From Takakia lepidozioides (lineage: Eukaryota > Plantae > Bryophyta), in contig CM060733.1 in NCBI GenBank assembly GCA_030704615.1, positions 59,458,001-59,522,000 of the forward strand: a stretch of DNA of 64,000 bases. Reading direction: 5' to 3'. How positions within the stretch are numbered: position 1 is the stretch's first letter; each line of letters begins with the position of its first letter. This document shows, in pieces, positions 1 through 64,000 of this stretch. Under the pieces are notes generated by a model. That model saw only the letters and a program-made list of their open reading frames with translations, did no database searches and was not told the DNA's origin. The position numbers were made by a program, and so were the translations under genes.

Positions 1-900
1 CAAATGCGGTGCAGCCCGGTACCATGATGTGGGCAGGTTACAACAGCTAGCCAAGGTGTTGAGGTATTTTCCCCTTATCCCCCGTCTATTACGAATGTAC
101 AAATGCAAGACCATTAGTGAGCTCATGACTTGGCATTCCAGGAATGCCTCAAACGATGGTTTGGTAAGGCATGTCCCAGATTCCCTTGCATGGAAGCATA
201 TAGATGCAACTTGGCCCGATTTTGCCAAGGACCCACGCAATGTGCGATTGGCTGTATCTACGGATGGAGTAAACCCGTACGGATCAAAGAGCTGCACACG
301 GTCCACATGGCCCGTGCAGTTGGTGGGATACAACCTGCCACCATGGTTGACAACAAAGAAATTATTTGTCATGTTGTCTCTCTTGATTCCAGGCAAGGAG
401 TTCGTGACAAATGCAAACATAGATGTGTATTTGCAACCATTGATTGAAGAGCTACAGGAACTATGGATTGGAGTTGAAGCTTACGACATTTTGAAACCAG
501 TAGGGCAATGGAGTTTCACCCTCCGCGCCATACTCATGTGGTCAATCCACGATTTCCCCGCATATGGCCTTGTTGCGGGTTGCAAGACGAAGGGCTACAA
601 AGGGTGCCCCATTAGTGGGCCCTATGTGGATTCACGGCACTCAAAGCCATTGGGGGTACATGGGGCATCGACGTTACCTTGCAAGAAACCACCCCTACCG
701 ACGAGTAGGAAGGCACTTCAATGGATGTGTTGAAAGGAGAATGGCACCAAATGTTGTGACACCGGAGGAGACATTGCAATTTGCAAAGGAGAAAGAGGCG
801 TTCATGGAGATTGGAGGGAGAGAAGGAAGTAGTGCGGATCCAGCCATGGAGCATGGGGTGAAGCGCCGGACAATCCTTTGGGATTTGCCATACTGGAAGG
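1..900 (+). pseudogene. CACTA (En/Spm) transposase copy 1, partial exon 1 (Transposase_21/Tnp2 region), frameshifted and cut off by a junction at ~1044
   Basis: Near-identical to 17916-18822 (STDGVNPY, IHDFPAYG motifs). A small deletion near 652 shifts the frame (ORFs 29..733 and 564..1004). Donor AAG|gtgcat at 899/900. The intron matches copy 2 only up to 1044. Confidence 0.92.
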
Positions 901-1696
901 TGCATGAATTCCCCCCCCACATTCACTCACTTTCTTTCACATTGTGCTTCCTGGAATTACCTTTACTGTCAGGAGTCCTTCCACCAACTCCTAAGTCAGT
1001 GTAACTACTATGCAGTAGATGTTGAAGTCATACACCTCACTGTGGAGACCTGCGGATGAGATATCGCGGTTTTGGATGAAATTTGGTCAGTGACGGATGA
1101 AAAATCGACCGACTGTGGATATTTTTGGAGCCTTTTGGGGGCTTGTTTGAGGACTATTTGGGGTCTATTGAAGCTAATATCTTGCAGGGTGGGTCTGCAC
1201 CAGCAACAATGGAAATATGTCAGCAACTATGGGTATTCAACGACAACACGGACGAAGACAAATGAAAGTTACAGGAAATACCTTTTGCCCTGGAAACTCC
1301 CCCTTCGACAGAGGCAATGTATTAACACATGTCCATATTTTGTTGATTTGGAACCCAGAGGACTTCATGTAGCTATGAAGAATCCGGCGGGATGCCATGT
1401 CGTCAGATTGAAATATCAGAAGCCCCCCTGAGTCAGAGAGGAACTTGTTGCAGAAAGAGAATGCCCACTGCCAATACAGAGGGTTTTGAGCATTCCACTG
1501 TGGAGTCACAGCAGGGGGAATGATATCAAGCACAGGCTGCCCATCCGGGATGTCAAGGATTACAAGGTCAGCGGCGTAAGGCTGCTGGACACCGTTCACC
1601 CAACATGGATTCTTCGTCACCTGCCAAAAGCAAATGCAAGCGAATGAAATTGGGTAGTTGGTATACATTTAGGATACTGGTAGTACAAAACACTAG

Positions 1697-1730
1697 TGGA
1701 TTAAGATGTCGTTGACGACATCTTAATCCA
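1697..1730. repeat. Isolated palindrome TGGATTAAGATGTCGT-TG-ACGACATCTTAATCCA (16-bp arms) in an intron
   Basis: Read directly; lies in predicted intron 1794-1621. Confidence 0.9.
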
Positions 1731-2565
1731 GCAAATCCAAAACCCCACAATGTCATGAAATGGGAATCAAAGTTGAAAGATGCATGGGCATTACCAGGGT
1801 GAGGAAAGAGCAGAGGTGGTCCCATGCAGGAGATTTGACCCCTGTGAATGTGGACTTCCTGGACTCCATCATACGCAGGAAGCTGACGTTTGCCATTTTC
1901 CGCTGGAACTGCGGACCCACTACTCTGGAGACACAAAGTTGGGCTTCGTAAGGTCGTTTCCCTGCCCTGTGGTTAGTCCTTTCATCAGCTGTCACGGAAA
2001 TCTGTTGGACCTTTGTACACACAATGCGATGATCTACCTGTGGGCGATCAAGAACTGCCCCACCAGTCCCTGCAGGCCCTAACCCAGAATCAACGGCAGC
2101 CGTAGCACCGGCAGACCCACCTGCCTCCGCAGTCTGTTTCCCATTGTTTTTCTTCTTCCCACCCGCAGGGGTGGATGTCTTTGTTGGCTCCTTCTTACTC
2201 AGCTGCGCAAGGAACCTAGCCTGCAACTCCTCATCTGTCCGGGGTGCCAAGGCATCTGCATTCTCATTCTGATTCCTCAAGACGTTCTCCTCCCACGGAA
2301 TGGACTGTTGAGGGCAGTCGAGGTACCACTCGCAGTCGCTGTAATGTGCCCGACCCCAGTCCTTCACAATTCCCGCACTGAACATAGTGGTGTCGTCGTC
2401 TGGGTTCGCCCATCCACGAATAAAGTCCGGATCATCACTGAGAGCCTTATCTGGAATAAGAACGAAGTGAAAGTACCTGCATCCACACCAATGTTCCTAC
2501 TCAGAGCATATATCCCCACAGACCACAAGAACTCACCTGTTCATTGCATATTTGCAGACTACACC

Positions 2566-3023
2566 TTAAGATGTCGTTGACGACATCTTAAAATCCAGGA
2601 ACTTGAAGAGAATTTGAAGAGATACAGAACAACAGAAAACAGACATGCTCAACTGAACTATTTCCGAGAGCCCAAAGAACAGCCATTTAAGATGCCGTCA
2701 ACGCCATCTTAAATCAACCCCTACGCACATGGTATTTTTTCGTTGCCTGACGAAAAATGACTTGTTGGACTACAAAAGAATGTCTGTTACGACATCTTAA
2801 ATTGCAGGAAGCACAACAAAACAATGAAGACCTGCAGATGAACAAGAAACAGATGTGTGAAACTGTACAGTTTTGAAGAGCCCAAAGGGCAATGCTTTAA
2901 GGTGTCGTCAACGCCACCTTAAATCGACCCAGTTCATACATCGAATTCTTTGTGTAGTACCGAAAAATTGCTATTTGCACTACAGACAATGCCTGTTTTA
3001 AGATGTCGTCAACGACATCTTAA
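2566..3023. repeat. Four full copies and one half copy of the TTAAGATGTCGTCAACGACATCTTAA palindrome in an intron
   Basis: Copies at ~2566, ~2687, ~2897, ~2998 and a half copy at ~2780, all inside predicted intron 3052-2477. Confidence 0.88.
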
Positions 3024-4811
3024 TGTAGTGCCATCAACATAAAAGGCAGTACCTGTACAGAACTCGTTTCATTGCCTGCTCCCCATTATACTGATGGTCA
3101 AAGTCCTGCGAGCGCAGTATTCCCCCTTCCTTCTCGAACTCACGGAAAAATGCATACTTCCACAGCTCTCTTCTCCATTTCCGAACGTATGACTGGAACT
3201 TGATGCTCGGAGTGGTCATTGTGATCTTGTAGTCCAGCAGTGATTTCTCAAAAGTATTTATAGCCCGCTTCTCCAGCTGCACAACCATCCGCCACATTTT
3301 GAGTTAATCAACATAAGAAACCATGTACTCATTGCTGGAACAGTCACAATGTTTTTATAGTCTCACCTGGCTCCAGAAGGTCGCTTTCTGCAACCAAGTG
3401 TCGAATGCGCGGTCGCTGACAGGTGTCACCACCCCAGTCTCAGGGTCCTTCATTGGTTTTGGGAATTTGTTTGTATCCCGGATGATCGGATCCGAGTTCC
3501 AGATTTCCAGCCACCTCACTTTCTGAGCAGGGTCAACCATGGAAATTGAAAGGCGGTGGAGCTTTTCCTGTGTCATCTCTAGCTTAGTGGGCTTGTTCCA
3601 GTGGATCCGAACCCCTTTCCCAATCCGGGGTCAGCGATTCGAATGTGTTTGTCAAACGCGCTCTTGAGGTTCTTCATGCACATATCCATGTCCGCCTTCA
3701 TTTTTGCCTCCACCCCATTTGCCGTTCTCTCATCCTCATCGGTAGTGGCGTAATACTCCAGCTTGGCTTGTTTTCCTGCTTCTGCTATTTCTTGTTGTGA
3801 CACACCCATGTAACCCTCGTGTCAACAAAACCAAAGCAAAAACATGACATATCCATAATTCAAGAAGAATGGCAGTCCGCACATAAACTCACCGCGTACA
3901 AGTAGTCGAGAAACACCTCCCTTGTCAGGTTGTACCAAGTCTCATTCTTCTTGATCGTTTGGCACTTTTTCAGTGTGTCCGGGGACAAGACACTCGCAAA
4001 CGTTTCCAACGGCATCACTCCTATGCTTTGCATACGAAACAAGGAATGGACTATGTTGGTGGTGACATGGGATGTCTCCGTCCCCCTGCAATGCGAACAG
4101 GTCAGTTGACAAAGTTTAAAGATTGACAGAACAATGAAATTGGAGACAAGAAGTGGGCAAGACTCTTACTTGTTGATATCGTGCATTGCAGTTAGAAGCT
4201 GCGTGAACTTCCCCTCCGGATCGAGGACCATTGACTCAACCCGATAGTGTCACTCTATGTTCTCCGCATACATCCTGCTGATGTACTCCATCCAGGCCAC
4301 CAAATGGTGGTTGCCATCCCAGACAAAGAACATTTAGTTCATGTACCGGATGTGTGCTGGGTTCTGTGAAAGCTCAATCTCAAACTCCGTATTCACTTCT
4401 TTCCAAAGCGGGTCCCAACTGTCCATTACATCGAGGTCAACCAATTTCTCAGATCCCTGGAGATCAGTCAATGACACGTAAAACACAGCCGAACTCTTCA
4501 AGTACCCATGGATAAAATCCCCTTGTAGCTTCTTGATGTCGTGGTGAAGGGCAAGCCGAACTGCTGTCATAGAAATCATCCGGCACAGAGGAATGAAAAG
4601 AGTGTCGTCTTTCACTACCATGGAGTTGATGACTTTCCTCGAGTTCACCTTGGTGGTGTACATAAGAGAGTGCACCTTGGCTTCATAGTTGGCGTCCACA
4701 ACAACGTCCTTGTCTTCAAGAACAACTGTTTCCTCTGCAGGCTGGCTTCCCCCGGCTTTCTTTCTCTTTTTCTGCAGAATGCAATGTGTTAGGACACACA
4801 AATCATGGCAC

Positions 4812-5766
4812 GATTAAGATGTCGTCAACAACATCTTAATTTGATGTTATTCCATGGTGATTTCCCAATGTTTGAGGGTCAATGCAGTTGTAGATTAAGG
4901 TGTCGTTGACGACATCTCAATCTGTTGTAGTTCTAGAGTGTTTCAGATTGCTTCAGTGTTTCAGAGTGATTTTCTCATGTTTTGGGTTCAATTCATTGGA
5001 GATGAAGATGTCGTCAATGACATCTTAATCTACTACAGTTATAGGGTGATTTTCGCATGTTTTGAACTGAATGCAGGAGCAGATTAAGATGTCGTCAACG
5101 CCCACCTTAATCTGATGTAGTTGTAGGGTGTTTTTTGGATGTTTTATGTTGAATTCATTGGCAGATTAAGATGTCGTCAACGACAGCTTAATCGGCGGTT
5201 TTTCAAGGGTGATTTCCCCATGTTTGAGGTTCAATGCAGTGGTAGATTAAGGTCTCGTTGACGACATCTTAATCTGCTATAGTTCTAGTGTGCTCCAGAT
5301 TGATTTTTTGATGTTTTCGGTTCACATCATTGGAGATTAAGATGTCGTCAATGACATCTTAATGTGCTACAGTTGTAGGGTGTTTTTCTCATATGTTGGA
5401 CTGAATGTAGAAGCAGATTAAGATGTCGTCAACGCCACCTTAATCTGCTGTAGTTGTAGGGTGTTTTTTGGATGTCTTAAGTTCAATTCATTGGCAGATT
5501 AAAATGTCGTTAACGACAGCTTAATCGGCTATTTTCCTAGAGTGATTTCCCCATGTTTGAGGTTGACTGCAGAGGCAGATTAAGATGTCGTCAATGACAT
5601 CAATCTGCTGTTTTTCAAGGTGATTTCCCCATTTTCGAAGTTGAATGCAGTGACAGATTAAGCTGTCGTCAATGACAGCTTAATCTGTTGTAGTTCTTGG
5701 GTGTTTTCTCCATGTTTTTGGTAGAACGTAGTAGCAGATTAAGGTGTTGTCAACGACACCTTAATC
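4812..5766. repeat. Tandem array of 12 units (~81-bp period) with conserved 30-bp palindromic core GATTAAGATGTCGT-CA-ACGACATCTTAATC
   Basis: Cores start at 4812, 4893, 5001, 5082, 5164, 5245, 5335, 5416, 5497, 5578, 5656, 5737. The ~51-bp linkers are homologous to each other but more diverged. A higher-order 4-unit repeat of ~334 bp is visible. Confidence 0.95.
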
Positions 5767-6198
5767 TTCCTTCACTTTAACCTTCCTAAGTAAACCTTTA
5801 CCTGCAAAGGTGACCTTTTAGGTAGCGTTATCGACACCTCAATCTAACTCCTTTGTGTTGCAAAGACCATGGATTCGAATGTACGAACTAACCTTCTCTG
5901 GCTTCGTTCCTCCGCTAGAAGACCCGCCCCCCACTGCACACCTTCTGCCTTGCACCTGGCTCTTCTCCTTCACGGATTTTGGAGGCACTTGTGTGTTTTT
6001 CTCCTGCTCCTCAGTGCCTGTGACCTGTCGTGGACACTGCATTATTTGCACCTCCTCCTCCTGAGCGACATGACCCTGTTCTGGCATGGTCTGCTCTTGA
6101 ACTGCAGGATCCACAGATGAGATCGGACGCTGACTCTCCCAAGCCTTCTTCCGCTTTCTCTGCCAAAAAACATAATGAAGGTAAGCATTGCAGGCCCA

Positions 6199-6432
6199 GA
6201 TTAAGGTGTCGTCAACGCCATCTTAATCCTATACATATTGCAGGCTGTTGCACTCATACAGCGACAGCATTGGGCTCGCTACAACTAAGAGCTTTGCCTC
6301 TCGGAGGTGGCAGATTAAGTTGTCGTCATCGATAGCTTACTCACTTTGCTCTGAACTTGTTCGAAACCCTTTCAAATGCAATGGTGGACATGATGCGATG
6401 CCGTTTAAGCAATCGTCAAAGTCATCTTCAAC
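6199..6432. repeat. Further degenerate copies of the same palindrome in an upstream intron
   Basis: GATTAAGGTGTCGTCAACGCCATCTTAATC at 6199; weaker copies at ~6313 and ~6405. Confidence 0.75.
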
Positions 6433-7297
6433 TCAAATGTATGTTTCTTACTGCTCTTCTTATCGCTTCGAGTCAGGGAACAAGGTCATGTAAAGCCAAT
6501 GTGCTGCTGAACTCACCTGGATCAAACTCTGTCCACCGCTGGAAGTGTCCTCCTCTCCCAGCCCGACGTTGCTTTCTGCTTGAGCCTTCTCCTTCAACGG
6601 GCGCAAAGACAGCTGCATGGAGGAGGGCCGCCCCCTTGTCGGCAGGCCCCTCTGCGGACTTTGTTGCGTTGCCTCCTCCTCCGCAGGAGTACCGCTCTCC
6701 CTTTCGACTTCCTCCTCCTGTATCGGTTGCAATAGAGGCAGCTCCAATAGATCCTCGAGCTACTTTTCCAGAATGGGCTCCTTCCCTGCCAAACTCTCCA
6801 TCCCTTCGCCCACAGAACCCTCCCCCTCACGATCGCTCCCTCCCTTTGACAAGTTCAAGCCCTCCTAGCTTTCTTCATCCTCTCTCTTGCTCTCAACCTC
6901 TGCCTAGCAGACGTGAAGTACAGAGACCGCCTTCTCGCTCTCTTCTTTCCGGAAATGCTCTCGTTCTTGGGATGCTCCAGTGTGGCGAGTCTGAAATGAT
7001 GAACGCCAGAATGTAACCTTCGAAGACATCCCTCGGGCAAATGACAAAAGTTGATGGCGGTTAGGTTTTCATCCCTCCCTCTCAAGGAAACTAATCATCC
7101 AAAAACGTAACGGCTCATAATTGGGGTTTTTGTTTTTTGGCGGGATGCTTGCGGGCTATCTCGCAGAGAACTCGACACCTGTTGCCCTTGCAAGACACTT
7201 AAATATAGGCATGTCACATATCCATGTTAGACATAAGGGGTTCGACCCACACCGCAGTCACTGAGGATGTGGCATCTGCAAAGTCGGCCGCAATTCT

Positions 7298-7930
7298 CAC
7301 TAGAAGCATTCGTGTCATTTACCACTGGGGTAACGACTCATTTTGAGTCGTAAAAGTCAAAAAACAGGGATCGACTGGAAGTTACAACAGACGTGGTAGT
7401 TGGGTTGGACATCCAATGATTGGAGTGGTAAAGGACGTAGACACGCGAACAACTGCTCAACGATTAATGCGATTAATGCTGAAGAACCACGTGGCGTAAC
7501 CAGGCGGGCCGCCCGTGTGTCTGATGTTTTGAGCTGACTTTGACTTTTCCCTCCGGATGAGTGGACTGACTCACCTGGGGCGCGGTGACACATGGACGCG
7601 GACGTGGATGCGGTCGTGGATGCCGATGTGGCGGCGCCTCGACGAGCGGTAATGCCGCCGCGTGGCCACGGGCTCAAGACGCCACATCGCAGTCGGCCAC
7701 ATAACTTGGAGTGTTGCATGTCACGTGGCAACAGCCACTGGCGAAGTCGACTGCACAACTGCCGGCAGACGAATCCACGGGGACCACGTGGAGAGTGTGT
7801 GGGTCGACGCGTGGCGTCGTCCCCACGCAATGGCAGTGAGGGGTACGACTGCTAGTGGAAAGACGCAGAGTGCTTGTGCCATCTCGGGACTGCTTTGGCC
7901 AACTCCGCTGCCACTATGCTAGTTGGTTGC
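7298..7930 (+). mobile_element. CACTA terminus (CACTAGAAGCATTCGTGTCATTTACCAC) with subterminal region
   Basis: Homology with the inverted copy at 24418-26945 stops exactly at CACTA (7298-7302) and TAGTG (26941-26945). Subterminal hairpin ACGACTC-N5-GAGTCGT at 7333-7351, then a CpG-rich, palindrome-rich stretch. Confidence 0.85.
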
Positions 7931-8411
7931 ACTACAGTAGGAAAGCACTGCAAATGAACACTTGTAGTGGTTTGTGTGAGTTGTCCAACTGACTTGCATT
8001 CTAAGCTGAAAATATGGTTCTGATGCATTCTATTGGTTTTAGTGGTTCACCCATATGCAGGGGGAATTGAGAAGCAATGATACTGGGCGACACTCAGAAC
8101 ACAGACCACGATGCATGCACAACATCGCGCTAATGAACCAAATAGACGAGGCAACAGGGAGACCAAAGACCATCACACATACACATAGAAGGTGGACGGA
8201 CACGACGACAAGTCAGGAAATGGAATATTGCATTGAAATTGGAGACCGTCACGGCACACCTGCATATGAGCAAGACTAAATGCCAACATACATGGTTGCC
8301 GGACATCACTTAAACTGTCATGGCCCAAATGTACAAAACTGGTAACGTGAGTATCATACACACTTCTATGAGTATCATTACACACCCAACAGGGACTACA
8401 AACATGAAATG

Positions 8412-11400
8412 TCACTTGATACCTTCACCCCTCCTCATACTCTTCTCTGGCCATAGAGTCACCGTGCCTTTCACGTGCGCTAGTGTGGTCTGGGGGGGGG
8501 CATCGTCCACATTTGGGCAAGGCAGTGTAACACTTGGAAGCATGATCTCGTGGACTTTCACCTTGTACCACCCGGATGGAATGTCCTTGCAGTGGAACTT
8601 GTCAACCCCGGCTATTCCCACCACCTCCGCCTTGGCGGCGGCTGTCTTTGACCGCTTGTCATGGGGGTTCAGGAGAAGCACAGGATCTGATATCTGCAGA
8701 CACCAACATCAGGGTCCACTCAGCAACAAACATAGCAATGACAGGGTGAAAGTCAAGCGCAGCTGGGCATGGAAATGATCTTGGTTGCCACAATACTGAA
8801 TCAGCAGCAAATTCATGGTATACCAACCTACCTTGAAGCGAAGCTCGTCGCTGAGGGTGGCAACTGAGGAAAGCTGCCCACGTGTCTTCAACTGCAGCAG
8901 CAAAAAGAGGTTTAGTCAGACGGATAAGAATAACATGAACTCTGGTGGTTGCAATGGTATAAACACACCTCCACGGAGCAAGCTAACTTACACCCTGCTC
9001 AGACTGTGCACACTACAACCTCCTGGCAAAAATAACCCTACTAAAAACCAGCCAGGCAAAGCAAGGAGCCATGAATGCATGCCTGGGGAACCACGTCCTG
9101 CTGCGATGATGGTGCCGGGGACAGCCCACTCCTCTTGCTCACCTGCAATGAATACACATTGCAACGCTTCAGGAAGTGTATCCATAAAGGAAACCAACCA
9201 AGTAAGTTTGCGGAGAGGGGCTGGGAACAACCATACCTTGGAGCCTGCCTCCTCATGCCGGGGGGGAATCCGGAATGCTGCCGCCGTAGCACTATGGTCC
9301 TTGGCGCAGGACCCACCTTCTTCACAGACGACCCCACTGCCACTCCCTGTACATGTGGTCCCTGCAAAACATATAGTGCCAGCCTTGCGTGAGAGGGCAT
9401 CCGGGGGGAACAAAACAAACATATCTTATCCATCGATGTCATGTTGCAAACAGTAAGGTTAGTTTCACCTGCATGGGCGCAGAAGTACTTCCCCCAACGA
9501 CCCCATCCTCTCCCACATTCAAGCTGCCAGTCGGGGTCAGCTTCCGCGTGCTTGTGAAGACACGCACATCCTTGGAGCAAAACAAATCTTGGCAGTAGGG
9601 CCAGACTGTTTCTAAAAGGTACTCTGAATCGGGCCCCTCACTGACATTGCTAGTGACATCAAACGACAATGGATGGACCATGTTCAAAGGGGAGTTCCCC
9701 CTCCCCTTGTGTGGTGAATCATCCACTAGGAGGGTGTTGGATTCGTTAAATCCAGAAAATTCCGACCACACCCTCGACAGTCTCTTCTGTAAGTTCTGTA
9801 CGGCAGGCCCTTTTGTGGGGTGTGGCTCTGTCAAGGGGTCACACTCCTCTTGTGACCACACAAAGAGGGGAGAACCCTTGACCCCCTGCATCACCACTTT
9901 GAAGATGTCTGCAACATTCCCCTTGGAAGCACAGGACCATATCCCAACGTAGAAATGCTGGAAGAGAAGGTTTAAAAACTCGCAGACCTGGGGCCTTGGG
10001 AAAACATACTTGTTGGTGGTCAACACCCATGGCCAATGACGCCTCGGGTTGGGCTGAAAGTTAGGAATAGAGTGGCACAGGATCCCGTTCAGGTCTAGAA
10101 CAATTAGTTTCGACTTTTCTATGAAAGGAGCTTTTGAAGGGGTGTCACGGGGTCTCACCTCAGTGGGTTGGGAGACAACAGTCACCCTGGAGGGCAAAGT
10201 TTCGGTCCCCCTGCAGCCTGGACCAGGCAAACTACCACCCTCTCCCCCTACAGCTTCCCCTTTTCCTTGATAGAATGAGCAATGACCCCCCCATCGTCCA
10301 TGTCATCCCCACCAACTCGCTGGACCTCTCCCTCTTCAACGAGTGGACCCTACCCCCCACTGTGAATATCATCAACAACAGGCTGGACCTCTGTCACATC
10401 CCTACCCACTACAATTACTTCCTCCTTCTCAGGTACAATGGTCGCAGCAGGGGGGTCTTCCATAATGCCACCCGTCACACCCCCTTTTTGCCTCATCATG
10501 AGTTCCACTATCTTCTTCAGTTGTGCTTCCATTCCCCTCTCCCGCTCCGCAGAGAGAGCCGCAAGCCTCTCCAGGCCCCGATGCGGGCTGCCATTGAGTT
10601 CCCCGCTCCCTACGCATACAAACACCCACCCGTACTGTTAAAAACCAGAAGAAGAGGCCGAATGTGCAGGATTTCAGGCATTCGGAGATGGCTGGGTTTG
10701 GCATAACACCCCTCGTGTACCATGCGTGGGGGCCCCACATACCCACCAAATCTTAGTACAACAACAGATTCATGAATGGAAACCGGACTTCAAAACATAC
10801 CTGGCTCAAAACAGACTCTGATGGGGTGCCAGTCGCATAGTTCTTTTGCTCCGCCCCGAGCTCGGACAGTGACGGGCTCCGCGCTTTGCGTCTTTTCTGT
10901 ATTTGCCCATCCACACACTGTCAGTACAAAATGCCAGGAGCATATGGACAAAGCACTGCCCTGCATATCACATAACAACTAATTCTGCACAAGCAATAAA
11001 ACCCACTCGTGGGTGTCTCTTCCATCAGAACATGCCACAACGTAGGAGCAATGAGAAGGGGGTGAGGAGATTACCAAACGGGCTGCTTGGCCTGCAACTC
11101 CTGCCCGGCCCCAACGCGAGGGGTTCGTGACACAAGCACGCGCTTGCTTCATCCCTTCAGCCTTTGCAAGTCCACGAGGGGACTCCCAGTAGGCAACAAG
11201 CTTATCCCAATAGGCGGGTTCAGTGTTCATTGGCCTCACACCAGTCTTTGCCCATTTATCTTTCAGTTTTGCTCTTTCTCCTTTCATTATCTTCCCACAT
11301 TGCTTCACTATAAAATCACGATTGGCAGGGATAGGTCTGTACTCGTACATTCCATTTATGCCCTCTATTACTGTTGACATGGCACTCTGGGACTGCTGGT

Positions 11401-11944
11401 CAATGTCTTGTACGCTTGAGTCAAGGTAACGCAATGCCAGGCCACGCAAATCACGCTGCCAGTGTTCCTTACCTTCGCAGCCAACATTGATGACTCCATT
11501 TCCATGCACCTCCACCTTGTGGCGCTTTAGCCCTGCAGCCACCCTTCCCTCTCCATCTCCTTCCCATTGTTTCATGGCATGGCGTCGTTCCTTCCTCAGC
11601 TCTGATGTCCGTTTCCTGCCCCCATGCTCTGGAGCAGCGCCGTCATACGTTGTGGGGGGTGACTGATGTGTGCCGGAGGGGGGAGGGCCGTATGGAGATG
11701 TGGGAGGCCCCCATTGTGACGTGCCAGCATCAGGAAGCCAGCGCCACGACCCTGAAGCAGGGGGGGCTCCCCATGGTGCACTCTGTTGTGGAGACCATGC
11801 GGCAGGGGGTGGGTGCCAAGGTTGGTGTTGGTTGGCATTGTGTGGTGGCTGTGAGTGCTTTGCTGCAGCTTCACTCCCCTTCCGCTGCCAAAAACATCCC
11901 ACAACAAGGTGCATCAGCTGTAGTCCTACTGAACACAACGTCAC
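8412..11944 (-). pseudogene. CACTA TnpA-like gene: Ptta/En/Spm-type domain + FCP1/NIF (HAD) phosphatase-like domain + C-terminal Tnp1/En/Spm-like domain
   Basis: 10979..11944: WDKLVAYWES..KAEGMKQARACVTNPSRWGRAG (Ptta-like). 9439..10230: KLIVLDLNGIL, FPRPQVCEFL, VGIWSCA, LFVWSQEEC, NTLLVDDSPHK (NIF). 8412..8694: GVDKFHCKDIPSGWYKVKV..LPCPNVDD..VKGTVTLW (Tnp1-like). Short linker exons at ~9360-9237, ~9142-9083, ~8892-8833. Stop at 10350, frameshifts near 10257 and 9262. Confidence 0.78.
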
Positions 11945-12344
11945 CAGAGCACAAACGATCCCACAACCACAACTATGGATTGGCTGACCTCAAACCCACT
12001 CCCCTGCAGCGCAAGTGCCAAAAACTGAAAAGGAGAGGGACAGAATGTCCTCATAACATGTAAGGCCATTCATTGGTGAAGAAACATAATGTGGGCGGGT
12101 TCACATCAGTACCATCATACACACTTACCAGGAAACAGAACGGGTTTTGCACATAGGGAGTGGACATCTATTCACACAATCAGCAAATGGCTGTATGGCG
12201 GAGCCCAGCATCGGAGCCCCAAAAGGCCTAAAGACTCTCAATGTTTGTAAACACAGGTGCAGACACAATTCAATTGATAGCTTGGATATCCGGTGGTCTG
12301 TATGGTGATAGCACCCCGGGCAGTGAGTCAGACAATGACCCTAT

Positions 12345-13484
12345 GACGTTGGTAGTAAGACTTACCTTCGTATAAAGCATTGATCCGGGTTTTCCAGATA
12401 TCCTCTAGAAATCCCTTCACACAAGCATCAATCTGTTGTGTGTGATTTGCCCAAAAACTAGGCCTCAGGAGGGCCTGGGCTTTTGGCTCAGCCTCGAGTC
12501 TTTCAAAGTTGGTAAACAGGGGTACATGCACAATTCCCTTGATAGAATTGAAGAGAGCGTCTCTTTGGTGAGAGAACCCCGGACAGCGTATCAGAAAATG
12601 AATACTGTCTTCAGATTGCCCACACAACGGACAATTGCACTCTCCCTTTCCGATCTGCTTCTGTTTGCTGTTCAAAGGTAGGCTTCCTGCCCTGAGTTTA
12701 AATTTCAGTCTAGTGCCGAGAGTGGGTGGACCCTTCAGGTCATCCAAGATGTCCACCCCCATGTCACTGACTGGAAACAAGTTCAGGGAAGTTCTCTGCC
12801 TAACTTCATTTTCATCAGACAATCTCATGGCAACAGACATGGCTTCAGACACTACAGCCTGTAAGGCAGATTTATCCAGCAGGGTCAAGACTTGCGGATC
12901 CAGGTCCAGGTCCTTGAGAATCTTTTCTACTCTCTTCTGCCAGGACTTAGTCTGTTTGACAGGGCGGTCCTGTTTCCAAGATTTAGAGTCGATCAACTTA
13001 GGATATCTGGTGTTGGGCATATGTTGCAGCTGACCCCACCATCTGACCTTGAATTCATCTCGTCGGGAGCTTAAGGATGGGATGCCAAACTCACCCCCGA
13101 ACAGCCACATTGGCTGTTTTCTCCATGCTGACATACACTCCTTAAGCACCCCCACTTGAATGGATTCTAGAGACTTAGCCTGGTTGGAGTTATCAACCCA
13201 TATAGCAGATCCGTACTCCAAGGCAGGTCTAATAACGCGACAAAGCATGGTTTTCTTAACCTCAGAGATGACCCCTCTGCAGTGGAAAAATTTAGTGAGC
13301 CCCAGAGCTTTGCCCTTGCCAGTTTGAACAACTTTCCGTATATGTGCATCCCAATTACAATTGGAGGAAAACTCAACGCCTAGGTAAGTGTAGGAAGGGA
13401 GGACCGAGATCTCTTGGCTACCCCACTGCCACTTAAGATCACTTCCTCCCTCTCCTCTGTCGTTGATTGCTACCACTGCACATT
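12345..13484 (-). mobile_element. Non-LTR retrotransposon (LINE) ORF2 fragment, C-terminal to the RT core, with CxxC-H-C zinc knuckle
   Basis: ORF 12328..13476: SYTYLGV, IRPALEYGSAIW, KLRAGSLPL, CPLCGQSEDSIHFLIRC. Homology with the 16138 copy ends at ~12345. Confidence 0.88.
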
Positions 13485-13509
13485 TCTGCCTAACTTCATT
13501 TTCTGCCCA

Positions 13510-14625
13510 ATCACATCTCCTCTACGCTGATGATGTTGCCCTTTTGGCACAATCCCCGGTCTTTCTGCAACGCCATCTCTAAATTTTGGAACAGTTCTGC
13601 AAAGACTATGGGATGCAAGTCAATCTTAGCAAGACCAAGATCATGGTCTTCAATGGCCAGGCTGATCGTAGATTCATCTTCAACCAGCAGGAAATTGAGA
13701 TTGTCAAATCATACCGGTACCTAGGTCTGGTTATCCACTCCCCCAAGTTTCACTTTGCAGCCACTGCCTTGGACAGATTGACTAAAGGTAAGGCGGCCTC
13801 CGTCCGCCTTCACGCCAAATGCAAGCAAATACATGTGCGGCATCCCCCGACCAAAAAGTGTCTGTTTGACACCGTCGTCAGCCCTGCTACCATCTATGGT
13901 TGTGAGTTCTGGGCACCTGGTGTCCCTGTCTCCTGGTGGGAAAAGATTTTGGAACCATTACAGTCATCTTTTCTCCAAGCAATGCTTGGCGCCAGGAGCA
14001 CAACTCCCTCTCAGATCCTAGGTGCAGAGTTCGCATGTGTACCATTGCAATCCGAGGCACAGTTCAGGCTTACAATCTGTGAGGAATAGATTGCAGGCCC
14101 TTCCACCCAAAGGCTAGTGGCAAGGGCCCTCACAACATCTATGAGGCTCAAAGCTGCAGGTTTCGGGAACTCCTGGTATGCTCGAGTGGACAGTTTATTT
14201 CAACGTAACGGACTTTCTACTACTTTCCTATTACCAATGAACCCAGATGAGGTGGACATCACATCCACACATGACCGCAACAGACTCATTCGGAGAGAGC
14301 TTATGGAATTACATGTGAAGAGAACTTGGATGCTACCCAATCTCACAACAAAGCTCCACTTCTATCGAGAGACATTCTTGGTGCTCCGCGATGATAGAAT
14401 CTTGAGACCAAATTACCTTTCAGCACCCTTAGCTCCTTCCCTCCTGAGGGCATTGGGGCAGTTCAGGGTGGGTTCCCACAACCTACGGATAGAGACTGGC
14501 AGATGGGAAAACCTGCAACGGGAGGACCGCCTATGTCCAGCTTGCATAGGGCGCAGCAAGGAAATTGAAACTGAAGAACACTTCTTCTTCTACTGCCCTC
14601 TATACTACGAGATCCGATTGAACAA
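13510..14625 (+). mobile_element. Second LINE ORF2 fragment (different family), from the YADD motif to the C-terminal zinc knuckle, with stops and a frameshift
   Basis: HLLYADDVALL at ~13514-13546, VNLSKTKIMVF, SYRYLGL, YGCEFW, FRVGSHNLRIETGRW, CPAC..ETEEHFFFYCPLY. Confidence 0.9.
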
Positions 14626-15130
14626 CTTTATGGATATGTGCATCCCAGTTTCAGTTTCAGGAGAACTCAACGCCCATAGAACATGAACAGAAGTAGGGGT
14701 AGAACTCACCTCATGCGCAGCGGGTTTGTGCCGTTTGCGCACCTTTTGGAGAGACTCTGCAGATGGAGGTGCAATTTCCGCCGAACTGTCCTCCACCTCA
14801 TCGTCGTCGCCCATGCTATAGTCGCTTGTGTCAGAATCCAAACTGGAAGACCGCCCACTGCTCTGCCTTCCCTCTCGCACCGACGCCATCTGTACCAGAT
14901 TCAGTCGAGCCAGGCGGGGGCTCCTTCGCACCGCGGGGCTGGAATGTGCACAAGTGGGAGGAGGTGATGCTGCCTCGGCGGTCGACCGCTTCTTACTAGG
15001 CGTGGACATAGACCATGACAAAGATGAAGACGAGCGAGGACATAGACCATGAGCAAGACAAAGACGAGCGAGGAAGACCAAGACATGCAAAGGAGGAAAG
15101 AAGGACAAGGAGGGGAGTGTGATCACACAC
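14626..15130 (-). other. Ser/acidic-rich ORF fragment, possibly the 5' end of a retroelement ORF1/gag
   Basis: ORF 14605..15126 (RRSPRLARL, SDYSMGDDDEVED) abuts the LINE fragment; no diagnostic domain seen. Confidence 0.3.
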
Positions 15131-15930
15131 CCCCCGAGCTCAAGGTGAAGATCCGGCCGTTGTTGATTTCAAATATGAACACGTGTCGTGCATCCGACAC
15201 TATGGCCTTTTCGACTTTGAGACGTTAAACCCTAAACCACTTACAGTCCTCCAGACAACTAGATGTAGTGATTCACACAACTGACATTTGGTTGGCCTGT
15301 TATGCAGGCTTGTTCTGTAATCTCCAGTGGACATCATACAGTTTCTTTGTTTCTTTCATTTTTTGTAATGCTTGAACAGTTCATATCCTCAATGTCTTAT
15401 TGCAGTCCAGGCTTCAAGCAAATGAGAGGTAGTCCTGGTAGGATGGTCAATGTCCTTAAAAGCGGCCTTGTCTATTATCCATCCAAAAACTAAAGGTCTC
15501 ATCTATCATGGTTAATATATGCTTGGATAAGAAAATGACTCGGTATGTCTTCTTTTTCACAATCACGGGGAGGGTTACCTCGACTCACTAGCTGATCTCT
15601 TAGCACAATTGACACCAAGCCCTTGACACGGTTTTCATGTGCATGTCAGCATGCTCCAAAACAGCCAATGTGGCTGTTCGGGGCGAGTTTGGCATTCGTT
15701 CCTTAAGCTCCCGACGACATAAATTCAAGGTCAGATGGTGGGGCCAGTTGCAACAATGAACCGATATTAGCCTTGAGTAGTTCTCTGACTCTTTGGGTTA
15801 TTTGTTTGTTGTTCTACTCCTTGTGGCCCTTTAGGAATCCCACAGACGTGATACACATATCTCTTTCCTCACTTTCGGTCCTTCACTGACTACCAGAAAT
15901 GTCACACCGTATGTCTGCATCTGAAACTTT

Positions 15931-16512
15931 TCACCTTTGAGACAACATTCTGCAGCACGCTCTGCTAGCTTCACATTGCCATGTATTCTGCAGGCACCAA
16001 GTAAAGCCCCACACTAAAGCATCTGGTTTAATTGGCATTCTGTTGATGAAATTCTCCGCCTCATCCAAGCGCCCTGCACGGCCAAGAAGGTCAACCATGC
16101 AGCCAAAATGTTTTCCTGTTGGAATGATTCTATTATCACACACAACAGATTGATGCTTGTGTGAAGGGTTTTCTAGAGGATATCTGGAAAACCCGGATTA
16201 ATTCCTTATATGATGGTAAGTCTTACTACCACCGTCAGCCCCTGACGGAGGTAGGTTCTGTTCCTTTTGTTCCCGCTCAAACTGGGCGCAGGGTCAATGG
16301 CCACAAGGCTACGGCATACAACGTCTTATGAGTACAATCTATAATCTCTACTCATAGAATGGAAATAGTGTTGTCCTTCATCTACTAGGCCCATATGGCT
16401 GCATGCAGACAGAACTGCAATGAGTGTAACATCATTTGGCTTCACCCCTTGCTGTTTCAAAACTTGGTTGAAAAGTTGCAGAGCATCTTTGCCATGCCCT
16501 TGCTGAGAATAT
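15931..16512 (-). pseudogene. PLS/E-class PPR pseudogene fragment (RNA-editing-factor type), interrupted by a short LINE insertion
   Basis: YSQQGHGKDALQLF..GVKPNDVTLIAVLSACSHMGLVDEG at ~16512-16375; [34 protein letters not shown], then [16 protein letters not shown] after a frameshift, at ~16125-15945. Confidence 0.9.
16138..16335 (+). mobile_element. 5'-truncated LINE 3' end (~200 bp), same family as 12345-13484
   Basis: 16138-16237 is the near reverse complement of 12345-12443. Flanked by a probable diverged TSD: ATTCTATTATC (16127-16137) and AATCTATAATC (16336-16346). Confidence 0.8.
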
Positions 16513-17091
16513 CCGAAGACCTGCTTGCCCTCTTCTACAGCTGGGCACAGGGAGTGTCGTTGAGGCTGAAAAGGGGAAATTTGACCAGGTCATATCCGTT
16601 TGTGTTACTTCGAAGGTGTGGGCCAGCCTGCCAGAAGGTCAAAACAGGTGCATGCTGACATATGAAAGTCTGGCGTCGTGGAGATTGTTGGCTGTGAGGT
16701 GGGGATGGGGTTATCATCTTTCCTGGTAAATGAAGATATGATTGACATATCTCCTCTCCCATAAACTGTCACATTTCCTATAGGAAGTTCTTGTGACGCC
16801 CTTGACATGCTGTTGATGTGAATGAAAGCAGGCTGCAGTAGCAACAATGGAGAATTCAGGGTGTTTGGATTGGGGCAGAGCATACCATGGAAGAGAACAA
16901 GGGGCCCAATAGTTCGTGCAGTTGGGGGAGTTGATGTATGTACTTCCCCACACGGCCTTTGCCTCTCTTCACCATCTGTACCGAAGGTGCATAGATGGAA
17001 CAAATCTCCAGTCTTTTGGTGTGCTCTTGTAATTCTGATATGCCCATAGACCCACTTCTCTCTCCTGTCTGTCTTGAGTTCCCCAACAAAA

Positions 17092-20000
17092 ATGAGTTCC
17101 CCTCGCCCATGCGGAGGACTTCCAATTAATCACCCCTGTAGACAGAACAACCGGGATGACAGGTTGTGGGAAAGAGAAGTGGCACGTGCCCGAGCCCTTG
17201 GGCTTTCAAGGATGCCATGCCCATGTGAACGTTGTTTGGGCACTACAAGTAGATCTGAGGACGGTGTGCGCACACATCTCCTTCACCACAAAAGACATGA
17301 AGCATTTCGGGTGTGGATTGGAGATGGACCTGCAGACGAAGACGATGAGGAGTGGGCACAATTGGACAATGCACACCCCCGAGGGAGCCATACAGACAGG
17401 CCAGACGAGGACTATGTCATGGGCGCAGGACAGGAACCAGGCATGGACGGAGGGGTGGAGATTACTCGAATGTTGCAGGAAGCATTCCACATCATGGACG
17501 ATGCTGAAGAGGGGGACGGCGCTGCGACAACTGGGGATGGTGATGACGCAGGAAATGAAGGCATTCACGTGGGGGAAGGCGTGGAAGGAGGTGGAGATGG
17601 AAATGAGAATTCTGCACACATGACACTAGAAGAAGCATGTGTGCCACTGTACGAGGGATGCAAATCCACAAAGCTTGCTGCCAGCATGCTGTTGATGAAC
17701 CTGTGCACAACCCACGGTGTGTCAGACCATTTTGTGGACGAGTTGTTCTCTTTGCTTCGGCTGAACTTGCTTCCACAACCAAATGAAATGCCAAAAAGCT
17801 GTCACATGGCCAACAAAATGATTGGGAAGCTCGGCCTCAACTACGTGAAAATACATGCATGTCCAAAAGGACATGTACTTTTCAGAAGAGAGTACAAGGA
17901 CGCTATGGAGTGCCCCAAATGCGGTGCAGCCCGATACCATGATGTGGGCAGGTTACAACAGCCAGCCAAGGTGTTGAGGCACTTTCCCCTTATCCCCCGT
18001 CTATTACGAATGTACAAATGCAAGACCATTAGTGAGCTCATGACTTGGCATTCCAGGAATGCCTCAAACGATGGTTTGGTAAGGCATGTCCCAGATTCCC
18101 TTGCATGGAAGCATATAGATGCAACTTGGCCCGATTTCGCCGAGGACCCACGCAATGTGCGATTGGCTGTATCTACGGATGGAGTAAACCCATACGGATC
18201 AAAGAGTTGCACATGGTCCACATGGCCCGTGCAGTTGGTGGCATACAACCTGCCACCATGGTTGACAACAAAGAAATTCTTTGTCATGTTGTCTCTCTTG
18301 ATTCCAGGCAAGGAGTCCGTGACAAATGCAAACATAGATGTGTATTTGCAACCATTGATTGAAGAGCTACAGGAACTATGGATTGGAGTTGAAGCTTACG
18401 ACATTTTGAAACCAGTAGGGCAACGGAGTTTCACCCTCCGTGCCATACTCATGTGGTCAATCCACGATTTCCCCGCATATGGCCTTGTTGCGGGTTGCAA
18501 GACGAAGGGCTACAAAGGGTGCCCCATTTGTGGGCCCTATGTGGATTCACGGCACTCAAAGCCATTAGGGAAGACAATATACATGGGGCATCGACGTTAC
18601 CTTGCAAGAAACCACCCCTACCGACGAGCAGGCCGACACTTCAATGGATGTGTTGAAAAGAGAATGGCACCAAATGCTGTGACACCGGAGGAGACATTGC
18701 AATTTGCAAAGGAGAAAGAGGCGTTCATGGAGATTGGAGGGAGAGAAGGAAGTAGTGCGGATCCAGCCATGTCGCACGGGGTGAAGCGCCGGACAATCCT
18801 TTGGGATTTGCCATACTGGAAGGTGCATGAATCCCCCCCCCCCCATTCACTCACTTTCTTTCACATTGTGCTTCCTGGAATTACCTTTACTGTCAGGAGT
18901 CCTTCCACCAACTCCTAAGTCAGTGTAACTACTATGCAGTAGATGTTGAAGTCGTACACCTCACTGTGTAGAGGATCGTGCAGTTGTTGAAAGCAGAATG
19001 TAGTAACATGGACAACTTCTGCCACATATTCTACTATTTTTGCCCATAGAACTTGGTCTCATGGGAGGACATTTGGCATTTCAGAACCTCTTGCAGCGGT
19101 ACCTCCTGGACCCCATGCATTGTGAGAAGAACTTCTGCGAGAACATTCTGAAGACTATCTTTGGGGAGAAGGATACGATAAACGTACGAAAGGACATGGA
19201 GATTGAAGGGATACGGTCACATCTGTGGCTAAGGCCTGATCCAAATAGACCAGGCAAAGTGCTCATGCCAGCAGCATCATACGTCCTGACCAAATCAGAG
19301 CAAGAGGAATTTTTGAAGACATTGGGAGCCATGAAAGTGCCAACCGGATTCTCGGGTGCTTTCCAAAAGCATGCCATAAACAAGAAATGGTCGGGGATGA
19401 AGTCACATGATCTACACGTGATGATGCAGCAGATTTTGCCAGTGTGCATTCGGGGTACGATGGCGTCGGGTCCTCGAACAGCCATAATGCGTGTAAGTCG
19501 AGTGTTTAGGAAGATTTGTGCGAAGGTGTGGGATCCGAGGGACATTACATCGCTGCATGAGGATGTGGCTGTGACCCTATGTTTGCTGGAGAAAGAATTC
19601 CCTCCATCATTCTTTGACGTCATGACGCACTTGCTAGTGCATCTTGTAGAGGAGCTGCATGTGTGTGGGCCCGTAGCCAGCCGTTGGATGTACCCCATGG
19701 AGAGGTACATGAAGGATCTGAAGGGGTATGTACGCAACATGGCACGGCCAGAGGGGAGTATGGCGGAGGGCTACATCCGCGACGAAGCCCTGGGCTTCAT
19801 GACAGAGTATATGTCTTCATTTGATGCAATACAACGACGGGTGTGGGACGAGAACGAGGAAGAAGGAGTTGTAGGCGAGGTCCTAGAAGGTGGTGGAACA
19901 AAGCGTGCCATGAGCCCGCGCCTTCGGGATGTGGCACATGATTATGTGCTGAACAACACAACAACCATGACACCATGGAGACAGTGGGTGTAAACTTTAC

Positions 20001-21166
20001 ATCCCTCCTGTGCTATTCTTAATGGTCTTTGTATGCATGAATTACATATATATTGTCACAAGTCATTCCGGCCACTATGGGAGTGGGATCGTGTACTAAC
20101 AGGGTGCTTCAGACGACAACAGAGGGTGTTTCGTAGTTGGTGTTGTTGCTTGCAAGTGATCATGAAGTAGGCTGCATCACTACAATGTGCTTGAAAGGAC
20201 ACACTCTACATGTGGCATGCATGTACAGTACGGTGTTGGTCAGGGGGACTGAGTTGCAGCTTCTATTTGGTTTCTGCCAGAAAATACGCAGCGGAGAAGG
20301 TCCGCCTGAAAACGGAACGGAGAGCATTTGCAAAAGCATGGCGGAGGGGCGGTCGTAGGCGCAGATCCCCGGTGGAGTACCCGACAACAATGGAGGAGCT
20401 GCAGCCCTTTACAGTGTGGGTCAGATCTGCAATTGCAGTGTACGCATCAGAGAACGAGGACCCAGATGAGGGCATGGTGAGTCTGTCATTCCCCCCAGGG
20501 CTGATTGCCACTTCGTACCGGTCAATGAAAGCATATGGCAATCACTATAGAGTGGACGATGCCAACACCAGCCTCCTGGTGACTTATGACAGCGGAGTGG
20601 CATCATTTTTTGAACAAGAGAGTAGGAGCTGTGCACGAGATCGGAATCCAATTTCATGCCATGTGCAATATGTAGGAGTGATCAAAGAGATCCTTAAACT
20701 AGACTATGGTCTTGTGAAGCCAATTCTATTCCGTTGTTCTTGGGTAAAAGCCAATATGGTAGGAGAGAATGCCACCATGAAACGGGATGAGTACGGGTTC
20801 CTCCTTGCTGATTTCAGAAAAATGCTACCACAAGATGAAGAGCCATTCATCTTCCCATCGCAAGTTGAGCAAGTTTTCTTTTCAGATGACATCCATGCGC
20901 CGGGATGGAAGGTGGTTCTTCACAAGGACCCCCGGGCCAAACGAGTCGTTGCCGACGTCCATGATCTGGACCTAGGGGAGAATGCCGACCACGAGGGTCT
21001 GAGGGAACCACGAAATCTACCAGATACGGCCGAACCAGTCTCTTTGGAAGGAGCAGTTACCTTTAATGAGGAAGACATTCCAGGGTTGGTAATTACCGCC
21101 AGGCAAATTGCAGATGTGGGTAGTGAAGGGGAAGATTATTTGGATACGGATAGTGAGCCCAGCTGA
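17092..21166 (+). CDS. CACTA (En/Spm) TnpD-type transposase, apparently intact, 3 exons, ~1171 aa (Transposase_21 + DUF4218 + DUF4216 arrangement)
   Basis: Exons 17092-18822, 19085-19983, 20281-21166 join in frame (3516 nt) with GT..AG borders. Motifs CPCERC, HACPKG..CPKC, STDGVNPY, IHDFPAY, LDPMHCEKN, MKSHD, FPPSFFDVMTHLLVHL, WMYPMER, EPFIFPSQVEQVFF. Confidence 0.93.
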
Positions 21167-21995
21167 ATCTCAGTGTCCATTAAGCCAGCAGCTCATAGAC
21201 GAGAGCTATGCTAAGGACTCTTACTGTCCTTAGAACCCATTTTGTACAGTCCTGCTTATAAGCAAGGGCGAGACAGTTAATAGTATCGATAATGTATGGG
21301 TATGTGGTCACTGACTGTCTTGTGAACAAACCTTTTTTTGTTCTGCCCATATTGTTTCTGACATGTGAGGAGAGGATCGTCTTCATGTACGGGAAGTAGA
21401 CGTGAATGTGTGCATGCATTTTCTGGCCCATCTGCATGCTTTCCAGGAACAAAGACCAGTGGAATGGGGGGTGTCTCCAAAGGAGCAGGACCGAACGACA
21501 CCTTTTTGTGCTTCCCTTGCTTTCCTTCTCACCGTTGTTCCATTCTCCCACCTGCCCAACAGCAGCACTCTCGAAGCAATAGCATGACATATGTTCGCAC
21601 ATGGTCTTCTTCACCAGTGAATGAGCTTTTATGCTACATGTACTGCCCCGTCCACATTAACGTTGATCCCTGCAAGCACTTGGCAAGACACCCCAGAGCC
21701 GCAAATCCAGCAACCACCACAAACACATCTAACTGATTGTAGTGACACGGGAATAGCTCACTTGTAGAGGAATTGAACCTCCAGCCAAATGAATGGCTCT
21801 GCCCCTTGTAGCACAAGTGCGATGCAAAAACAAGGTGAGTACAAAATGAAGAAGCACTTACGAGGTCCCCATCCCTGGGATGGGCTCCCACTTCTGCTCT
21901 GGAACTGTGCAGGCCTGAGTAGCACCAAATTGCATGAATCCTAAGCCTGAATGTCAAATGCAGGTTTATGTCGCGATGTAGCACGCCATCATCTT
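21167..21995. mobile_element. CACTA internal segment downstream of the transposase, shared with 31399-32222; may hold a degenerate minus-strand ORF
   Basis: Colinear homology between the two copies. The minus frame DINLHLTFRLRIHA..HPRDGDL / LDVFVVVAGFAALG stays open in both. Homology ends at ~21995. Confidence 0.65.
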
Positions 21996-23144
21996 ACCTG
22001 TAGTTTCCAGTTTCACTGGTGTCACATTTGCCTTCAAGTCAACATCAAAATTAAGTCCACCTATGCGCAAATCGCAGAATCTCTCATGACACCATCTGCG
22101 TACCGAAAAACTGGTTTGGCATGATATAATTGTAGTTCACAACCTTAATGAACGCTTTCAGCCTTTACCTCTCCGTGCGCTCCATCGTGCCTCCATCCAG
22201 CACATTCTGTAAATGTTGAATGACCAAGAACCCGATGTCACACCGTTCTGAGAAGCCACTACGCGCGCTCACAGTATACGAAGGCCTTGCCGTGTCAGGA
22301 TTTGCATTCCCACGTCCCGCCATGTCCGACGCAGCACTTGCATCCTTGCCAGACAGGCCAGGTGGAGGCAACATGTATTAAAATATCTATTCCCCCAAGG
22401 CCACATTTTGTTTACCTCTTTTTGTGAAAGCCACGTCAGCAAATGTGCTGCCGAGTCATGGGTGCAATGAATGCGCAGTGGTTCATGGAGTCGTTGAGTC
22501 GACTACATATTCACTTTAATGAATAAATATATTTATTCCATTAATCGAATTAGGAATGCAAATTTGTAGTCGCATGTGCAGTAATTACAACCACTTGCAA
22601 TTTTGGCTTTTTCAAATTTTGTCTGTTTCGACTCTCCAGTAGTCCCGTTTACTACCAAGTGGTTCCCGGAGTGGTCGCGGACATGCAGTCGATTCGAAAA
22701 AGACACGAATGCTTCTAGTGTCTTGCCTGTCAGAATCATGTGTCCGGCGGTCTGTGATCTGACATTCATGGGATAAAATTCACCAGTATCTGTCAGAGTC
22801 AAAGCCGGCTACTAAACAACATGCAAAGAAATAATTTGCCTCAACACCTTCACTCGGTGGATCCACTGAGACATTCTCAGGAAGTGGTTCCACGAATTTG
22901 GCCTTCCTGGTGTACTCTTGTCACATGCTCTCCACTGCCCACACTCCCGTGCTCGTTCCTGCAATGTCTCTCAACTCCGATGTCGCTGTTTTCCACTCCA
23001 ACGCGCAAGCGGAGTACCTGAGTGCAGTAGCCGACGTGAATGGGCTCGCCGTAGTTCAAGAAGACTTGCTTTGCGTGACCTTGCCTGTTCGTTCCATGAT
23101 ATATCTCCCGACGAGAAGGAATAAAGGAAAATCATGCTAATCCG

Positions 23145-24400
23145 CTAATAACTTACAGTTGTCATGAAGGCACCCCACTGTCTATATCTGAAGTGCCAGA
23201 ACCCCAACCAGTCTTCCAGTTCTTTGATTCCATCCAGACTGGCTGCCTCAGATGAGTACCACCATGCTCGAATAGTCTGGAACATAGAGTTGGCTTCCTG
23301 TTCGGAGGTGGCTTCTTTATACATACGGCATAGTCTCATATGCTCCTCCCGCAACTCCAGTTTTATGGAACTCTTTGTGTGGCGTTGTAGGGACTGGCTC
23401 CAATGAAAGAGGCAAGTGCGTTCCCGGCCTTCCATTGGTACTTTGGGGTCGCCTGAACCAAAAACTGTACGGACAGCATTCCAATTCGCTTGAGCGCTGT
23501 CAGCCATGAACCCAGTGAAGTTTGGATCTGGGACACCATGAGTTGTCACGACGTTAACAAGGGACTTCCACATAAGAATTTGTGACTCTGTGTCCTCTGA
23601 CTGCATGTCACAAACAACAACAGTCATCACTCTCTGGTATGCACGATTGTATACATGACAGGCCATGGTCGTCCATTCCTTCATACGTTTCACGTGATCA
23701 AACATAACCCAGGATTTCTGAAGATCACCACCAGGCTGCATTCTTTGCACCAGACTAACTCCCGATCCCTCACCAACTGTGGACATCTTGAATAAGTACA
23801 CTTTCCTGGCACCTTGCCCCGGGAAAACACTGTCCTGAATGAAGTCATATCGGCTTATACGCTTTAACTCCAGGATGTTATCCATAAAGCATGTGTTGGG
23901 AGCACCCCCCCTTAGGACGTTGATTTGATTTCGCACATTCGGAGAACTCAATGTTGAGAAATGGTCCAGAACATCGTCAAGGGAGTCAGTGTCAAATTTA
24001 GTGGTGGACTCCGGCGATTCCCCAAACAAATACTTTTGTAGGAATCCTTTGTTTGCTGCCAGAGCAATGGCTGATGGCGATGCACCAGGAGCACTATGAA
24101 TTTTGTGTTGAAGCAGTGAACGGACTGTATCAATTGTCTCTCTGCACTGTCCTCAGGACACCGGATGTTATCAACAAATGAGGTTGTCTCTTCTCTTTTG
24201 ATGGGCAGAGTTTTGGGCACCTGAGCCACCGACGCTACTGTTCCGGGCGTGACTATGGAACCTCCCGACAGACGTCTTTGATCCCCATGAATGCGATACT
24301 TTGCTGGTGGAACTCTCCACTCTCACCGACTGCCAGACAAATGTGGTTTCTGAACGCATGTGCCCTCGACCTTACCCACTTTGTCATACACCTCTCTCAC
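23145..24400 (-). mobile_element. Mutator-like (MULE) DDE transposase fragment
   Basis: ORF 23145..24029: VMFDHVKR, ACHVY, FTGFMADSAQANWNAVRTVF, CLFHWSQSL. The upstream frame continues as SAIALAANKGFLQKYLF. Truncated at the ~24415 junction. Confidence 0.82.
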
Positions 24401-24417
24401 TACATGTACAGTCCCTG

Positions 24418-26945
24418 CCCCTCGACAGAGCCACACCCCACAAAAGGCCCTGCCGTACAGAACTTACAGAAGAGACTGTCGAGGGTGTGGTCGGAATTTT
24501 CTGGATTTAATGAATCCAACACCCTCTTAGTGGATGATTCACCACACAAGGGGAAGGGGAACTCCCCTTTGAACATGGTCCATCCATTGTCGTTTGATGT
24601 CACTGGCAATGTCAGTGAGGTGCCTGATTCAGACTACATTTTAGAAACAGTCTGGCCCTACTGCCAAGATTTGTTTTGCTCCAAGGATGTGCGTGTCTTC
24701 ACAGGCACGCGGAAGCTGACCCCGACTGGCAGCTTGAATGCGGGAGATGATGGGGTCGTTGGGGGAAGTGCTTCTGTGCCCATGCAGGTGAAAGTAACCT
24801 TACTGTTTGCAACATGACATCGAAGCCAAATGAGATGTTTGTTTTGTTCCCCCTGGATGCCCTCTCACGCATGGATGGCACTATATGTTTTGCAGGGACC
24901 ACAATGAGTGGTTTTGTGTTGAATGTGAAGAAGGTGGGTCATGCGCCAAGGACCATAGTGCTACGGCGCCAGCATTCTGGATCTGCCCCCCGACATGAGG
25001 AGGCAGCGCCCAAGGTATGGTTTGTTCCCAGCCCCTCTCCGCAAACTTGCTTGGCTGGTTTCCTTTATGGATACACTTCCTGAAGCGTTGCATTGTGTGT
25101 TCATTGCAGGTGAGCAAGATGAGTGGGCTGTCCCTGACACCATCATCGCAGCAGGACGTGGTTTCCCCAGGCATGCATTCATGGCTCCTTGCTTTTGCCT
25201 GGTTTCTAGTAGGGTTATTTTTGCCAGGAAGTTGTAGTGTGCCCCTAAGCAGGGTGTTTGTTAGCTTGCTCCGTGGAGGTGTGTTTATACCATTGCAGCA
25301 ACCAGAGTTCATGTTATTCTTATCCGTCTGAGTAAACCTCTTTTCGCTGCTGCAGTTGAAGACACGTGGGCAGCTTTCCTCGGTTGCCACCCTCAGCGAC
25401 GAGCCTCGCTTCAAGGTACGTTGGTACACCCCAAATTTGCTGCTGATTCAGTATCGTGGCAACCACGATCGTTTCCATGGCCAGCTGCGCTTGACTTTCA
25501 CCCTGTCATTGCTATGTTTGATGCTGAGTGGTAGTTGATGTTGGTGTCTGTAGATATCAGATCCTGTGTTTCTCCTGAACCCCAATGACAAGCGGTCAAA
25601 GACAGCCGCCGCAAAGGCGGAAGTGGTGGGAATAGCAGGGGTTGACAAGTTCCACTGCAAGGACATTCGTTCCGGGTGGTACAAGGTGAAAGTCCACGAG
25701 ATCATGCTTCCAAGTGTTACGTTGCCTTGCCCAAATCTGGACGATGCCCCCCCCCCCCCAGACCACACTAGCGCACGTGAAAGACAAGGTGACTCTGTGG
25801 CCAAAGAAGAGTATGAGGAAAGGTGAAAGTGTCAAGTGAGATTTCATGTTTGTAGTCCTTGTTGGGTGTGTAATGATACTCATAGAAGTGTGTATGATAC
25901 TCATGTTACCAGTTTTGAACATTTGGGCCATGACAGTTTATGTAATGTCCGGCAACCATGTATGTTGGCATTTTGTCTTGCTCATACGCATGTATGTCGT
26001 GACGGTCTCTTATCTGAATGCGATATCACATTTTCCTGACTTGTCGTCGTGTCCGTCCACCTTCTATGTGTATATGTGATGGTCTTTGGTCTCTCGGGAC
26101 TACGTCTATTTGGTTCATTAGCATGATGTTGTGCATGCATCGTGGTCTGTGTTCTGAGTTTCGCCCAGTATCATTGCTTCTCAATTCCCCCTACATATGG
26201 GTGAACCACTAAAACCACTAGAATGCATCAGAATCATACTTTCAGCTTAGAATGCAGGTCATTTGGACAACTCACACAAACCACTACAAGTGCTTGTTTG
26301 CAGTGCTTTCCTAGTGTAGTGCAACCAACTAGCACAGTGGCAGCGGAGTTGGCCAAAACAGTCCCGAGAGGGCACAACCACTCTGCATCTTTCCACTAGT
26401 AGTCGTACCCCTCACTACCATTGCATTGGGACGACGCCACGCGTCGACCCACACACTCTCTACATGATCCCCGTGGATTTGTCTGCCGGCAGTTGTGCAG
26501 TCGACTTCGCTAGTCGCTGTTGCCACCTGACATGTAGCACTCCAAGTTATGTGGCCGACTACGACGTAGCGTCCTGGGCCCGTGGCCACGCGGCAACATT
26601 GCCGCTTGTTGCGGCGCTGCCACATCGGCGTCCACGTCCGCGTCCATGTGCCACCGCGCCCCGGTGAGTCAGTCCACTCATCCGGAGGGAGAAGTCAAAG
26701 TCAGACCAAAAGGTCAGACACACGGGCGGCCGACCTGGTTACGCCACGTGGTTCTTCAGCATTAATCGCTGAGCAGTTGTTCGCGCGTCTGCGTCTTTTA
26801 CCACTCTAATCATTGGATGTCCAACCCAACTACCACCTCTGTTGTAACTAGTCATTTGTAACTTCCAGTCGATCCCATTTTTTTGACTTTTACGACTCAA
26901 AACGAGTCGTTACCCTAGTGGTAAATGACATGAATGCTTCTAGTG
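24418..26945 (+). mobile_element. Inverted second copy of the TnpA-side CACTA end: 3' part of the NIF/Tnp1 gene, subterminal region and terminus (TAGTG)
   Basis: Reverse-complement homolog of ~7298-9837 (roughly 90% by eye), with frameshifts. Confidence 0.9.
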
Positions 26946-27084
26946 CTAGTTATTTCCTAGCTAGTTTTACACTAGCTACCTTAAACTAAATAGTTTCATA
27001 CTAACTAGTAAATTAACTAGTGAACTAGTTAATTTAACTAACATCAATATCCACTTGACAGCTGTTGTGCGCATACATATCGTT

Positions 27085-27795
27085 ACAGTTGTTATGTGAT
27101 ATGCAATGTAGTGCTTTGTCCATATGCTCATGGCATTTTGTACTGACAGTGTGTGGGTGGGCAAATACAGAAGAGACGCAAAGCGCGGAGCCCGTCACTG
27201 TCCGAGCTCGGGGCGGAGCAAAAGAACGCTTCGACTGGCACCCCATCAGAGTCTGTTTTGAGCCAGGTATGTTTTGAAGTCCGGTTTCCATTCATGAATC
27301 TGTTGTTGTACTAAGATTTGGTGGGTATGTGGGTCCCCCACGCATGGTACACGAGGGGTGTTATACCAAACCCAGCCATCTCCGAATGCCTGAAATCCCG
27401 CGCATTCGGCCTCTTCTTTTGGTTTTTAACAGTATGGGTGGGTGTTTGTATATATGCGCAGGGAGCGGGGAACTCAATGGCAGCCCACATCGGGGCCCTG
27501 GAGAGGCTTTGCGGCTCATTCTGCGGATCGGGTGAGGGGTATGGAAGCACAGCTGAAGAAGATAGTGGAACTCATGATGGGGAAAAAAAAGGGTGTGACA
27601 GGTGGCAGTATGGAAGACCCCCCTGCTGCGAACATTGTACCTGACAAGGAGGAAGTAATTGTAGTGGGTAGGGATGTGACCGAGGTCTAGCCTGTTGTTG
27701 ATGATATTCACAGTGGGGGCCAGGGTCCACTCATTGAAGAGGGAGAGGTCCAGCAAGCTGGTGGGGATGACATGGACGATGGGGGGGTCATTGCT
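27085..27795 (+). mobile_element. Displaced fragment of the second TnpA-like gene copy (intron plus linker exon)
   Basis: Reverse-complement homolog of ~10279-10980 (MEAQLKKIVELMM..EEVIVVGRDVTEV). Confidence 0.88.
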
Positions 27796-28284
27796 GGGGG
27801 ATGCTATTGTGTGAGATCCCGCGAGCAGAAAATTGCATGAGCAGAAATCTGCTCACGCTTGAGGACCTACCTACCTATAACCGCGGACGTCCAGTCGACT
27901 TAGAAGACTTATTACTACGCAGAGTGGCCAGTATCAGAAGGTCGGATATGGATGCTGCTTGGATGAATGAGGGATGAATGTCGGATGAATGTTTGTGTAA
28001 CGAATGAGAGGTGGATGAATGACATAAATGAAAGATTAGATAATTGTTTGTAGTGGTAGCTCCCAAAAGCTCGGAGATGCATGAAACCATACTTGACTTG
28101 CTTGAAAATCAATTATGCTGGGTGCAGTGTATATTGCAAACTTTGAGTCCAACTTTGTTGATTGAGAAGGACCACATGTCATTTTCCCAGTTATACAACG
28201 TTGATAGAGAGGATCACATCCAATCATGAAGAAGGCAAACATGTGAACTCTTGGTTTTTAAACAAACCCTTCAAAAGAATCGAT

Positions 28285-29215
28285 TCATTCGGACAAAGAA
28301 GATCCACTGCTACAGGACGCACTGTTTAGGACGAAGGCAGAACTGTCCACAAAGACGCTAGCCCTGCTCTGCTGAAAACCATGTCTTTCGTGTAGTAGAG
28401 AAGGTGGAGATGCCAGCAGACTATACTCCTTAGCCGCAGCCTCTGCATAAGCTGGCAAATGAAATTGTGCTTGAGGACTTGGAAAAAAATCCGGGTTGGC
28501 AAAGAAGGGCAGAAACCGTGGTGTCATATGACTCCTGCAACCACACAGTAATGAGTAAAATTGGTAAATACTCTGGAAGCCAAACTGCAGCCAAACAAAG
28601 GAGCACCAAAAGGATCCGTCATGGGGTCTATGAGTTGCCACAAAAGAACATGCACTTACTTACATGAAAAATCCGAATCCACATCCAGAGCATCCGGCTC
28701 TTGCACATCCTCCTCCTCAACAATCTTCTCAGTCTGGGTTGAATGCGAGGATCCCTCAGAGAGTGGAGCGATGACTCGAGAGTAAAGCTCCTCGTCCCCT
28801 GAAACCCAAAAAGATGTCTTCATGCACACTTGCAGGCATGGAACGAAGCCCCTGTAAGATAGCGAATGAATGCACGAAACCATGTCAGAAGCCAAAACAT
28901 GAGAGAAACATGTGCAACGAAGAATGAAGAAGAGTTTTGGCATGCACCTGAGCCCATGGAGAGGTCAACCACTTTGTCACCATGCCGGCTGTATGTCTCA
29001 ATGAAGGTCTGCATGAACGCGGGCAACTTCTCCCGGGCACCTCTCCCTGGAATTCCTCCAGTCTTTTTCAGAGTCTGGGACGCATCCACATAGTTGTGAA
29101 CAACATCAGATTTGACTGGGTCGCAATCTGGGTCTATGTGCAGACCTCCTCCCCAAATGTCGAAATGCCCAACATAAGCAAGAGTGTTGGCAGGCCGAAT
29201 TCGTGACAGGCAAAT
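28285..29215 (-). pseudogene. C-terminal half of the amino-DNA-methyltransferase-like gene (motif X, motif I SAM-binding, motif II)
   Basis: Exon 29215-28948 spliced to 28851-28664 gives REKLPAFMQTFIETYSRHGDKVVDLSMGSG-ASFHACKCA*RHLFGF(Q)GDEELY. This matches the beta-class pattern KP..L...I..YS..GD.VLDPF.GSG.T..A....R...G.E.D..Y. One stop (28820) and one frameshift (~28797). The 3' end is uncertain. Confidence 0.8.
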
Positions 29216-31398
29216 CAGTTGTTGAAAGCATAACGTAGTAACATGGACAACTTCTGCCACATATTCTACCATTTTTGCCCATAGAACTTGGTCTCATGGG
29301 AGGACATCTGGCATTTCAGGACCTCTTGTGGCGGTACCTCCTGGACCCCATGCATTGTGAGAAGAACTTCTGCGAGAACATTCTGAAGACGATCTTTGGG
29401 AGAAGGATACGATAAACGTACGAAAGGACATGGAGATTGAAGGGATACGGTCACATCTGTGGCTAAGGCCTGATCCAAATAGACCTCGCAAAGTGCTCAT
29501 GCCAGCAGCATCATACGTCCTGACCAAACCAGAGCAAGAGCACTTTTTGAAGACATTGGGAGCCATCAAAGTGCCAACCGGATTCTCGGGTGCTTTCCAA
29601 AAGCATGCCATGAACAAGAAATGGTCGGGGATGAAGTCACATGATCTACGCGTGATGATGCAGCAGATTTTGCCAGTGTGCATTCGGGGTACGATGGCGC
29701 CGGGCCCTCGAACGGCCATAATGCGTGTAAGTCGAGTGTTTAGGAAGATTTGTGCGAAGGTGTGGGATCCGAGGGACATTACATCGTTGCGTGAGGATGT
29801 GACTATGACCCTTTGTTTGCTGGAGAAAGAATTCCCTCCATCATTCTTTGACGTCATGACGCACTTGCTAGTGCATCTTGTAGAGGAGTTGCATGTGTGT
29901 GGGCCCGTAGCCAGCCGTTGGATGTACCCCATGGAGAGGTACATGAAGGATCTGAAAGGGGTATGTACGCAACATGGCACGGCCAGAGGGGAGTATGGCA
30001 GAGGGCTACATCCGGGACGAAGCCCTAGGCTTCATGACAGAGTATATGTCTTCATTTGATGCAACACAACGGCGGGTGTGGGACGAGAACGAGGAACAAG
30101 GAGTTGTAGGCGAGGTCCTAGAAGGTGGTGGAACAAAGCGTGCCATGAGCCCGCGCCTTCGGGATGTGGCACATGATTATGTGGTGAACAACACAACAAC
30201 CATGACACCATGGAGACAGTGGGTGTAAACTTACATCCCTCATGTGCTTTTCTTAATGGTCTTTGTATGCTGGAATTACCTATACTGTCACAAGTCATTC
30301 CGGCCACTATGGGAGTGGGATCGTGTACAAACAGGGTGCTTCAGACGACAACAGAGGGTGTTTTGTAGTTGGTGTTGTTGCTTGCAAGTGATTATGAAGT
30401 AGGCTGCATCACTACAATGTGCTTGAAAGGGCACAATCTGCATGTGGCATGCATGTACAGTACGGTGTTGGTCAGGGGGACTGAGTTGCAGCTTCTATTT
30501 GGTTTCTGCCATAAAGTACGCAGCGGAGAAGGTATGCCTGAAAACGGAACGGAGTGCATTTGCAAAAGCATGGCGGAGGGGCGGTCGTAGGCGCAAATCC
30601 CCGGTGGAGTACCCCACAACAATGGAGGAGCTGCAGCCCTTTGCAGTGTGGGTCAGATTTGCAGTTGCAATGTACGCATCAGAGAACGAGGACCCAGATC
30701 AGGGCATGGTGAGTCTGTCATTCCCCCCGGGGCTGATTGCCACTTCGTACCGCTCAATGAAAGCATATGGCAATCATTATAGAGTGGACGATGCCAACAC
30801 CAGACTCCTGGTAACTTATGACAGCGGAGTGGCATCATTTTTTGAACAAGAGAGTAGGAGCTGTGCACGAGATCGGAATCCAATTTCATGCCCTATGCAA
30901 TATGTAGGAGTCATCAAAGAGATCCTTAAACTAGACTATGGTCTTGTGAAGCCAATTCTATTCCGTTGTTCTTGGGTAAAAGCCAATATGGTGGGAAAGA
31001 ATGCCACCATGAAACGGGATGAGTACGGGTTCCTCCTTGCTGATTTCAGAAAAATGCTACCACCAGATGAAGAGCCATTCATCTTCCCATCGCAAGTTGA
31101 GCAAGTTTTCTTTTCAGATGACACCCATGCGCCGGGATGGAAGGTGGTTCTTTACAAGGACCCCCGGGCCAAACGAGTCATGGCCGACGTCCATGATCTA
31201 GACCTAGGGGAGAATGCCGACCACGAGGGTCTAAGGGAACCACGAAATCTACCAGATACGGCCGAACCAGTCTCTTTGGAAGGAGCAGTTACCTTTAATG
31301 AGGAAGATATTCCAGGGTTGGTAATTACTGCAAGGCAAATTGCAAATGTGGGCAGTGAAGGGGAAGATTCTTTGGATACGGACAGTGAACCCAGCTGA
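29216..31398 (+). pseudogene. CACTA transposase copy 3: end of intron 1 plus exons 2-3 (DUF4218/DUF4216), frameshifted
   Basis: Homolog of 18981-21166. Frameshifts near 29397 and 29957. The exon-3 acceptor is mutated (CCAG to CCAT, ~30512). Confidence 0.92.
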
Positions 31399-33050
31399 AT
31401 CTCAGTGTCCATTAAGCTGGCAGCTCATAGGCGAGAGCTGTGCTAAGGGCTCTTATTGTCCTTAGAACCCATTTTGTAAGTCCTGCAAGTGCGCAAGGGC
31501 GAAACAGTTAATCGTATCGATAATGTCCCGGAATGTGGTCCGTACTGTCTTGTGAACAAACCTTTATTTACTTGCCAATATTGTTTCTGACATGTGAGGA
31601 GAGGATCGTTTTCATGTACGAGAAGTAGACGTGAATGTGTGAATGCCTTTTCTGGCACATCTGCATGCTTTCCAGGAACAAAGACCAATGGAATGGGGGG
31701 TGTCTCCAAAGGAGCAGGACCGGACGACACCTTTTCGTGCTTCCTTTGCTTTCCTTCTCACCATTGCTGCATTCTCCCACCTGCCCAGCAGCAGCACTCT
31801 CGAAGCAATAACATGACATATGTTGCAGCATGGTCTTCTTCACCAGTGAAGGAGCTTTTTTGCTACATGTACTGCCACGTCCACATTAACGTTGATCCCT
31901 GCAAGCACTTGGCAAGACCCCCCAGAGCCGCAAATCCAGCAACCACCACAAACACATCTAACTGATTGTAGAGATACAGGAATAGCTCACTTGCAGAGGA
32001 ATTGAACCTCCAGCCAAATGAATGGCTCTGCCCCTTGCAGCAAAAGTGCGATGCAAAAACAAGGTGAGTACCAAATGAAGAAACACTTACGAGGTCCCCA
32101 TCCCTCGGATGGCCTCCCACTTCTGCGGAGGAACTGTGCAGGCTTGACCAGCACCATTTTGCATGAATCCTAAGCCTGAATGTCAAATGCAGGTTTATGT
32201 CCTCCTTAAGCATGCCATCATATTCAAATCTGCATTCCCATTACATTCTTGGATGAATTTGGATCCAAACTCTATCTCTGCACCTTCAGCTATCCATGCT
32301 CTACAGAAATCATGCATACATGCTTGCCTTGGTGCTAGCAGCTGACAATGACTGCCTTCATTTGTTCTAGGAAAAACCCAATTCAGACTCATCACACTAG
32401 TTCCTATGCTCAATGGATATGTGCTACTCTCTGTATTTCAACGTGCATTTACCCTTTTGCCTTGGTTGACCCACCGTTGCCTGCTAGGGTCAGAAAAGAA
32501 GTCATTCCACAGCTTCGATGACGTCTGTGTTACCTGTTTCCCCTCACTTTCCTGTTGTCACATTGGCATCATCACTTCAAAGTCAGTCCAAACTATCAAA
32601 GATTAACTGAAGTAGCAAACTTGCAGAATTGAACATGAAATTTTAGGGCCAATTTTGATAAGAGGGGAAAAGCGCCTGAAATGTGTTGAACGCGGTGCCT
32701 TCATTAGCAGTGCCTGATTTCCAGATAGGAGCCGGCTGCTGTTGCGCTTCCACTTGACCATGTACCCATGCAGGTTTGTTGCCGCTATTGATCCACAGGG
32801 AATCATAGGTAATCTTGTGCTTGAAATCTGGCCCTCTTGGATGAATGTGGAGTCCTCGACAACCAGATTCAAGCACATGAGTACCATTGTGGGGACATGG
32901 ATTGAGAGGTACAAGGAACCCTTACAGGTAACTGGCCAATCAAAAAGTTGTGGCTGCACACTCATGTAATCCAATCTTAAAGCACCCAGTGGGCAAGTTT
33001 GACTGTTTCCCAAAAACTGACCCATGCGCAGAAAAAAGCTCAGGAAATCG
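31399..33050. mobile_element. CACTA internal sequence continuing after transposase copy 3; possible degenerate minus-strand gene
   Basis: 31399-32222 is homologous to 21167-21995. Beyond that are only short minus-strand ORFs with splice-like borders; the right boundary is uncertain. Confidence 0.5.
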
Positions 33051-34320
33051 TGAAACTAAAAATTAAAATTTTTTGACCGCACATTAGGTGCGTACCTACC
33101 TCATCCAGGGACACACAAATTTTGAGGCCAATCAGAGGCAGATCCACAAAACGCCACCGTTGAATGTGCGGCCCATTTTTAGACCCCACTCAACAAAATT
33201 ACATTTACTCTTCACACCTGTCCTAAATTGAATGACGGGATGAAAGCCAAATGGGCTCAAACTGCTCCCTATTCATGTTAATTAATTACATTGGCTTTGA
33301 CTGAAGTCTTCTCTTCTCTTCATACATTCTCTTCACATTCCAATTTACGCAAGACATATATATATCTTCACATTCCATACGGAAGGCAACTATAAAAAGA
33401 AAAAAACGAGTATGATGCCGCTCAAATGAAGCATAGATAATGGTGTCTCTTGACCCTGAAGAGCTATTGCCTTCCGGGTGGAAACCTTTGTGAGACCAAT
33501 CGGTGGGATTGAACCGGCTTGAAGCGATATTGTAAGTTATCTTAGCTTTGAATGAGTTAATATTCTTCCTCTTCATCTTTATTAATTGTGCAAACAAATA
33601 AAATGAACCAAAAATCAACATTTCATATGACAGTATGAACTCGAACAAGTCATCTATTTCGGGTAAAGTTGATGCAATTTTTCTCTTCGAAAAAGTAGAC
33701 TCAAATTTTTTGGTGAGTATTTTGATAGGGCTTTTAGTTCTCACCCTTCACCATGCGAGCCTGCGCCGCTAGTCACAGAGTGGAATGCTGCTGCCTCAAG
33801 CAAGAAGAAAAGTTTATATGGCAACAACTTTCCCAACGATTTTTCCGTTCCTTAAGAACCGTGCAGGTTTGCCCTTTTAGGAGGTTCTTAGACGGCATAA
33901 AATCTTCAGGTAAGGACTTTTTGCGATGCGAGATTGTCTCAGGTCCCAAGCGTCCGACTCCTTTCAACCTTTTAAATAGATTGTGTTCATTGTTTTAAAC
34001 AAAAATTCATTTAACTCTTATGCTGATTTTGGTAAATCCAGGTAAAGACAAAAGAAGTAAGGCTGGCCAATGTTTTTATTTCCGACGAATTTTCACAATA
34101 TTTCGACCTCAAAAAATAAGATGGAATATTCTGTCATAAATTGCCTATTTTCTCATGGATGAATCGCCAAACTTCTCCAAATAAAATATAAATCATGGAT
34201 GAAGTTGCCAATTCTGGATGATATACATGGATGAAACTACAAATGAGGATGATTTATCCAAATTTCAGTGGATGAACAGAAAATATGGCTATTTCTTGCA
34301 AAACTCAGTAGCCACTCCTG

Positions 34321-34381
34321 ATATATATATATATATATATATGGAGCGAGACGTTTTGTTTTGTTTTGTTTGTTTTGTTTG
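34321..34381. repeat. (AT)n and (TTTTG)n microsatellites
   Basis: Read directly. Confidence 0.9.
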
Positions 34382-34679
34382 TAGCGTGGTTGAGATCTCC
34401 CAAACCGCGGGGCTCCAGCCCCGGTGCTTGGTGCCCTTGGAAAGCCCTCGATGAGGAGGGGTGCACCGGCTTGGTCTCATGATTTTTGGACCCGTGGTGT
34501 GGGAGATGTGGAATTCTGAGTACTTTTGGTCGCTGAAAATTCGAGAAAATAGCAAAGTGGGCTTTCTTGGAGCAGTGATTGGCCCTTCACGTGCAAGATT
34601 TGGAATTTCAAATACTTTTGGTCGTTGGAAATTCGCAAAAAATAGCAAAGTGGATATATCAAGATGGGATATATCAAGA

Positions 34680-35390
34680 TGAGGCCTCGACATGGGAGAT
34701 TGCAAAAATAGCAAAGTGGGCAATGACATAGAGATCTCCCAAACTGTAGGTCTTTGGATACATTGGGGATTGCAGTGGACACTGGAGGTCACACTTGGGC
34801 CCGTACATGGGAGATGCACTTGGATACATGAATAGAAGATTGCACTTGGGCTTAGATTTCAATTTTTCATACATGGGCCAACGACATAGGCTACACTAGA
34901 GGTCGCACTTGGCCCCAACATAGGAGACGCACCGGGATACATAAGAAATTGCACTTGGTCACAAATGACAGTGGACACTTGGGCATCTACATGGGAGATG
35001 CACTTGGATACATAAAAGATTGCACACTGGGCTTAGATGGGCCTCGACATAGGAGACGCACATGGGAGATGTCATTGGATACATATGAGACACACTTGGA
35101 TACATAGGAGATTGCACTTGGGTTTAAGTGACAATGGACACTTGGGCCTCTACACAGGAGATGCACTTGGATACATAGGAAATTGCACTTGGGCTTAGAT
35201 GGGCCCCCACATAGGAGACGCACTAGGATACATAGGAAATTGCACTTGGTCTTAGATTTCAATTATTCACACATCGGCCAGCGGCACAAGCTACCATAGA
35301 GGTCGACTTGGGCCTCGACATAGGAGACGCATTTGGATACATAGGAGATTGCACATGGGCTTAGATGACCCTAGACACTTGGGCCAAGGG
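34680..35390. repeat. Degenerate minisatellite with motif GGGCCTCGACATAGGAGACGCACTTGGATACATAGGAGATTGCACTTGGGCTTAGAT, probably inside a non-autonomous element
   Basis: About 8 imperfect units with recurring CACTTGG/ACATAGGAGA submotifs. Confidence 0.8.
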
Positions 35391-35808
35391 CACATGCTAC
35401 CCTAGTATTGGTCAACAGGGAGAACCTTGGTTAACTTTATTCTGAAATATTTTGGTGGGCATTTACAATATGATATTTTCCAGATTTAAAAAAAAACTCT
35501 GAGGCTGGCTAGCACCTGTTTGAATTTGTCTTTCAAAAGTATTTAAAAAGTGCCAAGTTGAACAGTATGTCCTTCAATGTCCGGTCTGACCTAGGTCAGT
35601 CTCAACAGGGTATCTTCGCAGTATATCCTGCCCTCCAACGCGTCTTACATTACCCATCCAAAAATGTACCACAAATTTCCTGCGCGACGAGCCGATCGTG
35701 CCGATTATGGATGAACAAACTACCTCATATGGAATACAAAACTACCTCATTCGTCGCTTCAACAAACGACCGGTTAATATCGGCGGAACGGTGCGTGCGC
35801 GCGGGGCA

Positions 35809-35827
35809 CGTGCATGCCCAGGATTGG
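35809..35827 (-). promoter_or_regulatory. Exact plant ERSE-I-type motif CCAAT-N10-CACG in a CpG-rich promoter-like region
   Basis: + strand CGTG-CATGCCCAGG-ATTGG. A second ATTGG at ~35853, a G-box at 35874, then a CT-rich leader at ~35950-36020. Confidence 0.45.
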
Positions 35828-38800
35828 TTGCCGCCCCGCAAACCGCCGAGCGATTGGTTGGCTTTCAGGTGAGCACGTGGGAGCAGCAGCACGCGGCAGG
35901 TTGTGGGTGGTGCGACGCGCTTGGAAGCTTCGGCAGCCTTGTCTCGCACGCCTCCCTCTCACAACCAAACCCTCGCACTCCTTCGCGCTCCTCCTCTTTT
36001 CCATTCATTCTCGTCTTTCTCAGATCGCATGCCATGGAAATAGATCGTGTTGCTTTGCTCGAGGTTTGTAGGATTCAGATCTGCGACGGCGCTCTTCCGG
36101 CCGCTTGCGTTGGAGGGCTGCGGTGGCCCTTCTGCTTTCACTGGTGCTCTGGAACGACATCGGGGGTTTGGCGGATGCAGAAGTTTGATGCCGCTCTTCA
36201 CCGTCCTCGGTTACGGAGCGGCCGCTTATGGAGTTGGTTCTGAAGTGTCTTGAGGCTTAGAGACGTTTGCCGACATGGCTGCACTCGCCTCGACCGGACT
36301 GGGGTTTGTGGCTTCCACTCATCTGCGATGCAGCGCGGGTTGTTGGCTGTGACGACAGGCCCCGCTTCTCTCCTACACACGTGTTTGAATCGTGAGAATC
36401 TGTCTATGTGTACATCTTCTGCTTGTTACCCCGGAGTTGTCTGATTATTAGCATGCAGTGGTTGGTACTCGTGTATCTTTGCTTTCTTGATAGCCTAGAT
36501 AGAAATATGGGAAGTGTCTTATGGTGAGGGGTTGGCCGTTCTCGTTGTGTATGTCTGATAGTTAATATTCAAGTATATGTTTTGTTTGTGTTGACTACGA
36601 AGGTAGTTCGCATTTCTTTTTCCATAGTCTGTGTCCGAAGTCTTTTTAGAGTGTGTTATGTCGTCCATCACATCTTCTTTGGTCAACTCGAAGGTTTCCG
36701 ATGCTTCGCAGGTTCCCGTTCCGAGTAAATTTCTGTGTGTGAGCCCCTTCGGTGATTTGACGGTTTTCTTAGATTCCTTTCTTTTTTTGGTGATCTGCAT
36801 CTGTTATACATAATTTACTTCTGATGGATGACTTTGGGTAAGTCACTCTTGCAGGATAAGACTGGTTTTCGAAGGTCGCCTTGCCCTCGTGAGTGTTTCC
36901 GCCGGCGCACACGTCGGTTGTCTTGAATGGATCAGCGTGGAGCTGTGGCCTGGCTGGAAATGGACGATGGTTGATGCGACTGTCTAACCACCATGAGGTT
37001 GGAGGATATTTTGAGTTGTAGTGTTAGTGAGTTTTTCTTGTCATCCGAGTGGTTAAGTTTGCGTCTGGGGTTCAGAGTACTTGACTATTTTTCAAAGAAC
37101 TGAGGCCAAGACATGCAAACCCTGTAATATGCAGCCCATGCCATGGTTTTAAGGTATCAAATACCTGGCTGGCTGTAGGGTATCAGGATCCTGCCCTTAT
37201 GGGTGCGCTTACGGGGCGGATCCATCAGAAAATAAAAGAGGGGTTCATCCCCGTTTTCTGGGGGAGGGGTTTTTCCCTCCCAGGGCTGTTGGTCTGGTGA
37301 GTGAAGGGGTGACTGCGGCATCATGCTCTTAAGGGTCTCGTCACTGAAGCGCTTTTGAGTGGCATTGCATCCGTGCATGATGGCTGATGTTGGACCTCTG
37401 GGTCAGCATGTGATGTCAGAATGTTGATATTCTTGCAACAACGCTAGATGCATGTAAGACGCATAGATGTCACACTCTCGAAAGCCTCTGCAAACAAGTG
37501 CGACACTGCAGTAGTTCCATCGAGGATTGGACACCTCTTGCGCACGCTCTCGGGTACTTGATAACTAATCACAGCAAAAGCATTTTGATCGGAAGGAGGT
37601 CTTTAACGGTTCTCAGAGGTTTCGGATCCTGGACAGTGGCACTGATCACCACCATGTAGTCATCTGTCTAGGCACCCGGAACAAAGGATTTTGTCAGCCT
37701 TCTCAAGAGCAGGTGTTACGTCGACAGCTTGGATTTCTCAAGTCAGCCGACATACATGCAATTGTGTTATCTTACAGTGCTCCATGTCCACTGCATAGTC
37801 ATCGAATCATACATGTCACTGGCTTTCTCACATCAATTCTCGAGAGTTTCGAGTGCATCACTGCATTTGGTAAGTTCGGCTTACGTCATCACCACCTCAG
37901 TTTTGGGAGCTCAAGATCTGAGCCTGTTGTTTCCTGACTGGGTTATCTTTCTTTTGAATGCCTTTGTAGTTTATGGATGGTAACTCATGTCCACATGATT
38001 TGGTTGTGTTTCTCCAACGTCCCTGGTTATGTATTTGTATACTTCTATTGTGACTGTCCCTTCCAAGTTTTCATTTTAAGCAAGCATTAGGAGAATTTGA
38101 ATAAATTCCTAAGTCGTTCATCAAAGTATCTTTTAGTTATTTCATCATGTACGAGATTACTTGAGTGTGCAGTTGGGTATTAGAGGAGTTTTGCACACAT
38201 TAGAATGCCCTTTTCTGCAATAAGGAAACAGAACGAGTGAAGCTAAAGTTGTACTTCACGAGCACCAATCCCTTTGTTACCAAGTTTCTGTGGTGGTAGT
38301 TGCTTGTTGTAGGGACTCCGCACATCCCTTGTGTAGGTTGGCAGTATCTTGGTGGTAGTTCGTCTCTTCTTGGTTGTACAAGTTGGACTCCTATAGTATT
38401 CTAAGATTCACATCTTTGATCTAGGTTTTTCCTTCTAAATATTGGAAGTTTCAGAAGGTTTTGAAGCTCATGAAGATATTTCAATACTTTGACATGGTAG
38501 TGAAATTCTTATAGTACTTTGTCTAGGACAAAATTTAACACGGTTGGTCTGTTTGGTATAAAAAGTAAAATGAGAGAGTTGGAAGGACAGAAGATTAGGG
38601 TCCCTGGGGCAGATGATCTGTGCAACCCTTTGCGAGGAGATATGTTTCAAGTGTTGAAGTGCTGGTTGCAACCAACATCGAATGGTATGTGATATGTTTG
38701 AGATTGATTTGAACTCAAGCATCTCCTGACAAGTTGCAACTTGCATCGTCCTCGAAGAAAAGCTGCGCTAGTTTCGACTCTGCTGATGAAGATGTGTGAC

Positions 38801-40355
38801 TCCTATACGTACACGACTGCGGGTATGACTGGTCTCTGAAGGCCCTGGATCACTGATGTTTATGTTCAATCATATCTGGAGTTCTTGCTGTTTTTTAAAC
38901 TGTTAAAGCTACCTCCCACTGTCACTCGTCGATGCATCCTGCAACCCTCCAATCTCCAAAATATCGTATTTGATTGTTTTCTGGTTGAAATTTTCTACTC
39001 AATTAATGTTGTAGTTTATTTGTAGTTCATTTGAAGAAAACTCTGAGCGAAAATCTCCAATCTGGAAAAATCACCTGTTTTCCTCTTTTTATCCAGCATC
39101 ACCTGTCTTGTGTTATGTGGAGTAGAAGCTTAAAATTTAATGTTAGTAGAATTTTGTAGGAAATCACTTAAAGGTCACAACATACTTCAGGCCGCTTACG
39201 CGAATAACATCTGTCTTTGAATCATTTGTTCGAACCTATACTGATTCTTGTTCGATATATTTTCCATCATTTTCTAGTTGTCAAATCTGTAGTCGGTTTT
39301 GCATCACATATTCTCGCTTTTCAGCACACGGATGAGTCTGAATGAGATTGTAACGTTGGTATTGTTCTCGTTCATTGTACATGTCTCAGGTATGTTGTTC
39401 TGTCGGAGAGAAGGTTTGTGTCGTGAGACCAGGATGGCAGCAGGCGAACTGATCTATATCTCCCGAGATCCGAGATTTTAGTGATGTAGCGTCGAATTTT
39501 GGTGACAGTACACGCAAACGTGCATGCATTTCTACTGGAATCTGCGAAGTTTATGTACCTTGGTTTTGTCAATATATGTGATGACAGCCCCTTTCGATAT
39601 TCTGTCATTCACTTGCTAAAACTCGTTGCCATGTCGACATAATGGTTGGTTCAAGTTTTCTGTGTCTCTAAGCTCACCAAAACCCGTAGTTACTGTTGTC
39701 TTGTCGATGAAGTACGTGGATGAATTAAACAGCTTATTAACACGTCTAAATGTGGACGTGTTGTACATCATTTAACAGTCTCCTTCACTGCAACTAGACC
39801 TATATGGGGGTTGAAGTCCCCTCAAGTGTTCTGTGGAAGGGAATGTATTGTGAGTATAGGGAAAGAACATTCGTCAGGAATTAAACAGTTGGATGGAAAT
39901 GAGACTGTTGAGACTATATTTTGTTTTGCAGAGATGTTTTTCTCTAAAAGCTTCTCATGAAGACTTCCAGACGCTCCTTCAGTGGAGGATAGTCACCATG
40001 TGGCCAATTCAAATGTGCCACTTCTCTAATTCTAAGTTTTCCAAGCTGAATTTGACTCTTCAGGCCCAATTAACTTCCGAACCTTTTGTGCAGAAAGTTT
40101 CCCTTTGACTTTATGAGCCAATTATGCTCTCTTCTTACAGTCTGTGCCAGACTAGATCTGTACAAAAGAACACAAGTTACATGAAAGACCTGAATAGGCA
40201 CAGTGGCAAGATTTAAGATGGCACTCCATATCCAAATCTGGATGCTTATCTACACTCGCCATAAACGATGTACATCAGTTGCGGCACTTCAGGAAAACTT
40301 TGGGCTTGCCTCAACTCGAGCTGCCGCCTAAAAACTGGCATGGCACTTTAGAGTC

Positions 40356-42767
40356 TCACAGCAAAGTTTTCCATGCATCCCCGTCCTTTCTCATTTGTTG
40401 AATTGAAACCTGCCTTTGTTGGATCTGCTGCTCTCGCACACTTGCGCGTTGGCTGTCCTTCCGTAGCTGATTAACCAGGCTCACCTCACCAGACTTGGCA
40501 GCAGCAAAGATGAGAATCCGATATGCAATCTTATCTGGGGTGCACCCACTTTTTTTCATCTCTGTAAACACCTGAAGCGCATCATCCAGTCGATCTGCTC
40601 TGGAAAAACCATGAAGGCGAACTGTGAAAGAGAACTTGTCAGGCTTGATGCCATTGTCTTTCATCTCCTGGAAAAGCAGTGTTGCCCTGTCACACTCACC
40701 AGTCTTCCCAAGGCTATCCATTAGCCGATTGTACGTGACGACATCTGGTTGAAAGCCCCTGTCTTTCATCTCCTGGAACACTTGGAATGCTTGAACTATG
40801 TGCCCATGCCTACCAAAGGCATCAATCAGGGTGTTGAATGTAATTTTTTCTGGTGGAGGACCTGTCTCTAACATTTCTTTATAAATCTGGTAGGCTTGGT
40901 CTGCATTGCCTGCTTTGCCAAAGCTGTCAATGAGGGTGTTGAAGGTGATCGAATCAGGATTGCAGCCTGCTTCCTTCATGTGCTTCAACGTTCTGTGGGC
41001 TGCTTCTGGCTTTCCAGCCTTGCCCAATGTTTCAATCAAAATGTTGTAAGAGATAACATCTGGATGGAAACCTTTGTCTCCCAAATCTTTAAAGAGCTGA
41101 CAAGCCCGATCCACGTCACCCGCCTTTCCCAAGCTATGGAGGAGGTTGTTGCATACAAATAAATCCAAAGCGGCATCATGGTTGGTCATTTCGAGGAAGA
41201 GGTTGCATGCTTCCTCCACTCTGCCAGCCTTACCAAGCCCATCAATAAGAATGGCATATGAGAAGGCATCTGGAGGACAACCCTCTTCTCTCATTTTGTG
41301 AAACAGCTTCTGAGCTTCATCAATTCGCCCAGCTTTGGCCAGACAATCCACGAGGCTGTTATAGGTGATCACTTGTGGAGAGAACCCTTTCTCAACCATA
41401 TCTTGGTGAAGATGAAGGGCTGTCTCAACAAAGCCAGCTTTGCCTAAGCCATCAATCAGAATGTTGTACGTAGGAACATTTGGGTTCACCCCTTTGTCTT
41501 TCATCTCTTTGAAGTACTTGTAGGCCTCCTGCACTTTTCCTGCCCTGGCAAGCGTGTTCACTAAGAAGCCGTAGGTATAACCATTAGGTTTGAGGCCTCT
41601 GTGCCGCATTTCCTGAAAAAGGAGACAAACCATTTCTACATTTTTGGCGCTTCCATACGAGCGCATCAGAATGTTGTACGCAAGGGAGTCTGGCTTGCAC
41701 CCTGCTTCCCGCATCTTGCGATAAACTGTGCTTGCTTTGTCATGATTCCCGCTTCTTGAAAGCAGATCAACTAGGCGTGAGTAAGCATGCACAGTGGGGA
41801 CACACCCATAGGATTCCACCTTGTTGAAGAGTTCAAAGGCATCCAACAACCTGTTGGCTCGACCAAAACTCCCAATGAGTGTCGCAAATGTAATGGCCTT
41901 CAATGCAAATCCACCCCGGCACATCTCATCCAACAATGACCCAACAGCAATCAGGTTGTCAGTTGTCGCTGCCCGTCCCAACATCACATTGTAGGTTGCA
42001 TCTGTATGTTTGTAGTTCTTCTGTGATTTAACCCATTCAAAAAACTTCAAGCCACTTTCAACGGCCTCTTCCCCTCGCAGACGCGACAGCACTGCTCCAA
42101 CCAATCTGGGCTGCAGTTCTATTCCCAAATTGGCGATTGCCTCTCCGGCACTGGGTGTCCATGGAGACTGTATGATTATGTTGAGCACTCTTGTGTCCAT
42201 TTGAACATCCACCCCAGATTGCTTCCCTTCCCCCACCCCCTCTTCATTTTTTACAGGGGTATCAGATTTTGGCTGCCCTCCTTTCTGGTTGACATCCCTT
42301 GGTGTGTGTGATGCTTCTTCTGATTCCTCAACCTGCTGCAAAGTGGAAGCACACCGTCTGAGAGGCACTAGCCTGTGGACTGAACACACTGAAGATCCGA
42401 TTCTTCCATTGTGAGAGGATTTCATACAGGAGCTTGGGTAGAGGGCTTCCTTTAAAATGCCAGGGACCGGGTGAAACGTTCCCATGTGCGCGGTCCTATG
42501 ATCGGCACTTTGTCTGAATAGTCCTGCAGTGGTAGATGGCAAGCCATTCGTGGCACACGTTTTTGCTGCTGTGTGCTGTGATTCCGAAATAGTGTACCGA
42601 CTGCAGGGCACATCTGCACTCGGAAGAGAGTAATTTTCGAAAGGTTGCAATGCACAATCACACCCAGCTCCCCACAATTGCTTGTTCCAAAGGCTCCGCA
42701 CACTTTCTGAAAGGTCAATCCTCAGAAGGCCGCCCTGCAGCTGGCGCCTCGTCCAGTCCTTAGCCAT
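40356..42767 (-). CDS. P-class pentatricopeptide repeat protein (15 PPR motifs), single exon, probably organelle-targeted
   Basis: 803-aa ORF with tandem 35-aa motifs (TYNILIDGLGKAG, PDVVTYN) and the typical KFFEWVKSQKNYKH pre-repeat segment. The true start codon is uncertain. Confidence 0.95.
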   Translation of the reverse strand: MAKDWTRRQLQGGLLRIDLSESVRSLWNKQLWGAGCDCALQPFENYSLPSADVPCSRYTISESQHTAAKTCATNGLPSTTAGLFRQSADHRTAHMGTFHPVPGILKEALYPSSCMKSSHNGRIGSSVCSVHRLVPLRRCASTLQQVEESEEASHTPRDVNQKGGQPKSDTPVKNEEGVGEGKQSGVDVQMDTRVLNIIIQSPWTPSAGEAIANLGIELQPRLVGAVLSRLRGEEAVESGLKFFEWVKSQKNYKHTDATYNVMLGRAATTDNLIAVGSLLDEMCRGGFALKAITFATLIGSFGRANRLLDAFELFNKVESYGCVPTVHAYSRLVDLLSRSGNHDKASTVYRKMREAGCKPDSLAYNILMRSYGSAKNVEMVCLLFQEMRHRGLKPNGYTYGFLVNTLARAGKVQEAYKYFKEMKDKGVNPNVPTYNILIDGLGKAGFVETALHLHQDMVEKGFSPQVITYNSLVDCLAKAGRIDEAQKLFHKMREEGCPPDAFSYAILIDGLGKAGRVEEACNLFLEMTNHDAALDLFVCNNLLHSLGKAGDVDRACQLFKDLGDKGFHPDVISYNILIETLGKAGKPEAAHRTLKHMKEAGCNPDSITFNTLIDSFGKAGNADQAYQIYKEMLETGPPPEKITFNTLIDAFGRHGHIVQAFQVFQEMKDRGFQPDVVTYNRLMDSLGKTGECDRATLLFQEMKDNGIKPDKFSFTVRLHGFSRADRLDDALQVFTEMKKSGCTPDKIAYRILIFAAAKSGEVSLVNQLRKDSQRASVREQQIQQRQVSIQQMRKDGDAWKTLL

Positions 42768-43759
42768 GCCTACCGCTTAGCACATGAGTGCTTATGCCAA
42801 CCGACACTGAGTAGTACCATTATCAAGCTATCTCTGAACACAGAACAGTGCCGCTCTTGTTGGATTACAAAGCCTCAGATGTAATCTACCTTTGGCGCTG
42901 ATACATGTGTTTCATGGACTCCTCAAGAAAGTCGTACTGCACAATAATACTGCCAAAGTGTGCTAAGCACCACCAAACACACAATTACAGATAATTACAC
43001 ATAAATTCCCTCGACTAATTGAATCACATCAAGAGATTTTCTATGCTAGGCCTGAAAGAAGGGAGCCTCTTTGACCTCTCTATCTATAAGAGGATGTGTA
43101 ATGTGCGTGAGTTGGGGAAAGACAGAGAGACAGCGATGGCCTAAAACTTTGGTTGCAAGAGCCTGCAACCACCGTGGAGGGAGAGGGAGAGAGAGTGTGT
43201 ATGTGTGTGTGTGTTGGGGGGGTGTAGGATGAAAATGCCAGTTAGCGCTTACCAACCAAGTTCTCAAGAACCTACCTCAACGAATGGAATGGTCACATCA
43301 TCAAGCCCAACCCACTCAAGAAGAGTTGGCATTCATCGTAGTGACAGCCTAACACCTCTCTCCGACATGGATTGCACCGAGTCCAAGAATCCGACATTTT
43401 GCTTTGCGCATTCCGCACTTCTACTACCGCTCCACAGTGCACACCATAACCCCTGTCTGCGAGACAACCCAATTCAATTTGAAGAGCATTCTCAGAGTGT
43501 GCCTGAGATCATAGCAAGCAGCGATGAGGAGACTCCTTCTCAGGAATCTCGCAGGGATGCTGCAAATTTGATGGTAAGCCCTAAACCCACGAGGCCAGCC
43601 ACAACGCCGACGGAGATCACTTTATCGTCCATATCCCGACCGTCGTTCATGTAGGATGTTCCCTGTGAGGTGGCATGTGTCCATGCATTCCCATCAACTT
43701 TGTAGTTCCCTATGAGATGTCCGTTTCGACCTGACCCACTTATACCACGTGTATAGTCA

Positions 43760-43905
43760 TTGTTTTTGCCCATAATACGGGTATTGCACCAGTATTTCCT
43801 TTGTCAATACCAGCGTGTGTAGGGTATTGACGTAGGTATTGGAATTGCCAATACCAGCCGTGGTCGGTTATTTAATACCAGGCCCTATATACCAGTCCAA
43901 TACTG
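43760..43905. mobile_element. Dispersed MITE-like repeat (ATACCAGCCG family)
   Basis: Reverse-complement similarity to 57980-58140; related pieces at 58555-58770, ~60140 and ~60820. Confidence 0.6.
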
Positions 43906-43933
43906 GTCCTTTCTGCCGGCCGGTACTAATACA

Positions 43934-43977
43934 CGTGGCATACTCTGATTAGCTTACGTACGTGGACTCCTCATTGG
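43934..43977 (-). promoter_or_regulatory. Two ERSE-like motifs upstream of TIN1
   Basis: CGTG-N10-ATTAG at 43934-43952 (one mismatch) and CGTG-N8-ATTGG at 43961-43977, followed by a GA-rich tract. Confidence 0.4.
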
Positions 43978-44313
43978 CCGTGTACACGCGTGCGAGAGTA
44001 GGTCGGGGAGAGAGAAGGAGAGAGAGAGAGAAGAGAGGGATGGCAGGAACGGCGATGGTGCTGTCGAGGGCGACGATAGCGAATTGATCGAAGGATCGAC
44101 GGGAATGAGAGGAGTGAATCGCTCTAACAACGTATATCTGCAGCGTTTGTGGCCCATACCTCGACTGACAGGGCGATCGTGAAAAGGAGTGTGGAATTCG
44201 GGGTTTGAGAGTCAATTCGTTGGCTTTACATTAGTTTTGTCCGTGCGCGACATGAATGTGAGGAGGAAGTTCGCCTAGCCGAGTGATTTTATTCTTAAAA
44301 GAGTGATTTTGAC

Positions 44314-46139
44314 ATGGATTCGAAGAAAATTTCCGGAGCTATGCTGTTGGGAGTGCTTTTGTGCGTTTTTTTAATCTCCAGCGAAGCAACTTCCCTGTTG
44401 AAATTGGATCAGACCCCTCCAGCTGCTTTTGACGCTGTCTCGGTACGTTCAATTCCCTTCCATCGTACATTACCAGGATGGATTGTTGTTACAAAGCTGC
44501 TGCTTTACCTGTACGTATGTTGGTAGGTTGATTGATTTGTTGGAATTTGTGTCTTAGTTTTCCCGCATTGTCGGCCTGAGTGCAGGGCACCGTGGATGGG
44601 ATCATACATCGGATGGGATGGAGCAAGGGTGATGTCAAGCTGTCCAATATCGATACAAGGGATGCGAAGTTAGGGCAGACACTTATCTATGAATTCGACA
44701 TCCAAGTTGGAGATGAAGTTCTACCACTTAGGCTCTCAGAGGAGATCACTGCTTGGCAATATTTGCAGGAGCTTCCAGAGAATGAAGACGAGCTGGGGGA
44801 GAATGAAGGCGGGAAAGACGCAGCAGTGAATGTCTGGCGACCGGAAGCTTTCTCTCCAGTCTTGGCCCCGTTCCAATTGGCTGGACCTGTGGACCTGTGG
44901 ATGCAAGATGCAGAGGAGCTTCGGCTCTCCATGCCTGTAAGAGTTGATCTTTTCCCCTCTTGTATGTTGGTCTCCATCCTGCTGCTGTCAGCATGAAGGC
45001 TTGGGATAATCATGGGTTTGGAGGAAAGTGACTTCAGATTTGAATGCGTCTATTTATCTGATGCAAGTGCTTTCTACGAAAGTACAAGGAAACTGTTCTG
45101 AAAGGAATTTACATGGGGATTTCCATTATCTTTCTTGTTCATAGGCCACTCTGTCTAATTTGCATTGCTTCTTACCATTTCCAGTTTATCATCAAAGACC
45201 AGCAGTAGTGATCTGCTTTGTGTTTGCTTGTGTGCTCTACTCCTCTGTGGACAGAGTTGGCACTGTTGGACATTGTTGTTTGACTACTTGCATCTGGTGT
45301 GGCAGCATGACGTCGATGCAGGGGTTTTAAAGAGAGTGTTACTGGCAGATGGCGCCGTGGTCACTGTCGAGGGAGCTCGCGAAGTAAGTCTGACACGACC
45401 TTTGCAACTGCCGCTACCACTCACACGGGCTCCCCAGGGAAGTGGCCTGGCTGCTAGTTTGGCAGCTCTTGCATCTCGCTTGCGGTTCACATCTCGTTCA
45501 CAGAAAAAACCCTTGCTCTCTCTGCGTATTGTTGGTCCTAGTTCATTGACTGCAGCAGCACCGACTGAGTCAGCGGGAGGGAGGCTGAAGGTGAATAGGC
45601 TTGGTTCGGGGGCGGTGGAGTTGGTGTCAAGGACACAGGAACTGGCTGTGGCTGAACCATTCGGACAGCCTGATGCAGCTTTTCTGAGCCTAAGTGATTA
45701 TTGGATGTGGCCTCTTCCATCTCTGAACATGTCCAATTCAAAGCTGCTGGGATTAGAGCATGCGCTGATCAGATATCTGGGGCAAAAAGCATACAAGAAG
45801 GGCTCATTTCAACTCTTGAAGGCAAAAGTGGCAGCTGCAAGTTTTGTTCAAATCCAATTTGAGTTGGAGAAGAAGCTGACTGATGAGATGTTCAAGTCAG
45901 AGGAGTGGCCGGAGTGGGCAACCAGGCCATCTGTAGAGAGGCTGCAGTTTGAACTTCTGGCAAAGGTGGATGGGGACAAGTTGCTACCCATAAGTGCTCG
46001 ACAGATTGAGCCGACCTTACCCACTGTCGCATTTTCTGTGGCTGATTTGAATGGGAATGTGACAGCCAACACTCCCACTGTCTTACCGCCTGTGGGGGCA
46101 ATGACACTTGACTTCAATTGGGAGGGAATTCTGGATTAG
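44314..46139 (+). CDS. TIN1: TUNICAMYCIN INDUCED 1-like secretory/ER protein, 3 exons, 437 aa
   Basis: Exons 44314-44442, 44586-44936, 45306-46139 join in frame. N-terminal signal peptide. Conserved PFQLAGPVDLWMQDAEELRLSMP-HDVDAGVLKRVLLADGAVVTVEGAREVSL. Confidence 0.88.
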
Positions 46140-47779
46140 GGACCTACTGGATAGAAAATCTCATACTTCTGCGGTACCTCTCACCAAAGGTGATTTACCA
46201 CAGCCCCATATTTGTACATTTATATGGATTAATTTTATTTCATGGAACTGATTTCGAATAATACCTCTCCCTTAGTGGCTTGCCAGACTAGACAAGGAAT
46301 TTCAGGTGTGCAGTGGCCTGTTGTTTGATATTGAGTTGGTGCTATACTACTTTGTGGGGGGTAATAAAAACAGCGCCAGTGCTTGATAGAGCTAAGATTG
46401 CTGTTTTAGAAGGAACGAAAAATCTGCTGATTATTTCCCTTTGTTATTTTGACGGCATTAATCTGCACAATGACCTCTGCTGCTCTTCTAGATCACTTTG
46501 CCACCCACTGACGTTGGCTACTTTTGGGAGCAATTGGTTGCAAGTTAATGAAGTGGGCAAGAGAGGCAAACTTCGGCAAATGAAAATGACGGAGAGCTTC
46601 CAGGGCAGTGTAAAGGACTTGCCCTCGAGCAGGTCCTCAAATCCTGGAAACTCCTCCAGGCTTACACTGTATGGATACCAAGTCCAGCAATGCTCTGCTG
46701 CCCTTGAAGAACAAACAGATCACCGCCAACTTACATGACCACTGACCCAAAAGAACACTAACATTCTACGTCTTGCATTAGTTACACCTTGGTAGCATGC
46801 TGAGAGCGTTCTTGCTGTGAAACTAGAGGTCTTCAGCAAGATCAGGAGAGTGTGTGCAGTGAAAGGAGAAGCTGCACTGCAAAGACAGCAATACAGTGCA
46901 GCGACTGGCTGCTGTTGCCAAGACCATCCAGTTCAGCTGTCACCTCCACGGTCTTGCTACCCTTCAAGACATCCAAGCACAACTGGTATCAGAGAAATTC
47001 AGCCTTTCTCCTCAAAGAGGTTGGAGAAGTAAATTGAACAGACGGCTGAGCTCAGCACGGATTGTTGGAGAAGTTCATGACTTACACAACCCCTCTTCAG
47101 TTCTGTTGAGAGCTCTAAGGCAAAACTGATAGGGATTGAAAACGACCTCCGGGCCATCCTCCTCCAGGGGACCCTAGCATACTATCACTGTGATGGTACT
47201 AAGAGCATCTCCACAGGGAGTACAGCAAATAACACTGCAATGGTAAATTCCCGCTGCCTCCAACACTCCCCTCCCGGTACTCTTTCATGGAACCTATAGA
47301 GTACCAATGAGCTCTGCCCCTTCCTCGATGGCTTTTCCAATTTCGCAAAAACTCTTTCATTCCCCCAAGTTTCCCCCAAGTTTCCTAGTAGTCCATAGCA
47401 TGTAGAGTATTACTGCCCACATACAGTGCCCTGCCTGTTTGCTCAGACGGAATTAATCGTTGTGCATTTCCAAGCAGGTTTGAGAAAGGAAAACGTACTT
47501 GCCATGAAGTTAGGCTATGACTCGGTTCCGTCTCATACGAGAGCTGAATTTAGCCCTACGCGTAGGATGAAATACGGAGAGATAGAACTGCGCAGTCTGT
47601 GGACGCTGTCTTGGAGCGGATGATCACTGACCTACTACTTATTGGCTGTCACTTAGTAAATCGGTCTTCCTCTGCTTTATTTGTTCTATACCATCCCTTG
47701 ATCACTCATTGGTTTGTGCTTGCCCATCTTGCTTCTTGTAAAGAGAAGCATCTGCAGGTTCAGCTTCCATATTCGTCCA

Positions 47780-48340
47780 CAATTTGAGGCCTTCCACCAT
47801 TGGAGTTCAACAAGGATTTTTGAGGCCTAATTCTTCGAGAGTTGCCTTTACATACCCTCTCTGTGTCATGAGTATGCCATTGGTGAAGTACAAAAATTCA
47901 AGACACAAGTAGTGCACCATGTTACCCAACTGTGACATCTCGAAATGCTCAGCAAGTTGATTGGAAAGCCAATCAATCTTCTGGGCATGGCTGCCTGTAA
48001 GAAGAAGATGCTCATCATAAATCACGAGTATAATAACCTTTCCATCTTCATGGAGATAATAAAGATTATGATCAGCTTCACTCCTTGTCAGTCCTTGACC
48101 ATGAAGATGGGTGTCGATCTCATACCAGGCTCGAGGAGCCTGTTTGTGCCCATAGAGCGCTTTCTTCAACTTGCACACGTTCGTACCTTGTTTAGAATCA
48201 ACAAATCCGGCATATATACTTCCTCTTTCAACTTGCCGTTGAGGAAGGCCGTCTTAACATCAAGATGAGAAAGTTTCCACTTGTGATGAGCAGCGATTAC
48301 CCATTTTACTACTGGTGCAAAAGTGTCCTCATAATCGAGA
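47780..48340 (-). mobile_element. Ty1/Copia reverse transcriptase relic (RVT_2)
   Basis: [39 protein letters not shown]; degenerate YVDD; several deletions. Confidence 0.9.
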
Positions 48341-48899
48341 ATAGATGATTTTTCTGGAGGAGCAGCTGATAGTCGAGGTGGGGATGGGTTCGGTTGTGAG
48401 ATACCTATAGGACCCTCAGTGGTCCTAATCTCCTACCCTGTGAGACCATATAATGAAATCAGGAGATGGAATAGACAGGAGGTTCAAGGCACATCATTGC
48501 ATGCCACATCATTGCATGCCAGCTGACACTTAATTTGTGTCTGTGTACCAAAAGAAGGGGGGGCAAACGTGATCAAGTTAGTGTACATATCCATGCTAGA
48601 AGTACTCGCATATAAAGCCGTAGATGCACAAAGAGCAGAATAAACTGTTCCCGTCAACATCACAACACTCATTTATGGATCTGCTAGTCATGGCAGACTG
48701 TGAACCTGGAAAGGCCTGCCTGCATGTACTGACCCTTCTTTACCTATCCGTGTGAAAACCAGTCTACAGGAAATGTCAGGCTGACACTCTCACCAACACA
48801 TGCAATCTCCACCAGACTCTCATTTTCATCTTGCAAAACACTCAGATTAAGAGGTTTGCAATCCTAACTATTATCTTCCAGTACAGTCGACAAATTTGC

Positions 48900-51230
48900 T
48901 TACGAAATTGATGGCACAAAGGAGCCTACAGCAGCAGCAATAAGAGCCAACCCAAAAACCTTGCGAATGAAGCTTGGCTCTGTGACTTCGTCCAGCTGAA
49001 ACCAGTCATCCATTAGTGCTGGAGTAGACCCAAGCACCCATGCGAGACCCAACCAAGGACTGGTAACAAGCAGCGACAACAACACCACCAAGAACATTAT
49101 GCCTGTCACCACATGCTGCACACCTCGGCCCAAAACCGCTGTCAAAATGCGGCCACCGTCCAGGATGCCCAGTGGAAGAAGAGCCATGGCAGTAAAATGG
49201 AGTCCCAACGTGCCCGCCAAAGCTAGAGGACTTACTACCAACTCCAGGTCCCCCAATTCGCCTCTGAGAGTAGCAGAGGAGAGCTTGTGGAGAATCCATG
49301 TGAGTGAGCTGGAGTATGCAAACATGTTGTCAGGAACAAGCAGGAAGCCACGAAAGTCTGCCATAGTTGCAGATACAGATTCCCATGAAGAATGACTGGC
49401 CAGAATGAGGGCGAGCGAAAAGGCCACAGAAGCACATGTACTGGAGAGAGAGAGATCAAGAAGGGCAGTTCGGTTAGGAAGGCAGCCCTTGTAGAAAACT
49501 AATGTTCCGAATGCCCCTTGGTGTGGGACAGGGAGAGAAAAGGGCAGCCTCACTATCTGTGATACATTGTAAGAGGCAGCAGTGACCTTTCTAGCAACAA
49601 TACCACTGACCCAGACCCCTAGTAACCCCAGTGACACTATGCACCTTTGCCAGAAGTACGGATCATCTAGACCAGGATCCGCACTTGCAAATCGCAGGCA
49701 ATTTAACAGCACTGCAGCAATCAGAATGGCAGAAAGTAAGACATCCCCCTGTTGCGACAATGACAAAGACAAGAGCTCATTCCTGTGGGCAATGAGGCAG
49801 CCCCTTCCCCCCTCAAATGGTTCCTGATTTAAAAGAATGACAACCAAGCCCTCAAACTTCTCATCGAGGCGTCTTTGAAGCTCTTCCTGCGCAAGTGCTG
49901 CCTTACCCATGAATTCTCCACGGAACAAAAGGCCTTGTCGACACCTAATGGTCTGGCCCTCAGGAATGAAAGAGGAACCTTGAAAGACCTGTTCGAGAAG
50001 CTCAGGTTCATCAAGTGGCACAGTCAGGGTCTGCCTATGTTTATATTTGTAGAACATATTATAGAGCAAATCCGCTTCACTGTCCAAATTTTCGTCTGGA
50101 TTGAGGGTGATGCCATCAGGGCCACTAAAGAAGGAGGATATAAAGAAGGACAGTGCCTGCGTATTAACCAGTATACCACTGAGAGAATGCCTCAGCTGCT
50201 GATCCTCAGGAAAACGCTTTAAATTGGAAGTCTTGCCTGGCACTCTCGAGGCCCTCGAGAGAGCCTGTAACGAGAAGAAATTCCCGTCACCAAAAATCTT
50301 CATGAAGTCTCCAAGCTCCAGTAAGGCATCCGTGAGAAGAATTACAAAAGCTGGGAAAAAGTCGTCCAGAGTGTTGATTTGGAGAATTTCCTCGCTATCT
50401 TTGAGATACGAGGAGAACGCACCATCATAGCGCCCCTCGTCGTTACGTGCGTCTGCATCAAAACTTAAAGGGATTACTGCTGGTCGCTGAGACTTTTCGT
50501 CACCTTTCGACGAACCCAATTGAGCTCGTCTCTTCCGCTGGTTCCTCTCAATAAGGCCAAGCCCCGAGTTTTTGTCTTTAGAGGCCTCTCCTCCTTTCTC
50601 CAGTACTCGCAGCACAGAGGGAGCCACCTCAATTTGCAGCGGATCCTTTTCCGAATCACCAGAAGCTGCCTGTTGCACGCCATCTGTCTCTTTCTGTCGG
50701 AACTCAGGAGATGTTGAGGAGCCGTCTCTTACATTCGCAGCATCCCCATCCCCACTACCACTGCTTGCTTGGAACGTTCTAGATGTGTGCGAGGGAGTTG
50801 CAGGGCCCTGCTTAATAAAACCTCTTGTCCTTCTCTTGTTTTTCGTTTTTAAACCAAAGGAAACGTACTTAAGTGATGCAGAGGTGCTTCGTTGATCCGT
50901 AGGGAACGAGAGAGTGGTGCTTCTTCTGCCATACACATGCCTCAATCGAAATCGTGATTCTGGCACATGAGGAGAATTACCCTCTCCCCTTCCTCTGCCC
51001 CACACACCGCGACAGCTGAAGTGCAGCGACTCAAAACCTCCTTGCTTGTGATTGAACTGAGTGGACATAAGTTGGGAAGAACAGGAAAGATAAAACTGGA
51101 AGGAGCCTCCAAGTGCAGCCGGGGGGCTGTTCATTTTGGAGCATCGCAGGGACGGAACACAGTGACTATGGACATGGCGGTGCTGGGGCAAGCAAGGCAG
51201 CGTAGCGTCCACACGAAAGCAGTGTGTCAT
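48900..51230 (-). CDS. EGY-like (peptidase M50/site-2 protease family) plastid membrane protein, single exon, lacking HExxH
   Basis: 776-aa ORF with a transit-peptide-like N-terminus, GLLFRG, LPVPHQGAFG, SPLALAG..GL..TAMALLPLGILDGGRI and multiple TM segments. VSGIVAR stands where HExxH is expected. Confidence 0.82.
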   Translation of the reverse strand: MTHCFRVDATLPCLPQHRHVHSHCVPSLRCSKMNSPPAALGGSFQFYLSCSSQLMSTQFNHKQGGFESLHFSCRGVWGRGRGEGNSPHVPESRFRLRHVYGRRSTTLSFPTDQRSTSASLKYVSFGLKTKNKRRTRGFIKQGPATPSHTSRTFQASSGSGDGDAANVRDGSSTSPEFRQKETDGVQQAASGDSEKDPLQIEVAPSVLRVLEKGGEASKDKNSGLGLIERNQRKRRAQLGSSKGDEKSQRPAVIPLSFDADARNDEGRYDGAFSSYLKDSEEILQINTLDDFFPAFVILLTDALLELGDFMKIFGDGNFFSLQALSRASRVPGKTSNLKRFPEDQQLRHSLSGILVNTQALSFFISSFFSGPDGITLNPDENLDSEADLLYNMFYKYKHRQTLTVPLDEPELLEQVFQGSSFIPEGQTIRCRQGLLFRGEFMGKAALAQEELQRRLDEKFEGLVVILLNQEPFEGGRGCLIAHRNELLSLSLSQQGDVLLSAILIAAVLLNCLRFASADPGLDDPYFWQRCIVSLGLLGVWVSGIVARKVTAASYNVSQIVRLPFSLPVPHQGAFGTLVFYKGCLPNRTALLDLSLSSTCASVAFSLALILASHSSWESVSATMADFRGFLLVPDNMFAYSSSLTWILHKLSSATLRGELGDLELVVSPLALAGTLGLHFTAMALLPLGILDGGRILTAVLGRGVQHVVTGIMFLVVLLSLLVTSPWLGLAWVLGSTPALMDDWFQLDEVTEPSFIRKVFGLALIAAAVGSFVPSIS

Positions 51231-52242
51231 TATCCACCCGAGCTATGATCTCCTACCTTTCTCTCGCTCTATCTCTCTTGTGAAACAGGAATCATCCCGC
51301 TAAGTATCACTTCACCGTGCCTGGGTGCCTGCCACGCTGCTCTGTTGCCCGGATAGATTTTCCACTTGTGTCTTCCACAGTTGCCTGTTTACGGATTGTT
51401 GTCCTTTTAAGCGAGATAATGACCCACACTCCACTTAATTATAGCACGCACTGAGGCCTGGAGAGCAGCAATAAGCGGTTACAGTTCATCAGATTGTTGC
51501 TACTTGTTGAAGGAAATCTGTCGCCGAATTGCTGCAGAACCACTATGTGGAAAAGCACGCAGTGCCATGCTCTAGAGTTATCGGCTGCCCACTTTCTGCA
51601 GGATGCTGTACCTTTAGACGACAAATCGTAGCCTCATACCTTTCTCTCCCACCTGAAGTGTTCCTTGGGGGGAGGAACTCCAGTCTTCCTGGCTGTTTCA
51701 AATCCATGCAGATGAGATGATTCCTGGAGGTGAACTTTTCGCGGGTGCTACATGTTGCTCATATGGAGAATTTAAGGGTGAAATGCACATGGTTCTGATC
51801 TGAGTAGTGGCTCTACTGCCATGAAAACCCCATGAACTCCTTCCCATCCCTTGTATAGTGTTATACGGCTGTTTAAACATTTCCAGTACATGAGGCCTGT
51901 ACTGCCAGTAGACAACATTTCATGCCCTCTCTGTGTCTCCAGTTCCGTGTTGCGAGAAATGCAGGTGAACCTTCTGGCGTTGAACCTCTCCTCGCCATGA
52001 TCCAAGCACTTTGAAGGTGGGTGCTTGCAAATGGACACATCTAGTGCTTGCAGTGTATATACACTTACTGCATTGCTTGATCTTACCATCAGTAGGGCTC
52101 TATGCGCAGTAATTTACACTACCCAGTAAGATTTTCCAAAGGCCTCATCTTTTTATAACAAATTCATAATCTGACAATGCAAGTGGAAACAAAGTTGGGT
52201 GACATAATGGTGCAGACTGCAATGCACAGTATGGAGCACAGA

Positions 52243-54257
52243 TCACTCCAGGTTGCTGGTTTCAACCAAAAACTCCCGCATCAGTCTTGTATTGGAGTCT
52301 TCCATGTGCTGTCATCACCACAGGCACCAGTCACTTGCAAGACTTAAGGACTCATTCTTCCTTTCCTTGCTCTAGTTTGCAAAGGTGGGAGGCTTTGGCT
52401 GCACACCTCTTTGTATGAAGACTTCGATATCCAGATTAGGCAGGCATTTAGCATCAGTCCAGATCAATGATGACAATGGAGAGGCTATAACTAAGGTGCT
52501 GTACTCGACAAGCATTGATGCTCACAGCCACTTTGCTTACAGCCACTATTCCAGTTTCATAACCAGCAAGATAATAATTGACTTAGAACAGCAAACGTAG
52601 TGCAGCAAGGCAAACCTTATGGCACAAACTCTTGAGATTGTCCCATTCGAAGTCATGGTTAGCATATGCTGATCTCACCTGCATTTCCACACAGCATGCA
52701 TCCACCACCTTAGCAACCCCGCTTCCAGCCTGACACTCTCCTAGACCATAGATAACACAAATAATACCGAGCAGAGGACACTCCTGAATAAATGCAGCAA
52801 CCCCTTCCTTGCCATGAAACTGTAGCCAGGCTACTGTGCAGGAAGCTCAGACATATTTGAGAGGAAACTTACTTCCATTATGCGCAGTGCTGGTGTTGCA
52901 AGGGGAAATGAGGGAAAAGAGCAGCCATCCATATGTCGCCCATCACAGAAACCCACCAGAGCCCATTATTGGTAATAAGCTCATGGTCATGTTGCAAAGC
53001 TGCTTAACCCCTCAACCCCGCCAACCCTTTCTTTCCACTACCCAAAATCCTGTTCACATCCCTACATTTTATTAATACCCACCAACTGCCTGTTCTATGC
53101 CATCTCAGCTGCTCTCTTGTCCTGTGGCGGAATAGTGACATTATCAACTGTGCTCACTGCAGACAAATAAACAGAGAAAGACTCTTGGCAAGGAGTATGC
53201 AATGCAGGTTAGCTCACCAAGGTTTTTATGCCGAAAAGTTTCTCGCATGAGGGTTGCACAGAATTTGTCGCCATCTTTCAGAGACACCCTATCCACAAAA
53301 TCCATCAGCTCTGCATATGCTTCTTTGTTGTAATCCTGCCAAATTAGGGGTGTCACTAAAACGTGTCTCTGTCACTGCTCATAGCACACCTACTTGTCCA
53401 ATGTAAGCACTCCACAACTTATACTGCCATCAAATATAAGTCCTGACTTTCTCCTGCAACCCCTTCTTTTGGATTTCTCCTTTACCTTCCTCCCTGTCTT
53501 TTCAACAAGGTGCTTGCAGCAAAGGAAGTTGGGAGGATCAAACCTGAAGCTGAGAGAGAACAATTTTGACAGCCAAAAAAGTGAAAAAATTGTGAAGAGA
53601 CTCCGCTGCCTTCGCCTCTGGCGATTTCTCGCCGAATCCTGCCAACCAGACCCTCACCAAGGAGTTGAGAAGAGAAGAGACAAGACACAAGAGGGCACTC
53701 CTGCAATCTAAGGTGCGCACGCTCCTAAGACCAACCCAGCGTTTCACAAGCCACAAATCCACAATACATACAGGACAATGTCTGTGACAACAATTAAGCA
53801 GTGCACTCCTTACTTGGACAATCGGATGTCACGTTACAGGTCTATGCCGAGTTACAATTAGTGCTTCAACGGACTTCTTGCATCAATGTGCTCGTGGACC
53901 CCGGTGTATAAACGTGACATTATCCGCGTTACATTATGTTGTACGATTCAGAAAGGACAATAATATGTTTCAAATTGGCACTATACCTGGTACAAACATC
54001 TTCTGGCAGCGAGCGGGTCCTACACTCCCAGGCCTCAAATTCAGCTGCTCTTCATCCTTGTGCCCCTCCCATAATTTTACAGAAGCTCCCCATAGCCTGC
54101 AAGGCACAGCCTTGTGCTGTGTGGCTCCTTTTCTCCCTGCAGCAACGAACGCATAACTTGATGGCCTCTCACATCGCTCCTGCCAGATTGCCGTATACCC
54201 ATGCACAACATTGGGGTGAACTCCACAACATGCTGCTCTCCTGAAACTTGTTGCCAT
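52243..54257 (-). CDS. RBCX1: Rubisco assembly chaperone RbcX1-like, 6 exons, 209 aa
   Basis: Exons 54257-53987, 53638-53544, 53335-53218, 52889-52873, 52678-52616, 52308-52243 (630 nt) give MFVPGFGEKSPEAKAA..FFTFLAVKIVLSQLQDYN..DGDKFCATLMR..LALRIMEVRSAY..DFEWDNL..SNTRLMREFLVET. Confidence 0.93.
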
Positions 54258-54960
54258 GCCCCGCCGTCAAGGCCCACACAGATGCCCCACACCTGTGTCT
54301 TCCTTCCACAAACACACTCTCTCTCACTCTTCGTCACTCTCCCCTTTCCTGCCACACAACAACTCATCGCATTCCTGTGTCAGTCCTGTACTACCGAACG
54401 ACATTCTCCTCAACCTCTGGCCGTTTACTGACGGATACTGTAAGTCCCTGTAACAGAATCCTGTTAGCTAAAGAAATTTGGTAATGGACTTTTTCCCAAA
54501 AACCGCTCACAAATTGGGCCCTTCATGAGAAAAATCAACACCTTTCAACAACGTCGGAAGGACACCCCAGTATAGAAGTTAGCTAAGTTATGGCGGACGA
54601 CAAATGAATGATATGTGAGCGGTGCCCGGATTAAATCTACCTTAATTTTGGTATCCGGCCGCCAATGGCAAGCCCCTCCGTTTGGTCAGCCATAGCCAAA
54701 TTCACTCAGAGCTCATGGGTTGCCATCCAAGCCCAGATAGGAACTACCATTTGCAAACTCAGGAGTTGATATTGAACTCACCAACACCTCAATTCAATAT
54801 GCTCTCTGCCAAGTGACTTATGGCAGAATTGCATGTGCAACCACAAAACTTTGTTGGTGATATTTTCCGGCAGTCTTCCTGGCTGGAATCCCCAGCAGCC
54901 CAGCGGTTCCACTGCATAATCCATTTCAGCGGCAGGATCAAGTTACCACATGATCAACTT

Positions 54961-55209
54961 ATCATCCACGTGGTATGACTCACAAATTCTGAGGAATCTA
55001 CCCTCAAATTCCAGAAATTCACTGGGGGAATTCCGTCCAGGAATCATCCATGCCGTATGACTCACAAATTCTGAGGAATCTGCCCTCAAATTCCAGAAAT
55101 TCACTGGGGGAATTCCGTCCAGGAATCATCCATGCCGTATGACTCACAAATTCTGAGGAATCTGCCCTCAAATTCCAGAAATTCACTGGGGGAATTCCGT
55201 CCAGGAATC
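54961..55209. repeat. Tandem triplication of an 82-bp unit, nearly perfect
   Basis: ATGACTCACAAATTCTGAGG starts at 54975, 55057 and 55139. Confidence 0.95.
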
Positions 55210-56559
55210 GCTGAGTATAATACAAAGGAAATCAGACCTAAAATGGATTACGTATGGGCAACCTAAGTTGTGTCCTAAACTCAAAAGAAATTGGGCCTCA
55301 CGCCAAGGCTTGTCACATGGTATCGGTACTCTTAGATAGCATTGATGAGCAATAGATAGCACTCTTAGATATGCAATTTAACATGCACTTCCATGCACAC
55401 CATATCCATATGATGAAGTGATATCATAAGTCACAGTTGCTTCGGCAAAAGTCTTCTTCTCTTGTATGATGATAAAATGAGTTAAGTGAAAATTGAGATC
55501 TGCAAATGGGCAGCCGTGCCAGTAAATTGTGATTCATTGAATTCTTCAATGATCTTCTGTTCAATAATTTTGAACGTTGAATGGTATAGGAAAGCGTCCA
55601 ACAAAATTGAGGTATTTTTAACCCTTAAACACCCACGAGGGTTGGTAGAACATGAGGCACACCAATGAGCACAAATGCCGTACCCACGGTCATGGGGGTT
55701 TTATGTTTTTAAACCACGGTCATAGGAGCTATATGTTTTCAAAACGGAATAAAATCCCAAAACCCTAATGCGAAATAGGCACCCATAATGTATATCTACA
55801 AGCTCCAAGTTCCATATATCTACAGCTTTGGTATTCTACAAATGAATAACATGTTAGAGAAAAACAAAGTCACAATAACCAACACCATCCAAAACACACA
55901 AATCTCAAACAATAGTTGAACAATTTAATATAATGAGGCAAACAACGGTTTCGTTAACGAAATAAATCAACATATTGGGTTTCTCTAGTGAAATAGTGGA
56001 TTTTGCTAGCGAAATTTCAGCCATCAGTGCGTAGGTCATTATCCTATGGTTTCGTGGGCGAAACAATATGTATTGTGTTTGGTGATAGGGTGACTAACCC
56101 ATCTATGTGTGGCTTGTCCTCGCGCGAGCACAAGTATGCTCACGGGCACACAATTTGGTCCCCGTGAGCACAAATTTCCAATTTTAGTTTCGTCGTAGCA
56201 TCTTTTCAGAAATATTCACGAATTTTCGGGCATTTTGGTTGTTGCTCATGCGAGCACGCAGAGTGGCGTGAGCGTGCTCATGCGCTACCCAACCTCAACG
56301 CCCACCAGCCATTTTGGGCTTTTCATATTGGTTTTCTTAGAATATCTTTGGCATATCTGATCGCACGTATCTCACATATATGTTCTTTTAGTATGCTCAT
56401 ACCAGCCACTTGGAAGTATAGGCTTCGCATGCCAATCTCTCAATTTTGGGATTATGCAAGAATGGCGGTAGGGCCAAAGGGGGTGTGCTTGCGAATTACC
56501 TCCCTTGAAGGTTATTCTTTAGTTTTCCCTCTCTTCTTGAGTTCTGGTTGTGTTGTGCA

Positions 56560-56732
56560 AAGATACCATGCAAGATGGCGGAATCCGGTTAGTGTTCATA
56601 AATGGGGAAATTTTTGGAACTAATGTTTCCTTGTTGGTGGACACAGTGACACCGGCAACGGCGCGGAAGGTGGGGCTCCCGACAATTGACGTGGGGGCCT
56701 CTATTGAAGTGCGCTATGCCAAAGTGCGTTGA
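56560..56732 (+). mobile_element. Ty3/Gypsy-type aspartic protease relic
   Basis: LVFINGEIFGTNVSLLVDT..VTPATARKVGL resembles retropepsin LvDTGA..f....A..lGL with an internal deletion. Confidence 0.55.
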
Positions 56733-57979
56733 CCATGTGCCACATCTTGTATATTCATCCAAATCCCCTCATATTTGAGTTTGTCACATGCTTGCATCTC
56801 ATTGTTAATAGCAAGGAAAGAGTTTCATGGAATTTTTTATTTTATTTTTTTGGGTTAAGAAAGGAGACTATGGCCATTTTAATCAAAATTAAATAAATAG
56901 GAAAAAGATTTGAACGTCACTAAAAATAAAATATAACTAGTTGGAAATTGAATTGTTTTTGCAAGGAGCCCTGAAATAGGTCAGAGTTTGAACGGTGCAA
57001 AATTGCTACATCTGGTCGGATTTCCTTGAACTCATGTGAGGCTGTGCAGGGAGGCCATAGATCGTCCCGTCAATTTTTGAAAAATCGGAATTTGTAAATT
57101 CTACACCCATTTTGACATGTGTGCGTTTATGGATTAAATAGCACTGGTCTGTTGGGTTTGTTGGGATGGTTTATGTTTGATGTGTTCCTCAATGTGTGGG
57201 ATCTATTTGATGTACTAGGTCTATTAGGATCTACTAGGTGCTCTTGCTAGGTTTTCTATTTGGTATACTTGAGGTATTGCTATGGGGGGTAGTATCTGCA
57301 AGCAAGCAAGCAAAGTTTGTTTTCTTCTTTACATTTATTTGATTTCGAGAATGGAACACCCCAGTTCACCACTGGTGGCCTACCGTTCTGACGTTATCAG
57401 TCATCGGATTCTCCGTCATGGTTTACCGTGTGTTCAGGCCTTATGGCAGCCTTCAGGCCTATAAGGGTTTTTTTTTTTTCCCTTCAATAATTCGAATGAA
57501 GCTTTAACAGGCTTCCTTTCCTTTCCTTCCAAAAAAAAAGAGAAAGAAAACAACGCAGAGCCGCCGCCGGCTGGCAGCTCCTATTTACACTTGTCTGTTG
57601 GGTGGTCTACTGGGCTTACCATTATATTATCTACCATACCATAGAAGTGGCCCTCGAAACACTCGGTGGGACCTGGCGGCCTTGTGGTGGGCCGAGCTGC
57701 CTTGTGGCACCGAGCAACCAACAATAATAGTACCATATACAAAAAGTGAGCAAAATGGGGCCTTACAATTGGTGAGCCACACAAGTGTATGTTGGATGTC
57801 ACCCATTATAGTCAACCAAGCCATAAAAAGTGGTCTGGTCATGAGACACCTACTACTGTGGGTGTTTTGGGGACTTTCAAGTCCTTGGAGGTCTAAGCAA
57901 CCATGTTGCTCAGATCACGTCTATTAAAAGGTGTGCACTTTCCAAACAGAAAACTATAGCCCCCTTTGGGACGAAACGA

Positions 57980-58770
57980 GTGTTGGACTGGTATATAGGG
58001 TCTGGCTGGGTATCAACCAGGTATTGAATAAAGGGCCCGGCTGGTATTGGCAATTCCAATACTATGGTCGATAACCGGACCGGCTGGTATTGCCAAGGCA
58101 ATACTCCGGTGCATACCCCTATTATGGGCAAAAACAAGGTATGAATAGGAAATTGGCTGGGTGCACAATATGTCAGGGTCAGGCTCAAAGGGTGCACATG
58201 TGAGGGAGGGCATGTCCAGCCCCAAGGGCCCGCCACTATGCTTAATTTCTTACCACATGTAGGGCGGCCCGCCCCTATTCTTTATTTATTTTTAGCACAT
58301 GTAGGGTGTCTTATGAGGACCTCATTGCAGAGATGCTGGTTTATTTGACGATGAGGGTTGCAATCAGTCTTCTTTTAACTAAGCTTGCTTCAATTTGGAT
58401 ACTAAAATCTGCAACGTTGTTATTATATAATGCAAAGACTGAATTTTGCAACATAATAATTAATTTCTTTGTGAAATCAACTGAAAGGAGTCTTCTAAAT
58501 TCAATACATATTAAATATTTAAGGTTAATTTAATTTTTAATTTTTATTATTTATACCCGGGTTGATAACCAGCTGGTATTAGATTGGAATACCCATCCTA
58601 TTGATACCCGTTCGCAAATCGAAAATCATACCACTATTGAGAACCGGTGGGTATTAAAATTAAGGGAACCTTTCAATACTATGGAACTGGCTGGTATTGC
58701 AAATTAATTTCTTTTCAATACCCGGACCCGGCTGGTATTAGAAAAAGTAATACTCGCCCAACACCGGAAG
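57980..58770. mobile_element. MITE-like repeat pieces (CGGCTGGTATT motifs)
   Basis: Multiple GGCTGGTATT copies; homologous to 43760-43905. Confidence 0.55.
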
Positions 58771-59010
58771 AAACGACACCATAAGTTACTTTATTTATTT
58801 ATTTAAAAGTTATGCCTACAATGCCTGTTGTCTTCTACGTCATCTTTTTCCTGGGCCCGACCTACAACTGGAGGTAGGGCAAAGCGTCTCTTTCTCAAAA
58901 ATGATGGTGAACAACAGAAGCAGTGGCGGTTGGGCTTGTTTTGTACCTTGGAGAGGCTTTCACAACATGCTGACACAACATACCAACTCCACATTTTTTT
59001 TTCCGCTTAA

Positions 59011-59628
59011 GGGAAATACCTGGGAGCGACGGCACAAATCAGGCCTCTTAATAGTGAGAGGAGAAAATACCTCTTTCACGCGGGAATCTTTTTTTCAATA
59101 GGGGACAGTGGCCCTGGAAATTTTATTTGGAATGATTCTGGGAAAAAAAATTCTATATTTTGTAAGCCCGGTCCTGAAAATACGGCTCAATAATTTCCTG
59201 TCGATGCGCTGGGAAAGATGACATATGATAAGTCCATCGATGGTACTCCCGGGACGAAAATATGGAATCCATGTCGGGGGGACAGATTTATAAGCCTGGT
59301 TCTTAAGAGTTTTAAAGGGTATTATCATATATATCACAAACCCGGTTTTTGCCCTGGCAAAGTCGTCGTCTTTTATTTGTCTCATTGGACAGTGGTGAAT
59401 CCACACTATAAATGTGTACCTTTGTCTTATTTCATCGCGGGGGTTTAAAAAAATGAACAATTTGGGAACATGGTATTGCCTTGGGAACTCGTTTCGGAGC
59501 GTGTTGGTTGTCTGTAATTTCGCACTAAACAGTTGTCCACAATTGTAGCAATAATTTGATCGTTGGGCACTGTGCCCTACAATTGGGTTCCAATTCACCG
59601 CCAAACAGTAGTCGCTCCCAGGTTTCCT
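59011..59628. mobile_element. Putative non-autonomous DNA transposon (~620 bp) with imperfect terminal inverted repeats
   Basis: Left end GGGAAATACCTGGGAGCGAC (59011-59030, preceded by TTAA); right end GTCGCTCCCAGGTTTCCT (59611-59628, followed by TCAA). AT-rich interior. Confidence 0.6.
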
Positions 59629-61282
59629 TCAAAAATAAATGAAAAATGAAAAATGAAAAGGGCGTACCTGGTTTATTTGATTTTCTTAAAAGAGGGCGGC
59701 ATCCTTGTCACTCATCCGTTAATGGAATTACTTGCGTGCCCCGTCCCTTTTTGGGTTTCGCCAGCTGATGGGGAGGTCAATTTGCGGCATTGTAGGACAA
59801 GGGACTCTAAGTTTAAGGCTCAGCTGAATTTTTAGTGTCTGTTAGCGTCTCCTGTTCTTATCTCCTTCGCACTGTTGTTCCGGTCAATATCTTCGCTGCC
59901 AGCTCCCTAGAGGTTACGTTTTTCTTTCCTTTCCTTCCCTTGGCCTTGTTTGCCTTTCCTTGGTGTTTTGGGCTTGTGGCCTCTGTCTCCTTGTGTCTTT
60001 TTCGGATTTCGGGCTATTCCCCCTTCGTAAGCTTTACGGCCTTTATCTGCGGCTTCCAGTTGACCATCTACCCATGCACGCTCGGGGAGGTCACTCCCTA
60101 TCTAGTTTCCAGTTGTTCCCACTCTTCCTAATCTATCCAGACCAGTGTTGGACTGGTATACCTGGTTGAACCTAGGTGAATACATGTATGAATATATATA
60201 TTGAAGAACATACGAGTTGGGTATGAAAGAACCATAGTACCCATGTGATACACGTAAGTCTGGGGGGGAAGTATGTCTTTAGGCTCCCCCCCCCCCACAT
60301 ACCATACCAGTCTGGGTAAGTGCAAGTGCAGTGTGGTCACGATACCAGTATTGCGGCAAATTTATGGTGGACAGAGCTAGGTATGAATATGGCGACGGCG
60401 TTAGGTTTTTGCGCCTATGCTGTAGTAGGGTGCGGCTCCTTCAATGAGCAAATTAGTGGCTGCGGATTGCAGCAATGTTCTCTTCGGCCTTGTAGCAAAC
60501 AATCCGCCTTCATGAAGGCTGTTAGGGTCCGTGCTATGTGTATGCAATCTCGGCAGGTGATTTTCTTCTTATGGCGTCGGCTTCTTCTAACCTGGATCAT
60601 TCTTCTTAGAGCGATTACAACATATTGTGATTGTATCACAGCCCACCTGCTCTTGCTTTGAAACTCCCAAAAATGGTTTTTGACATCACACGAGATATTA
60701 ATGTGGATGAAATACCATCCAAAAACAAAAAATGATACCAATACCATACTCATATACAGCCCAAAATATAAAAATTCATACCAGATTCATCCCCAGTTGC
60801 TCATGGCTATATAGATTACTTATACCAGCCCGGTATGAAAAAAGGGTAGTCGTAGTAAGAGAAAACAAAAGCAGATGAGACCGGGTCAAGAAGGTGACAC
60901 GTTGACGGACGGCAACGGCAGACGCCGGAGGCGGCCAGAACAAACGTGAGGAAGAGACGGAGGGGATTGGCGCAGAGAATAAGGAACAGAGAGTCAGAGC
61001 AAGCACGCGGGCATCGCAGCGCGCGATACGTGTGTACGTAAGCACACACAGCGCAGACTGCAGAGCAACAGCAGCACGCTCCACTATAACGACCGCCTCA
61101 GCTTGAGCATTCTGCTTATCTGCCTGCCCTCCTGCACGCACTACAGATCCACAGTCCCCCTGTGGAGTGGAAGTTGCAGGTGCTGGGGGAGTCTTGGAGG
61201 GGGAGAAAGAGAGACGGGTAGTTGGTTCGTGGCTGGGAGTGTCTGTGTCGAGAAAACTGGTGTGAAGGGAGGTGGTGCAGCA

Positions 61283-63602
61283 ATGGCAGCACGGCCGCAG
61301 AATGTTGGGATTCTTGCTATGGATGTGTATTTCCCTGCCTGCTGTGTTCGACAGGTTTGTGCATGCTCCAATGAACACTTTTCTTCCTCGTTGTGCCCTG
61401 TGGGCCTCTGATGTATTAACGTCAAATTTGTGGAACTAGTCTGCACCGCCTTGGCCACTTTATTAGTTCTCGAAGGAAGGTTTCTCTCTTGCTGGTTTAG
61501 TATTGTCCGTGTGGGCCTGATGTATTGTGTCGAATTGGAACTAGTCTGCACCCATTTTGCTGCTATTTTTAATTCTGGAGGGAAGTCTCTTCTCTTTCTG
61601 GTTGCCGAGCTCGTGTACCTGATTTGTGCAGAAACTTCCTTGTTTTCGGATTGCCTGGGGCTGACCACACGCAGTAAGACGGATGAAGTAGTCTTTTTAT
61701 GGTTGATGGGACTGTTGTTTTCGCCTGTAGTGTTTTGTGGTCACACTTTCTTTGCCTGGTGGAACCTCGACAGGGAAGTGTGAGAACAAAAGAAACAGCT
61801 CTGATTCTTGGTTAGGGCGTGATTGACTGTGGGTAGTGATCCATCTACCATTACTTCCGAGCGATTTGGTTGTTCGCGTCTGCTAGTAAAGAAGGGTGTC
61901 GAAAATGAAACTGGTTAAGAAAAAGAAAATACTTGTTGCCTTCATGCAAACACGATCGCAACTCATCTAAATCCAAATCTTTTTTTAAATCGATGGCCAG
62001 CAAATACGTTTTCCGGTGCCTCCCAAGAAGCCAGAAAGCACAGCCCATGTTGTGTGAGAACATAAAGAAAGAAAGAAAGAAGGAAAACTCACAACGACCG
62101 AGAAAGCTTCTCTGACAGCAATGTGTAACGGAGACGTTTGTTGTGGCATTTGGAAGGGTTGTTGGCCTGTTGGAAAGGGGCAGAGAATAGCTGAGAAGCC
62201 TAAAAGTTGTTTCCTAGGAGAATGTGGATAGAGTAAAGAGGGACGAATATTTGTGGGAGGGGCAGGAGGATTTAGAGGAGCATGACGAGGTCAGCAAAGG
62301 AAAATACACTATTGGGCTGGGCCAGGACTACCTGGCCTTCTGCACCGACCTTGAGGATGTCATATCCATGAGGTTCATTACCTGTGCCTCATAATCTTTC
62401 ATGTTTTTCCTTCTAGTATGTTTACCTTGTAGTGTTTAGACTGATGAATGGGTGAGGTTCAATTGCTCAACAAGCATGCCCTTGAACAGGCTACACCAAT
62501 GGCTAAGAGGAGGGAATGGGTGGGGAGCAGTCTAACAGTGGTGAAATCTCTACTTGAGAAGTATGGAGTGGCACCCGAGCACATCGGCCGCCTTGAGGTT
62601 GGCAGTGAGACAGTTGTGGACAAAAGCAAGGCTATCAAAACTTGCCTCATGCAGCTGTTTGAGGTTCGACATTATCCCCTAGACTTGCTCCACCCATGAC
62701 TGCTGGTTCAATCTGTAGTCAGGCTCCTACATAGAAATTTCAGTTCCACTGGAGTTACTCCATGTTCTACATGATATCGAGGATACAGAAAGTGCAATTA
62801 CTTCTGTTGTTGCCACATACCTGTTTCTCGAAGCAGAACCACAACCATATCACTTGGGCCATACTTCCTTAGCTCCACCAGGTGAGAGATGAGGTACAGA
62901 ATCAGCCTCTTAGTGTAATCTCAACTAATGTGTGTTGCTAGTCCTACTCCCTTCTTTGTGTCTGTGTATGGTTCATAAATAACGATTCCGTGCTAGGCAA
63001 GGGAATCAGTTCAGTAATCACAACAAGTCCATTGGCCGGTCCTTTGGTATGAACTGAGTGGTGGGTGAAAGGTGGCAGCTAAGACAGTCAGCTGATTTTT
63101 TGTATTGGGCTTTTGTGGCAAACAGGAGTGTGGCAACGGGGATGTAGAAGGGGTGGATTCTAGCAATGCCTGCTATGGAGGTACAGCAGCGCTCCAGAAC
63201 TCGCTCAACTGGGTGGAAAGCTCAGCCTGGGACGGGCGATTGGCCCTTGTGGTTGCAGCTGACAGTGCAGTAAGTCTTGCTTGTCTCCTCTTCGGTGGTG
63301 TTACAAGATATTCTTAAGGAGGCATGAGAAGTGTTTGGTTGTAGTTTACATTTTGGCATATCTGTACACTGTTTGTCAAATTTGGTTGAGAATGTGGAGT
63401 GCATAGGTTACAAGAGGGGTGAAGGGATGCATGGGGTGGGCAGGTCTATGCAGAGGGGCCAGCTCGGCCAACAGGTGGGGCTGGGGCAGTGGCAATGTTG
63501 ATAGGACCTGATGCACCTCTAGTCCTGGAGCGCAGTTACAGTGGGACCCACATGGCAAACGTCTATGACTTCTATAAGCCCAATTTGGCCAGCGAATACC
63601 CT
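61283..63602 (+). CDS. HMGS: Hydroxymethylglutaryl-CoA synthase, first 5 exons; continues past the window end
   Basis: Exons 61283-61354, 62266-62372, 62531-62663, 63126-63269, 63444-63602 give [44 protein letters not shown] (catalytic Cys), [13 protein letters not shown]. Confidence 0.97.
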
Positions 63603-64000
63603 GTTTGTGCCTTGGCCTTCAATCCTTATGCTGATTATTGGTATTTAGCAATCATTCAAATTTGTTATGTCCTTTTACAATCCTTGTTCCAATAGGAGAC
63701 CAAATTTTCAGCCAGAAACCTCAGAGGTAAGAATCAAGCTGACAGATAAAACACCTCTTGTGAAAAGAGACACTGATAGCTCCCAGACATGGGGAGCCTG
63801 GAAGATAGAATTAGTAAGACAATTGCTGAAGATAGTAGGTTAATTGAGTAAATGAACCAAGACAAGACAGTGCAAGATCACAGTTTACTACCCAAACACA
63901 AACTTCCTTCCTGTGTCTACCCACTGGTCACTGACCCCCAGCTCCAGTTTCCTACATTTGATGTCGCACCACTTGAGTAGGTTTGACTTTCTACAACATT

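Follow-up and report, generated by a model that had tools for sequence, protein, structure and literature searches.

What does a gene encode that lies in two pieces, each joined to one half of a CACTA transposase, and to which transposon does it belong? An earlier note on the window (the whole stretch of 64,000 nucleotides analysed here) had rejoined the two pieces, read them as a fusion of a ParB/Srx-like domain with a beta-class amino-methyltransferase, and called the gene CACTA-associated. To our knowledge, few transposons encode a protein that recognises and modifies the element it comes from, and the example that has been tested is VANC of the VANDAL elements. Accessory genes of the ParB-methyltransferase type were reported from algal transposons in 2011 and again in 2025, and we know of no test of them. 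The reading that we favour, with a probability of about 0.75, is that the window holds a dead, split copy of an accessory gene from a Mutator-like DNA transposon family, whose product combined a ParB/Srx-like with a beta-class methyltransferase-like domain. The window locus itself, dead and scrambled, is of interest chiefly because it corrects the assignment of the gene, which is not cargo of a CACTA element. The features are collected in Table 1.

Table 1. Features of the split gene and its surroundings, with window positions.
Feature	Position	Strand	Evidence
CACTA transposase copy B, 5' part (outside the gene)	1..1048	+	96.4% identical to 17916-18972 of copy A
Filler, about 140 bp, from another repeat, between transposase half and gene	1049..1189	.	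contig divergence
Exon, N-half of methyltransferase-like domain; motif IV-like DIPD at 1554-1543	1240..1668	-	43% identity to L002
26-bp element-specific palindrome TTAAGATGTCGTCAACGACATCTTAA	1701..6226	.	23 matches at up to 3 mismatches
Cys/His-rich segment (CxCRYxHF...WYLDCP) and low-complexity linker	1792..2487	-	30% identity, L002 2236-3147
Conserved middle region	3052..3797	-	41-43% identity, L002 1520-2284
Conserved CRGTETSHVTTN exon	3869..4090	-	55% identity, L002 1096-1392
ParB/Srx-like domain, two in-frame stops, DGNHH at 4318-4304	4169..4771	-	45% identity, L002 369-1043
Proposed upstream exons	5767..7297	-	no homolog match; possibly promoter or intergenic DNA
Inverted repeat arm A, 2.5-kb, begins CACTAGAAGC, bounds the gene's 5' side	7298..9838	+	90.8% identical to 26945-24418, inverted
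CACTA transposase copy A, uninterrupted	17074..21972	+	Transposase_21 3.8e-75, DUF4218 1.3e-37, DUF4216 3.6e-11
Truncated core of MULE-like transposase H, the gene's usual partner	23154..24167	-	44-47% identity to H ORFs of L008-L012
Inverted repeat arm A'	24418..26945	-	inverted match to arm A
C-half of methyltransferase-like domain	28659..29215	-	36-39% identity, L002 3610-4313; matches P0010, P0061, P0102
CACTA transposase copy B, 3' part (outside the gene)	29216..32201	+	95.0% identical to 18981-21972; DUF4218 1.9e-24

Gene Structure and State of the Window Copy

All peptides quoted by the earlier note were found on the minus strand where it had placed them: VWDGNHHLVAW at 4324-4292 (codons gtc tgg gat ggc aac cac cat...), DLVILDIPDG at 1569-1540 and FLSDSGGLLIF, the latter two within the ORF 1668-1240, and EKLPAFMQTFIETYSRHGDKVVDLSMGSGA within the ORF 29272-28820. 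Exons were searched singly, and intact relatives, not a joined window protein, were used for folding. The metagenome scaffold L002, which carries an intact relative, is colinear with 4771-4169, 4090-3869, 3797-3052, 2487-1792 and 1659-1267, and after the last match passes straight into 29236-28865 and 28820-28659. Colinearity also spans both pieces in five loci of another genome, and the proposal that 7029-1045 and 29215-28664 (minus strand) form one gene thus holds. It might be objected that the halves belong to different genes in intact homologs; six relatives (P0102, P0061, P0010, P0017, P0033, and P0038) carry both in one protein, in the order IV then X-I. Contigs with other copies from the same genome read ...AGGCAAATCGCCTTGAACACA ahead of position 1190, and GGCAAAT is the final sequence of piece 2 at 29215. 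As these copies run from the end of piece 2 into 1190, the rejoining of the pieces is justified. Judged by sequence comparison, the two pieces are halves of one ancestral gene, whose intact product was probably about 1,100 aa long, as estimated from the 3.9-kb span in L002. For the stretch 7029-4812, to which the earlier note had assigned upstream exons, no homolog was matched, and within the middle region the reading frame changes at about 3612 (intron or frameshift).

The window copy is dead. Its ParB exon contains two in-frame stops, the arginine of DGNHR is replaced by histidine, and the gene is split in two, in agreement with the earlier view that the copy is pseudogenised.

ParB/Srx-Like N-Terminal Domain

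With the ParB/Srx-like exon 99 homologs were found. In 49 homologs conservation reaches 90% or more at each of D169, G170, N171, H172, R173, and A176, and the GxxRxxA / DGxHR box is kept. The AF2 model of an intact relative, P0140, reached a pLDDT of 82.5; in Foldseek its top 47 rows were all ParB, Noc, Srx, KorB, PadC, SerK or SbnI, and VIA gave Z values of 8.1 for KorB, 7.8 for PadC, 6.6 for pNOB8 ParB-N and 6.5 for Srx. Pfam ParBc (PF02195) matched none of 49 family members at E up to 1, and the ParB-domain alignment, run as a profile against the PDB, retrieved nothing at E up to 10. Since Pfam ParBc found no match, the ParB call depends on the predicted structure, for which the Foldseek E-values are weak (best 1e-2). 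Taken together, the models of the relatives support the ParB/Srx fold that the earlier note had suggested for this domain. The note had also read DGNHH as a changed DGNHR, and rightly so: the relatives are near-invariant for DGNHR, and as L002 keeps the arginine at the ParB box (FFVWDGNHRLQAW), the histidine is a lesion of the window copy.

Methyltransferase-Like C-Terminal Domain

A phmmer search with the exon of the first half yielded 116 family matches (best 6e-25). On the second piece, motifs X and I, RGAREKLPAF...GDKVVDLSMGSGA, lie at about 29182-28940 (minus), and the last exon, 28820-28659 (minus), stops at the family stop. The AF2 model of the C-terminal domain of an intact relative (pLDDT 77) matched CcrM in Foldseek at E 1e-7; VIA gave Z values of 12.5 for CcrM (180 residues aligned), 12.2 for M.BceJIV, 11.9 for MboIIA, 11.8 for the rotifer N4CMT and 11.6 for PvuII, and at most 6.5 for ordinary Rossmann methyltransferases. 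The family profile matched CcrM across the whole domain (E 0.034). Pfam PF01555 matched one of ten relatives, P0102, below threshold (20.8 bits against a cut-off of 26.7 bits), and neither the window ORFs nor the nine other relatives; Pfam found nothing on the single window ORFs of the ParB-methyltransferase gene. The motif order is permuted, IV ... X-I-II, on a Rossmann methyltransferase fold. Fold and order thus bear out the beta-class assignment (IV before X-I) of the earlier note, with Pfam below threshold.

The catalytic motif is altered throughout the family. In 81 sequences motif IV reads x[DEQ][ILVY]P[DE], most commonly AQVPD, ADIPE, AEYPD or ADVPE, and LDIPD in the window copy; the canonical (D/N/S)PP(Y/F/W) occurs in none of the 81. 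Motifs X, I, and II are kept in the relatives (WRGxxExD..F, GDxVxD..AxTG, GRxxxALEED). The SAM-binding motif I, GDxVxDxxAxTG in the family, reads DLSMGSGA in the window, where the loop is kept in part, and the family motif II contains ALEED. As motif IV is non-canonical family-wide, methyltransferase activity is doubtful, and the motifs make it more likely that the domain is a module that binds SAM and whose transferase activity has changed or disappeared than that it is a classical writer of 6mA or 4mC. An active N6-adenine or N4-cytosine DNA methyltransferase marking its element, as proposed for the algal proteins, would agree with the beta-class fold, with the retained motifs X, I, and II, and with the conservation of the domain among diverged families. 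We regard this as possible, though on balance doubtful: its catalytic motif would depart from the canonical form in all 81 family sequences, and METTL14 and MTA9, two proteins without the canonical motif, serve as non-catalytic partners.

CACTA Neighbourhood and Origin of the Split

Both junctions, 1048|1049 and 29215|29216, lie mid-ORF in the CACTA transposase and inside an intron of the gene, and at neither were CACTA termini present. Past 1048, other genomic transposase copies go on with GGATCGTG.AGTTGTTG, the same as copy A, and most copies in the genome are uninterrupted at this point. The filler is delimited by contigs that match to 1188 and then diverge, and by contigs that match from 1190 and are preceded by gene sequence; no second copy of it was found within the window. 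Because the gene halves are joined to the transposase halves at non-terminal, intronic breakpoints, we read the CACTA neighbourhood as a rearrangement accident.

Here the analysis departs from the earlier note, which saw the gene as cargo of a large CACTA element, serving as its epigenetic or anti-silencing module. Both gene halves do adjoin CACTA transposase sequence in the window, and a repeat beginning with CACTAG bounds the 5' side of the gene at 7298. However, the flanks of 7298 and 26945 read TCT and CTA, with no matching 3-bp duplication, and the CACTA transposase is absent from all six related loci (L008-L013), five of which have a MULE-like partner instead. Together with junctions that carry filler and lack termini, and with transposase copies that mostly continue across 1048, this makes CACTA cargo a very unlikely explanation.

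The split could also be an artefact, a mis-join of the assembly in a repeat-dense region, the gene being contiguous in the real chromosome. The gene and the transposase are both high-copy, with word depths of hundreds to thousands and 295-867 contigs, and among the contig pieces listed none bridges 1048|1049; moreover, a circularly permuted arrangement is hard to produce in one step. Yet the two reciprocal junctions both exist, with precise breakpoints. Copy B has diverged from copy A by 4-5% on either side, as would a single old copy that was interrupted, and filler DNA is a usual trace of genuine illegitimate recombination. We therefore consider a mis-join quite unlikely; if it had occurred, the identity of the gene would be the same.

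Inversion, tandem duplication plus deletion, and circle insertion were all weighed as origins of the permuted order, and none was demonstrable.

Probable MULE-Like Partner and Carrier Element

The six long comparison loci, L008-L013, all come from one assembly (ERZ25073694). In L008-L012 a homolog of the transposase H lies 3-5 kb upstream of the gene in divergent (head-to-head) orientation, and these H proteins are only 28-80% identical to each other. That the gene is carried by a transposon, as the earlier note had it, agrees with this arrangement in five of the six loci. The atlas features of H scored 0.92-0.95 with most matches in MULE clusters, a D...D...CxxH pattern is visible, and SWIM gave weak matches (E 0.0065 and 0.46). 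Pfam returned no MULE match in H at E up to 10, nor did the PDB search, so that H is classed by language-model similarity, by its motifs as read and by the weak SWIM matches. The elements in L011 and L012 are about 13.8 kb long and have the common inverted termini GGAnnnnGCTAGTAyGTGAGC; L012 shows a candidate 10-bp duplication, ATTCAGTTTA, in a repetitive flank, and none was seen in L011. The carrier of the intact relatives is, as part of the favoured reading, probably a Mutator-like element with a MULE-like, SWIM-bearing transposase opposite the gene.

In the window, termini of the carrier element were not found. The 700-bp inverted pair B/B' (10278-10980 and 27087-27795) was considered as candidate element termini; its flanks contain no duplication. 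Arm A was rejected as the 5' part of H: the Cys-rich N-terminal part of H is absent from arms A and A', and the match to H breaks off abruptly at 24167.

Long intact ORFs on transcript-like contigs (P0102, 596 aa; P0061, 494 aa) indicate expression somewhere and might suggest a host or domesticated gene that merely lies within a transposon-rich region. Such a gene would hardly occur in many diverged copies per genome, mostly fragments, nor always accompany a transposase within units that repeats delimit, and the window copy has decayed; we hold this alternative to be extremely unlikely.

Palindromes and Proposed Function

The palindrome forms an array of 81-bp period at 4812-5766, plus single copies in introns. 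All 23 matches fall inside its range in Table 1, against 0 expected by chance.

We propose that the intact protein would consist of a ParB/Srx-like N-terminal domain with the conserved G-x-x-R-x-x-A box (DGNHRxQA), a conserved middle with the Cys/His-rich segment, and the C-terminal beta-class amino-methyltransferase-like domain. The intact gene and a MULE-like, SWIM-bearing transposase would stand head-to-head between the terminal inverted repeats of their element, and arrays of element-specific palindromes would often adjoin the gene. By analogy with ParB and parS, the protein is predicted to recognise the palindromes of its own element, and it may act on or shield the DNA of that element. 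In the window, a break inside an intron would have parted the copy; each half now abuts one half of a CACTA transposase ORF, one of the two junctions contains 140 bp of filler, and the partner transposase is reduced to a truncated piece nearby.

The altered motif IV poses the question of whether the protein is a writer or only a binder. Conceivably, the conserved D[ILVY]P[DE] domain is not a decayed enzyme and has a new chemistry or is a SAM-gated DNA-binding module which, together with a nucleotide-switching ParB-like domain, loads at the palindrome arrays and so protects Mutator-like transposons in land plants against silencing by the host. We think this unlikely; if true, it would amount to a ParB/parS-style self-recognition system in plant transposons.

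Comparison With Known Systems

Fusions of ParB-N with methylases occur in prokaryotic mobile elements. The bacterial and phage beta-class enzymes (CcrM, M.MboIIA, M.PvuII, M.RsrI, and type III Mod) resemble the C-terminal domain in fold and in motif order, IV...X-I-II, with best structural Z values of 10.9-12.5, whereas the window family lacks the catalytic DPPY or SPPY, and its genes contain introns and sit within transposons of eukaryotes. The rotifer N4CMT likewise has the beta-class fold (chain 8s9n_A, Z 11.8). Unlike the present family, N4CMT and MpDN4MT1a/b of Marchantia belong to the host, have canonical catalytic motifs and are of demonstrated activity, and the MpDN4MT1 preprint mentions no ParB domain. 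VANC of the Arabidopsis VANDAL (Mutator) elements is an anti-silencing protein whose presumed targets are short sequence motifs that cluster within the VANDAL element itself. Like the protein described here, it would be an accessory protein of a Mutator carrier, but it has an unrelated fold and causes loss of methylation.

ParB-methyltransferase accessory genes have already been published for transposons of brown, red, and green algae. The Ectocarpus transposon Sola1-1_Ec32 encodes an accessory protein with ParB-like and DNA-methyltransferase parts (Dinatale et al., 2025, PMC12477816). By its description, this protein too has a length of about 1,100 aa, begins with a ParB-like part and ends with a DNA methyltransferase of the N4C/N6A type. 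Its gene lies in a large DNA transposon on the strand opposite to the transposase, and the protein has been proposed to bind the element that encodes it and to modify it; its carrier is a Sola1 transposon of a brown alga, whereas here the carrier is probably MULE-like, the genome that of a plant, and motif IV non-canonical. In red algae, Plavaka, Mutator and Zisupton elements carry the accessory genes PAG2 (PF01555 methylase and SET) and PAG3 (ParB-like and 2OG oxygenase), inverted-repeat arrays lie adjacent to PAG3, and accessory genes move between transposon superfamilies, Mutator included (Petroll et al., 2025, 10.1101/2025.02.11.637652). The ParB-like domain on an accessory protein, the tandem inverted-repeat arrays beside the gene and the beta-class DNA-methylase as cargo are shared with the family described here. 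PAG2 and PAG3, however, keep methylase and ParB apart, each joined to a different partner domain (SET and 2OG oxygenase, respectively), and the PAG2 methylase is recognised by Pfam, while here the two domains are fused and the methylase-like domain stays below the Pfam threshold. The family described here has the same ParB-methyltransferase design in a plant genome, with a transposase that is probably Mutator-like and element-specific palindromes.

Two Pieces of One Ancestral Gene

An earlier note had proposed that two minus-strand pieces, 7029-1045 and 29215-28664, belong to one gene combining a ParB/Srx-like domain with a methyltransferase. The peptides behind this proposal were found where they had been placed: VWDGNHHLVAW at 4324-4292, with CAT as its second His codon, DLVILDIPDG (1569-1540) and FLSDSGGLLIF together in the ORF 1668-1240, and EKLPAFMQTFIETYSRHGDKVVDLSMGSGA in the ORF 29272-28820, all on the minus strand. 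No single window ORF of the gene matched Pfam. All searches for the gene used single exons or intact relatives as queries, not a joined or spliced model. The 143-aa exon 1668-1240 gave 116 phmmer matches among 1.84 billion representatives (best 6e-25), the majority of them exon-sized fragments. Six longer proteins (P0102, P0061, P0017, P0033, P0010, and P0038) carry a D[ILV]P[DE] segment and then a WRGxxExDxxF + GDxVxDxxAxTG segment; in those of the six that are complete, ACRxxGRxxxALEED comes third. The ENA metagenome scaffold L002 (5,084 bp) is colinear with window 4771-4169, 4090-3869, 3797-3052, 2487-1792, and 1659-1267, and passes directly from the last of these matches into 29236-28865 and 28820-28659, with 30-55% identity throughout. 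In contigs from runs holding this genome, ...AGGCAAATCGCCTTGAACACA precedes copies matching the window from 1190 onward; GGCAAAT is the final sequence of piece 2, at 29215. Because of the colinearity of L002, the segment order in the six proteins and the contigs linking 29215 to 1190, the two pieces are one ancestral gene, as had been proposed. The break lies within an intron that separates the exon ending near 1240 from the one starting near 29182, and 1049-1189 is filler derived from another repeat. The proposed upstream exons at 7029-4812 had no homolog matches.

Self-comparison of the window matched 1-1048 to 17916-18972 (96.4% identity) and 29216-32201 to 18981-21972 (95.0%). A 28.2-kb block therefore divides a second CACTA transposase copy (B) at 1048|29216, and the two ends of this block are the two pieces of the gene. 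In contigs from runs holding this genome, other transposase copies run on unbroken past 1048. The gene and copy B flank each other as though a circle, opened in the intron of the gene, had inserted into the transposase. It is also possible that the junctions between gene and transposase are an assembly mis-join, as none of the listed contigs spans 1048|1049; the identity of the gene is unaffected by this. The ancestral gene is dead and rearranged in its window copy. Both the gene and the CACTA transposase are high-copy repeats in the Takakia lepidozioides genome; across window 1-4800 the summed word depth reached thousands in the transposase part, several-fold above the values for the gene, which ran from hundreds to about a thousand; the palindrome at 1701 stood out as a spike.

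A ParB/Srx-Like Domain

In L002 an exon contains FFVWDGNHRLQAW intact. This ParB-like exon has 99 homologs. When 49 of these were aligned, D-G-N-H-R and the Ala that follows showed at least 90% conservation; the resulting G-x-x-R-x-x-A pattern we take to be ParB box II. None of the 49 members matched ParBc of Pfam, and the sequence profile of the domain had no PDB matches. With an AlphaFold model of the domain (pLDDT 82.5), the best 47 rows from Foldseek were all ParB, Noc, Srx, KorB, PadC, SerK, and SbnI (best E 1e-2), and VIA, a Foldseek-independent structure search, gave Z scores of 8.1 for KorB, 7.8 for PadC, 6.6 for pNOB8 ParB-N, 6.5 for Arabidopsis Srx, and 6.1 for SerK. On the strength of the predicted structure we accept the ParB/Srx-like fold that had been claimed for the N-domain. 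In the window copy, in-frame stop codons interrupt this domain twice, at N*MFFVW and NIE*HY, and DGNHH stands in place of DGNHR, in line with the earlier view that the copy is pseudogenised; a CGT-to-CAT change agrees with the suggested CpG decay.

A Methyltransferase-Like Domain With Non-Canonical Motif IV

A profile of the six relatives aligned with CcrM across the entire domain (E 0.034), with VDLIFADPPYNL opposite vDLiiadiPdnl and a 34-residue segment opposite WRGakekDelFmesLilsttdeGdvvvDvkaatGta; its second match was a type III Mod. P0102 scored 20.8 bits against PF01555, below the cut-off of 26.7 bits. The AlphaFold model of P0102:296-580 (pLDDT 77) matched CcrM in Foldseek at E 1e-7. 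In VIA, the same model gave Z scores of 12.5 for CcrM, 12.2 for M.BceJIV, 11.9 for M.MboIIA, 11.8 for rotifer N4CMT, 11.6 for M.PvuII, 10.9 for M.RsrI, about 10 for type III Mods, 8-10 for MT-A70 proteins, and at most 6.5 for ordinary Rossmann methyltransferases. The predicted structure thereby supports the beta-class fold and motif order of the amino-methyltransferase described in the earlier note; its catalytic sense was not supported. Among 81 family sequences, motif IV takes forms such as AQVPD, ADIPE, AEYPD, ADVPE, and ADLPE, and the canonical (D/N/S)PP(Y/F/W) occurs in none. Since motif IV is non-canonical, although motifs X, I (at least in part), and II are retained, we term the domain methyltransferase-like, and from its sequence activity appears doubtful.

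The Carrier Transposon

The gene had been described as CACTA-associated. This was not supported: the ends of the 28.2-kb block are not CACTA termini, and of six long-contig loci with related genes (L008-L013, all from the single assembly ERZ25073694) none contains a CACTA transposase homolog. In five of the six (L008-L012) the ParB-methyltransferase gene has a large gene, H, 3-5 kb upstream of it and in the opposite orientation; as the five H proteins are only 28-80% identical to each other, this pairing is old. H has no Pfam match. The H fragment of the window scored 0.92-0.95 against Atlas clusters, most of which carry PF10551 (MULE), downstream H ORFs matched SWIM weakly (E 0.0065 and 0.46), and the translation shows a D...D...CxxH pattern. 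L011 and L012 have about 13.8 kb in common (84-88% identity) with the inverted termini GGAnnnnGCTAGTAyGTGAGC, and L012 shows a candidate 10-bp duplication. With moderate confidence, based on six loci of one assembly, we read the carrier as Mutator-like. In L013 a DUF7869 protein (PF25273, 6e-33; 6150-8969, +) occupies the place of H, preceding the ParB-methyltransferase gene on the same strand, and this arrangement may represent a different carrier element.

Inverted Repeats and Palindromes

Features of the window
Feature	Position	Strand	Remarks
CACTA transposase copy A, uninterrupted	17074-21972		Transposase_21 3.8e-75, DUF4218 1.3e-37, DUF4216 3.6e-11
H fragment	24167-23154	-	44-47% identical to H
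Last exon of gene	ends 28659	-	
Inverted repeat, 2.5 kb	7298-9838 and 26945-24418		91% identical
Second inverted pair	10278-10980 and 27087-27795		94% identical
ORF, NIF/CTD-phosphatase-like domain	9439-10230	-	PF03031, 1.2e-13; partly within first inverted-repeat arm
Weak Transposase_24 (En/Spm TnpA-like) match	10979-11944	-	E 0.088
Weak match to end of reverse transcriptase (RVT_1)	13586-14089	+	E 0.0056
803-aa PPR protein, long intact ORF	40356-42767	-	PPR_2, 2e-149
776-aa protein, long intact ORF	48900-51230	-	weak Peptidase_M50 match
Tandem repeat, three copies of 82-bp unit	54961-55209		95% identical

The 5' side of the gene stops at 7297, abutting the 2.5-kb inverted repeat. Both arms of this repeat start CACTAGAAGC / CACTAGAAGCATTC, and their flanks (TCT and CTA) show no matching duplication; the two arms may correspond to one and the same end of a pair of head-to-head CACTA copies. 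They enclose the H fragment, which is cut off at 24167, and copy A of the transposase. As both inverted pairs are in the same left-to-right order, they are not one inverted duplication. The ORF with the NIF/CTD-phosphatase-like domain may be part of a host gene that was captured, the weak Transposase_24 and RVT_1 matches suggest that more transposon debris is nested between copy A and the gene, and the two long intact ORFs look like ordinary host genes.

A 26-bp palindrome, TTAAGATGTCGTCAACGACATCTTAA, occurs in 23 copies at up to 3 mismatches (0 expected by chance), all inside 1701-6226, as an array with an 81-bp period at 4812-5766 and as single copies in introns. The distant relative L004 has five copies of TCTGTCGGATCCGACAGA between exons, and L008 and L009 have GTTCGGTGCCGAAC arrays between H and the ParB-methyltransferase gene; no palindromes were detected in L010-L013 at the stringency used. 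TGTCG...CGACA arms are common to the palindromes of the window (ATGTCGT..ACGACAT; 1701-6226) and of L004 (CTGTCGGATCCGACAG; 1896-2520), suggesting that a recognition core may be conserved.

Comparison With Known Systems

Our literature searches found no land-plant report of ParB-methyltransferase transposon accessory genes, and the MpDN4MT1 preprint makes no mention of ParB. The Ectocarpus transposon Sola1-1_Ec32 encodes a 1,104-aa protein with ParB-like and DNA-methyltransferase parts on the strand opposite to its transposase (Dinatale et al., 2025, PMC12477816). In red algae, Plavaka, Mutator, and Zisupton elements carry PAG2 (PF01555 + SET) and PAG3 (ParB-like + 2OG oxygenase), the latter beside inverted-repeat arrays (Petroll et al., 2025, 10.1101/2025.02.11.637652). 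Accessory genes of this kind have thus already been published for transposons; the family described here belongs to the same kind, comes from a plant genome, and has a non-canonical motif IV throughout.

Follow-up and report, generated by a model that had tools for sequence, protein, structure and literature searches.

Palindromes in predicted introns of a probable Mutator-like transposon gene of Takakia lepidozioides as candidate docking sites for a ParB-fold, methylase-like protein

The window analyzed here, a 64,000-nucleotide stretch of the Takakia lepidozioides genome, carries on its minus strand a broken accessory gene (Table 1) that belongs to a multi-copy kind. The gene encodes, in order, a low-complexity N-terminus, a predicted ParB/Srx-fold domain, a middle region and the first part of a beta-class amino-methyltransferase, and this copy is damaged by in-frame stops and by a frameshift near position 3610. 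Detached 3' exons of the same kind of gene lie elsewhere in the window, and we infer that they derive from the same gene copy. Being broken, the copy in the window could have no role other than that of a target of intact copies. The Ceratodon protein M758_1G295400 is an example of an intact family member. Four of the predicted introns bear palindromes; all four have GT..AG ends and contain in-frame stops. Homology backs three intron boundaries: across intron 3052-2477 the match to the Ceratodon protein P0003 continues at its residues 663/664, protein matches lie on either side of intron 1794-1621, and downstream of the array comes the exon for the ParB domain. The two 5' exons were placed by splice consensus and frame continuity only. 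Two sequencing runs guessed to be RNA covered scattered short pieces and are uninformative on expression.

Table 1. Features of the locus, in window coordinates
Coordinates	Strand	Feature	Basis or location
1282..6801	-	Broken accessory gene, 8 predicted exons	Homology and splice prediction
1282..1620	-	Methyltransferase motif IV exon; DIPD, no aromatic residue	Homology
1699..1728	.	Single palindrome	Predicted intron 1794-1621; repeat finder, consensus search, matrix
2564..3025	.	Five palindromes: 2564, 2685, 2773 (half-decayed), 2895, 2996	Predicted intron 3052-2477
4170..4771	-	ParB/Srx-fold exon (predicted); DGNH motif; family Arg replaced by His; two stops	Fold and structure search
4812..5844	.	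Tandem array, ~81-bp unit, 13 palindromes	Predicted intron 5892-4772
6199..6432	.	Three palindromes: 6199, 6313, 6403	Predicted first intron 6516-6160
7298..22720	.	Unrelated CACTA element, matching termini, TCT target-site duplication	Termini and duplication
23148..24152	-	MULE-like transposase main exon	Atlas features, 0.94 to MULE clusters
28740..29215	-	Detached 3' exons, same kind of gene, SAM-binding motif I region	Homology

The palindrome is present in 22 copies of 26-30 bp each, spread from 1699 to 6432 and all contained in the four predicted introns. The first-pass annotation had described it as recurring in four introns of this one gene, absent from predicted exons and unseen elsewhere in the window, and had proposed a window-wide motif search. 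Three such searches agree with that description. A repeat finder grouped the copies as family D4 (26-nt unit, n = 22, 1701..6430). A consensus search tolerating up to 3 mismatches returned 16 hits, all within 1701-6226, compared to none in 100 shuffled sequences. A two-strand weight matrix scored 21 sites at 18-51 bits and the half-decayed site at 4 bits; in the remainder of the 64 kb the top score was 0.3 bits (maximum over 30 shuffles, 10.9), so that this matrix places no copy in the ~58 kb outside the gene, and none of the copies falls in the predicted exons or in the three short introns. The copies at 2773, 5815 and 6403 had not been named in the annotation. Its view that the palindrome itself, rather than a long duplication, is the unit shared between introns holds in that the flanks are unlike from one intron to another; within introns, in contrast, the copies spread by local duplication, in the form of the ~81-bp array and of a 106-nt repeat (D7) whose copies lie 210 bp apart. 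The exact palindrome sequence had no match among metagenome contigs. Contig depth at one palindrome was 35-250 times that of its flanks, in summed values that do not equal copy number; since this exceeds the expectation from 22 sites per copy, sites may also exist outside this family. Since short contigs accumulate over the motif, the list of contig differences gives no measure of its conservation.

The exon at 4771-4170 is predicted to adopt a ParB/Srx (ParB-CTPase) fold, on the basis of a model built from an alignment (pLDDT 89; the single sequence gave 37). With this model as the query, the top 8 structural matches were all ParB/Srx-fold proteins, the best being KorB (Z 7.1, rmsd 2.8, 92 aligned) and PadC (Z 7.0), and Foldseek ranked Noc, PadC and ParB first; all structural Z values were below 8, and the best Foldseek E value was 0.011, with no match at E ≤ 0.001. 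Pfam did not recognize the exon, and the lone match obtained when PDB sequences were searched with the ParB profile, a ribosomal protein, was judged to be due to chance. Across 63 family members, the GxxR box retains its G in 58, N in 63, H in 59 and R in 52; the window copy has His in place of the Arg. The type of nucleotide used by ParB-fold proteins is not predictable from sequence, and the same fold also occurs in ATP enzymes other than DNA clamps, such as Srx and SerK, according to the accessible text of one study (PMC12704722). In the middle region, sequence searches against Pfam and PDB returned no match to a helix-turn-helix (HTH) or dimerization domain. Searches for relatives returned none among viral contigs and, among prokaryotic genomes, one candidate but no locus.

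The remaining domain is predicted from sequence to be similar to beta-class N6/N4 DNA methyltransferases. PF01555 is present in a full-length homolog and is matched by 9 of 38 aligned members, the family profile retrieves beta-class adenine methylases from PDB (E 1.7e-6), and motif IV precedes SAM-binding motif I, as in the beta class; in the window, the latter motif falls within the detached 3' piece. The catalytic motif of this class ends in an aromatic residue, [DNSH]PP[YFW]. That residue is absent in the window copy and, among the 9 homologs read, was found in 3 and missing in 6, so that methylation may be absent or altered. A VANC-type domain, named DUF1985, was absent among the Pfam matches; the protein combines ParB and methylase domains instead.

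The accessory gene is best read as part of a Mutator-like plant transposon. The CACTA element that now sits between the transposase and the accessory gene contains no palindromes, and once this insertion is removed, with the TCT duplication marking the joint, the MULE-like transposase lies directly upstream of the accessory gene. Pfam found no match on the transposase exon. In 5 locus clusters, relatives of this transposase lie close to the ParB exon, and inspection by eye of the long ORFs of 17 loci revealed no obvious alternative DNA transposase, only pieces of retroelements or host genes. We also considered that the accessory gene might belong to the CACTA element and rejected this option, given that the termini of that element lie at 7298 and 22720 and are accompanied by a separate target duplication.

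Within the array, columns of the palindromes agree with the consensus at 0.91 compared to 0.74 for the spacers; when the edge units are dropped, the values are 0.91 and 0.78 (p 1.3e-4, for columns that are not independent). At least 4 copies of a locus's own 20-22 bp palindrome lie outside coding matches in 19 of 40 related loci, against a background of 3 matches in 152,897 bp of DNA at a greater distance from the gene, and none of 125 sites falls within a protein-homology block; the other 21 loci hold 0-2 sites of the tested classes, several of them despite long flanks. One scan of the loci covered 37 of them, with L001, L038 and L045 omitted as short; L004, L013, L066 and L071 were excluded on visual inspection, being AT-rich satellites or matching only loosely. 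The motif type tracks the protein tree, with 2 class changes needed for A and 3 for A2, and it persists where the flanking DNA is unalignable: among diverged pairs that have the A/A2 motif in common (ParB 41-60% identical), 30 of 32 lack alignable upstream DNA when the motifs are masked. A matrix built from L075 alone matched 11 sites, which are spread over 4 of the 7 loci in the same clade; in the 32 remaining loci it had no match near the gene. Because kin share labels, this clustering reflects co-inheritance rather than co-evolution. Tandem duplication of sites is seen in many lineages. Spacings in related loci cluster near whole turns of 10.5 bp (p 1.5e-5 for 82 spacings, which are not independent; p 0.03 for the 50 unique values); those in the window, unlike these, are near 0.6 turn, and we do not claim helical phasing of the sites.

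Taken together, these observations lead us to interpret the palindromes as probable parS-like sites at which the ParB-fold, methylase-like protein of their own gene docks on double-stranded DNA; the protein would keep the element active against silencing, and we put the probability of this reading at roughly 0.55. The interpretation builds on the number, confinement, conservation and strand symmetry of the sites, the protein domains, the transposon context and the motif types that follow the protein tree; binding, dimerization, nucleotide use, spreading, methylation and the anti-silencing outcome are what we infer from them. The suggestion in the first-pass annotation of a binding site under selection along the gene agrees with the conservation of the palindromes relative to the spacers and with their retention amid unalignable flanks, but the target would be the element and not only the gene. 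What the annotation had missed is the nature of the gene, a transposon accessory gene encoding a ParB-fold, methylase-like protein; this identity names both a likely binder and the element as its target. Under our model, a dimer of the protein from an intact copy would bind the two-fold sites, load with nucleotide through the ParB fold and then spread across the element, which would remain active against host cytosine methylation through protein occupancy; as a possible extra route, the protein might write an amino-methyl mark (6mA or 4mC). By way of the docking sites, the protein would recognize the element that encodes it and would probably protect that element from silencing by the host. 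They would multiply in introns by tandem and local duplication, like VANC motifs in VANDAL elements, and would build up there because no other part of the gene leaves them room to accumulate.

The same sites and binder could have the opposite effect, with the protein repressing or limiting its own gene and element in the manner of KorB, an outcome that we consider improbable but far from negligible. KorB is the top structural match and a sliding clamp turned long-range repressor, as the accessible account describes (PMC11790492), and the sites lie within a transcribed gene, in which protein bound to them could obstruct elongation. However, the leading structural matches lie within 1 Z unit of one another, so that the rank of KorB means little, and tandem multiplication of sites in many lineages is the pattern described for the activating VANC targets. 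Alternatively, the binder could be the Mutator-like transposase or a host factor, with the ParB-methylase gene merely hosting the palindromes. Because the transposase is linked to the accessory gene, it is expected to show the same tree pattern, which cannot separate the two, and transposases can be sequence-specific activators, according to the available part of one report (10.64898/2026.08.24.746577). Nevertheless, the sites cluster at the ParB gene, neither at the transposase nor further out, and in red algae inverted-repeat arrays are described as accompanying ParB accessory genes in another transposon superfamily (bioRxiv 10.1101/2025.02.11.637652), which makes this alternative unlikely.

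Readings at the RNA level appear less probable still. Every copy is self-complementary, the 2996 copy pairs with the 2564 copy over 29 bases in the folded intron 3052-2477, and two copies end 39-40 nt ahead of an acceptor, so that hairpins or long-range pairings that tune splicing, as had been suggested at first, or feed small-RNA production are physically possible. Such pairing should leave a G-U bias on the sense strand; however, arm mismatches show no significant excess of G-U over A-C in related loci (111 versus 98, p 0.41) and none in the window (6 versus 9). Such strand symmetry in the variation is more in keeping with a site in double-stranded DNA than with an RNA hairpin. Moreover, 30 arm changes are one-sided compared to 4 that are compensatory, the latter all at one degenerate position (permutation p 0.055), and no Rfam family came near its cut-off. 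Only slightly more doubtful is neutral turnover, in which a functionless hairpin that arose by chance grew into a satellite and was copied from one intron to another: 13 of the 22 copies belong to one tandem array and others to a local duplication, but the better conservation of palindrome columns and the persistence of the motif across lineages with unalignable flanks argue against it. The least probable reading, the tiny mobile hairpin also raised in the first-pass annotation, inserting at TTAA, draws on the TTAA at both palindrome ends (formally a direct repeat), the differing flanks and the high depth at the motif, but the 18 bp enclosed by the TTAAs fall far short of the known size of MITEs, the window holds no copy outside the gene, palindromes in related loci end otherwise and have no such repeat, contigs over 1645-1785, few of them spanning, list no deletion or joint at the site, and no empty site was seen.

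A bolder generalization, which we offer tentatively and would ourselves bet against, is that Mutator-like transposons of land plants run a clamp system of bacterial style within the eukaryotic nucleus, with nucleotide-gated loading of ParB clamps at family-specific intron palindromes, followed by sliding that protects or amino-methylates the element against 5mC silencing, and with site and protein co-diverging so as to form a code for self-recognition. The DUF3723 cargo genes of fungal Starships may be built on this module as well, although the literature searched held no report that connects DUF3723 with ParB. If the docking-site interpretation is true, a ParB clamp would be at work in a eukaryote, plants would possess a second independent anti-silencing system, and orthogonal site-specific tools for local chromatin control could follow. 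The distinct palindrome classes paired with distinct protein lineages provide ready protein-site pairs for cross-binding.

The closest plant counterpart is VANDAL/VANC of Arabidopsis, likewise a Mutator-type element with an accessory gene, whose family-specific motifs lie in introns and other non-coding DNA, are tandem-amplified and change with the protein lineage; the VANC motifs differ in being 9-bp, non-palindromic and of single orientation, and VANC binding and demethylation are experimental findings, whereas the window system is known from sequence alone (PMC5735166, accessible text). VANC is described, in the part of the source available, as the only transposon case with demonstrated binding to, and modification of, its own sequence (bioRxiv 10.1101/2025.02.11.637652). 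The accessory protein of Sola1-1_Ec32 from Ectocarpus, as far as the published description extends, is likewise a fusion of ParB-like and N4-C/N6-A methyltransferase domains on a transposon, of similar length (1104 aa, compared to 1147 aa for the Ceratodon homolog of the window protein), and has been proposed to bind and modify its own transposon (PMC12477816); it comes from a brown alga with a Sola transposase, the description mentions no binding sites, and the likeness drawn here to the window protein is one of domain content. In red algae, Plavaka elements (PAG3/PAG2) combine a ParB-domain accessory gene with tandem inverted-repeat arrays as proposed binding sites, and such accessory genes are reported on Mutator elements too; in these elements a 2OG-oxygenase is the fusion partner of ParB, a gene of its own encodes the methylase and the arrays are adjacent to the gene, whereas the window gene joins ParB and methylase in one protein and holds the sites within its predicted introns (bioRxiv 10.1101/2025.02.11.637652). 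Self-binding of the algal ParB accessory proteins is a proposal only. The idea is already published for algal transposons; a search of mainly open-access literature returned no such system from land plants.

Phage ParB-N6N4-methyltransferase fusions, in the portion of the text available, have the identical two-domain order and also reside on mobile DNA (PMC12704722); the plant family differs in its long extra middle region and has no close relative from the viral contigs and prokaryotic genomes searched. Bacterial ParB/parS, KorB and VirB share the predicted ParB-type fold, a GxxR box whose Arg most members of the plant family keep and the window copy lacks, and multiple putative cognate sites on a mobile element (PMC10770331; PMC6237886; PMC11790492, each in its accessible part), and KorB and VirB, the latter a ParB-type anti-silencing clamp (PMC10770331), share possible long-range gene control (PMC10770331; PMC11790492). 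Compared to these, the window system is eukaryotic, intron-bearing and methylase-fused, has a longer site, and yielded no recognizable HTH or dimer domain; repeated palindromic sites in cis, a feature of ParB/parS, are present here.

The palindrome is a real feature of the accessory gene, a broken minus-strand transposon gene. A repeat finder gave 22 copies in the 64-kb window, with the core TTAAG-N-TG-K-CGT, a two-base centre and then the mirror image. A consensus search allowing up to 3 mismatches recovered 16 copies (0 in 100 shuffles), and a two-strand matrix identified 21 palindromes at 18-51 bits and one half site, every one inside 1699-6432; with this matrix, no match in the rest of the 64 kb exceeded 0.3 bits, the maximum in 30 shuffles being 10.9. 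The first-pass annotation had placed the palindrome in four introns of this one gene, outside the predicted exons and nowhere else in the window, and both observations hold: under the gene model, in which introns make up ~44% of the gene, the exons and the three short introns contain 0 palindromes. The centre of the window copies (1699-6432) is always TG, CA or TA (AA once) and never CG. The outer two CG steps are retained in 32 of 40 half-sites, and much less often in related palindrome classes; the CpG o/e of the masked introns is 0.35.

Features of the window and of related locus clusters
Feature	Position or locus	Strand	Palindromes	Basis or remark
Predicted intron	6516-6160	-	3	gene model
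Predicted intron	5892-4772	-	13	gene model
Predicted intron	3052-2477	-	5	gene model; boundary supported by protein homology
Predicted intron	1794-1621	-	1	gene model
ParB exon	4771-4170	-	0	placement backed by protein homology
CACTA element adjoining accessory gene	7298-22720			own termini, TCT duplication
NIF/FCP1-like phosphatase domain	9439-10302	-		PF03031, E 1.6e-13; second gene region of the CACTA element
Transposase-like ORF	24152-23148	-		
Second copy of the same CACTA element	24418-27795			inverted, rearranged pieces
28-kb block	1049-29215			splits a CACTA transposase (halves 1-1048 and 29216-32224)
GGATGAA-rich short-repeat patches	1052-1190; about 27930-28030; 34150-34280			
Tandem repeats	54961-55209; 34790-35400		absent	82-bp unit; compound 21/57/163-bp array; unrelated
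Clusters with relatives of the transposase-like ORF	L004, L022, L059, L062/L060, L073	opposite to ParB exon		

Related loci carrying relatives of the ParB exon (the best 80 of 186 confirmed, from metagenome contigs) formed 40 clusters at 90% identity, to which the window was added. A de novo search of 37 representatives revealed repeated 20-22 bp palindromes in many of them, well over shuffles, and 19 loci were sorted by eye into palindrome classes. On cross-scanning, 19 of the 40 loci had at least 4 sites of one class (17 in training and 2 outside) and the other 21 had 0-2; the window motif did not score in any of the 40, and 152,897 bp farther from the gene yielded only 3 matches to the classes. 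The window motif has the inner pattern CGT-YR-ACG in common with class B; three spaced YR steps are found in it and in classes A, A2, B and D. Placement relative to the ParB and motif IV exons resembles that in the window: clusters of sites are found directly 5' to the ParB exon and in the interval separating the motif IV exon from the middle region, and 0 of 125 sites fall in protein-homology blocks, which cover 8-31% of the scanned regions and are a lower bound on coding DNA. L013 (+2084..+3421 from the ParB match) and L066 carry a 25-bp AT-rich satellite 3' of the ParB exon, with no clear palindrome class. In L017, L031, L042 and L053, another palindrome of 21-23 bp, starting GAGTCAAA or AGTCAAA, is present in 2-3 copies per locus at varying distances.

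The earlier suggestion that the palindromes are selected as binding sites is supported as regards the motif, the binder itself being putative. In the tandem array, the consensus match is 0.91 in palindrome columns vs 0.74 in spacer columns. Among 36 locus pairs with A/A2 motifs, 32 have ParB domains 41-60% identical; the motif is kept in these diverged pairs where flanks are unalignable, with no alignable upstream DNA after motif masking in 30 and a single 27-30 bp match in 2. Classes B and C each occupy one starred branch of the ParB tree, on which A needs 2 changes and A2 needs 3, and all classes together require 8 changes vs a shuffled mean of 12.6. In out-of-sample scans, a class D matrix with L075 as its sole training locus gave 11 sites, spread over 4 of 7 clade-mates, and 0 near the gene in the remaining 32 loci; the class B matrix gave 2 sites in the fifth clade member and 0 elsewhere. 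The motif classes show co-inheritance with the element lineage, which is not proof of co-evolution.

The ParB exon matches a 1147-aa Ceratodon purpureus protein bearing PF01555, and the alignment runs along the accessory gene and continues in a detached 3' piece around 29044-28799; the two 5' exons are based on splice signals and frame. A wider search yielded 856 clusters with E no worse than 0.001. The ParB exon folded at pLDDT 89 (63-sequence alignment), and its eight top structural matches are all ParB/Srx-fold proteins (highest Z 7.1); the Foldseek ranking is concordant, with none of its matches below E 0.001. A DGNHR box, the putative counterpart of the ParB GxxR box (PMC12704722), is kept in the family, with R in 52 of 63 sequences and His replacing it in the window copy. 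The C-terminal part is a predicted beta-class amino-methyltransferase fold; motif IV of the window copy is DIPD, and the aromatic residue of this motif is present in just 3 of 9 homologs examined. The window copy bears stops and a frameshift. Because thousands of contigs from one DNA run match it (2690 aligned), the gene is multi-copy.

The simplest account, to which we assign a probability of about 0.55, is that the accessory gene product docks on its own palindromes. The protein would bind them as a dimer, use nucleotide through its ParB fold and spread from these sites; it would then protect the element from host silencing, through occupancy and possibly through methylation by its methyltransferase domain. 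Proteins of the ParB fold use repeated cognate sites for loading and then slide (PMC10770331, PMC6237886), and VirB counters silencing by loading and sliding of the ParB type (PMC10770331). The identical binder could instead act as a repressor, which we consider unlikely; that something else binds the palindromes is less probable still. Below this we rank both neutral turnover and RNA structure. Long-range pairing between copies, proposed in the first-pass annotation, does appear in the computed fold, where it follows from sequence alone, but the expected excess of G-U pairs is absent. Selection on RNA stems would favour G-U, and the imperfect pairs on the sense strand are G-U 111 vs A-C 98 in related loci (p 0.41) and 6 vs 9 in the window. 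Arm changes in the window palindromes are 30 one-sided vs 4 compensatory, and an Rfam search returned nothing near cut-off. We favour a duplex DNA site with both halves read. A tiny mobile hairpin, also proposed earlier, is similarly improbable despite a contig depth at the 1699 motif of 35-250x that of the flanks, given that the window holds 0 copies outside the gene, that the relatives' palindromes lack TTAA ends and that no deletion at the 1699 site appears among the contigs listed, few of which span it. Judged by eye, several loose contig ends at this motif match other sites of the element and some do not; together with the motif depth, the unmatched ends indicate that sites may exist in other subfamilies or elsewhere.

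The CACTA element adjoining the accessory gene is a later insertion, given its own termini and target duplication, and with it removed, the transposase-like ORF sits directly upstream of the gene. Atlas grouped this ORF with MULE transposases (0.94), and a Pfam search recognised no family in it. In 5 of 40 locus clusters, relatives of the ORF (~34-54% identical) are found 1.6-10 kb upstream of the ParB exon; among the 40 representative loci, just 19 have upstream DNA of at least 5.5 kb. ORF and gene are in tandem in the window and on opposite strands in the five clusters. The 28-kb block resembles the insertion of a circularly permuted piece: the 5' part of the accessory gene ends at one edge and the 3' exons begin at the other. 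The first GGATGAA-rich patch is probably a separate repeat or element end, because contigs of other runs carry it with different flanks.

In P0003, the Ceratodon purpureus homolog, residues 215-700 (homologous to window 4771-2250) are nearest to fungal DUF3723 clusters in language-model features (0.96-0.97, up to 194/256). DUF3723, a conserved cargo gene of Starships, may by this resemblance be a ParB-like self-binding module, as the features suggest; a Pfam search gave no DUF3723 match, and a literature search for DUF3723 together with ParB found no paper.

Fusions of ParB and methylase are known from phages (PMC12704722), and methylases fused to ParB-HTH are listed for chlorophytes and chytrids in a survey without the present plant family (Iyer 2016, PMC4738411). 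Our literature search found no land-plant report of such a system, although supplements and subscription papers may contain one. VANC motifs build up in introns through tandem duplication and guide the loss of host methylation (PMC5735166); the window system would work like VANC/VANDAL, yet is not a member. An accessory protein with ParB and N4/N6-methylase is known from a Sola element of Ectocarpus (PMC12477816), and in red-algal Plavaka elements inverted-repeat arrays adjoin ParB accessory genes, with self-binding as a proposal (bioRxiv 10.1101/2025.02.11.637652). The window system is a variant of this algal kind, and what is new in it is a single fused gene with its own family-specific sites inside its predicted introns.
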